This document shows, piece by piece, positions 1-64,000 of a stretch of DNA of 64,000 nucleotides (position 1 is its first letter; each line of letters opens with the position of its first letter). Where the stretch lies: the NCBI GenBank assembly GCA_965205265.1, contig CBDBGH010000003.1, positions 3,552,001 to 3,616,000 on the forward strand. The letters are read 5' to 3'. Source of the stretch: Alphaproteobacteria bacterium. GTDB lineage: Bacteria; Pseudomonadota; Alphaproteobacteria; Bin95. The notes below the pieces were generated by a model that did not search any database, was not told where the DNA came from, and worked only from the letters and a program-made list of their open reading frames with translations. Made by a program: the position numbers and the translations under genes.

Positions 1-24376: not shown

Positions 24377-25387
24377 TCAGCCGAGCGGCGCGGTCAGGCA
24401 GGCGATGACATGGTCAACGTCTATCCCCTCCGCCCTCGCGGCATAGGAGAGCGCCATGCGGTGGCGCAGCACCGGGCCGGCCAGCGCGCTCACATCCTCG
24501 ACCGAGGGGGAGAGCCGCCCCTGCAGCAGCGCGCGCGCCCGCGTGCAGCGCATCAGCGCCTGCCCGGCCCTCGGCCCCGGGCCCCAGGCGACCCACTCGG
24601 CGATGCGCCTGTCCTCGGCGGTTTCCGGGCGCCCGCGCCGCACGAGGTCGAGGATCGCCGCCAGCACCGTCTCGCCGATCGGCATGAGCCGCGCCAGTTC
24701 CTGCACCTCCAGCAGCTCCGCCGGCGAGACGACCGGGCGCGCTTCCTGCCCTTCGCCGCCGGTGGTCTTCAGCAGGATCGTCTTCTCGGTGTCGATGTCG
24801 GGATAGTCCACATCGATCTGGAGCAGGAACCGGTCCAGCTGCGCCTCGGGCAGCGGATAGGTGCCTTCCTGCTCGATCGGGTTCTGTGTCGCCAGCACAT
24901 GGAACGGCCGGGGCAGGGAGCGTGGATGCCCGCCGACCGAGACCTGGCGCTCCTGCATGGCCTGGAGCAGGGCGGACTGCGTGCGCGGGCTCGCCCGGTT
25001 GATCTCGTCCGCCATCAGCAATTGCGTGAACACCGGTCCCTCGACATAGCGGAAATGCCGCCCGTTCCCGTCCTCGTCCAGAATCTCGGAGCCGAGAATG
25101 TCGGTCGGCATGAGGTCCGGGGTGAATTGCACCCGCCGCCGGTCCAGGCCGAACACCCGCGACAGCGTTTCGACGAGCAGGGTCTTGCCGAGGCCCGGCA
25201 CGCCGACCAGGAGGCCGTGCCCATCGGCGACCATCGTGACCATGGCCTGTTCGACCACCGAAGCCTGGCCGAAAATCACCTCGCCGACCGCGACCGAGGC
25301 TTCGCCGAGGCGCGCCGCCGCGGAGTCGATGCGCCGGGCGACGGCGTCCCCGGATGCGTCTTGCGCTTCGCTTCGCAATGGCTGCAT
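24377..25387 (-). CDS. moxR: MoxR family AAA+ ATPase
   Basis: Walker A 'GVPGLGKT', 'QFTPDLMP', 'ADEINRASPRTQSALL', 'ATQNPIEQEGTYPLPEAQLDRF'. Confidence 0.95.
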   Translation of the reverse strand: MQPLRSEAQDASGDAVARRIDSAAARLGEASVAVGEVIFGQASVVEQAMVTMVADGHGLLVGVPGLGKTLLVETLSRVFGLDRRRVQFTPDLMPTDILGSEILDEDGNGRHFRYVEGPVFTQLLMADEINRASPRTQSALLQAMQERQVSVGGHPRSLPRPFHVLATQNPIEQEGTYPLPEAQLDRFLLQIDVDYPDIDTEKTILLKTTGGEGQEARPVVSPAELLEVQELARLMPIGETVLAAILDLVRRGRPETAEDRRIAEWVAWGPGPRAGQALMRCTRARALLQGRLSPSVEDVSALAGPVLRHRMALSYAARAEGIDVDHVIACLTAPLG

Positions 25388-25476
25388 GAAACGGGGCCTC
25401 CGTGTTCGACGCCGCGCCAGCAGGGAAAGGGCGCGGGCCTTCCGGCGCGGACATACTGCCCTATTATGGCACCGCC

Positions 25477-25980
25477 ATGGCCCGGAATCTCCAGACCTGC
25501 GAAGATTCGACGGACGCGCGCCCGCACGCGCCCATGCGCGGCGGCATGCGCATAGACCGCGACGGCGTGTGGTTCCACAACGGCCTGCCCTTCCGCCGCC
25601 CGGCGCTGGTGAAGCTGTTCAGCACCGTGCTGAAACGCGGCCCGGACGGCGGCTACCTGCTGGAAACGCCGGTGGAGCGCGTGGAGATCGAGGTCGAGGA
25701 CGCGCCCTTCGTCGCGGTCGAAATGCAGGCCGAGGGGGAAGGCCGGCGGCAACAGGTGCGTTTCCGCACCAATATCGACGAATGGGTGGCGCTCGGCCCC
25801 GGCCATCCGCTGCGGCTCGGCGCGCGGCCCTATCTGCTCGTCCGGCCCGGCATCGAGGCGGCGGTGCTGCGCGCGCCCTGGTACGAGCTGGCGGAACTGG
25901 CGGAAGAGACGGAGAGCGGCTACGGCGTGTGGAGCGGCGGGGCGTTCTTCGGCCTGGGAGCGCGCGACGATGACTCGTGA
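25477..25980 (+). CDS. DUF1285 domain protein
   Basis: 'IDRDGVWFHNG.PF.RPALVKLFSTVL', 'TPVE...VEDAPF', 'FRTN'; start uncertain. Confidence 0.88.
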   Translation: MARNLQTCEDSTDARPHAPMRGGMRIDRDGVWFHNGLPFRRPALVKLFSTVLKRGPDGGYLLETPVERVEIEVEDAPFVAVEMQAEGEGRRQQVRFRTNIDEWVALGPGHPLRLGARPYLLVRPGIEAAVLRAPWYELAELAEETESGYGVWSGGAFFGLGARDDDS

Positions 25981-26650
25981 GGAGGTGGTTGCGCGCCTCG
26001 AGGCGGCCGGCTTCGCCTCCGGCCCCGACGGGCCGGCGGCGCCGACGCCGCCATTCTCTCAAGATGCCGCGTTCCGCGCGGCGCCGCCCCGGCGCAGCGA
26101 TTTCGACCTGCTGCCGGACGGCCGGCCCGCCTTCGCCAACGGGCGCGCGCTCAAGCCGGCGGGCGTGCTCGTGGCGCTGGTGGCGCGGGCGGAGGGCCCG
26201 ACGATCCTGCTGACGCAGCGCACCCACCACCTCAAGCACCACGCGGGCCAGATCGCCTTTCCCGGCGGCAGGCGGGAGCCGGGCGACGCCGACATCCTGG
26301 AAACGGCGCTCCGCGAGACCGAGGAGGAAGTCGGCCTGGACCGGCGCCTCGTCGAGGTGCTGGGCCAACTCGAGGTGTATGAGACCACCAGCGCCTATGC
26401 GGTGACGCCGGTGATCGGCTGGGTCGAGCCGCCCTTCGACCTCACCGTCGATCCCTTCGAGGTGGAGGAGGCCTTCGAGGTGCCGCTCGCCTTCGTGCTG
26501 GACCCGGCGAACCACAAGCGCGAGACCATGTTCCGCGACGGCCTCCAGCGGCATTACTATGTGCTGCCCTACGGGGACTACCGCATCTGGGGAGCGACCG
26601 CCGGCATGCTCGTCAACCTCCACGACACGCTCATGGGACCGCCATGCTGA
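25970..26650 (+). CDS. nudL: CoA pyrophosphatase (Nudix, NudL family)
   Basis: 'LLTQR...HAGQIAFPGG', 'ALRETEEEVGL', 'IWGATAGML'. Confidence 0.92.
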   Translation: MTREEVVARLEAAGFASGPDGPAAPTPPFSQDAAFRAAPPRRSDFDLLPDGRPAFANGRALKPAGVLVALVARAEGPTILLTQRTHHLKHHAGQIAFPGGRREPGDADILETALRETEEEVGLDRRLVEVLGQLEVYETTSAYAVTPVIGWVEPPFDLTVDPFEVEEAFEVPLAFVLDPANHKRETMFRDGLQRHYYVLPYGDYRIWGATAGMLVNLHDTLMGPPC

Positions 26651-26907
26651 AGGTCGTTGTCCAGCTCCTGCTCGCCGCCTCGATCCCGCTGCTGCTCTAC
26701 ATGGCGTGGGTCGTCATCCGCGACGGGCGGCCCGCCCCCGGATGGCTGCGCGACGCGCCCTGGAACGCCATTCTCGTCTCCGGCTTCTGCCTGGTCGCGC
26801 TGCTGCTCGGCTACTGGGCGCTCACCGGCACCTCGGACCCGGAGGGCGCCTATACCCCGCCCCGGGTCGAGGACGGGAAGATCGTGCCCGGCAAGGTGGC
26901 GGAGTGA
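26644..26907 (+). CDS. Small membrane protein (DUF6111-like)
   Basis: Two TM segments and C-terminal 'YTPPRVEDGKIVPG'; conserved position between nudL and cca. Confidence 0.85.
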   Translation: MLKVVVQLLLAASIPLLLYMAWVVIRDGRPAPGWLRDAPWNAILVSGFCLVALLLGYWALTGTSDPEGAYTPPRVEDGKIVPGKVAE

Positions 26908-26951
26908 TACCGGCGGTCAGCGACCGGAACCGACGCCGATTGCCGCCGGGC

Positions 26952-27135
26952 CTCTCTTCCCCCGCTTGCGGGGGAGGCCGGGTGGGGGGCCGCTTGCGCG
27001 CCAGCGGAAGCGGCGGCGCCAACGCCGCCATTCGTAATGTTCGCCGCGTTCGGCGCGGCAGCGGGCAAAGCCCGGCGAAGACCCGTCACGTTGAGAGACC
27101 CTCCCCCGGCCCCTCCCGCCCGGCGGGAGGGGAGA
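26952..27135. repeat. REP/CIR-like inverted-repeat pair enclosing double-hairpin repeat copy B (27010-27064)
   Basis: Left arm TCCCCCGCTTGCGGGGGAGGCCGGGTGGGGG; right arm CCCTCCCCCGGCCCCTCCCGCCCGGCGGGAGGGG. Confidence 0.75.
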
Positions 27136-27180
27136 CAAGGCCATGCCCCCGGGCATAAGGCCCGCACCTGGCGCCCCGCC

Positions 27181-28329
27181 ATGAGCGAATTCGCGCCGGC
27201 GGCGGACTGGATGCGCGATCCCGACATCGCGCGCATCGTGGGGGCGTTGGGCGATTGCCGTTTCGTCGGCGGGGCGGTGCGCGACGCGCTGGCCGGCCTG
27301 CTGACCCCCGACACCGATATCGACATCGCCACGCCGGAGGAGCCGCCCGAGGTCGTGCGGCGGCTGGAGGCGGCGGGCCTGAAGGTCCGGACCTACGGCA
27401 TGGACCACGGCGTCGTGCTGGCCGTCGGCAGGCGCCGCCACGCCGAGGTGGCCTCGCTGCGCCGCGATGTGGAGACCGACGGCCGGCGCGCCGTCGTCGC
27501 CTGGACGCGCGACTGGCGCGAGGACGCCGCCCGGCGCGATTTCACCGTGAACGCCATGTCGGCGAGCCCCGAGGGCCGGCTGTTCGACTATTTCGGCGGG
27601 CGCGCGGACCTCGCCGCGGGCCTCGTCCGCTTCGTCGGCGACCCGGAACGGCGCATCAGGGAAGACGTGCTGAGGGTGCTGCGCTTCTTCCGCTTCACCG
27701 CCCGCTTCGGGACCCTGCCCGGCCACCCCGCGAGCCTCGAAGCGGCGGTCCGGCTCGCGCCGCTGATGGAGTCGTTGTCCGGCGAGCGCCTGAGGGCGGA
27801 GGTGCTGGGCCTGCTCGCCGCGCCCGACCCCGCGCCGGCCGCAGCGCTGATGGCAGAGCGCGGCGTGTTCCGCCCGGTCCTGCCGGCGGCGGAGAGGACG
27901 GACCGCCTCGCGCGCACCGTCCAGGCCGAAACCCGGCTCGCCGTCGCGCCCGATCCGGTCCGCCGCCTCGCCGCCCTGCTCGCCCGCCCGGACCCCGGGC
28001 GCCTGCGCCTCAGCGCGGCCGAGTCGGAACGCCTGAAGGCGCTTGCCGAACCGAAACCGCTGGACCGCAGGACGCTCTACCGCGAGGGCCGGGCGCGCTT
28101 CCTCGACCGCCTGCTGCTCAAGGGCGGCGGCGAGGCGGGCGAGGCGCTGCTGGCCGAACCCCCGCCCCCGCCCTTCCCGCTCGCCGGCCGCGACCTGCGC
28201 GCCCGCGGCGTCCCCCCCGGCCCCGAACTCGGCCGCCTGCTCCGCGAACTCGAAGACTGGTGGATCGCCCAAGCCTTCCGCCCCGACCGGGACGCCTGCC
28301 TGGCGGAGCTGGACCGGCGGCTGGGGTGA
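27181..28329 (+). CDS. cca: CCA tRNA nucleotidyltransferase
   Basis: 'FVGGAVRD', 'DIDIAT', 'LRRDVETDGR', 'DAARRDFTVNA', 'IREDVLRVLRFFRF'. Confidence 0.93.
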   Translation: MSEFAPAADWMRDPDIARIVGALGDCRFVGGAVRDALAGLLTPDTDIDIATPEEPPEVVRRLEAAGLKVRTYGMDHGVVLAVGRRRHAEVASLRRDVETDGRRAVVAWTRDWREDAARRDFTVNAMSASPEGRLFDYFGGRADLAAGLVRFVGDPERRIREDVLRVLRFFRFTARFGTLPGHPASLEAAVRLAPLMESLSGERLRAEVLGLLAAPDPAPAAALMAERGVFRPVLPAAERTDRLARTVQAETRLAVAPDPVRRLAALLARPDPGRLRLSAAESERLKALAEPKPLDRRTLYREGRARFLDRLLLKGGGEAGEALLAEPPPPPFPLAGRDLRARGVPPGPELGRLLRELEDWWIAQAFRPDRDACLAELDRRLG

Positions 28330-28497
28330 GGGTGCGAGTCGAGAGCCGCGTATCTTCCGGCCGGCACTCGGCCGCGGCCTGCGCATTGCGCAGCCGCCGG
28401 CAAGCGGCTTAGGATTGTCCGGGCTCTCCGCCATCTCTATCTTGAAGGCGGTATCGAGCCGCGCGGCATGTGGCCGAAATGTGGAGCGGCGAAACGC

Positions 28498-28992
28498 ATG
28501 AGCGAATTCATCGCCCAGAACCTTTGGGAAATACTGGGAATTGTCGCCGCGTCGGTCGGGGTGGCGTTCGCAATCGGCAATTGGGTCGGCGCGGTCAATG
28601 CGGACCGCAAATCTTTCAAGGCGTTCATGGCCGAGATACGGGAAAAGCTGGACAGGATACTGGAACGCCTGCCCCCGCCGGCGACCGTCCAAGCGGGTAG
28701 TCCGGTTCAATTGACCGGCTTCGGGGAAAAGATTTCGACCGGCCTCGCGGTGAAGGCATGGGCCGCCGGCGAAGCGCCCAAACTCACGGATCGGGCCTGC
28801 GGGAAACAGCCCTTTGAGATTTTCGAATTGTGCCTGGACCATGTGCAAAAGCAGTTCGCCGAGGATGAAGTCCTGCAAAGAACGATGCGCGCGGGGGCAT
28901 ACGAGCACGGCACGGAAGTGGAGCAGGTCCGAAAGGTCTATGAAGTGGAACTGCGCGACGAACTGCTGCGGCGCGTCGGGGAGAATGTTTAG
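28498..28992 (+). CDS. Hypothetical membrane-anchored protein
   Basis: N-terminal TM helix, coiled coil, 'SPVQLT..G' motif; codon usage somewhat atypical. Confidence 0.75.
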   Translation: MSEFIAQNLWEILGIVAASVGVAFAIGNWVGAVNADRKSFKAFMAEIREKLDRILERLPPPATVQAGSPVQLTGFGEKISTGLAVKAWAAGEAPKLTDRACGKQPFEIFELCLDHVQKQFAEDEVLQRTMRAGAYEHGTEVEQVRKVYEVELRDELLRRVGENV

Positions 28993-29192
28993 CGCGGAAC
29001 CCGTTCCGATAGAACCGCATTCCGGTCCGAGTCCGGAATCGTCGCGCGGTCCTGAGCCGGGACCCCGCCGCGGGTACCGCCCAGTATGGAGATAATGTGA
29101 GCCTTTGCGTCCCCATGGTGATGACGGTGGGCGTAGGACTTGGCGCTACAGCAGGGACGACGAGACGAAGACTGCCGAGTGGGGCTGGATAA

Positions 29193-29918
29193 TTGAATCA
29201 GAAACGTAGGAGTTCCTCAAAAAAACGAAAGCAACGCAGGAGGGATCCCACGGCCATTGCTCGAATCGGTTCCTGGATTGAGAGAGCGCTCGTCAACGCG
29301 CAAAGAGCCGTGAATCTCGCTGGCAGATTGTCGCCTCCAGACCTGTGCGAATCCAACGATCTCTTCTGGGCCTTGGCAAAATATGCCGAGAACGTGCAGG
29401 AGTCGATCACACAATTGGACAATATCAACAAACAAATACTGGACCGTCTCATTGAAATACCCGTCAGCCCGGAGAGGGACGGAGATGCTACATGGACAGG
29501 CTTGAAGGGAATGCGCACTAAGCTGGCTCATGAATTCTGGAAGATCGATTCCAAAATACTTTGGGAAACAGTTACAGAGGAATTTCCCAAGCTCATTGCT
29601 TTGTTTCATGCAATCCGACTTGTACCGGAGCTTGTTGGCAAGGGGCAGCCACTCAATTTCGAGATTAGCGGGAGTGACTTGCTCTCGCTTCCTGTCTTGG
29701 ACGGACACGGTAAGCCTGTTCCTGGGCAAAGCATCCTCTTCTTGTGGTTTGACGAAGAACGAAATCCCGAGATACTTCGGATTGGTGTCAAGGGGGACAA
29801 GAAATTGGCCTTTTGGCCTTCAATTCCTGTTCATTTGGGGGGAATGTACAAGATCAATTACGGACCGGAAGGTGAAAAGGAATTAACTCAAGTCGGCCCG
29901 CCAATGGATATAGGTTAG
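29193..29918 (+). CDS. HepT-like (DUF86/HEPN) ribonuclease with C-terminal extension
   Basis: 'WTGLKGMRTKLAHEFWKIDSKILWETV' follows the HepT W..GMR.4H..D..LW pattern; visibly low GC; TTG start uncertain. Confidence 0.75.
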   Translation: MNQKRRSSSKKRKQRRRDPTAIARIGSWIERALVNAQRAVNLAGRLSPPDLCESNDLFWALAKYAENVQESITQLDNINKQILDRLIEIPVSPERDGDATWTGLKGMRTKLAHEFWKIDSKILWETVTEEFPKLIALFHAIRLVPELVGKGQPLNFEISGSDLLSLPVLDGHGKPVPGQSILFLWFDEERNPEILRIGVKGDKKLAFWPSIPVHLGGMYKINYGPEGEKELTQVGPPMDIG

Positions 29919-30138
29919 ATCGTGATCCTTTCAGACTGAAACAGGCGGCGGCCCGGCCCGACTCATGGAAAAAGAGGCAATGTCCCAACGGCTTGCCGGA
30001 GCCGGGGCCGGACAACCGACCGTCCTACCGGGGAATGAAATAGCGGCCCTCGCTAAACCGTCCGGAGAAACCGGCGCTGAATTGGGCAGCCGATTCGCGT
30101 ATCTCTTGCTGGAATGGCGGCATGACGGGAGGCTGAAC

Positions 30139-30333
30139 ATGACCGGTCCGACAATCCGAAACCTGCCGGACGGCGCCGGACGGGCCCTTGAGGAGGCAAC
30201 CCGGCCCGAAGGCCGCGCCAGGCTGGGGTCATTGCTCGCCGAAGTCGGCCGCCATGCGGCGCTGACGGAGGAGGAATGGGCCGTTTTCGTCTCGCGGGAC
30301 AGGACGCCGGGGCGGCCGGTTTGCCTTGAATGA
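30139..30333 (+). pseudogene. FitA/StbC-like RHH antitoxin remnant (internal deletion, no PIN toxin)
   Basis: 'TIRNLPD...RAL' joined directly to 'EEATRPEGRARLGSLLAEVGR...RDRTPGRPV'; the usual central RHH helix is missing; GGAGG RBS. Confidence 0.7.
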
Positions 30334-30380
30334 GGGCGGTGGAGCGGGCCTTTTCGTCACTCGACTGCAAATGGTTCGCT

Positions 30381-30946
30381 GAAATAAGAAATATTTCTTA
30401 GAAATAGCTTGACCTCGGAGCAGCCTGCCCCCAGATAGGGCGGGAGGACGCGGCATCCGGAGGTTGTGTCCCTTCGCGTCGGCGCCGGCGCGAAAAGGCC
30501 CCGATTCAGCCGACAGGTGAAGTGCGCCTTGCTCCCGGCTCGCGCGCGTGGGCGCATCCGGGCAATCAGGCGCGCGATTCGCGCCGCCGCGAAACGCGCG
30601 CGGACGGGCGCGGGGGCGCCGGCGCATATTACGCGCGAATAAGGGTCCCGCCGCTTCGGGGGGGCGGCGCCGACGCCGCCATCGGCAATGTTCGCCGCGT
30701 TCGGCGCGGCGGCGGAAGAAGGAACGGGGAGGAACGGAATGAAACCCGATGGAGGAACGACATGCGGGATTGTGGAGATGGAGCCGGGGCGGCGCAGCTC
30801 CCTGAACTCCTCGCCCCGCCAGGTTGAAAGGAGCCCTCCTGCAAGCGGGAGGGGAAGCCGATGGACGGGCAACCCTATGCAGAAAAGGACCGCAGGCTAT
30901 GCGCCCTGCGCATGCCGATCATGACATCGCATGACATGCCATGACG
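30381..30946 (+). repeat. Long dispersed non-coding element, copy 1 (contains double-hairpin copy C at 30661-30715)
   Basis: Collinear blocks shared with 59551-60073, including a 37/39-nt identical core at 30562-30600. Confidence 0.8.
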
Positions 30947-31065
30947 CGCCGCAGGGGCGGCCTCACCGGCGCAAGGGCGGAGCTCGTGCCGCGGGGTCCC
31001 GGAGCGGGTCCGGGGCAGGCTGCTGGGCAGCGTCCGGGATGGCGCCGGGAGAAGGGCGGCGGGCG

Positions 31066-31617
31066 CTATTCCCTCGGCGCGTATTTGGCGAGGATGCGCT
31101 GGAGGGTGCGGCGGTGCATGCGCAGGCGGCGCGCGGTCTCCGAGACATTGCGCCCGCACTGCTCGTAGATGCGCTGGATATGCTCCCAGCGCACGCGGTC
31201 GGGCGACATCGGCAGCTCCGGCGGTCCCGGCGGGTCCGCGCCCATATGCTTCAGCGCCGTCTCGATGGCGTCGGCGTCGGCCGGTTTCGGCAGGTAGTCG
31301 ATGGCGCCGACCTTCACCGCCGCCACCGCGGTCGCGATATTGCCGTAGCCGGTGAGGATGATCGCGCGGCTCTCGGGGCGCACGGCCTGCAGGTGCGAGA
31401 CCACATCGACGCCGCTGCCGTCGCCGAGCCGCAGATCGACCACGGCATAGTCGGGCGGGTCGATATCCACCGCCGCCTTGCCGTCCGCCACCGAGCCGGC
31501 CGTGCGCACGTCGAAGCCGCGCCGCTCCATCGCCCGCGCCAGGCGGTTCAGGAAGGGCGGGTCGTCATCGACCAGAAGGAGTGTGCCGGCGTCGCCGGAG
31601 CCTTGCTGTTCGTTCAT
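31066..31617 (-). CDS. regA: RegA/PrrA/ActR response regulator
   Basis: 'LTGYGNIATAVAAVK', 'MSPDRVRWEHIQRIYEQCGRNVSETARRLRMHRRTLQRILAK'. Confidence 0.96.
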   Translation of the reverse strand: MNEQQGSGDAGTLLLVDDDPPFLNRLARAMERRGFDVRTAGSVADGKAAVDIDPPDYAVVDLRLGDGSGVDVVSHLQAVRPESRAIILTGYGNIATAVAAVKVGAIDYLPKPADADAIETALKHMGADPPGPPELPMSPDRVRWEHIQRIYEQCGRNVSETARRLRMHRRTLQRILAKYAPRE

Positions 31618-31620
31618 CGC

Positions 31621-32913
31621 TCAATCACCCCTTGTCTCGGGCTCCAGTATCACGCGCGGCCACAGAACCTCAACCTCCGCGCCGCCCTGGGGGCGGTTGA
31701 GGAAGGCGACCTCGGCGCCCGTGCGCTCCAGCAGCGTGCGCGCAATAAAGATGCCGAGGCCCATATGGCCGTCGCTGCCCCGCCTTGTGGAAAGATAGGG
31801 CTCGCCGAGGCGGCCCAGCAGCGCCACCGGGAAGCCGGGCCCGTCGTCGGAGATCGTCACCGCCACCCGCTCGGCGTCCCAGACGATGGCGGCGACCACG
31901 CGGCTGCGGGCGAATTGCAGCGCGTTGGAGAGGATGTTGCCGAGGCCGTTCACCAGTTCCGGGCGGCGCTCCAGGGCCGGCTCGGCCGTGTCGTCGCGCG
32001 CGCGGCCGAGAATGGCGAAATCGACCCCCTCGCGCCGGTGCGGGTCCGCCATGCTCTCGATCAGCGCCGTCAAGGGCATGCGGAGATAGGAGGCCCCGCG
32101 CGCATCCGGCCGGCGCGACAGCTCCGTCAGGATCGCCTTGCAGCGCTCGGCCTGGCTCTTCAGCAGATGGGCGTCCTCGGCGAGCGGGCTGTCCGCCGGC
32201 ACTTCGCGCGCGAGTTCCGAGGCGATGACGGTGATGGTGGCGAGCGGGGTGCCGAGTTCATGCGCGGCCGCGGCCGCGAGCGTGCCAAGATCGGCGACGC
32301 GCTGCTCGCGCGCCAGCGCGTCCTGCGCGGCCGAGACCGCATCGGTCATCCGGCGCCGCTCGATCGCCACCTGCCCCACATAGACGGCGAGGAAGGCGAT
32401 GGCGGTGATGGTGGCGAACCATATGCCCAGCACCAGCTCCGCCGGCATGGCGGGCGGCGGCCCGTCCCAGGGCAGCGGCAAATGCCAGACCGACAGCGCG
32501 CTGGCGGCCGCCGCGGCCAGCACGACGAGCTTGATGCAGCTCGCTCGGGACAGCACCGACGCCGCCACCGTCACCGGCGCCAGCAGCAGGAGTGCGAACG
32601 GGTTCTGGAGCCCGCCCGTGAGGAACAGCAGCAGGGCGAGCTGCAGCGTGTCGAAGGCGAGGAAGCCGAAGGCCTGCGGCTCCGGCAGGCCGGCCCCGGC
32701 GCGATGGTGCAGGCTGGCATACAGGTTGACGACCGCCGACATCGCGATGACCGCCGCCGCCGCCTCGATCGGCAGCCGGTATCCGAAGCCGAAATGGACG
32801 ACCAGCACCGTGCCCGCCTGCCCCGCCACCGCGACCCAGCGAATCAGCACCAGCGTGCGCGTCTGCACGATGCCGGTCTCGCCCCGGGGCGGCGCGGGCT
32901 CTAAAACCTTCAT
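31621..32913 (-). CDS. regB: RegB/PrrB/ActS redox sensor histidine kinase
   Basis: Quinone-binding 'TGGLQNPF', H-box 'AAAAHELGTPL', 'DDGPGF', 'MGLGIFIA'. Confidence 0.95.
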   Translation of the reverse strand: MKVLEPAPPRGETGIVQTRTLVLIRWVAVAGQAGTVLVVHFGFGYRLPIEAAAAVIAMSAVVNLYASLHHRAGAGLPEPQAFGFLAFDTLQLALLLFLTGGLQNPFALLLLAPVTVAASVLSRASCIKLVVLAAAAASALSVWHLPLPWDGPPPAMPAELVLGIWFATITAIAFLAVYVGQVAIERRRMTDAVSAAQDALAREQRVADLGTLAAAAAHELGTPLATITVIASELAREVPADSPLAEDAHLLKSQAERCKAILTELSRRPDARGASYLRMPLTALIESMADPHRREGVDFAILGRARDDTAEPALERRPELVNGLGNILSNALQFARSRVVAAIVWDAERVAVTISDDGPGFPVALLGRLGEPYLSTRRGSDGHMGLGIFIARTLLERTGAEVAFLNRPQGGAEVEVLWPRVILEPETRGD

Positions 32914-32957
32914 GGGGCGCCGGGCGCTCCTGCCGGTGTCGGAGAGGGAAACATAGC

Positions 32958-33710
32958 ATGAGCGAATGGGCCGTCTCGGTGCGCGACCTCTCGAAGGAAT
33001 TCGGGACCGTGAAGGCCGTGGACGGGCTGACCTTCGATCTCGAGCATGGCGGCATCGTGGCGCTGCTCGGCGGCAACGGCGCCGGCAAGACGACCACCAT
33101 CGCCATGCTGCTCGGCCTGCTGCTGCCGACCTCCGGGACGGTGCATGCGCTCGGCGCCGACATGACCCGCGACCGCTACCGGGCGCTGGAGCGCATGAAC
33201 TTCTCCTCCCCCTATGTCGAGCTTCCGGGCCGGCTGACGGCCGAGGAGAACCTGCTGGTCTATGCGCGCCTCTACGGCGTGGCGCGGGCGGGCCGGCATG
33301 TGCGGGAGCTTGCCGAAGCGCTGGAGCTCACCCCGCTGCTGAAACAGCGGACCCGCACGCTCTCCGCCGGCCAGAAATCCCGCCTCGCGCTCGCCAAGGC
33401 GCTGGTGAACGAGCCGCAGCTCCTGCTGCTGGACGAGCCGACCGCCTCGCTCGACCCGGAGACCGCCGATTGGGCGCGCTCCTATCTCGCCGCTTATGTG
33501 CAGCGGACCGGCGCCACCATCCTGCTCGCCTCGCACAACATGCTGGAGGTGGAGCGGCTGTGCCGCGACGTGCTGATGATGAAGGACGGGCAGCTGGTGG
33601 ACCGGGGCGCCCCGGACGCGCTGATCGCCCGCTACGGGCGGCGCAACATGGAGGAGGTGTTCCTCGACATCGCCCGCGGCGGGGTTAGCTCTCGCCGGCG
33701 GCTTCCGTGA
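32958..33710 (+). CDS. ABC transporter ATP-binding protein
   Basis: 'GGNGAGKTT', 'LSAGQ', 'LLDEPTASLDP'; 3' end overlaps the convergent gene. Confidence 0.92.
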   Translation: MSEWAVSVRDLSKEFGTVKAVDGLTFDLEHGGIVALLGGNGAGKTTTIAMLLGLLLPTSGTVHALGADMTRDRYRALERMNFSSPYVELPGRLTAEENLLVYARLYGVARAGRHVRELAEALELTPLLKQRTRTLSAGQKSRLALAKALVNEPQLLLLDEPTASLDPETADWARSYLAAYVQRTGATILLASHNMLEVERLCRDVLMMKDGQLVDRGAPDALIARYGRRNMEEVFLDIARGGVSSRRRLP

Positions 33711-34803
33711 GCTGGGCGAGGCGGGTGCGGAACTTGTCGGTCTTGTAGTCGGTGACGCGGTAGGCCCAGCCGCCGGCGGTGGCGTTGATCTCCGCGACCT
33801 CCCCGGCCACCTCGTCGGGCGTCTTCAGCGCCATTTGCAGCGAGCCTTCGAGCTTGTCGGCATCCATCGTCTTCCGCGCATCCAGCAGGGGCTGGACGCG
33901 CGGGTCCGCCGTTCCGGGCGAGGCGGCCAGCACCACCCAGTAGTCGTCGTCCGCCTCGGCCATCTTCACCTCAACGACGAGGCCGTCGAAGGTCGCGAAC
34001 CGGCCGGAGACCAGCGGTTTCGAGAAGTCCACTTCGGCGGCCGGGCGCACGTCGTCGAAGATCAGGAAATCGAGCCAGCTCGTCAGCGGCGACAGCTCGT
34101 GGCTCGCCTTCGCCTTCCGTCCCTCGCCCGGCGGCTCTTCCAGGTTCCAGACGGTCTCCTCCGGCCCGACCTTCGAAACCGTGACCGTCTCGCCGTCGGC
34201 ATGGGTCAGGCGGGTGCGATGAAGGCGGCGCTGCTCCACGTTGCAGATATTGCGGTCGAGGAAGCGCGTGAGCAGCTGCACCGGCTGGAACCCGCCCCTG
34301 GCGAGCCAGGATTGCGCCTCGCCGCTCTTGCGCAGGAAGACGCCGCCGCCCGCCTCTTCCGGGCGCGCCAGGCCGACCAGCAGGTCCGCCACCGTCTCAT
34401 CGCCCGCTTTCGCCGCGATCCGGATGGAGAGCGCGCTCCTGTCTCCGAGGTCCTCCACGCGGATCTTCGGATAGAGCGCGGGCTTGGCAGTGCGCGGCTC
34501 GATCAGTTCGAGGCGCGCAAGGTCGTAAAGCATCCGGCTCAGCATCCTGAAGTCGGCGGGATAGCCGTGGCGCTGCACCACGCCCCAGCGCCCGTCCTCG
34601 CGCCGGGCCGACACGGTGCCGTCCGCCGTCGTGGAAACCTCGACGAAGTCGATGTCGTTCACGCGCTCCAGCAGGCCGGGATACAGCATGGCGCCGGCAG
34701 CCGGGTCGGCGCCCTGGACGCGCTCCTCGAGCAGAACCGCAGTGGCGGCTGCGGCCGTGACAGCCGTCAAAATCAACAGGATCAGGAAACTGCGTGCCTT
34801 CAT
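33685..34803 (-). CDS. DUF4340 domain protein
   Basis: N-terminal anchor, 'GYPAD', 'TFDGL', 'GWAY'; last gene of a Gld-like ABC operon. Confidence 0.85.
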   Translation of the reverse strand: MKARSFLILLILTAVTAAAATAVLLEERVQGADPAAGAMLYPGLLERVNDIDFVEVSTTADGTVSARREDGRWGVVQRHGYPADFRMLSRMLYDLARLELIEPRTAKPALYPKIRVEDLGDRSALSIRIAAKAGDETVADLLVGLARPEEAGGGVFLRKSGEAQSWLARGGFQPVQLLTRFLDRNICNVEQRRLHRTRLTHADGETVTVSKVGPEETVWNLEEPPGEGRKAKASHELSPLTSWLDFLIFDDVRPAAEVDFSKPLVSGRFATFDGLVVEVKMAEADDDYWVVLAASPGTADPRVQPLLDARKTMDADKLEGSLQMALKTPDEVAGEVAEINATAGGWAYRVTDYKTDKFRTRLAQLTEAAGES

Positions 34804-34811
34804 GCGCGTCG

Positions 34812-36788
34812 CTAAGCCTCCTGCACCGGGCGCCGACGGGCGCGCCGGGCAAAGGCGACCACCGCCGCAAACACGGCGACCAGCGCGGGAACGAGAGCGA
34901 TGTTGACGAGTTCGAGCCAGGAGGTCAGCGCCTCGACATCGCGGCGCAGGCGGTGCTGGACGTCGCGCAGCTCGCGGCGCAGGCGGATCACGTCGGCACG
35001 CATGGTCTTGAGCGAGTCGGCCTGGGAGGCCGTCAACACCACCTGCTCCTCGGCCGCGGAGTCCCTCTCGAGCCGGTTCAACCGTCCCATCGCCTCTTCC
35101 AGGCGGTCCAGCAATTCCTTTTCCTTCTTCCGGTGCTTGTTTTCCGCCTCGCGCCGGATTTTCTCCACCAGGGTGAAGGGGCGCTGGAAACTGCCGCGGG
35201 AGCGCAGCGACGAGAGATCGTCGCGGCCGGTCATGTTTTCGACCGCATTCAGGAACAAGGCCGCGTTGTCGGCTATCGCCTGGCCGGTAAGCCCGCCGTC
35301 GAACCGGTTCGGGACCATCCACATCGGGTCGGCGAGCATATCGACATCGGCCACCGCAATGACGTCCATCGGCGCCGCGGAGCGCGCCAGATGGGCCGCC
35401 TTCAGGGCCTCCCATGCGGCCCTGGCCTCTTCGTCGATCTCCGCCTCTTCGCCTTCGGCCGCCTGCTCCCCGCCGTTCTCCGGCTTCGGTTCCGGCGGTC
35501 CGTCCGGAAAGGCGCTCTCCACCTCGCCCGACAGTCTGGCGGCGAGCACCAGCGGCGCTTCGGCCGGCTTGAAGGCATGGAGCACCGCGACCGGATCGGC
35601 CGGTCCCTGGACAAGCGAGACCGGCACGGTGCCGCCGTCCTTCGAGGTGGTCACCAGCGGCGTCACCGTGGCCCCGGCGCTTTCGAGCGTCCGGATATGG
35701 CCGGGCGAAGCGATATTCAGCAGCGAGAGTTCGTTCGAAACCGAATCCCCGCGGGAAATGCCTCTCCTGTCGATGCCGAGCCACAGCGGATAGTCGATCG
35801 CCATCAACCGCGTCCTGGACCGGTCGGGCACCTGCACACGGCGCGCGAATCCGACATCGCCCGCCAGCTCGCCCGCCGGCATCTCAATGCCCCAGGCCTC
35901 GAACAGCCGCCCGAGATTGGAAGCGAACCCTCCGGGCGGCATGCCGCGGCGCAGCAGTTCCGGGTTCTGCGCCTCGCCTTCGGAGTGCGGGTCCACGAAG
36001 ACGAGCAGCTTGCCGCCGCGCAGCACGAATTGGTCGAGCGCGTAGAGGGTTTCGTCGGTGAGCCCTTTCGGATGCACGAGCACCACGACATCGACGCCCT
36101 CCGGCACGGACGTGGCCGTGCTGACGATCTGGCGCACATCCACAGACTTGAGCAGCAGGTTGTAGATCGTCCAGGCGTCGTTCCGGCCCCGGCCCGACTG
36201 GGACATGGGCGAGCCCGCAATCGGAAGGCCGGTAATCAGCCCGACGGCCGGCAATTCCGGGTTGGCGAGGCTATAGACGGCGCGGGCGATGTCGTATTCG
36301 AGGTCGCGCTCCCGGCTCTCGTCGAAAAACGGGATCAGCTCGACATCGTCGGTCGAATTGGTGCCGGCGAGGCCGAAGAACACGCGCTCGCCCGAACGGT
36401 CCACCGGCAGCCCCTGGAGGCCGAACGAGTCGGCCCGGTCTTCGGCGTCGGTGAACGGTTCGGGGTCGAATATCCGGAGGTCGATCTTGCCGTCGGAGTG
36501 GCTGGCGAACTCTTCCAGAAGGTCGCGCACATGGCGCGCATAAACACCCACCTGGGGGATTTCCCGCGCGATCCGGCTGGAGAAGTAGAAGCGGAGCACG
36601 ATCGGCTCGTCGATCTCCCGGACCACCCGCTTCGAGTCCTCGGCGAGCGTGAAGGCGCCCTCTTCGGTCAGGTCGAGGCGGGCGTGGCGCAACAGCCGGT
36701 CCGACAGGCTGACCCCGGCCACGAACAGAACCGCCAGCAGGACCAGCGCCAGCCTGGCGAACAGATTGCGTTGCCGGAAACGCTCCAT
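34812..36788 (-). CDS. GldG-family ABC-type uncharacterised transport auxiliary component
   Basis: 'RLDLTEE..FTL', 'DPEPFTDAED.A', 'LEYDI', 'LDQFVLRGG', 'RPFT'. Confidence 0.9.
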   Translation of the reverse strand: MERFRQRNLFARLALVLLAVLFVAGVSLSDRLLRHARLDLTEEGAFTLAEDSKRVVREIDEPIVLRFYFSSRIAREIPQVGVYARHVRDLLEEFASHSDGKIDLRIFDPEPFTDAEDRADSFGLQGLPVDRSGERVFFGLAGTNSTDDVELIPFFDESRERDLEYDIARAVYSLANPELPAVGLITGLPIAGSPMSQSGRGRNDAWTIYNLLLKSVDVRQIVSTATSVPEGVDVVVLVHPKGLTDETLYALDQFVLRGGKLLVFVDPHSEGEAQNPELLRRGMPPGGFASNLGRLFEAWGIEMPAGELAGDVGFARRVQVPDRSRTRLMAIDYPLWLGIDRRGISRGDSVSNELSLLNIASPGHIRTLESAGATVTPLVTTSKDGGTVPVSLVQGPADPVAVLHAFKPAEAPLVLAARLSGEVESAFPDGPPEPKPENGGEQAAEGEEAEIDEEARAAWEALKAAHLARSAAPMDVIAVADVDMLADPMWMVPNRFDGGLTGQAIADNAALFLNAVENMTGRDDLSSLRSRGSFQRPFTLVEKIRREAENKHRKKEKELLDRLEEAMGRLNRLERDSAAEEQVVLTASQADSLKTMRADVIRLRRELRDVQHRLRRDVEALTSWLELVNIALVPALVAVFAAVVAFARRARRRPVQEA

Positions 36789-36792
36789 CGCC

Positions 36793-37527
36793 TCAGTCCG
36801 CCTTCTTGAGGTCTACGGCGATGGCGGCCGCGGCCAGCCAGACGCCGATGACGAGCGCGTAATAGGCGAGGTCGCGCAGGTCTATCACGCCCTTGACGAT
36901 ATTGTTGAAGTGGCTGAGCAGGCTGAAGGAGGCGAGCGTCTCCAGGAACGCCGCCGGCACCGCGTCGCCGAGCACGGCCTGCAGGGCCCCCGCCCCCAGC
37001 ACGTTGAACAGGAAGCAGACGGTCACGGTGAGCACGAAGGCGATCACCTGGTTCCTGGTCAGCGCGGAAAGGCAGGAACCGATGGCCAGATAGGCGCCGG
37101 CCAGCAGGAAGGAGCCGATATAGCTGGCGGCGATGACCCCGTTGTCCGGCTCCCCGAGATAGTTGACGGTGAGCCAGATCGGGAATGTCAGCGCCAGCGC
37201 GAGCCCGGCGAACACCCAGGCCGCCAGGAACTTGCCCACCACGGCCGCAGCGGTCGAGACCGGGAGGGTCAGGAAGAGCTCGATGGTGCCCGTCTTGCGC
37301 TCCTCGGCCCAGAGCCGCATCGAGATCGCGGGCATGAAGAAGAGGTAGAGCCAGGGGTGCCACTGGAAGAAGGACAGCAGGTCCGCCCGCCCGCGCTCGA
37401 AGAACGAGCCGACATAGAAGGTCAGCGCCGCCGCCAGCGCCAGGAAGATGACGATGAACACATAGGCGACCGGCGTGATGAAGTAGCCGGCGAACTCGCG
37501 GCGGAAGATAGTGCCGATGCTAGCCAT
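36793..37527 (-). CDS. GldF-like ABC-2 permease
   Basis: 'REFAGYFITPVAYVF', 'MRLWAEERKTGTIELFLTLP', 'NQVIAF'. Confidence 0.92.
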   Translation of the reverse strand: MASIGTIFRREFAGYFITPVAYVFIVIFLALAAALTFYVGSFFERGRADLLSFFQWHPWLYLFFMPAISMRLWAEERKTGTIELFLTLPVSTAAAVVGKFLAAWVFAGLALALTFPIWLTVNYLGEPDNGVIAASYIGSFLLAGAYLAIGSCLSALTRNQVIAFVLTVTVCFLFNVLGAGALQAVLGDAVPAAFLETLASFSLLSHFNNIVKGVIDLRDLAYYALVIGVWLAAAAIAVDLKKAD

Positions 37528-38485
37528 GCTCCGCCGCCTCCGCATCCGGCTGCGTCATCCGCCGGAAAACGTCGTCGAGCGCTCCCGCCTCGGTCCGCAG
37601 GTCCTCGACCTCCCAGCCATGCGCCTGAACCAGCAGCCCGACATCCGCGAGGATGGGCGCGCCGTCGCCCGAGAGCGCCGTCAGGCTCACGGCGTCCGGG
37701 CCCGCCGGCTCGCGCCGGACCCCTGCCACACGGTCCAGGCCGTCGAGCGAGGCGGCGGCCGCATCGGCGAACCGGGCGGCAAGCGTCAGCGAAACGGCAT
37801 TGTGCAGCGGCGACAGCGCGGCAAGCTCCGCCGGCGCGGCGTCCGCCAGAAGCCGCCCGCCGGCAATGACCGCCGCGCGGGTGCAGACGGCGTCCACCTC
37901 CTCCAGGATATGGGTCGAGATGACGATGGCCTTCGAGGGACGGATTTCGCGGATGAGCGCGCGCATTTCGTGTTTCTGGTTCGGATCGAGCCCGTCCGTG
38001 GGCTCGTCAAGGATCAGCACCGGCGGGTCGTGCAGCAGCGCCTGCGCGAGGCCGACGCGGCGCTTGAACCCCTTGGACAGCGTGTCGATGGGCTGGGCGA
38101 GCACCTCGGCGAGGTCGGTGCGTTCGACCGCAAGCCCGATAGCGGTCCGGCCCTGCCGGCCGGAGAGGCCGCGCATGGCCGCCGCGAAGGCGAGGAACGC
38201 GCCGGCGGTCATGTCGCCATAGAGCGGAGCGCCTTCCGGCAGATAGCCTAGATTGCGCCGGGCCGGGATCGGATCGTCGGTTACATCGTGGCCGCAGATC
38301 GCCGCGCGGCCTTCGGTCGGGGCGAGGAACCCGGCGATCATCTTCATGGTCGTGGACTTGCCGGCGCCGTTGGGGCCGAGGAACCCCAGCACCTCGCCCG
38401 CGCCGACCTCGAGGTCCACGCGGTCCACGGCCACATGCGCATCGAAGCGCTTTGTCAGGCCCTCGGCGGCAACCAGCGCCAACAT
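37520..38485 (-). CDS. GldA-like ABC ATP-binding protein
   Basis: 'GPNGAGKSTT', 'LSKGFKRRVGLAQA', 'DEPTDGLDPNQ'. Confidence 0.93.
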   Translation of the reverse strand: MLALVAAEGLTKRFDAHVAVDRVDLEVGAGEVLGFLGPNGAGKSTTMKMIAGFLAPTEGRAAICGHDVTDDPIPARRNLGYLPEGAPLYGDMTAGAFLAFAAAMRGLSGRQGRTAIGLAVERTDLAEVLAQPIDTLSKGFKRRVGLAQALLHDPPVLILDEPTDGLDPNQKHEMRALIREIRPSKAIVISTHILEEVDAVCTRAAVIAGGRLLADAAPAELAALSPLHNAVSLTLAARFADAAAASLDGLDRVAGVRREPAGPDAVSLTALSGDGAPILADVGLLVQAHGWEVEDLRTEAGALDDVFRRMTQPDAEAAEHG

Positions 38486-38611
38486 TCCATCCCCAATCCC
38501 GGCGGCTGCTCCGGGCCGCTCCGGCCGGCGCGGGATATAGCCAACCGCACCGCGACGCGCCACTTAACTATTGGTAAGGTTCCGCCCCCCGAAGAACCGG
38601 ATCCCGATGTC

Positions 38612-40033
38612 ATGTCCGACGATCTCTGCCGACTCACCGCCCGCGAAACCGTTGCAAGGCTCAAGGCCGGCGACATCACGCCGCTCGACGCCATCGACGC
38701 CGCGATGGCGCGTATAGAGGCGGTTGACCGCCGGGTCAATGCGCTGCCGACGCTCGCGCCGGAACGCGCGCGCGAGCGGGCCCGCAGGCTGATGGAGCGC
38801 GCGCCTGCCGAGCGCGGCCTGCTGGCCGGCCTGCCGGTGGCGATCAAGGACCTGAATCCCGTGGCGGGCGTGCGCACCACATACGGCTCGCCGATCTATG
38901 CCGACCATGTGCCGGACGAGTCGGACATCGCCGTGCTGCGGATCGAGGCCGCAGGCGGCGTTGTGCTCGCGAAATCGAACACGCCCGAATTCGGCGCAGG
39001 CGGGCAGACCTTCAACGAGGTGTTCGGCGCCACCCGCAATCCGTGGAACACCTCGCTCACCTGCGCGGGCTCCTCCGGCGGCGCGGCGGTGGCGCTCGCC
39101 ACGGGGCAGGTCTGGCTCGCGCACGGGTCGGACCTTGGCGGCAGCCTGCGCACGCCGGGCGCCTTCTGCTCGGTGGTGGGCCTGCGCCCGTCGCCCGGCC
39201 GCGTGCCGAGAGGCCCTTCCGACGGCGCCTTCAACTACCTCGCCGTGAACGGCCCGATGGCGCGCAATGTCGCGGACACCGCCCTTTTCCTCGATGTCAT
39301 GGCCGGGCTCGATCCGCGCGACCCGCTGTCCTGGCCGGCTCCGTCCGTGCCCTATCGCGAGGCGGTGGCCGCGCCGGCCGCGCCCCGCCGCATCGCCTTC
39401 AGCCCCGATCTCGGCTTCATGCCGGTCGATCCGGAAGTGCGCGACATCTGCGCCCGCGCCATGGCGCATTTCGAGACCATGGGCGTGGCCGTGGACGAGC
39501 ATGCGCCGGACTTTTCGGGCGCCATGGAAGCCTTCCACACCTTCCGGGCCGTCCTGTTCGTCACCGATCATGCCGAGCGGATGAAGGCGCATCGCGACAA
39601 GTTCAAGCCGGAGATCGTCTGGAACTACAAAAAGGGCCTGGCGCTCACCGCGGCGGACATCGCGCGGGCGGAGGCCGGGCGGGCGGCGCTCTTCCAGCGC
39701 ATGGCGGATTTCTTCCAGGAGTTCGACCTGCTCGCCTGCCCGACCGCGGCGGTGCCGCCCTATTCGCTGGACCAGCGCTATGTGGACCGGATCGGCGACA
39801 CCGTGTTCGACAATTATGTGGACTGGATGGGCCTGCAATGCGTGGTCACGGTCACCTCCTCGCCCGCGATCAGCATCCCCTGCGGCTTCACCGCGGACGG
39901 GCGGCCCGTCGGGCTGCAGCTGGTCGCCCGGCCGCGCGGCGAGGCGGAGCTGCTGCAGGCGGCCGCGCTGTTCGAGCAGGCCGCCGGCCTCCACAACCTG
40001 CTGCCCATCGACCCGAAGGACCCCGCCTCCTAG
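38612..40033 (+). CDS. Amidase signature family protein
   Basis: 'GLPVAIKD', 'KSNTPEFG', 'GSSGGAA', 'GSDLGGSLRTP'. Confidence 0.95.
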   Translation: MSDDLCRLTARETVARLKAGDITPLDAIDAAMARIEAVDRRVNALPTLAPERARERARRLMERAPAERGLLAGLPVAIKDLNPVAGVRTTYGSPIYADHVPDESDIAVLRIEAAGGVVLAKSNTPEFGAGGQTFNEVFGATRNPWNTSLTCAGSSGGAAVALATGQVWLAHGSDLGGSLRTPGAFCSVVGLRPSPGRVPRGPSDGAFNYLAVNGPMARNVADTALFLDVMAGLDPRDPLSWPAPSVPYREAVAAPAAPRRIAFSPDLGFMPVDPEVRDICARAMAHFETMGVAVDEHAPDFSGAMEAFHTFRAVLFVTDHAERMKAHRDKFKPEIVWNYKKGLALTAADIARAEAGRAALFQRMADFFQEFDLLACPTAAVPPYSLDQRYVDRIGDTVFDNYVDWMGLQCVVTVTSSPAISIPCGFTADGRPVGLQLVARPRGEAELLQAAALFEQAAGLHNLLPIDPKDPAS

Positions 40034-40046
40034 AGCGTCCGCCCCG

Positions 40047-40436
40047 TCAGGGCAGGATTTCTATGGCATCGACCTTGTCGGCATAGAAGGCGGCGTGGCC
40101 GGCAATCGCCGCGCATTCGTCGAACGGCGCCGGATAGCTCCAGACCGCGTCCTCGGCGATGCGCCCGTCCGCCTCCAGCGTGCGGTAGCCGGCGTCGCCC
40201 TTGAAGGGGCAATGGCTCGTCCGCGCGCTCGGGCGCATGAGGCTCCGGTCGAGGTCTTCCTCGGGAATGTAGTGGACCGGCGGGTAGCCGCTCTCGCGCA
40301 TGAGCAGCGCGCGGCGGCTGTCGGCCACCCTCCGCCCGGCGAAGGTCACGACGACCCGGCCTTCCGCCGGCTCGATGTCGATGCGGTGGTCCGGCCGCTT
40401 GCGGAAGCCGGGGGCGGGATTCGCCGCGGCGTTCAT
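40047..40436 (-). CDS. DUF427 domain protein
   Basis: 'YPPVHYIP', 'SHCPFKGDA', 'AVWSY..P'. Confidence 0.92.
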   Translation of the reverse strand: MNAAANPAPGFRKRPDHRIDIEPAEGRVVVTFAGRRVADSRRALLMRESGYPPVHYIPEEDLDRSLMRPSARTSHCPFKGDAGYRTLEADGRIAEDAVWSYPAPFDECAAIAGHAAFYADKVDAIEILP

Positions 40437-41077
40437 CGCCTTTCTCCCCTGAGCGCGTTCACGAAGTCGGTCAGGCCCGTCTGGCGCGTCCGCCTGCGGC
40501 GCTCGGCGCGAAGAATGCTGCGGACCTCCTCAATGCTCGTCTCCAGGTCGCTGTTGATAACGACATAGTCGTATTCGGCATAGTGGCTTACCTCGTCGAG
40601 CGCCTTGGCCATGCGCGCGCGCACCACTTCGGAACTGTCCTGGGCGCGGGCGTGCAGGCGCCGTTCCAGCTCCTCGATGGACGGCGGGAGCACGAAGACG
40701 CCGACCAGGTCGGTCCGGGCTTTCTCGGCGATCTGCTGCGCGCCCTGCCAGTCGATGTCGAACAGCATGTCGCGCCCTTCCTCGAGCGCCGCTTCGACGG
40801 GCGCGCGCGGCGTGCCGTAGCGGTGCCCGAAGACCTCGGCATGCTCTAGGAAGCCGTCCTTCTCGACCATCGCCCGGAACGCGGCGTCATCGACGAAAAT
40901 GTAGTCGCGGCCGTCCTCCTCGCCCTTGCGGGGCGGGCGCGTCGTCAGGCTGACCGAGAGCGCGATGTTCTCCTCGCGCTCCAGCACGGCGCGGCTGATC
41001 GTGCTCTTGCCCGCGCCCGAAGGCGAGGAGAGCACCAGCATCAGGCCGCGCGTCGCTACGGGTCGGGCGGGCTTCAT
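40433..41077 (-). CDS. gmk: Guanylate kinase
   Basis: 'SSPSGAGKST', 'TTRPPR.GE.DG.DY', 'FDIDWQGA'. Confidence 0.96.
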   Translation of the reverse strand: MKPARPVATRGLMLVLSSPSGAGKSTISRAVLEREENIALSVSLTTRPPRKGEEDGRDYIFVDDAAFRAMVEKDGFLEHAEVFGHRYGTPRAPVEAALEEGRDMLFDIDWQGAQQIAEKARTDLVGVFVLPPSIEELERRLHARAQDSSEVVRARMAKALDEVSHYAEYDYVVINSDLETSIEEVRSILRAERRRRTRQTGLTDFVNALRGERR

Positions 41078-41913
41078 TCGAGGTTCCGCGCCTGCTCGCG
41101 AAAGGCTTCCAGCGCGGCCTTGAGGTCCAGCACGGTGCGGGTGAGGTCGAGGTCCGCCGATTTGGAGCCGAGCGTGTTGGCCTCGCGGTGGATTTCCTGG
41201 CAGAGGAAATCGAGCTTGCGGCCAACCGCCTCGCCCGAGGCGATAAGCGCCCCGGCCGCTTCCAGATGCGCGTCGAGCCGGTCTAGCTCCTCGCGCACAT
41301 CGGCCTTTGCGGCCAGCAGCGCGACTTCCTGCGCGAGCCGTTCCTCGGGAAGCCCGGCGTCCAGCGCAGCGACGGCGGCGGCGAGACGGTCCCTGAGCGC
41401 GGCCGGCTGCGAGGCCGCCATGCCCCGCGCCGCAAGAGCGCCGGCCTTCATGGCGCGGAGATGCCCGTCGAGCGCCGCAGCGAGCGCCCGGCCCTCCCTG
41501 CGCCGCGCTTCCAGCAGCCCGTCCAGAGCGTCTGCCAGGGTTGCAAGCAGCGCCGCCTCGTCGCGCGCTTCGAGGTCGGGATCGACCGCCTCGATGACGC
41601 CCCGCAGGCCCATCAGGCCGGCCAGGTCTCCGCCTCCCCGGCTTTCGGCGATGGCCGCCAGTTCGTCGAGCCACGCCTCGTCCACCCGGTAGCGCTGCCG
41701 TCCCTCAGCCTGCCCGAACCGCAATTCCAGCGAGATGCTGCCGCGCTCGAACCGCGTCTGCACCGCCTTGCGGACCGCCGGCTCCAACCCGTCGCAGCCG
41801 GAAGGCAGGCGCAGCCGCAGGTCGAGGCCGCGATGGTTGACCGAACGGACCTCCCAGCGCCAGTCGGGGCCGGCGGCAGCGGCGAAACCGGTCATGGAGG
41901 AAAGCTCTGTCAC
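41074..41913 (-). CDS. yicC: YicC/YloC family endoribonuclease
   Basis: 'SMTGF', 'WEVRSVNHR', 'EELDRL', 'GRKLDFLCQE..REANT', 'REQ..N.E'. Confidence 0.93.
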   Translation of the reverse strand: MTELSSMTGFAAAAGPDWRWEVRSVNHRGLDLRLRLPSGCDGLEPAVRKAVQTRFERGSISLELRFGQAEGRQRYRVDEAWLDELAAIAESRGGGDLAGLMGLRGVIEAVDPDLEARDEAALLATLADALDGLLEARRREGRALAAALDGHLRAMKAGALAARGMAASQPAALRDRLAAAVAALDAGLPEERLAQEVALLAAKADVREELDRLDAHLEAAGALIASGEAVGRKLDFLCQEIHREANTLGSKSADLDLTRTVLDLKAALEAFREQARNLE

Positions 41914-42884
41914 TGCATGCGCCTCAACAGCCTGCGGTAGCGCGCGGCATTGCGATTGTGCTCCCGCAGCGTCCGTGCGAACAGATGACCGCCCTCGCCG
42001 TCGGCGACGAAATAGAGCGCGTCCGTTTCCGCCGGGCGGGCCGCCGCCTCCAGCGCCGCCAGGCCGGGATTGGCGATCGGGCCCGGCGGCAGCCCGTGGA
42101 TGCGGTAGGTGTTGTAGGGGTGGTCCGCGCGGAGGTCGGCACGGGTGAGCGGGCGCCCGAGCTCCCGCCGGCCGCCGGTGAGCGCATAGATGACCGTCGG
42201 ATCCGTCTGGAGGCGCATGCCGCGCTTCAGCCGGTTGACGAACACGCCGGCGATCCGGGCGCGCTCTCCCGACAGGCCGGTTTCCTTTTCGACGATCGAG
42301 GCCAGCGTGAGCAGCTCGGTCTCGCTCCCGAGCGGCGAGCCGGCCGGCCGGTCGCGGAACAGGCGCGCCAGTTCCCTGTCCATGGCGCGCTGCATCCGCG
42401 CCACAAGGTCCGCGCGGCTGTCGCCATGGCTGTAATGGTATGTCTCCGGCAGCAGCCGCCCCTCGCCGGGGTCGGGCGCCTCGCCCACCAGACCTTCGGT
42501 GTTCCGCAGAAGGTCCAGCACGGCGGCGGTGGTGAGCCCCTCCGGCACCGTCAACCGGCGCACGACGGTCTCGCCCGCCACCAGCAGGTCACGAACGGAG
42601 GCGGCGCTGATGCCGGCGGGAAAGTCGTATTCGCCCGCTTTCAGGCGGCTCTCGGCGCCGTCCACGATCACGAAGATCCGGAACGCCAGCGGGTGGCGCA
42701 GCACGCCCCGTTCGGCGAGCAGCGCCGCCAGCGGCGCCAGGCCCGCGCCCTTCGGCACGACGACCCGGCGCGTCTCGGCGAGCGGGCCGGGCGCGTTGAA
42801 GTCCTGCCAGGCCCGGAACGCGAACCCGGCAGCGGCCGCCGCCAACAGTGCCAGGAGGACGCCGACAAGCCGGCGGCGGCGCAT
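41910..42884 (-). CDS. mltG: Endolytic transglycosylase MltG
   Basis: 'LASIVEKET', 'RLQTDPTVIY', 'YNTY..GLPPGPIANPG'. Confidence 0.95.
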   Translation of the reverse strand: MRRRRLVGVLLALLAAAAAGFAFRAWQDFNAPGPLAETRRVVVPKGAGLAPLAALLAERGVLRHPLAFRIFVIVDGAESRLKAGEYDFPAGISAASVRDLLVAGETVVRRLTVPEGLTTAAVLDLLRNTEGLVGEAPDPGEGRLLPETYHYSHGDSRADLVARMQRAMDRELARLFRDRPAGSPLGSETELLTLASIVEKETGLSGERARIAGVFVNRLKRGMRLQTDPTVIYALTGGRRELGRPLTRADLRADHPYNTYRIHGLPPGPIANPGLAALEAAARPAETDALYFVADGEGGHLFARTLREHNRNAARYRRLLRRMQ

Positions 42885-42890
42885 CGAGGG

Positions 42891-44153
42891 TCAGGGCGCG
42901 CCGGCGAAGACCAGCGAGGTATTGGTGCCGCCGAACCCGAAGGAATTGGAAAGCGCATGCTCGATCCTGCGTTCCTTTGCCGCGCCGGGCACGAGGTCGA
43001 GGTCGCAGCCATCCGAGGGGTCTTCGAGATTCAGCGTCGGCGGCGCGATACCGCATTGCACGGCCTTGATGGTGAAGATCGCCTCGATGGCCCCGGCCGC
43101 GCCGAGCAGGTGGCCGTGGGCGGACTTGGTGGAGGACATGGAAAGCTCGTAGGCATGGTCTCCGAACAGGCGCTTCACGGCACCGAGTTCGATCTCGTCG
43201 CCGAGCGGCGTCGAGGTCCCGTGGGCGTTGATGTAGTCGATGTTGTCGGGGTCGAGCCCGGCCCGCTTCAGCGCCGCCTCCATGGCGCGGTAGCCGCCGT
43301 CGCCGTCGGCTGCGGGTGCGGTGATGTGGTGGGCGTCGCCGGAGAGGCCGTAGCCGATGACCTCGGCATAGATCCGGGCCCCGCGCGCCTTCGCGTGCTC
43401 ATACTCCTCCAGCACGATGCAGCCCGCGCCCTCGCCCATGACGAAACCGTCGCGCGCCTTGTCCCATGGCCGGGAGGCGCGCTCGGGCTCGTCGTTGAAA
43501 TTCGTCGAAAGCGCCCGGGAGGCGGCGAAACCGGCGATGCCGAGCCGGCAGATCGCGGCCTCCGCCCCGCCCGCCACCATGACGTCGGCGTCGTCCAGCG
43601 CGATCAGCCGGGCCGCATCGCCGATGGCGTGCGCCGCCGTCGCGCAGGCGGTGACCACCGAATGGTTGGGGCCCTTGAAGCCGTATCTGATCGAAACCTG
43701 CCCGGAGACGAGGTTGATGAGCGCGGACGGGATGAAAAACGGGCTGATGCGCCGGGGGCCGCGTTCCTGCAGCAGGATCGAGGCGTCGTGGATGGTCTGC
43801 AGGCCGCCGATGCCGGAGCCGATCATGACGCCGGTGCGGTTCCGGCCCTCCTCGTCCTCCGGCTCCCAACCCGAATCTCCGACCGCCTGGTCGGCTGCGA
43901 CCATGCCGTAGATGATGAACGGGTCGAGCTTGCGCCGGTCCCTGGCGGGCATCCACTCTTCCGGGTCCCAGCGGCCGTCCTCGCGGCTGCCCGCCGGCAG
44001 GTATGCGGCGATGCGGCAAGGCAGGTCGGACACATCGAAGGTGTCTATGGGGCCGATCCCGGACTCGCTCTCGATCAGCCTCTTCCAGGAGGGTTCGACG
44101 CCGATTCCCATCGGCGAAACCAGCCCCATCCCGGTGACCACCACGCGGCGCAT
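42891..44153 (-). CDS. fabF: 3-oxoacyl-ACP synthase II
   Basis: 'VTACAT', 'INAHGTST', 'KSAHGHLLGAAG', 'SNSFGFGGTN'. Confidence 0.97.
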   Translation of the reverse strand: MRRVVVTGMGLVSPMGIGVEPSWKRLIESESGIGPIDTFDVSDLPCRIAAYLPAGSREDGRWDPEEWMPARDRRKLDPFIIYGMVAADQAVGDSGWEPEDEEGRNRTGVMIGSGIGGLQTIHDASILLQERGPRRISPFFIPSALINLVSGQVSIRYGFKGPNHSVVTACATAAHAIGDAARLIALDDADVMVAGGAEAAICRLGIAGFAASRALSTNFNDEPERASRPWDKARDGFVMGEGAGCIVLEEYEHAKARGARIYAEVIGYGLSGDAHHITAPAADGDGGYRAMEAALKRAGLDPDNIDYINAHGTSTPLGDEIELGAVKRLFGDHAYELSMSSTKSAHGHLLGAAGAIEAIFTIKAVQCGIAPPTLNLEDPSDGCDLDLVPGAAKERRIEHALSNSFGFGGTNTSLVFAGAP

Positions 44154-44174
44154 GCCGTTTCCCCCGGGGCCGCG

Positions 44175-44408
44175 TCAGGCGTTCTCGTTGATATAGTCGA
44201 TCGCGTTCTTGACTGTCACGATCTTCTCTGCGGCATCGTCGGGTATCTCGACGCCGAATTCCTCTTCGAACGCCATCACCAGTTCGACCGTGTCGAGACT
44301 GTCGGCGCCCAGATCGTCGATAAAACTCGCCCCTTCAACGACCTTGCTCTCTTCCACGCCGAGATGCTCCACGACGATTTTCTTCACGCGATCGGCGATA
44401 TCGCTCAT
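44175..44408 (-). CDS. acpP: Acyl carrier protein
   Basis: '[20 protein letters not shown]'. Confidence 0.98.
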
Positions 44409-44518
44409 TCAATCCCCTCCCTTCAGGAATGTTCTTGCAGGTCCGCCGCTGCGGCCTCCGGGCCCCGGCACGGGGGCAAGGCTCATAGCACAGCCCGCAG
44501 GGCCGGGCCAGAGCCGCG

Positions 44519-45253
44519 TCATATCATCGCCATGCCGCCGTTCACATGCAGCGTCTGGCCGGTGACATAGGCCGCCTCGTCGCTCGCCAGGAACACCGCC
44601 GCGGCGGCGACATCCTCGGGCAGGCCGAAACGCCCGGCCGGCACGCGGCCGAGCGCGTCGGCCCGTTGCTTCTGGTTCAGCTCCTGCGTCATGGCGGTGT
44701 CGATGAAGCCGGGCGCGATGCAATTGACTGTCACGCCCCGCCCCGCGACCTCGGCGGCGACGGCCTTGGTCATGCCGATCATGCCGGCCTTGGAGGCCGC
44801 GTAATTAGCCTGGCCCGGATTGCCGGTGACGCCAACCACGGAGGAGACCGCGATAATGCGCCCGCGCCGGCGGCGCATCATGCCGCGCAGCGCGGAACGG
44901 GCGAGCCGGAAGCCCGCCGTCAGGTTGATGTCGAGCACGGTCTGCCAGTCCTCGTCGCGCATGCGCAGGAAGAGGCCGTCGCGCGTGACGCCGGCATTGC
45001 TGATCAGGATGTCGAGAGGCCCGAGCGCCTCTTCCGCGCGCGCGACCAGGCCGTCGGCGGCTTCGCTGTCGGCAAGATTGCAGGGCAGCACGGCCGCGCC
45101 GTCGAACTCGCCCGCCAGCGCCTCCAGCGCCGCCTCGCGGGTGCCGGACAGTCCGACGCGGGCGCCTTGCGCCGCCAGCGCGCGCGCGATCGCGGCGCCG
45201 ATGCCGCCCGATGCGCCGGTAACCAGCGCGGTTCTGTCGGAGAGGTCGAACAT
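44519..45253 (-). CDS. fabG: 3-oxoacyl-ACP reductase
   Basis: 'TGASGGIG', 'NAGVTRD', 'YAASK', 'GQTLHVNGGM'. Confidence 0.96.
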   Translation of the reverse strand: MFDLSDRTALVTGASGGIGAAIARALAAQGARVGLSGTREAALEALAGEFDGAAVLPCNLADSEAADGLVARAEEALGPLDILISNAGVTRDGLFLRMRDEDWQTVLDINLTAGFRLARSALRGMMRRRRGRIIAVSSVVGVTGNPGQANYAASKAGMIGMTKAVAAEVAGRGVTVNCIAPGFIDTAMTQELNQKQRADALGRVPAGRFGLPEDVAAAAVFLASDEAAYVTGQTLHVNGGMAMI

Positions 45254-45271
45254 GGGGCTAAAGCCGCCTTT

Positions 45272-46090
45272 CTAGCTGTCGAGCGCGAGTTCTGACATCG
45301 GGTAGCCGGCGCTGCGGGGAATGCGCAGCACCCGCCCGCCCGGCGTGGCGGCGACGCGCGTCATCACCGTTTCCACGGGCTCGGCCTCCGCGCGCCTCAG
45401 CGCGTCGGCCACGGTGCCGGACCGCGCCAGCCGGGAGAGGATGGCGCGGGTCGGGAACATGATCGGCCGGTTCCCCTCGGCCGCGTCGCGAAGCGCTGTC
45501 TGCGGCCGGATCCAGAGCGAGTCCACGGATTCGGAGCCGTCATGGCTGCCGTCCTGGCCCGGCGGCAGGGCGGCCAGGTAGAAATGCACGTCGAAGCGCC
45601 GGGCCGAGTGCTCGGGCGTGATCCAGTGCGCGCAATGGCAGAGCGCCGCCGTATCGGCAACGAGGTCCTCGGCTTCGAGGAAGCTGTCGAAGAGCACGCT
45701 GCCGTCATGCACGCCGGCCCGCCAGCGCGCGACGATCCGCCCGGCGTCTTCCGGAGGCAGCATCGTCTCCGCGCGCCGCGCCAGCAGCACGCCCGTCTCC
45801 TCGAACGCCTCGCGCACGGCCGCGATGCGATGCGCCCTCGCCCTCTCGCCGAAGCGCCCGGTGGCGCGCGCAGCGAGCGCAGGGCAGGCGTCTTCCGGAT
45901 CGACCTTGCCGCCCGGAAAGACCAGCGCGCCGGAAGAGAAGTCGAGTTCCGGGCTGCGCAGCACCATGAAGACTTCGAGGCCGTCCGGCCCGTCGCGCAG
46001 GATGAGCACGCTGGCGGCGGGCTTCGGAATCGCCGGGGACCGTTCCATGCCGGCCCTTATAGCGGCGGCGGAGGGCGAGGGCACGGGCAT
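45272..46090 (-). CDS. NUDIX hydrolase (Nudt19-like)
   Basis: 'VFPGGKVD', 'AVREAFEETG', 'HWITP...RRFD'; start may be 46048. Confidence 0.88.
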   Translation of the reverse strand: MPVPSPSAAAIRAGMERSPAIPKPAASVLILRDGPDGLEVFMVLRSPELDFSSGALVFPGGKVDPEDACPALAARATGRFGERARAHRIAAVREAFEETGVLLARRAETMLPPEDAGRIVARWRAGVHDGSVLFDSFLEAEDLVADTAALCHCAHWITPEHSARRFDVHFYLAALPPGQDGSHDGSESVDSLWIRPQTALRDAAEGNRPIMFPTRAILSRLARSGTVADALRRAEAEPVETVMTRVAATPGGRVLRIPRSAGYPMSELALDS

Positions 46091-46113
46091 TCCGTCGCGC
46101 AGGGCATGCAGGG

Positions 46114-46170
46114 CTTGAAATCCGTATCGATCCGGTCCAGTTTCTAATCCGGAGTGAATGACTACGGATT
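46114..46170 (+). promoter_or_regulatory. suf promoter region with candidate Rrf2 operator sites
   Basis: CTTGAA followed by AATCCGTA (46119) ... TACGGATT (46170) inverted repeat directly before the Rrf2 gene. Confidence 0.45.
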
Positions 46171-46176
46171 GAGGCG

Positions 46177-46617
46177 ATGCTGAGACTGAGCCGGATGAAC
46201 GACTATGCCGTCGTCGTTCTGGGGCAATTGGCGTCCCGGCCGGAACGGCCGCGGTCGGCGAGCGAGGTCGCCGAGGCGACCGGCCTTGCCGCCTCCACCG
46301 TGTCCCAGGTGCTCAAGGCGCTGGCCCATGCCGGGCTGGTGGCCTCGGTCCGGGGCGCGCATGGCGGCTATACGGCCGACCGGCCGCCGGAAGACATTTC
46401 CGTCGCCGAGATCGTGCTGGCGGTGGACGGGCCGGTGGCGCTCACCGCCTGCGTGGACGGCGGCGACTGCGCCATAGAGGCGACCTGCCTGCTGCGCGGC
46501 TCCTGGGACCGGATCAACAATGCTGTCCGGGACGCGCTGGAAGAGGTGACGCTCGCCGACATGCTGGCCCCGATGCGGGATTTCTCGCGTTTCGAGCCCG
46601 AGGAGTTGCGCCCATGA
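46177..46617 (+). CDS. SUF system Rrf2/IscR-like Fe-S regulator
   Basis: '[15 protein letters not shown]', 'RGAHGGY', three Cys in '[16 protein letters not shown]'. Confidence 0.93.
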
Positions 46618-48067
46618 GCCGCGTTGCCGCCGAAACCGTCGAGCAGGTCCGCTCGCTGGGCGACCGCTACAAATACGGCTTCGTCACCGATATCGAGTCC
46701 GAGCAGGCCCCCAAGGGGCTGAACGAGGACATCGTGCGCTTCATCTCCGCCATCAAGGACGAGCCCGAATGGCTGCTGGAATGGCGCCTCGAGGCCTTCC
46801 GCCACTGGCAGACCATGACCGAGCCGAACTGGGCGAAGCTCGGTATCCCGATGATCGACTACCAGGACGCCTACTACTATTCCGCGCCCAAGCAGAAGGA
46901 AGGGCCGAAATCGCTCGACGAGGTGGACCCCGAATTGCTGGCCACCTACGACAAGCTCGGCATCCCGCTCCGCGAGCAGGAAATGCTGGCGGGCGTCGCC
47001 GTGGACGCAGTGTTCGACAGCGTCTCGGTCGCCACCACCTTCAAGGCGAAGCTGGAGGAGCACGGCGTCATCTTCTGCCCGATCTCCGAGGCGGTGCAGA
47101 ACCACCCGGACCTGGTGCGGAAATATCTGGGTTCGGTGGTCCCCTACACCGACAATTTCTTCGCCACGCTCAACTCCGCCGTCTTCACCGACGGGTCTTT
47201 CGTGTTCGTGCCGAAGGGCGTGCGCTGCCCGATGGAGCTGTCCACCTATTTCCGCATCAACGCCGCCAATACCGGGCAGTTCGAGCGCACGCTCATCATC
47301 GCGGAGGACTCCTCCTATGTGAGCTATCTGGAGGGCTGCACGGCGCCGATGCGCGACGAACACCAGCTCCATGCCGCAGTCGTCGAGCTGGTGGCGCTGG
47401 ACGACGCCGAGATCAAGTATTCGACCGTTCAGAACTGGTATCCGGGCGACGAGAACGGCGTCGGCGGCATCTTCAACTTCGTCACCAAGCGGGGAGCCTG
47501 CATCGGCGCGCGCTCGAAGATTTCCTGGACGCAGGTCGAGACGGGCTCTGCGATCACCTGGAAGTATCCGAGCTGCATGCTGCACGGCGCGGACTCGGTC
47601 GGCGAGTTCTATTCCATCGCCATCACCAACAACTGCCAGCAGGCGGACACCGGCACCAAGATGGTGCATATGGGCCCGCGTTCGCGCTCGCGCGTGATCT
47701 CCAAGGGCATCTCAGCGGGCCGCGCGAGCAACGCCTATCGCGGCCTCGTCAAGATGCTGCCGGGCGCAGCCAGCGCCCGAAACTACACGCAATGCGACTC
47801 GCTTCTGATCGGCTCGCAATGCGGCGCGCACACCTTCCCCTACATCGAGAGCCAGAACCGCTCGGCCCGCGTCGAGCACGAGGCCACGACCTCGAAGATC
47901 GACGACGACCAGCTTTTCTACTGCCGCCAGCGCGGCATCGGCGAGGAGGAAGCGGTGGCGCTGATCGTCAACGGGTTCTGCCGCGAAGTGCTGCAGCAAT
48001 TGCCGATGGAGTTCGCGGTCGAGGCCCAGAAGCTCGTCGGTATCTCTCTCGAAGGATCGGTCGGCTG

Positions 48068-48068
<1 letters not shown>
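46614..48068 (+). CDS. sufB: Fe-S cluster assembly protein SufB
   Basis: 'YKYGFVT', '[12 protein letters not shown]', 'SYLEGCTAP', 'LEGSVG'. Confidence 0.97.
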
Positions 48069-48813
<745 letters not shown>

Positions 48814-48817
<4 letters not shown>

Positions 48818-50019
48818 CGCTCGGCGTCGACAGCTACCGGGAGGCGTTCGAGAGCATCCGCGCCTCGCTGCCGGGCGAACGCGGCGCCGCCTTCAACGCC
48901 TTCGCCGCGAAGGGCTTCCCGACCAACCGGGTCGAGGCGTGGAAATATACGAGCCTGCGCCCGCTCGCGCGTCAGCGCTTCCGGCCGGCGGAGCCCGACT
49001 TGGAGGCCGCGGTGCCCCTCCTCGGCGACGGGCCGCGTATCGTGCTGGTGAACGGCTTCCTCCGCGAGGACCTCACGACCGTCCCCGTCGGCCGCTGGGC
49101 CGGGCCGAACGGCCGGGCGGACGCGGATGGAGAGCCGCTGGTCGCGCTCAACGCCGCCATGGCGGGCGACGGCTATGTGCTTGAGATCGCCGACACGCAG
49201 GAAGAGCCTATCGAGATCGTCCATGCGACCGTTCCGGGCCAGACCGGTCCGGTAGCCCAGTCGCGCAACCGCATTACGGTCGAGGCCGGGGGCGCGGCCC
49301 ATGTCATCGAGCGGCATATCGCACTCGGCAACGGCGCCTATTTCGTCAACGGCGTGACCGGGATCGAAGTGGCGGCCGGCGGCAGGCTCCGCCATACCAA
49401 GCTCCAGGAGGAAGGGGCGGACGCGCACCATCTCTGGTTCATGCCCGCCCGGCTCGGCCGGAAGGCGGCGCTGGAGAGCACGGTCTTTACCTTCGGCGCG
49501 CGGCTTTCGCGCAACCAGATCGAGGCGGACATCCTGGGCGAAGGCGCGGAACTGTCGCTCAAGGGGGCCTATGCCGTCGCCGGCCGGCAGCTTGCCGACC
49601 ATACGAGCCGCATCGAGCACCGCGCGGCGGGTGCGACCAGCCGGCAGGTGTACAAGGGCGCCATCGGCGGGCAGGCGCGCGGCGTCTTCCAGGGCCATAT
49701 CGTCGTCGCCGAGGGCGCGCAGAAGACCGACGGCCACCAGCTCAACCGCGCGCTGCTGCTCTCCGGCCGGGCCGAGATCGACGCCAAGCCCGTGCTCGAA
49801 ATCTATGCCGACGACGTGCAGTGCAGCCACGGCGCAACCGCCGGCGACATAGACGGCGACGCCCTGTTCTACCTGCGCTCGCGCGGCATCCCGGCCGACG
49901 CCGCCCGCGGGCTGCTGGTGCGGGCGTTCCTTTCCGAGATTCTGGACGAAACGCCCGGCGACGCGCTGCGCAGGGCGGTCGAAGAACGAATAGACGCTTT
50001 TCTGGAGGCCGGCGCATGA
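48814..50019 (+). CDS. sufD: Fe-S assembly protein SufD
   Basis: 'EAWKYT', 'AQKTDG.Q', 'KPVLEIYADDVQCSHGAT', 'FYLRSRGI'. Confidence 0.96.
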
Positions 50020-51269
50020 GCCCGGACAGCACCCCGTCCCTCAGGCCGAATTACGATGTAATGGCGATCCGCGAGGATTTCCCGATCCTCGCGCGCGAGG
50101 TGTTCGGCAAGCCGCTGGTCTATCTGGACACGGGTGCCAGCGCCCAGAAGCCCCGCCAGGTCATCCGCGCGATGACGCAAGTGATGGAGGAGACCTACTC
50201 CAATGTCCACCGGGGCGTGCATTTCCTCTCCCAGGCCTGCACGGACCAGTTCGAGGCGGCGAGGGAGACGGTGGCGCGCTTCATCAATGCGCGCGAGGCC
50301 GACGAGATCGTCTGGACGCGGGGCGCGACGGAGGCCCTCAACCTCGTCGCCTCCGCCTGGGGCCGGGCGAATCTCGGGCCCGGCGACCGGATCGTAATCT
50401 CGACGCTGGAGCACCATTCCAACATCGTGCCGTGGCAATTGCTGCGCGACGGGACGGGGGCGGAGCTTGCCGTCATTCCTGTGGACGATGCGGGCGAGGT
50501 CGATCTCGACGCCTATGCCGTCCTGCTGGACGGGCGGGTGAAGCTCGTCTCGGTCACCCATGTCTCCAACGCCATCGGCACCGTGCTGCCGATCGGGCAG
50601 ATGGCGCGGATGGCGCATGAGGCGGGCGCGCTGTTCATGGTGGACGGCTGCCAGGCCGCGCCGCATATGGCCGTCGATGTGCAGGAGCTCGACGTCGATT
50701 TCTACTGCTTCTCCGGGCACAAGACCTACGGGCCGACGGGCATCGGCGCGCTCTGGGGCCGGAAGGCGCTGCTCGACGCCATGCCCCCCTACCAGGGCGG
50801 CGGCGAGATGATCGCGCATGTCACCTTCGAGAAGAGCACCTTCAAGGACGCCCCGCACAAATTCGAGGCCGGCACGCCCGCCATCGTCGAGGCGGTGGGG
50901 CTGGGCGCGGCGCTCGACTATATCGAGGCCGTCGGGCGCGACGCGATCCTGGCGCACGAAACGGATGTCGCCGAATATGCCCGCGAGCGCCTCGCCGCCG
51001 TGCCGGGGGTGCGCATCGTCGGCCATGCGCGCGAGCGGGGCGCCATCGTCTCCTTCACCATGGAGCAGGCGCATCCCCACGATATCGGCACCATCATCGA
51101 CCGGGCGGGCGTGGCGGTGCGCGCCGGCCATCACTGCGCCTTTCCGGTCATGGAGCGCTTCGATGTCGGGGCTACGGCCAGGGCCTCTTTCGGGCTCTAC
51201 AACATGAAGAGCGAGGTGGACCGGCTGGTCGAGGCGCTGGACGAGGTCGCGGAGATTTTCGGGCGATGA
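50016..51269 (+). CDS. sufS: Cysteine desulfurase SufS
   Basis: 'VYLDTGASAQKP', 'EHHSNIVPW', 'SGHK', 'RAGHHCA'. Confidence 0.96.
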   Translation: MSPDSTPSLRPNYDVMAIREDFPILAREVFGKPLVYLDTGASAQKPRQVIRAMTQVMEETYSNVHRGVHFLSQACTDQFEAARETVARFINAREADEIVWTRGATEALNLVASAWGRANLGPGDRIVISTLEHHSNIVPWQLLRDGTGAELAVIPVDDAGEVDLDAYAVLLDGRVKLVSVTHVSNAIGTVLPIGQMARMAHEAGALFMVDGCQAAPHMAVDVQELDVDFYCFSGHKTYGPTGIGALWGRKALLDAMPPYQGGGEMIAHVTFEKSTFKDAPHKFEAGTPAIVEAVGLGAALDYIEAVGRDAILAHETDVAEYARERLAAVPGVRIVGHARERGAIVSFTMEQAHPHDIGTIIDRAGVAVRAGHHCAFPVMERFDVGATARASFGLYNMKSEVDRLVEALDEVAEIFGR

Positions 51270-51733
51270 ACGAGCTGCGCGAACTTTACCAGGAGGTGAT
51301 CCTCGACCATGGCCGCAATCCGCGCAATTTCCGCCGCATCGAGGACGCCGACGGCGAGGCGAAGGGCGACAACCCGCTCTGCGGCGACCGGGTGCATGTC
51401 TATGTCAAGCTGGACGGGGCGGGCGGGCTCGGCGACGTGGCCTTCCAGGGCCGCGGCTGCGCGATTTCGACCGCTTCGGCCTCGATGATGACCGAGTTGC
51501 TGAAGGGGCGGAGCGAGGCGGAGGCGCGGCGGCTGTTCGACGTGTTCCACGCTGTCTGCACGGACGAGGCGTTCGACCCGCTGGACGTGCCGGCGGAGTT
51601 CGAGGACGAGGCGGACCGGCTCCAGGTCATGGCGGGTGTGCGCCAGTTCCCGATGCGGGTAAAATGCGCGACCTTGCCGTGGCATACTTTCGCGGCCGCG
51701 CTCGACGGCAAACAGACGGCGACAACGGAATAG
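51266..51733 (+). CDS. sufU: SufU/NifU-like sulfur acceptor
   Basis: 'LYQEVILDH...PRN', 'NPLCGD', 'GCAISTASAS', 'RVKCATLPWH'. Confidence 0.94.
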   Translation: MNELRELYQEVILDHGRNPRNFRRIEDADGEAKGDNPLCGDRVHVYVKLDGAGGLGDVAFQGRGCAISTASASMMTELLKGRSEAEARRLFDVFHAVCTDEAFDPLDVPAEFEDEADRLQVMAGVRQFPMRVKCATLPWHTFAAALDGKQTATTE

Positions 51734-51750
51734 GCGGGGACGGAAGGACG

Positions 51751-52149
51751 ATGGAAGGGACCTTGCCTTTCGAGCAGTGGATGGGCGGCGAGCCGCTGCA
51801 GGAGTTCCGCGCCGAGGCGGGAGTGCCGCTGGAGCCGGGCTCGCCGATTGCGCCGCGCGACAACCTGATCGCGGCGCTCAAGACCGTGTACGACCCCGAG
51901 ATTCCGGTGGACATTTACGAACTCGGCCTCATTTACGATCTCGAGCAGGCGGAGGACGGGTCGGTGCGCGTCGAGATGAGCCTGACCGCGCCCGGCTGCC
52001 CGGTCGCCGGCGAGATGCCGGGCATGGTGGCGGACGCCGTGGCCGCCGTGCAGGGCGTCGGCGAGGTCGAGGTCCGGCTGGTGTGGGAGCCGGCATGGAC
52101 GATGGAACGGATGAGCGAGGAGGCCCGCCTCGCGCTCGACATGTGGTGA
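51751..52149 (+). CDS. sufT: SufT/DUF59 Fe-S assembly protein
   Basis: 'VYDPEIPVDIYELGLIY', 'LTAPGCPVAG', 'MSEEARL'. Confidence 0.92.
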   Translation: MEGTLPFEQWMGGEPLQEFRAEAGVPLEPGSPIAPRDNLIAALKTVYDPEIPVDIYELGLIYDLEQAEDGSVRVEMSLTAPGCPVAGEMPGMVADAVAAVQGVGEVEVRLVWEPAWTMERMSEEARLALDMW

Positions 52150-52165
52150 GGAAAGGGAGGCGGAC

Positions 52166-52501
52166 ATGCCAGAACCTATGATCCGGATGACGGACGCCGC
52201 CGCCGAGCGGGTGCGCCACCTCATGTCGCTCTCGGAGGAGCCGGCCATCGGCCTGCGCGTCGGCGTGCGCTCGCGCGGCTGCTCGGGCCTCTCCTACTCC
52301 GTCGAATACGCCAAGGAGCGCAAGCCCTACGAGGAAGCCATCGAGTCGAACGGCGTGACCGTGCTGATCGACCCGACCGCGGTCATGTTCCTGATCGGCT
52401 CGGTGATGGACTACCGCGAGGGCATCTTCGAATCCGGCTTCACCTTCGAAAACCCCAACGCCAAAGGCACCTGCGGCTGCGGCGAAAGCTTCCACGTGTA
52501 G
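52166..52501 (+). CDS. sufA: A-type Fe-S carrier (SufA/IscA)
   Basis: 'GCSGLSY', 'NPNAKGTCGCGESF'. Confidence 0.94.
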   Translation: MPEPMIRMTDAAAERVRHLMSLSEEPAIGLRVGVRSRGCSGLSYSVEYAKERKPYEEAIESNGVTVLIDPTAVMFLIGSVMDYREGIFESGFTFENPNAKGTCGCGESFHV

Positions 52502-52527
52502 GAGGCGCCGACAGCCTGCCGCCGGGG

Positions 52528-52556
52528 CTTGAACCGGGCGGCTGCAGCCCCGATAT
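52528..52556 (+). promoter_or_regulatory. RpoH (sigma32)-type promoter of yccA
   Basis: CTTGAA-N14-CCCCGATAT upstream of the Bax-inhibitor gene. Confidence 0.6.
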
Positions 52557-52593
52557 TGGCGGCCGGTACCGACAACGCTAACGGAGACCGCAA

Positions 52594-53355
52594 ATGGCCT
52601 TCGACAATCTGAGGACGACGGCGCGCGCCGCCGGCCGCAGCACGACCCGCACGGCGGAGCTCGATGCCGGCCTGCGCAGGCATATGCTCGGCATCTACAA
52701 CTACATGGCCTCGGGCGTGCTGCTCACGGGCATCGTCGCCTATCTGGTGTTCACCATGGCGGTGGCCCAGACGCCAAGCGGCCAGATGGCGCTGACGACC
52801 TTCGGGCAGGCGATCTACCTCTCGCCGCTCAAATGGGTGCTGATGCTCTCGCCGCTCGCCTTCATCCTAGTGCTGAGCTTCGGCGTCCACCGCCTGAGCA
52901 CGCCCGCAACGCAGGGCCTGTTCTGGGTGTTCTGCGCGCTCATGGGCGCCAGCATCAGCTCGATCTTCCTGCAATATACGGGCACCAGCATCGCGCGCGT
53001 GTTCTTCATTACCGCGGCCGCCTTCGCCGGGCTCAGCCTCTACGGCTACACCACGAAGCGCGACCTTTCGGGCATGCGCTCCTTCCTGGTGATGGGGCTG
53101 ATCGGCGTCATCATCGCCTCGCTGGTCAACCTCTTCCTCGCCTCGAGCGCGCTGCATTTCGCCGTGTCGGTGATCGGCGTGCTGGTGTTCGCCGGCTTCA
53201 CCGCCTACGACACGCAGCGCATCAAGAGCGAGTACTATCACGGCTACGACGCCGCCGTGATGGCCAAGAAGTCGGTGATGGACGCGCTGATGCTCTATCT
53301 GAGCTTCATCAACATGTTCCTGCTGCTGCTGAGCCTGTTCGGCAACAGGGAATAG
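52594..53355 (+). CDS. yccA: Bax inhibitor-1/YccA family membrane protein
   Basis: 'DAGLRRHML.IYNYM', 'YGYTTKRDL', 'TAYDTQRIK', 'LYLSFINMF'. Confidence 0.93.
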   Translation: MAFDNLRTTARAAGRSTTRTAELDAGLRRHMLGIYNYMASGVLLTGIVAYLVFTMAVAQTPSGQMALTTFGQAIYLSPLKWVLMLSPLAFILVLSFGVHRLSTPATQGLFWVFCALMGASISSIFLQYTGTSIARVFFITAAAFAGLSLYGYTTKRDLSGMRSFLVMGLIGVIIASLVNLFLASSALHFAVSVIGVLVFAGFTAYDTQRIKSEYYHGYDAAVMAKKSVMDALMLYLSFINMFLLLLSLFGNRE

Positions 53356-53356
53356 C

Positions 53357-53665
53357 TCAGAGGCCGATCGTCACCGTTCCCCCGTCGTCGATAACCGGGC
53401 GCTTCACCAGGGCCGGATGCGCGAGCATCAGGCCCCGCGCCCGGCCGGCGTCGAGTTCCGCCTTCTCGGCCTCGTCGAGCGCCCGCCAGGTCGTGCTGCG
53501 CCGGTTGAGCAGCGCCTCCCAGCCGAGCGCGCCGATCCAGCGGTCCAGCATCGCGGCGTCCAGCCCGTCCTCGCGCAGGTCGTGGAACCGGTGTTCACGA
53601 TCCCCCAGCGCCTTCCGCGCCTTGCGGCAGGCATCGCAGCTCTTCAGGCCATAGACGGTCAGCAT
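53357..53665 (-). CDS. ArsC/Spx (YffB-like) protein
   Basis: 'YGLKSCDACRKA', 'LLNRRSTTWR', 'KRPV'. Confidence 0.92.
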   Translation of the reverse strand: MLTVYGLKSCDACRKARKALGDREHRFHDLREDGLDAAMLDRWIGALGWEALLNRRSTTWRALDEAEKAELDAGRARGLMLAHPALVKRPVIDDGGTVTIGL

Positions 53666-53767
53666 GGGCGCGCATTCCTCGGTCTTGCGGGTCCGCTATA
53701 GTCGCATGGCCGCGTTCCGGAGGGGAAGCGCCGCCGGCCATATATGACGCTTCCGGGGAGACCGTTC

Positions 53768-54649
53768 ATGCAGGGTCCTGAGAGCCATTCCTATTTCTCG
53801 CAGCGGCTCAGGCTGCACTATGTCGATTGGGGCAACCCGGGCGCGCCGCCGCTGCTGCTGATCCACGGGGGCCGCGACCATTGCCGCAATTGGGACTGGG
53901 TGGCCGAGGCGCTCCGCGACGACTACCGCATCGTCGCGCCGGACCTGCGCGGCCATGGCGACAGCGCCTGGTTCGTCGGAGGCGCCTATGCGATGGCGGA
54001 CTATGTCTATGACATCGCGCAGCTCGTCCACCAGAAGCGGCTCGCCCCGGTGACCGTCATCGGCCACTCGCTCGGCGGCTCCATCGCGCTCCACTATGCG
54101 GGCGTCTATCCGGAGACGGTGAAGGCGCTGGTCGCCATCGAGGGGCTCGGCCCCTCGCCCGCGCAGATCGAGGCGCGCAAGGACCGGGCCATCGACGACC
54201 GGCTCAGGGAATGGATCGACACGCAGCGCGGCCTCTCCGGCCGGCTGCCGCGCCGCTACCCGACTCTGGAGGACGCCTACCGGCGCATGCAGGAGGCCAA
54301 CCCCCGCCTGACCGAGGCCCAGGCCCGGCATCTCACCGTCCACGGCGCCAACCAGAACGAGGACGGCACCTATAGCTGGAAGTTCGACAATTACAGCCGC
54401 GCGGACCGCCCGGTCGGCATCTATCCGGAGGAGAGCTTCCGGCTCTGGTCCCGGATAAGCTGTCCGACCCTGCTGGTGCGCGGCCTCGAAAGCTGGGTCG
54501 GCGACCCGGAGGAGGACGGCCGCGCCGCGCATTTCGGCAATGCCCGCTTCGTCGATGTCGCCGGCGCCGGCCACTGGGTGCATCACGACCGGCTGGACCA
54601 TTTCCTCGGCCTCGTGCGCGGCTTCCTCGCCGAAGCGGAGGCGCGTTAG
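53768..54649 (+). CDS. Alpha/beta hydrolase
   Basis: 'IHGGRDHCRNWD', 'DLRGHGDS', 'GHSLGG', 'GHWVHHD'; start could be 53744. Confidence 0.92.
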   Translation: MQGPESHSYFSQRLRLHYVDWGNPGAPPLLLIHGGRDHCRNWDWVAEALRDDYRIVAPDLRGHGDSAWFVGGAYAMADYVYDIAQLVHQKRLAPVTVIGHSLGGSIALHYAGVYPETVKALVAIEGLGPSPAQIEARKDRAIDDRLREWIDTQRGLSGRLPRRYPTLEDAYRRMQEANPRLTEAQARHLTVHGANQNEDGTYSWKFDNYSRADRPVGIYPEESFRLWSRISCPTLLVRGLESWVGDPEEDGRAAHFGNARFVDVAGAGHWVHHDRLDHFLGLVRGFLAEAEAR

Positions 54650-54673
54650 GGAATCGTGCTATAGCCTGACGGT

Positions 54674-56860
54674 ATGGACGATGCCCTGCCCGCCGCGACC
54701 GCCGACGATCCTCCCTGGCTCGCCGGGCTGAACCCCCCGCAGCGCGAGGCGGTCGAGACGCTGGAAGGGCCGCTTCTCGTGCTCTCCGGCGCCGGCACCG
54801 GCAAGACGCGGGTGCTGACCGCGAGGCTGGCGCTGCTGCTGGCGATGAAGCGCGCCTGGCCCAGCCAGATTCTCGCCGTCACCTTCACCAACCGGGCGGC
54901 GAACGAAATGCGCGAGCGGGTGGAGGCGCTGATCGGCGAGATGAGCGCCGGCCTCTGGCTCGGCACCTTCCACGCGCTCGGCCTGCGCATATTGCGCCGC
55001 CATCCCGAGCTGGCGGGCCTCAGGCCCTCCTTCTCGATCCTCGACCCGGACGACCAGGAACGGCTTCTCAAACAAGTGCTGGCGGACGCGAATGTGGATG
55101 CGAAGCACTGGCCCGCGCGCCAGCTTTCGACCATCGTCCAGCGCTGGAAGGACAAGGGGTGGCGCCCGGAGCAGGTGACGGCCCACGAGGCGGGCAGCTT
55201 CGCCAATGGCCGCGCCCCGGCGCTTTACGAGGCCTATCAGGAACGGCTTGCCGACCTCAACGCCGTCGATTTCGGCGACCTGCTGCTCCACAACCTGACG
55301 ATCTTCCAGCGCGATACGGAGGTGCTGGCGCAATACCAGGAGCGGTTCCGCTACATCCTCGTGGACGAATACCAGGACACCAACATCGCCCAGTATCTCT
55401 GGCTTCGCCTGCTCGCCCAGCGGCGCCGCAATATCTGCTGCGTCGGCGACGACGACCAGTCCATCTACGGCTGGCGCGGGGCGGAGGTCGGCAACATCCT
55501 GCGCTTCGAGAACGACTTCGAGGGCGCGAAGATCGTCCGGCTGGAGCAGAACTACCGCTCGACCGGCGATATTCTGGGAGCCGCCTCGGGGCTGATCGCC
55601 AACAATCGAGGGCGACTCGGCAAGACGCTCTGGACGACCCGCGAGGACTCCCGCCCGATCGCCGTCCACACCGTTCCCGACGGAGAGGCGGAGGCGCGGC
55701 TCGTCGGCGGGGAAATCGAGGCGCTGCAACGCGCCGGCGCCGGCCTCGGACAGATGGCGGTGCTGGTGCGCGCGTCCTTCCAGATGCGCGCCTTCGAGGA
55801 GCGCTTCGTCGCGCTCGGCCTCAACTACCGGGTCATAGGCGGCCCGCGCTTCTATGAGCGCCGCGAGGTGAGAGACGCTATCGCCTATCTGCGCGCCGTG
55901 CTGTTCCCCGAAGACGACCTCGCCTTCGAGCGCATCGTCAACCTGCCGAAACGCGGCATCGGCGACGCCACCCTGCAACCGGTGCGCCGCCTCGCCCGCG
56001 CCGGGCGGCTTCCGTTAGGCGAAGCGGCGCGCCGGCTGGTCGAGACGGAAGAACTGAAGGCCCGCGCGCGCAATGCGCTCGCGGGCTTTTGCCGCGCCAT
56101 CGACGGCTGGCGCGCCCGGCTCGGCAGCGAGCCCCATGCGGACCTCGCGGACGCGATCCTCGAAGAGAGCGGCTACCGGGAGATGTGGCGGAAGGACAAG
56201 GGGCTCGACGCCCCCGGCCGGCTGGAGAATCTGGGCGAACTCGTACAGCAGATCGCCCGGTTCGACACCCTCGAGGAGTTTCTGGAGCATGTCGCCCTGG
56301 TGATGGAGGCCGAAGGCGGCAGCGAGGCGGAAAGCATCTCCCTGATGACGCTTCACGGCGCCAAGGGGCTCGAATTCGACATCGTGTTCCTGCCGGGCTG
56401 GGAGGAGGGCCTGTTCCCCCACCAGCGCGCCCTTGCAGAGAACGGGCTTGCCGGGCTGGAGGAGGAACGCCGCCTCGCCTATGTCGGCATCACCCGCGCG
56501 CGCCGCCATGTCACCGTCTCGTCCGCCATGAGCCGCATGGTCATGGGACGATGGCTCAGTCCGCTGCCGTCCCGCTTCATCGACGAGCTGCCGGACGAGC
56601 ATGTGGAGCGCCAGCTGGAGAATGCGTTCGGCGAGGCTCCCGCGTGGCGCTATGGCGCGGGTAGCGGGCAGGTGATCGACGCCCCGGCCTGGGAAGTGAA
56701 GGAGCGTGCTGACCGCATCGGCCAATTCGAGGTCGGCCAGCGCGTGTTCCACGAGAAATTCGGCTATGGAGCTGTACGCGCCACCGACCGGGAAAAGCTC
56801 ACTGTCGCCTTCGAAACCGGCGACAAGAAAGTGATCGGCAGCTTCGTCAGGCCCGTCTGA
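54674..56860 (+). CDS. uvrD: ATP-dependent DNA helicase UvrD/PcrA
   Basis: 'GAGTGKTRVL', 'VDEYQDTN', 'VGDDDQSIYGWRGA', 'KGLEF', 'EEERRLAYVGITRA'. Confidence 0.95.
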   Translation: MDDALPAATADDPPWLAGLNPPQREAVETLEGPLLVLSGAGTGKTRVLTARLALLLAMKRAWPSQILAVTFTNRAANEMRERVEALIGEMSAGLWLGTFHALGLRILRRHPELAGLRPSFSILDPDDQERLLKQVLADANVDAKHWPARQLSTIVQRWKDKGWRPEQVTAHEAGSFANGRAPALYEAYQERLADLNAVDFGDLLLHNLTIFQRDTEVLAQYQERFRYILVDEYQDTNIAQYLWLRLLAQRRRNICCVGDDDQSIYGWRGAEVGNILRFENDFEGAKIVRLEQNYRSTGDILGAASGLIANNRGRLGKTLWTTREDSRPIAVHTVPDGEAEARLVGGEIEALQRAGAGLGQMAVLVRASFQMRAFEERFVALGLNYRVIGGPRFYERREVRDAIAYLRAVLFPEDDLAFERIVNLPKRGIGDATLQPVRRLARAGRLPLGEAARRLVETEELKARARNALAGFCRAIDGWRARLGSEPHADLADAILEESGYREMWRKDKGLDAPGRLENLGELVQQIARFDTLEEFLEHVALVMEAEGGSEAESISLMTLHGAKGLEFDIVFLPGWEEGLFPHQRALAENGLAGLEEERRLAYVGITRARRHVTVSSAMSRMVMGRWLSPLPSRFIDELPDEHVERQLENAFGEAPAWRYGAGSGQVIDAPAWEVKERADRIGQFEVGQRVFHEKFGYGAVRATDREKLTVAFETGDKKVIGSFVRPV

Positions 56861-56878
56861 GTGAGGACAACACCGCCC

Positions 56879-57664
56879 ATGACCCAATCGCCCGTTCTGG
56901 AACGCCGCGAAGGCGCGGTCGCCGTGGTGACCCTGAACCGCCCGGAGGCGCTGAACGCGCTCAACATCGAAATGCGGGACCTGCTGCCGCGCGTGCTGAA
57001 CGGCCTGAACGGCGACGAGGCGGCGCGCGCGGTCGTGCTGACCGGGGCGGGCGAGCGCGCCTTCTCCGCCGGGCAGGACCTGAACGACTCGGCGGGCTTC
57101 GACGAAAAGACCGTGCAGGAGCATTTCCTGCATCTGGGCGCGCTCTACCAGTCCGTGCGCGCGCTGGAGAAGCCCGTCGTCGTGGCGCTGAACGGGCTCG
57201 CTGCCGGCTTCGGCCTGCAGACCGCGCTGCATGCCGATATCCGCATCGCGCATGCAGGCGTGCGCATGGGCCAGCCGGAGGTGCGCGCCGGCATTCCGAG
57301 CACGGTCGGCCCCTTCATCATCGAGCGCGCGGTCGGCCATGCCCGCGCGGTGGAGCTTTCGCTCACCGGCAGGCTGCTGGATGCCGAAACCTGCCTCGCC
57401 TGGGGCATGGTCAACGAGATCGTGCCGCGCGAGCGCGTGATGGAGCGGGCGATGGAGCTTGCCGGGGAACTGGCCGCCCTGCCGCCGCTTGCCGTTCGCC
57501 TCACCAAGCGCCGCCTGCTGGAGCGCACCCAGGCGGAATACGATGAGACCGTCCAGGCCGCGATGCGCTACCAGCAGGCCGCCTATCTGGACGGCGAACC
57601 GCAGCGCGTCGCCGCCGCCTTCTTCGCAGAGCGGGCGGCGCGGCGCAGCAGGGAGACGGCGTGA
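56879..57664 (+). CDS. Enoyl-CoA hydratase/isomerase family protein
   Basis: 'TLNRPEALNA', 'AFSAGQDL', 'KPVVVALNG', 'GQPE'. Confidence 0.92.
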   Translation: MTQSPVLERREGAVAVVTLNRPEALNALNIEMRDLLPRVLNGLNGDEAARAVVLTGAGERAFSAGQDLNDSAGFDEKTVQEHFLHLGALYQSVRALEKPVVVALNGLAAGFGLQTALHADIRIAHAGVRMGQPEVRAGIPSTVGPFIIERAVGHARAVELSLTGRLLDAETCLAWGMVNEIVPRERVMERAMELAGELAALPPLAVRLTKRRLLERTQAEYDETVQAAMRYQQAAYLDGEPQRVAAAFFAERAARRSRETA

Positions 57665-58479
57665 TGGGAACGGGACGGGTCGGGACGGTCGAGCGGGACG
57701 GGGCGCGGACCGTCTATGAGGTCCACGGCGGTGCGGGAGCACCGGCGCTCCTCTTCGGCCATGCCCAGATCCTCTCCCGCGCCCAGTATGCGCCGCAGGT
57801 CGAGGCATTCGCCGACCGCTACCGCGTGATCGCGCTGGATTTCCGGGGCCACGGCGAGAGCCCCGTCAGCCCCGCGCCCTACCGCATGGAGGACCTGGCG
57901 CAGGATGCGGTTGCGGTTCTGGACGCGGAGGGCGTCGAGCACGCGCACTATCTCGGCTCCTCGCTCGGCGGCATGGTCGGCTTCGCGCTCGCGCTGGAGC
58001 ACGCCCCCCGCCTTGCCAGCGTGACATTCCTTGCCACCCAGGGCGTGCTGCCAGCGGCCAATGGCGAGCGGATTCGCCGGACGGCCGCCCGCCTCGCGGC
58101 CCTCGGCGACAGCATGGCGCCGGCGGCGCAAGAGATCATGGCGCGCTATACGACCGAAGCCTGGCGCGCGGAAAACCCGGAGAGCCACGCCCGCCTGATC
58201 GGGATCGCGTCCGCCAACCCTCTGGCGGGCTACGAGCATTCCGGCGGCGCCATCACGGCCATGGACTATGACGGCCGGCTCGGCGGGATCGACACGCCCG
58301 CCCTGGTCGTCGCCGGCGAACATGACATGCCGACCCCGCCGGAGCGGATGGCGCTCTACCGCGACAAGATCCGGGGCGCGGAAATGGCGGTGATCGAGGG
58401 TGCCGCCCATTTCCCCAACTGGGACCGGGCCGAGGCGTTCAACCGCGTCTATGGAGACTTCCTCGCCCGCTTGGCCTGA
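57661..58479 (+). CDS. Alpha/beta hydrolase (PcaD-like)
   Basis: 'DFRGHGES', 'GSSLGG', 'GEHD..TPP', 'AAHFPN'. Confidence 0.88.
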   Translation: MMGTGRVGTVERDGARTVYEVHGGAGAPALLFGHAQILSRAQYAPQVEAFADRYRVIALDFRGHGESPVSPAPYRMEDLAQDAVAVLDAEGVEHAHYLGSSLGGMVGFALALEHAPRLASVTFLATQGVLPAANGERIRRTAARLAALGDSMAPAAQEIMARYTTEAWRAENPESHARLIGIASANPLAGYEHSGGAITAMDYDGRLGGIDTPALVVAGEHDMPTPPERMALYRDKIRGAEMAVIEGAAHFPNWDRAEAFNRVYGDFLARLA

Positions 58480-58579
58480 CGGCCTCCCCTCCCTGAGGGC
58501 TACCGGATTCGCACATCTCCGGCGACCTCGAATCGCATGGCCCCCTGGTCCCCCCGCCATCTTTTATGAGCCGCAGCCC

Positions 58580-58687
58580 GGCACCGCTGGCCCCGGCGTC
58601 CAGCAAGGCTTCCGCCAATTCCGCATGGCCCTTGCGCGCCGCGCCGTGCAGCGGGGTCCGGCCGTGCTTGTTCCGGGCATCTCCCAC
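58580..58687 (-). pseudogene. Ankyrin-repeat gene fragment
   Basis: 'DARNKHGRTPLHGAARKGHAELAEALLDAGA' is one canonical ankyrin repeat; flanks degenerate and a REP cluster lies immediately upstream. Confidence 0.75.
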
Positions 58688-58699
58688 CGAGCGGCCGGA

Positions 58700-59460
58700 T
58701 GGATACCCGGACTTGTTCCATTGCTGTCCGGTTCAGCCATTGGGTGAGGCTGAACGGGAGTCCGCCGGGGGTTTCGGGGGCGCGCGGCGTCTGCGATCCG
58801 CCCCTTGCCCGTGAGGCTCGAACGCCCCCTTCGACAGGCTCAGGGCAGGCTCTTCCGTCATGCCCGGACTTGTTCCGGGTATCCATACGGCCGCCCGGCG
58901 GAGCCGCTTGAGAGAGATACCCGGAACAAGTCCGGGTATGACGATATGGGGGTCGGGCATGACGACTTGGGGGCCGGGCCGCCGGGCGTCGATCCGGGTC
59001 CCGATCCCGCCGAACCCCTCGAAACCCGGTTGAATCCAGGCCATGCGCCCTGCCCGCAAATCCTGAACCGGACAGCCATCGGGGGGAGCCGAACGGGGTG
59101 TCGGGAGCGCACCGCGTCTGCGATCCGCCCCTTGCCCGTGAGGCTCGAACGCCCTCCTTCGACAAGCTCAGGACAGGCTTCTCCGTCATACCCGGACTTG
59201 TTCCGGGTATCCACACGGCCGCCCGGCTGAGCCGCTTGAGAGAGATACCCGGAACAAGTCCGGGTATGACGATATGGGGCGGGTATGACGATGTGAGGGT
59301 CGGGACGCCGGGCGTCGATCCGGGTCCCGATCCCGCCGAACCCCTCGAAACCCGATTGAATCCAAGCCATGCGCCCTGCCCGCAAATCCTGAACCGGACA
59401 GCAATGGAACAAGTCCGGGTATGACGAAAGAGCTTGCCCTGAGCCTGCCGAAGGGGGGCG
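58700..59460. repeat. Composite REP/BIME-like cluster with a 327-bp-period tandem duplication and outer inverted repeats
   Basis: Direct copies 58787-59076 and 59114-59402; GTCAT(G/A)CCCGGACTTGTTCCGGGTATC palindromic pairs; CCTTCGACA(G/A)GCTCAGG units; outer inverted repeat 58702-58737 vs 59389-59424. Confidence 0.9.
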
Positions 59461-59550
59461 TTCGGACATGACGGGGGTGTTCATGCATGACAAATCCGAA
59501 AGCGATTGCCCTGCCGCAAAAGCCTCGGCCAACACGCTTTCCGATCCTGC

Positions 59551-60073
59551 AAATATGAAATATTCCCGATAATTTCGATTTCGTTCTTTTTCATGACTTG
59601 ACATCTGGCGAATTGTGGTATGATGGTCCCCAGGGAAGCGGACTCCGGAGCCGCTTCCCCGGTGCTGCGCGGCCGAGCGGCGCCACTTTCTGAAAACCCG
59701 TGAGAAGCCGACGGGAGACGTGCGTCCTCTGCCTCGCGCGCGCAATCAGGCGCGCGAACCGCGCCGCCGCGAAACGCGCGCCGGCGCGCGCAGGGGCACC
59801 CGCGCAGGATACGCGCGAAACAGGGACCCGCTCCCCGTCGGGAAAGGAGAGACGATGACCGCAACCGACCCCCGACCCGAACTGGCGGCAATGCTGGCCG
59901 AAAGGCCGGCGCCGGCAGATGGCAGAGCACGCTCCGTCCGGGTTGAAACGGCAGGTCGGGAGCCTGCTCCCTCCCGCTGGGCGGGAGAGAAGGTCGAAGG
60001 GTGGACGGCTTCATGCCCGAACCGGCTACAGCATATGAACCCCGCGCATGCAAAACATGACATCTCAGGACAT
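59551..60073 (+). repeat. Long dispersed non-coding element, copy 2
   Basis: Collinear with 30381-30946; core at 59742-59780. Confidence 0.8.
59598..59624 (+). promoter_or_regulatory. Sigma70-like promoter at the 5' end of element copy 2
   Basis: AT-rich upstream tract, TTGACA (59598), extended -10 TG-G-TATGAT (59616-59624); spacer only 15 nt. Confidence 0.55.
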
Positions 60074-60173
60074 TTCGGAAGGAGGACTGCCCGCCGGCAA
60101 GGGCCGCGGTCGTTGACAGGGGCGCGGCGGGCTGCCATCGAGCGGGGGCAATAAGGGGCGGAGGAACGAACCC

Positions 60174-60974
60174 ATGCAGGACGGCGATCTCTACGAGATT
60201 TACGCAGTCAAATACGGCGAGGTGGCCGACCGCGCGATGAGCGAGAACATGATCGGCGGCGACCCGCACGACATGTCGGGCCAGCTCGACTTCTATGTCT
60301 GGGCCGTTGTCGGGCGCTCCCGGACCTTCATCGTCGATACCGGCTTCAACCACGAGACGGCGGCGCTCCGGAACCGGAAGCTGCAGCGCCTGCCGAAGGA
60401 GGGCCTCGCCCTTGTCGGCGTCGATGCGGGCGCGGTGCGCGACGTGATCGTGACCCATATGCATTACGACCATGCCGGCACGCTCTCGGACTTCCCCAAT
60501 GCCCGCTTCCACCTCCAGGAGCAGGAGATGGAATACGCCACCGGGCGCTGCATGTGCCATGAGGTGATAAAGGCGCCCTACTATGTCGAGGACGTCTGCA
60601 CCATGGTGCGCAAGGTCTATGCGGGCGAGGTAACCTTCCATGACGGCGACGCCCAACTCGCGCCCGGCGTGTCGGTGCATCATATCGGCGGCCACGCCAA
60701 GGGCCTGATGAGCGTGCGTGTCGAGACCCGGCGCGGGCCGGTGGTGCTGGCCTCGGACTCCGCGCATTTCTACGCCAATCTGGAGCAGCGCCGGCCGTTC
60801 CCGATCGTCTATAACGTCGCCGACCTGCTGGCCGGCTTCGACCGGCTGGAGGCGCTGGCGGGCGCGCCGGACCGGGTGGTGCCGGGCCATGACCCGCGCG
60901 TGCTCCACCGCTACCCGGCCGCCTCCGAGGAGCTCCGGGGCATCGCGGCGCGCCTCGACGCGGACCCCGCCTGA
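60174..60974 (+). CDS. N-acyl homoserine lactonase-family metallo-beta-lactamase-fold hydrolase
   Basis: 'VDTG', 'THMHYDHAG', 'GGHAKG', 'ASDSAHFY', 'PGHD'. Confidence 0.88.
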   Translation: MQDGDLYEIYAVKYGEVADRAMSENMIGGDPHDMSGQLDFYVWAVVGRSRTFIVDTGFNHETAALRNRKLQRLPKEGLALVGVDAGAVRDVIVTHMHYDHAGTLSDFPNARFHLQEQEMEYATGRCMCHEVIKAPYYVEDVCTMVRKVYAGEVTFHDGDAQLAPGVSVHHIGGHAKGLMSVRVETRRGPVVLASDSAHFYANLEQRRPFPIVYNVADLLAGFDRLEALAGAPDRVVPGHDPRVLHRYPAASEELRGIAARLDADPA

Positions 60975-60977
60975 GCC

Positions 60978-61988
60978 TTGCGCCTCGGTATTCTGGACCA
61001 GTCGATTGCGGCGGAAGGCCGGCCGCAGGGCGAGGCGATCCGCAACACGGTCGCGCTCGCCGAGCTTTGCGAGCGGCTCGGCTATGACCGCTTCTGGGTC
61101 TCGGAGCACCACAACCACCCGACCATCGTCGGGACGGCGCCGGAAATCCTGGTCGCCGGCATGGCGGCCCGGACCTCGCGCATCCGCATCGGCAGCGCCG
61201 GCGTCATGCTGCCGCATTACGCGCCTTTCAAGGTCGCGGAGCAGTTCCGGGTGCTGGATGCGCTGGCGCCGGGGCGCATCGATCTCGGGCTCGGCCGCGC
61301 GCCGGGATCGGACGGGCTGACGGCCTTCGCCCTCAATCCGCGCGCCAATGAGCGCCCGGCGGAATTTCCCGCCGATATCCGCGACCTGCAGGCCTGGCTC
61401 AAGGCCGAGCCGCTGCCGGAGGGCCACCCGTTCGCCCGGCTCGGCGCCTTTCCGCAGGGCGATACCGTGCCGCAGATCTGGATGCTGGGTTCGTCCAATT
61501 ACGGCGCGCAGGTGGCGGCATGGTTCGGCCTGCCCTACGCCTTCGCCTGGTTCTTCACCGACGGGCGCGGGGCAAGGGAAGCGCTCGGCCTCTACCGCGA
61601 GCACTACCGCCCGAGCGCGGACTGGCCGGAGCCGCATTCGGCCATCTGCGTCTGGGCGCTGGCGGCCGACAGCGAGGAGGAAGCCGGGTTCCACTTCGGC
61701 CCGCGCCTGCGCTGGCGGCTCGGGCGCGACCGGGGCATGTTCCTGCCGCTGGAGTCTGCCGAGAAGGCGGCTGCCTACGAATACAGCGACGGCGAATCGG
61801 CCCGGCTCGCCCGTTTCCGCGAGCAGGCCATCGTCGGCCGGGCGGAGCATGTAGTCGAGCGCATCAGGGCGATCGGCGAGGAACTCGGCGTGGACGAGAT
61901 CGCCATCGTCACCTGGACGCATGACGAAACCGTCCGTCGGCGGAGCTACGAACTCATCGCCCGCGCCTGGGGCCTCGCTCCCGGCTAA
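60978..61988 (+). CDS. LLM class flavin-dependent oxidoreductase (luciferase-like)
   Basis: 'RFWVSEHH', 'GSAGVMLPHY', 'PGRIDLGLGRAPG', 'WMLGSS'; TTG start. Confidence 0.92.
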   Translation: MRLGILDQSIAAEGRPQGEAIRNTVALAELCERLGYDRFWVSEHHNHPTIVGTAPEILVAGMAARTSRIRIGSAGVMLPHYAPFKVAEQFRVLDALAPGRIDLGLGRAPGSDGLTAFALNPRANERPAEFPADIRDLQAWLKAEPLPEGHPFARLGAFPQGDTVPQIWMLGSSNYGAQVAAWFGLPYAFAWFFTDGRGAREALGLYREHYRPSADWPEPHSAICVWALAADSEEEAGFHFGPRLRWRLGRDRGMFLPLESAEKAAAYEYSDGESARLARFREQAIVGRAEHVVERIRAIGEELGVDEIAIVTWTHDETVRRRSYELIARAWGLAPG

Positions 61989-62956
61989 CCCGCCGCGCGC
62001 CGGGCGAGGTTCAGCAGGTCCGCGAGGTCGAGAATGCGCGCAACCCAGGGCTCGCGCGGGTTGAAGCCGGGGCCGGCCTCGCCGAGCAGGCGGGCTTCGA
62101 GCGCGTCCAGCAGCCGGGAGAGCCGGCGGTCATGCAGGCCGAGATGCGCCTGGACCGGGTCGGCCGCCACGCCGGCGAAGGCGGTCAGCATGGCCGGCAG
62201 GAGGACCAGCGCGCCGGTGAGGCCGGCGATGGCGGCGGTCGAGGCCTTGGCGGGGAAGAGGCCGTACCAGAGGCCGCCGGCGGTCGCGCCGAGCGGGAAG
62301 CCCGCAATCGCGGCCTGCTGCGCCAGCGCCTGCGCGGCGACGGGGCCGAGCGAGAGCGCGCCCGGCGTCCATTGCCGGAAGGCGGCGGCGCCGATGCCGG
62401 CGGCGGCGAGCGAGGCGGCCAGTTCGGCGACCGCCACGCGCGCCTCGCCGTAACTCGCCGCCGCCCGCTCCGCCCAGGCCCGGAAGCCCGGCTCGGCGGC
62501 GGCGGCGGAAAGCCGGTCCAGAAGGGCGCCCACTGCCGGGTCGCGCGCAAGCTCTTCCGCAAGCGCATCGCGCTCCGAGCGGCGTCCGGGCTGCGCATAG
62601 GGCAATTCCAGCAGTTCGGTGAACAGCCGCCATTCGATTTCGCGCGCGACATCGGTGACGAAGACCTTCCGTCCCCGGCGCAGCCCGGTGGCGGCGCCCT
62701 CGTAGCCGCCGCGCTCGGCCAGCCGGGCGGCGCCCTCCAGGGCCAGATTGGGGCCGGCCAGCGCCAGATTGGCGGGCGCGCGCAGCAGGTCCCGCCCGAC
62801 CGCCCGGCGGTGGAGTTCGAGCGTCCCCTTCAGGCGGAAGTTACGCCGCACGAAATCCGGCGCCATCTCCCGGCGGCGCCGGATATAGCGCAGGACCGCC
62901 CGGCGCACCGCCGCATCGGCCTCCTCCGGCCCGAGATGTGGCGCGACATCGCCCAT
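61985..62956 (-). CDS. Conserved hypothetical membrane protein (DUF6635-like)
   Basis: 'HRRAVGRDLLRAPAN', 'TELLELP', 'FPLG...G.LWY', 'DPVQAHLGLH.RRL'. Confidence 0.8.
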   Translation of the reverse strand: MGDVAPHLGPEEADAAVRRAVLRYIRRRREMAPDFVRRNFRLKGTLELHRRAVGRDLLRAPANLALAGPNLALEGAARLAERGGYEGAATGLRRGRKVFVTDVAREIEWRLFTELLELPYAQPGRRSERDALAEELARDPAVGALLDRLSAAAAEPGFRAWAERAAASYGEARVAVAELAASLAAAGIGAAAFRQWTPGALSLGPVAAQALAQQAAIAGFPLGATAGGLWYGLFPAKASTAAIAGLTGALVLLPAMLTAFAGVAADPVQAHLGLHDRRLSRLLDALEARLLGEAGPGFNPREPWVARILDLADLLNLARRAAG

Positions 62957-63010
62957 CCGGGGAATATGGGGTGCGGCCGCGGCCGGCGCGAGGGGCCGGC
63001 CCGCCGCCGC

Positions 63011-63505
63011 TCAGAGCGAGCGGATATAGTAGATCAGGTCGAGTTCCGGCGGTGCGAGCCCGGCCTGGCTCAGCATGTCGTGGACCTGGCCGCGGTGATG
63101 GGTTTCGTGGTTGAACAGGTGCGTGAACACCAGCCGCAGCGGCGTGCGGAACGGCGTTCCGGCGAGGTTGCTGTAGGCGAGGTCGCCCGCCAGCCGTTCC
63201 TCCGTGATCGCCGCGAGCACGCGGCCGATGCGGTCGTCCTCGGCATCCCTCGCGCGGCGCAGTTCGTCGAAATCGTCGAACAGCACGGTGTCGAGCGGGG
63301 TTCCGTCGTCGACCAGCCCCTCGATGCGCCCGAGCCAGATGCGGTCGCCGACCAGGATATGGTTGAGCGTGTTGTGGATCGAGCCGAAGAACGCGGCGCG
63401 GTCCCGTTTGCGCTCCGCGTCGCCGAGGCCCGCGCAGGCATCGTAGAGCCGGCCATTGGCCCAGCGGTTATAGGCGGCCATGGTCTTGAAGTGGTCGAGG
63501 AACAT
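63011..63505 (-). CDS. DinB family protein
   Basis: 'YNRWAN', 'FFGSIHNTLNH', 'HLFNHETHHRGQ'; ATG 63505 with GGAG RBS. Confidence 0.93.
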   Translation of the reverse strand: MFLDHFKTMAAYNRWANGRLYDACAGLGDAERKRDRAAFFGSIHNTLNHILVGDRIWLGRIEGLVDDGTPLDTVLFDDFDELRRARDAEDDRIGRVLAAITEERLAGDLAYSNLAGTPFRTPLRLVFTHLFNHETHHRGQVHDMLSQAGLAPPELDLIYYIRSL

Positions 63506-63533
63506 GGGGTTTCTCCGGTGTTCTCGGCAGGCG

Positions 63534-64000
63534 TCATGCTGCCAGCGCCAGATATTCGGTATTGCGCCGGTCGAACAGGAGGCGGACGGCTTCGCCGGCG
63601 CGGGCGAGCGGGACGCGGCGCACCGGGCCGGGCCTGAGCCTGCCGGCGCCGACCAGCTCGAACAGCTCCTCCGAGGCCGCCAGCAGCTCGCCCTCATCGG
63701 CGATCCAGGCCGCAAGCGTCGGCCGGGCGAGGATGAGCGAGCGCGCCTCCAGCCGTTCGGGCGGCAGCGGCCGCGGCGGCCCGGCGACATTGCCGTAGCC
63801 GACAGCCATGCCCATGGGCGCCAGGCAGTCGAGGCAGCGGGCGAAGGCCTCGCCGCCCAGCGAATCGTAGGCGACATCCACGCCCCGGCCCCCGGCGATC
63901 CCGCAGACCTCTGCGGCAAGGTCGCCCGGTCCGGCGACAACCGCATGGGCGCAGCCGTTAGCCCTTGCAATCCCGGCCTTCTCCCCGCTGCCGACCGCGC
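63534..64000 (-). CDS. Quinone oxidoreductase (Qor) family, 3' part; runs off the window
   Basis: 'GRGVDVAYDSLGG', 'YGNVAG', 'RPTL'. Confidence 0.8.
   Translation of the reverse strand, partial: AVGSGEKAGIARANGCAHAVVAGPGDLAAEVCGIAGGRGVDVAYDSLGGEAFARCLDCLAPMGMAVGYGNVAGPPRPLPPERLEARSLILARPTLAAWIADEGELLAASEELFELVGAGRLRPGPVRRVPLARAGEAVRLLFDRRNTEYLALAA

Follow-up and report, generated by a model that had tools for sequence, protein, structure and literature searches.

In phages, the pac site is often located within terS or next to it, and the TerS genes of PICI and SaPI satellites redirect packaging. Some insertion sequences (IS) insert into REPs. Integron cassettes are promoterless and stand in arrays beside an integrase, and their attC site is an imperfect palindrome. 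In the parts of PMC10969869 that concern them, the Correia elements of Neisseria are short and intergenic, with >120 copies in N. gonorrhoeae; the same parts describe Correia elements and promoter-bearing MITEs as carrying sigma-70-like promoters, varying in presence between genomes and having no transposase of their own.

We analyzed a 64-kb stretch of DNA (the window) from an uncultured alphaproteobacterium and found that two of its intergenic stretches belong to a previously undescribed repeat unit, which is present in ~73 copies. A sequence-only reading had described two collinear, diverged copies with the same order of blocks, and this description holds: copy 1 (30370-30946) and copy 2 (59537-60072) form a collinear alignment with 72% mean column identity, their 39-nt cores (from 30562 and 59742) are near-identical, and their likeness is far above chance. 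Both are real and are the only copies in the window, but the count of two falls well short for the 5.70-Mb genome, where nhmmer detected 73 cores and 72 tails, every one on contig C3. A third copy lies 4 kb past the window end (C3:3619839-3620306), and the mean density is one site per ~75 kb. Most copies are 420-600 nt in size, and each unit has the same order of parts: an AT-rich stretch that includes a short palindrome, TTGACA-type and -10-type motifs, a GC-rich leader, a Shine-Dalgarno site with an ORF, and a CATGAC tail. Core and tail are coupled. A phased CATGA(C/G) pair follows within 1.2 kb on the same strand for 66 of 73 cores, compared to 1.1% of 10,000 random positions, and 74 of 91 CATGAS clusters have a same-strand core upstream. 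The genome contains 144 phased CATGAS-N4-CATGAS pairs; our own composition estimate, made without a dedicated tool, gives ~1 expected.

The 45 nt ahead of the -35-like motif are 68% A+T family-wide, compared to 32% A+T for the genome, and TTGTTC / GAAATATTTC blocks recur upstream across copies. In copy 1, the AT-rich upstream stretch (30370..30408, + strand, from sequence) contains GGTTC at 30373-30377 and the 14-nt palindrome AAGAAATATTTCTT at 30387-30400. The promoter-like pair follows at 30409..30436 (+), with TTGACC at 30409-30414, a 16-nt spacer and CCAGAT at 30431-30436. The left end of copy 2 (59537..59597, +), where subfamily-2 similarity begins, runs from CTTTCCGAT to ATGAAATATTCCCGATAATTTCGATTTCGTTC and carries a TTTCCGAT-like motif twice; its promoter-like pair (59598..59624, +) consists of TTGACA at 59598-59603, a 15-nt spacer and the extended -10 TGGTATGAT at 59616-59624. 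Across the family, 55 of 71 distinct upstream regions retain a TTG(A/C)nn-N14-17 -10-like pair (36 of these with a TGn extension), and the motifs are conserved although the spacers between them vary. A generic sigma-70 scan, which accepts 16-18-nt spacers, reported no promoter in copy 1 or copy 2; copy 2 was missed because its TTGACA-TGGTATGAT spacing is 15 nt. Since the scan detects neither copy, the promoter proposed by the sequence-only reading rests on this family-wide conservation. Transcription would start near 30443 in copy 1 and near 59631 in copy 2. In RNA data, whose mapping was also proposed earlier, the leader is covered by metatranscriptome contigs, yet its ratio to the neighboring gene is lower than in a DNA run.

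The leader is GC-rich, ~230-280 nt long, and starts with a conserved hairpin, P1. In copy 1, P1 occupies 30446..30471 (+; GGACGCGGC / loop ATCCGGAG / GTTGTGTCC), with all pairs standard or G-U; in copy 2 it occupies 59633..59659 (+; GGGAAGCGG / ACTCCGGAG / CCGCTTCCC) and is 92% complementary. Inside the leader is a near-invariant core of ~40 nt. By alignment, the core region of copy 1 spans 30544..30652 (+; nhmmer C3:3582544-3582652, E 1.5e-23) and includes GCAATCAGGCGCGCGATTCGCGCCGCCGCGAAACGCGCG from 30562, and that of copy 2 spans 59724..59832 (+; C3:3611724-3611832, E 3.2e-24), with GCAATCAGG from 59742. In two family tests, P1 pairing was kept in 85% and 80% of cells, compared to 36-60% when the arms were slid, and 5 and 4 of 10 pairs were altered on both sides; 0-22 of 500 shuffles attained the observed values. 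These compensatory changes give some support to an earlier proposal of a structured noncoding RNA, but the leader as a whole folds weakly. For 24 leaders, folding energy was ~1.3 sd below shuffles (z -1.27 and -1.47 on the two strands), the + strand folding no better than the - strand; G-U (25) did not significantly exceed A-C (14; p = 0.11); consensus folds differ between subfamilies; and RNAalifold with mutual information gave no stable global fold of the leader and no stable consensus beyond P1. The evidence for RNA structure is thin and supports one hairpin only. The earlier statement that the units match no recognized family was confirmed: Rfam at gathering score returned only rRNA and tRNA across the window, and both copies at E up to 10 gave chance-level scores of 11-20 bits against cut-offs of 36-73, so membership of an Rfam family was rejected.

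The units had been described as noncoding, and this does not hold. Behind the leader, every unit has a Shine-Dalgarno-like site and an ORF that varies by subfamily: a 31-41-codon mini-ORF in the shortest units, type A (197 aa) or type B (308 aa). Since intact members encode these conserved proteins behind a ribosome site, a 5′ leader is a better description of the conserved GC-rich part than a noncoding RNA that stands by itself. Type A is an acidic protein of no known family (9 copies, 91-100% amino-acid identity). Type B has a small-terminase-type N-terminal helix-turn-helix (HTH; 7 intact copies, 92-100% amino-acid identity). Database relatives number 155 for type A and 346 for type B, both with invariant columns over their full length. 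Type B matches Terminase_2 (PF03592) at E 4e-13 (50.6 bits; cut-off 26.1), with residues 11-85 on profile positions 2-73 of 141, the DNA-binding half only, and PHROG 51 (terminase small subunit) at E 5.5e-14; the seven type B proteins are the sole PF03592 matches in the genome. A predicted model is confident only in the HTH (residues ~10-60, pLDDT about 90; whole-protein mean 63). A tblastn search of 50,697 phage records returned no match, and four viral contigs showed only 28-36% identity across the HTH.

Copy 1 reads as a short mini-ORF unit. Its predicted 61-codon mini-ORF (30739..30924, +) lies behind GGAGGAACGGA, and the last 15 codons (30877-30924, +; MQKRTAGYAPCACRS) form a conserved tail mini-ORF whose stop is the TGA of the first CATGAC. 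The tail (30873..30946, +) holds three 10-nt-phased repeats, CATGACA at 30920, CATGACA at 30930 and CATGACG at 30940. Copy 2 reads as a type A unit that has lost an internal part; its intact relatives encode the 197-aa protein. Its ORF at 59855, previously taken for an unconserved small ORF, opens at the conserved type A start: the remnant (59855..60154, +) lies behind GGAAAGGAGAGACG, agreement with the 197-aa protein covers its first ~17 codons (MTATDPRPELAAMLAER), and an internal deletion shifts the frame thereafter. Sixteen copies are 84-90% identical across about 370 nt ending at window position 59916. The copy 2 tail (60009..60072, +) contains a 15-codon mini-ORF (MPEPATAYEPRACKT, 60013-60060), CATGACA at 60056-60062 and a degenerate second repeat, CAGGACA, at 60066-60072, with no intact phased CATGAS pair. 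Deleted and truncated members, copy 2 included, are common.

Successive CATGA motifs in the CATGAC(A) tails are spaced at exactly 10 nt in 111 of 141 gaps, and never at 11. As 10 is a multiple of 3 plus 1, three repeats place ATGA, a stop overlapping a start, in all three frames; 36 of 66 tails span three frames and the other 30 span two. Any ORF entering from upstream would therefore be terminated. The ends of ORFs from different families fall within CATGAC, giving the C-termini HDI(S/P/A) or HDKT. Several short units share, in a single frame, the 31-codon mini-ORF MPKxRSxxNRxEYPxxMPEQxTAYAPxACxS, and several tail mini-ORF codons vary most at the third position, with mixed codon-position entropy overall; the same tail is read in differing frames between copies (31-codon versus 41-codon forms ending HADHDIS). 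The earlier idea of a protein-binding platform is plausible for the CATGAC tail, and the CATGAC heptamers are likely candidates for binding sites of the type B HTH protein.

The expectation of a multicopy family of conserved islands and variable spacers that had spread was borne out beyond this genome. By BLAST, the family occurs in 14 of 16 same-genus genomes, 1 of 8 from two sister genera and 0 of 16 from other families, and many loci hold an element across species. When 24 copies in other genomes were assigned a syntenic copy here, that copy was the best match in 10; at the remaining loci, another subfamily occupies the site. Loci were compared with their counterparts in other genomes, as the sequence-only reading had advised. 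Relative G005 lacks 2.7 kb (window 28333-31046, copy 1 included) between two convergent genes. This gap also spans other ORFs and is a composite indel. In metagenome-assembled genome L041, an isochorismatase-like gene has a promoter-plus-leader module of ~460 nt on one side and a 58-nt module with three CATGACA repeats on the other; in the present genome the same gene has neither. Both indels are composite, however, and yielded no clean pair of unit and empty site. Junctions in G005, L041, L062 and L058 show AGGG-type microhomology or wholesale replacement, with no clean single-unit insertion among them and no target duplication at the junctions compared; elsewhere, whole intergenic regions are replaced between conserved flanks. 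With a crude GC3 gene caller, only 31 of 72 units have a co-oriented downstream gene; 25 are flanked by convergent genes and 11 by divergent ones, and each of these two arrangements makes up ~26% of all intergenic gaps. An unrelated IS in the present genome inserts specifically into the repeat. In L035, a long insert inside a unit is an unrelated IS4-like gene, by our reading of its 599-aa translation rather than a family search.

As reported earlier, the units have neither a transposase nor terminal inverted repeats, whereas the suggestion that some copies might enclose a transposase or reverse transcriptase, as an autonomous parent, failed: none of the copies has a linked transposase, integrase or reverse transcriptase, and long members carry type A or type B, proteins without a transposase domain. 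Y1_Tnp (PF01797) has no match in the genome (98.98% complete; a control search was positive in 6 of 14 reference genomes), and Y2_Tnp has one 40-residue fragment. Terminal inverted repeats were absent from both window copies and from an intact type A unit; inverted pairs in these three units are all internal and GC-rich, and the AT-rich left end is never paired with the CATGAC right end. Searches of 72,556 plasmid records found no match.

The units share with Correia elements and MITEs, as far as the cited parts of PMC10969869 describe these, short size, intergenic location, high copy number, a promoter, variable presence and the lack of their own transposase. MITEs are, however, defined by terminal inverted repeats in that account, whereas the present units have none and their ends are unlike (AT-rich promoter versus CATGAC). 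The units are also directional, carry a ribosome site and ORF, and have intact members that encode 197-aa and 308-aa proteins; no parent IS is known. MITE membership was rejected, as the three units tested lack terminal inverted repeats and no related transposase-bearing IS was found. With REP/BIME-RAYT and IS200/IS605 palindromes, the units share high-copy intergenic location, GC-rich hairpins, the absence of inverted terminal repeats and use as an IS target, but they are 10-30 times longer, directional, promoter-led and ORF-bearing. Membership of IS200/IS605 or REP-RAYT was rejected, as the genome lacks the Y1 HUH transposase (RAYT/TnpA). As in integron cassettes, conserved noncoding modules, including a 3′ recombination-site-like repeat, bracket a variable ORF, and in one case, L041, a gene lies between both modules; the present units, in contrast, have their own promoter, are scattered and end in a direct-repeat tail, with no integrase association seen. 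Phage small terminase genes with pac/cos sites share the N-terminal Terminase_2 HTH and phased short direct repeats within or next to the 3′ end of the gene, but no copy has a neighboring phage gene such as a large terminase or capsid, each of the seven type B genes has a promoter and leader of its own, and ~60 further repeat sites lack a type B gene.

We favor, with a probability of roughly 0.55, a lineage-specific, high-copy selfish or mobile transcription-unit cassette that has proliferated in the chromosomes of a single genus of uncultured alphaproteobacteria, of which cassette copies 1 and 2 are best read as decayed or shortened members. Each unit would be transcribed from its own promoter, its three-frame ATGA tail would terminate whatever ORF precedes it, and the type B HTH protein would bind CATGAC heptamers, in trans on ORF-less copies. 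The family would act as a selfish, occasionally mobile cassette rather than as a regulator of neighboring genes. Retention at many loci across species, together with the conserved promoter motifs, fits a selected host function as well as a selfish element. We give an appreciable, though minor, chance to a host-serving family of ~70 co-regulated small genes or leaders, a mini-protein regulon plus two larger paralog families with a common promoter, regulatory 5′ UTR and 3′ control site, spread long ago by duplication, kept by selection and no longer mobile. Conservation of promoter motifs, P1 and core while spacers drift would suit it, as would the single-frame recurrence of the 31-codon mini-ORF, the third-position variation of several tail mini-ORF codons and, in subfamily 2, an upstream CUCC complementary to GGAG in the ribosome site. 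However, the tail frame differs between copies, the near-identity among type A copies and among type B copies suggests that copying was recent, different subfamilies hold the same locus in different genomes, truncated members abound and placement is biased toward convergent gene ends. A trans-acting structured small RNA family, with the leader itself as product, is improbable: a promoter-like start followed by a compensated 5′ hairpin, the near-invariant core and the high copy number would be expected of one, but a ribosome site and ORF always follow the leader, no terminator-like site follows it on the + strand in either window copy, and the weak, strand-symmetrical folding, the insignificant G-U excess, the divergent subfamily folds and the blank Rfam search all argue otherwise.

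Slightly more improbable are dispersed pac-like packaging sites, at which type B would bind CATGAC iterons at ~70 places and steer a phage or transfer-agent motor onto host DNA, with the effect of interfering with the phage or of transducing the element along with its flanks. The Terminase_2 kind of HTH, repeats phased by one helical turn that overlap the 3′ end of the type B gene, the average spacing of the sites and the intergenic swaps between conserved flanks, as in flank-homology recombination of imported DNA, are consistent with such sites. Yet of three marker families searched (GTA_TIM, HK97-type capsid PF05065 and the Terminase_6N large terminase) the genome has none, phage records gave no tblastn match and viral contigs only distant HTH matches, the spacing is rigid at 10 nt, and promoter and leader are left unexplained. 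We consider it very improbable that the unit is simply a MITE or the solo end of a known IS. The copy number, intergenic placement, size and promoter do resemble those of Correia elements as given in the cited parts of PMC10969869, but no inverted repeats join the two unlike ends in the three units tested, no transposase-bearing parent was found (the L035 insert being unrelated), and plasmid records were blank.

A bolder reading is unlikely, though not negligibly so: a new class of selfish element without a known transposase, in which the small-terminase-like HTH protein of a few master copies recognizes the 10-nt-phased CATGAC iterons that close ~70 dispersed, promoter-led cassettes, which would spread by hijacking a phage packaging motor together with flank-homology recombination, or by a recombination reaction at the iterons. 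Cellular genes would be captured between the two modules, as in L041. If this is true, the three-frame ATGA tail would be a universal adaptor that stops upstream ORFs and can restart translation downstream.

The two look-alike intergenic units of the window, copy 1 (30370-30946, + strand) and copy 2 (59537-60072, + strand), are members of a large family. When 30340-31000 was aligned with 59500-60180 using MAFFT, mean column identity was 72%, the blocks listed in the sequence-only reading appeared in the same order, and 37 of the 39 core positions were identical, as that reading had reported. Its claim that the element is multicopy was borne out by BLASTN, since either copy gave dozens of matches in its own genome (G000; 5.70 Mb, 68% G+C, three contigs, with the window at C3:3552001-3616000). 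Using iterated nhmmer, we identified 73 cores (E values 2e-7 to 3e-24) and 72 tails, every one on chromosome contig C3. Copies 1 and 2 are the only members inside the window; a third lies just past its end (C3:3619839-3620306, minus strand). Core and tail are coupled: a phased CATGA(C/G)-N4-CATGA(C/G) pair lies 202-1179 nt downstream on the same strand for 66 of 73 cores, compared to 1.1% of 10,000 random positions. Genome-wide, 144 such pairs form 91 clusters, 74 of them with a core upstream; the chance expectation of ~1 pair is our own composition estimate, with no tool behind the figure.

Several features of the assembly and of unit neighborhoods were also apparent. The contamination of G000 is listed at 7.28%. 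Contig C3, which at 5.46 Mb carries all 73 cores, has none between 4.63 and 5.41 Mb, and the identical copy pairs at 360/4632927, 42818/5413810, and 1474842/1738793 indicate large duplications or assembly repeats. Directly 5′ of copy 2 (59465-59498) is GGACATGACGGGGGTGTTCATGCATGACAAATCC, which also occurs upstream of the copy at C3:3620181. As this sequence looks like the decayed CATGAC tail of another unit, units may neighbor each other head-to-tail; units arranged in tandem were likewise seen at C3:42538-43014, in L024, and in L045.

Each unit has an ordered anatomy. The 5′ end consists of an A(T)TTGTTC block followed by an AT-rich stretch, often with the palindrome GAAATATTTC; A+T content is 68% in the 45 nt preceding the -35 motif and 32% in the genome. 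By eye, these sequences fit neither a LexA box (GTTC-N7-GTTC) nor a CtrA box (TTAA-N7-TTAA). Next is a promoter-like pair, TTGACA or a close variant followed by a TATGAT/TACAAT or CTATAT-like hexamer, that is kept in 55 of 71 distinct upstream regions. The spacer is 15 nt in 34 copies and 16 nt in 19, and TGn precedes the -10-type hexamer in 36. Since the spacer is 15 nt and the hexamers differ from TATAAT, a generic scan of copies 1 and 2 returned zero promoters, and the predicted promoter is therefore inferred from conservation.

The GC-rich leader that follows (230-280 nt) contains, in order, the hairpin P1 (GAAGCGG...CCGCTTC); the palindrome CGCGCCGGCGCG; CCCCGATTCAGCCGAC; an optional extra hairpin, which the copy 1 subfamily has; the nearly invariant GCAATCAGGCGCGCGAACCGCGCCGCCGCGAAACG; ACGCGCGAA..AGGG; and a final hairpin, CCCGCCGC...GCGGCGGG. 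A GGAG/AAGGA-type ribosome site and an ATG come next, and an ORF occupies the space between the ribosome site and the tail. The tail itself reads (C/T)ATGCCCGAA..TATGCGCC..GCATGCAGAn, followed by CATGACA repeats, in many cases a short GC hairpin, and then another group of repeats.

The element had been proposed to be non-coding, which did not hold as stated: three classes of ORF lie between leader and tail, and intact members encode conserved proteins. The shortest units (~270-300 nt from core to tail end) carry a 31-codon ORF, MPKxRSxxNRxEYPxxMPEQxTAYAPxACxS; in some, a short duplication shifts the frame to give a 41-codon form in which the tail reads ...HADHDIS. Copy 1 belongs to this mini-ORF class and has the extra hairpin. 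Type A members encode an acidic protein of 197 amino acids with two GSEDEYHYF...TPEF..W...ERR repeats (nine copies, 91-100% amino-acid identity), and type B members a protein of 308 amino acids (seven intact copies at 92-100%, plus several deleted ones). Copy 2 falls in the type A subfamily, with 16 copies 84-90% identical to it by BLASTN from its left end to 59916. Its ATG at 59855 opens MTATDPRPELAAMLAER; beyond this, most of the type A gene has been lost to an internal deletion.

Pfam Terminase_2 (E 4e-13, residues 11-85) and PHROG 51 both match type B, and the only PF03592 matches in the genome are the seven type B copies; no NCBIfam or PADLOC match was found. Type A had no match in Pfam, NCBIfam, or PADLOC, and only a weak one to a PHROG of unknown function. 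Among 8,000 candidates scored, MAG-derived relatives with E values up to 0.001 numbered 346 for type B and 155 for type A, and both sets have invariant columns along the whole length. Where named by their source, these relatives are a "terminase small subunit" or "hypothetical protein" of "MAG: Alphaproteobacteria bacterium." In the AlphaFold model of type B, high confidence is limited to the predicted helix-turn-helix (HTH; residues ~10-60, pLDDT near 90), with a mean of 63 for the whole protein.

Spacing within the tail is strict. Of 141 distances between one CATGA motif and the next, 111 are exactly 10 nt, one is 9 nt, and none is 11 nt; spacings of 32-33 nt separate the two repeat groups. 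As 10 nt is one helical turn, the phased repeats are candidate sites for a protein bound on one DNA face, and the obvious candidate binder would be the predicted HTH protein of type B members. Since 10 is also a multiple of 3 plus 1, ATGA, in which TGA overlaps ATG, enters successive frames in successive repeats, covering all three frames in 36 of 66 tails and two in the other 30. In agreement, unrelated ORF families terminate within the repeats: type B (..TFHDIP), some type A relatives (..PPHDKT), and the 41-codon ORFs (..HDIS). The two readings of the tail are not mutually exclusive. For a 15-codon tail ORF, codon-position entropy was mixed.

A second, REP-like repeat family based on the palindrome GTCATGCCCGGACTTGTTCCGGGCATGAC / GGAACAAGTCCGGGTATGACG (window ~59400-59430; also C3:1186600-1186750 and C3:2012209-2012417) likewise has ATGAC and occupies intergenic regions that lack the main element. 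A different repeat, starting GGGGCTTATATGGATAGGTTGACAACAGGTTTGGGAGGC, interrupts at least five tails immediately after CATGA (C3:980262, 3619632, 4009081, 1205633, and 1589172) and resembles an insertion sequence with the CATGAC repeat as its target.

That the leader is a structured RNA, structured RNA being one of two options in the sequence-only reading, is only partly shown: support was limited to the hairpin P1 and did not extend to a single global fold. We scored P1 on gapless alignments anchored on the loop motif and hence not fitted to the stem. Paired cells made up 85% (16 sequences) and 80% (14 sequences), compared to 36-60% with the partner slid, and five of ten and four of ten pairs, respectively, had changed on both sides. 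For most measures, 0-22 of 500 shuffles reached the observed values; the exception was the number of additional pair types seen in the second set, reached by 445 of 500. Against an RNA reading, the center of the P1 loop is always a 4-nt palindrome. In P1, the excess of G-U over A-C cells (25 versus 14) falls short of significance, and the rows counted are interrelated. For 24 leaders of ~250 nt, each with 30 dinucleotide shuffles, folding z-scores were weak and strand-symmetric (-1.27 on the + strand, -1.47 on the - strand). No single fold for the (GC)n-rich leader emerged from four approaches: RNAalifold on 67 leaders gave only 17 pairs (-13.7 kcal/mol), most invariant, and mutually inconsistent folds per subfamily; mutual information with APC mainly picked up subfamily signal; averaged pair probabilities stayed at or below 0.33; and a brute-force helix scan returned many mutually exclusive GC helices. 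Rfam gave no match. The leader palindromes may act at the DNA level.

Among the genomes searched, the family is largely confined to one genus. With 251 nt of copy 2 as a BLAST query, matches were obtained in 14 of 16 other same-genus genomes (GTDB), most with at least ~19 matches each, as opposed to one of eight genomes from two sister genera and none of 16 from other families. A strict core pattern matched 57 times in G000 and 23 times in the related genome G007, and, when 37 genomes of the order were examined, was present in 11, all from the genus of G000. Public records containing it are titled "MAG: Alphaproteobacteria bacterium," except two with other labels. Among 23 runs, those labeled as sponge or coral metagenomes contain small shares of the words sampled from the stretch. 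For expression, we compared contigs at 88% likeness from three metatranscriptomes and from one further run whose kind is not recorded. RNA contigs overlap the leader, with a summed depth in run X18 of 132-745 versus 12.3 on the neighboring gene, figures affected by multicopy summation and possible DNA carry-over and drawn from contigs without ends or strand. The run of unrecorded kind, taken as DNA, gave a larger ratio (~25,800-123,800 versus 288).

Comparison of loci between genomes points to gain, loss, and turnover. In the related genome G005, window 27500-28332 is joined directly to 31047 onward, and the 2.7 kb between two convergent genes (28333-31046) is absent, including copy 1 and a HepT-like RNase ORF (29193-29918, Pfam E 4.6e-10; the other ORFs there have no family). 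The junction shows nothing beyond AGGG-type microhomology. On its right, copy 1 is flanked by a response regulator gene on the minus strand, together with the cognate histidine kinase gene. In G007, G010, and L060, the same gap has differing contents, each including a family member. In another MAG (L041), two inserts flank an isochorismatase-like gene. One, of ~460 nt, comprises promoter, leader, and the start of a mini-ORF and sits between the preceding gene's stop codon and the isochorismatase-like gene's own ribosome site; the other, of 58 nt, carries three CATGACA repeats and follows the stop codon of the isochorismatase-like gene. The G000 counterpart has neither, with a 22-nt spacer before the gene. 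At other loci, the entire intergenic region differs between conserved flanks. Of 24 other-genome copies given a syntenic assignment, 10 (one from a 99.9%-identical genome) had the syntenic G000 copy as best match, at 76-100% identity; the remainder represent a different subfamily at the same locus. These syntenic elements are generally less similar than their flanks, which are mostly 83-95% identical. The DNA 5′ of copy 2 (58617-59435) is itself multicopy, with parts matching many places in relatives and a summed contig depth in run X1 20-400 times that of the neighboring gene; synteny with G005, G007, and G012 breaks there.

In its workings, the unit comes closest to promoter-bearing non-autonomous mobile repeats of the Correia element kind (PMC10969869), and we file the family as a dispersed promoter-bearing repeat. 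The inverted ends that define MITEs are lacking; as first noted, no terminal inverted repeats were found, here in the three units tested (copy 1, copy 2, and one intact type A unit). No transposase was visible either; Y1 is absent from the genome, and Y2 is represented only by a 40-residue fragment. The suggested parent copy enclosing a transposase did not materialize, since type A and type B have no transposase domain. A 599-aa ORF inside the L035 unit was rejected as a parent element: by our reading of its translation, it looks like an unrelated IS4-like transposase inserted there. According to a crude GC3-based gene caller, whose calls cover 64% of the genome, the downstream gene is co-oriented for 31 of 72 units, whereas convergent genes flank 25 and divergent genes 11 (each of the latter two types makes up ~26% of all gaps). 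This placement is more in keeping with a tolerated selfish insert than with a promoter recruited for neighboring genes.

Together, the terminase-like HTH and the phased repeats resemble a pac site with its TerS, and the units could conceivably serve in packaging. We give this low probability, as the genome lacks GTA_TIM, HK97-type capsid, and Terminase_6N, the three families searched; type B had no tblastn match in 50,697 phage records; and its relatives in IMG/VR were limited to four viral contigs, at 28-36% identity over the HTH. Copy 2 also had no blastn match in a plasmid collection. It is likewise unlikely that the family is a new class of element built around the terminase-like DNA-binding protein. 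As a dispersed promoter-bearing repeat, the family is real and undescribed within what we searched: no description was found in the literature (articles without supplements), Rfam, Pfam, NCBIfam, PADLOC, or phage and plasmid collections.

ORF callers can be misled by the CATGAC tail. After copy 1, a 657-codon + strand ORF (30931-32904) starts at an ATG within the CATGAC repeats and overlaps the real - strand response regulator and histidine kinase; we rejected it as spurious. In L041 (4974-6458), the open frame of a gene that resembles cysteinyl-tRNA synthetase, from the look of its sequence alone, starts MTFHD within repeats. Elsewhere in the window (8385-13749, - strand) is a complete rRNA operon with 16S, two tRNAs, 23S, 5S, and one further tRNA.

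If our reading is correct, a directional repeat is present in tens to hundreds of copies in one uncultured alphaproteobacterial genus without the hallmarks, inverted ends and a transposase, normally used to recognize and mask mobile DNA. At each landing site, the repeat would deliver a promoter-like start along with a leader and ribosome site, as well as a three-frame stop/start tail, with consequences for genome plasticity in the lineage and, for annotation, spurious long ORFs and false start codons in the tail. For mobile-element biology, the sole DNA-binding protein that the element is predicted to encode would be a relative of the small terminase.
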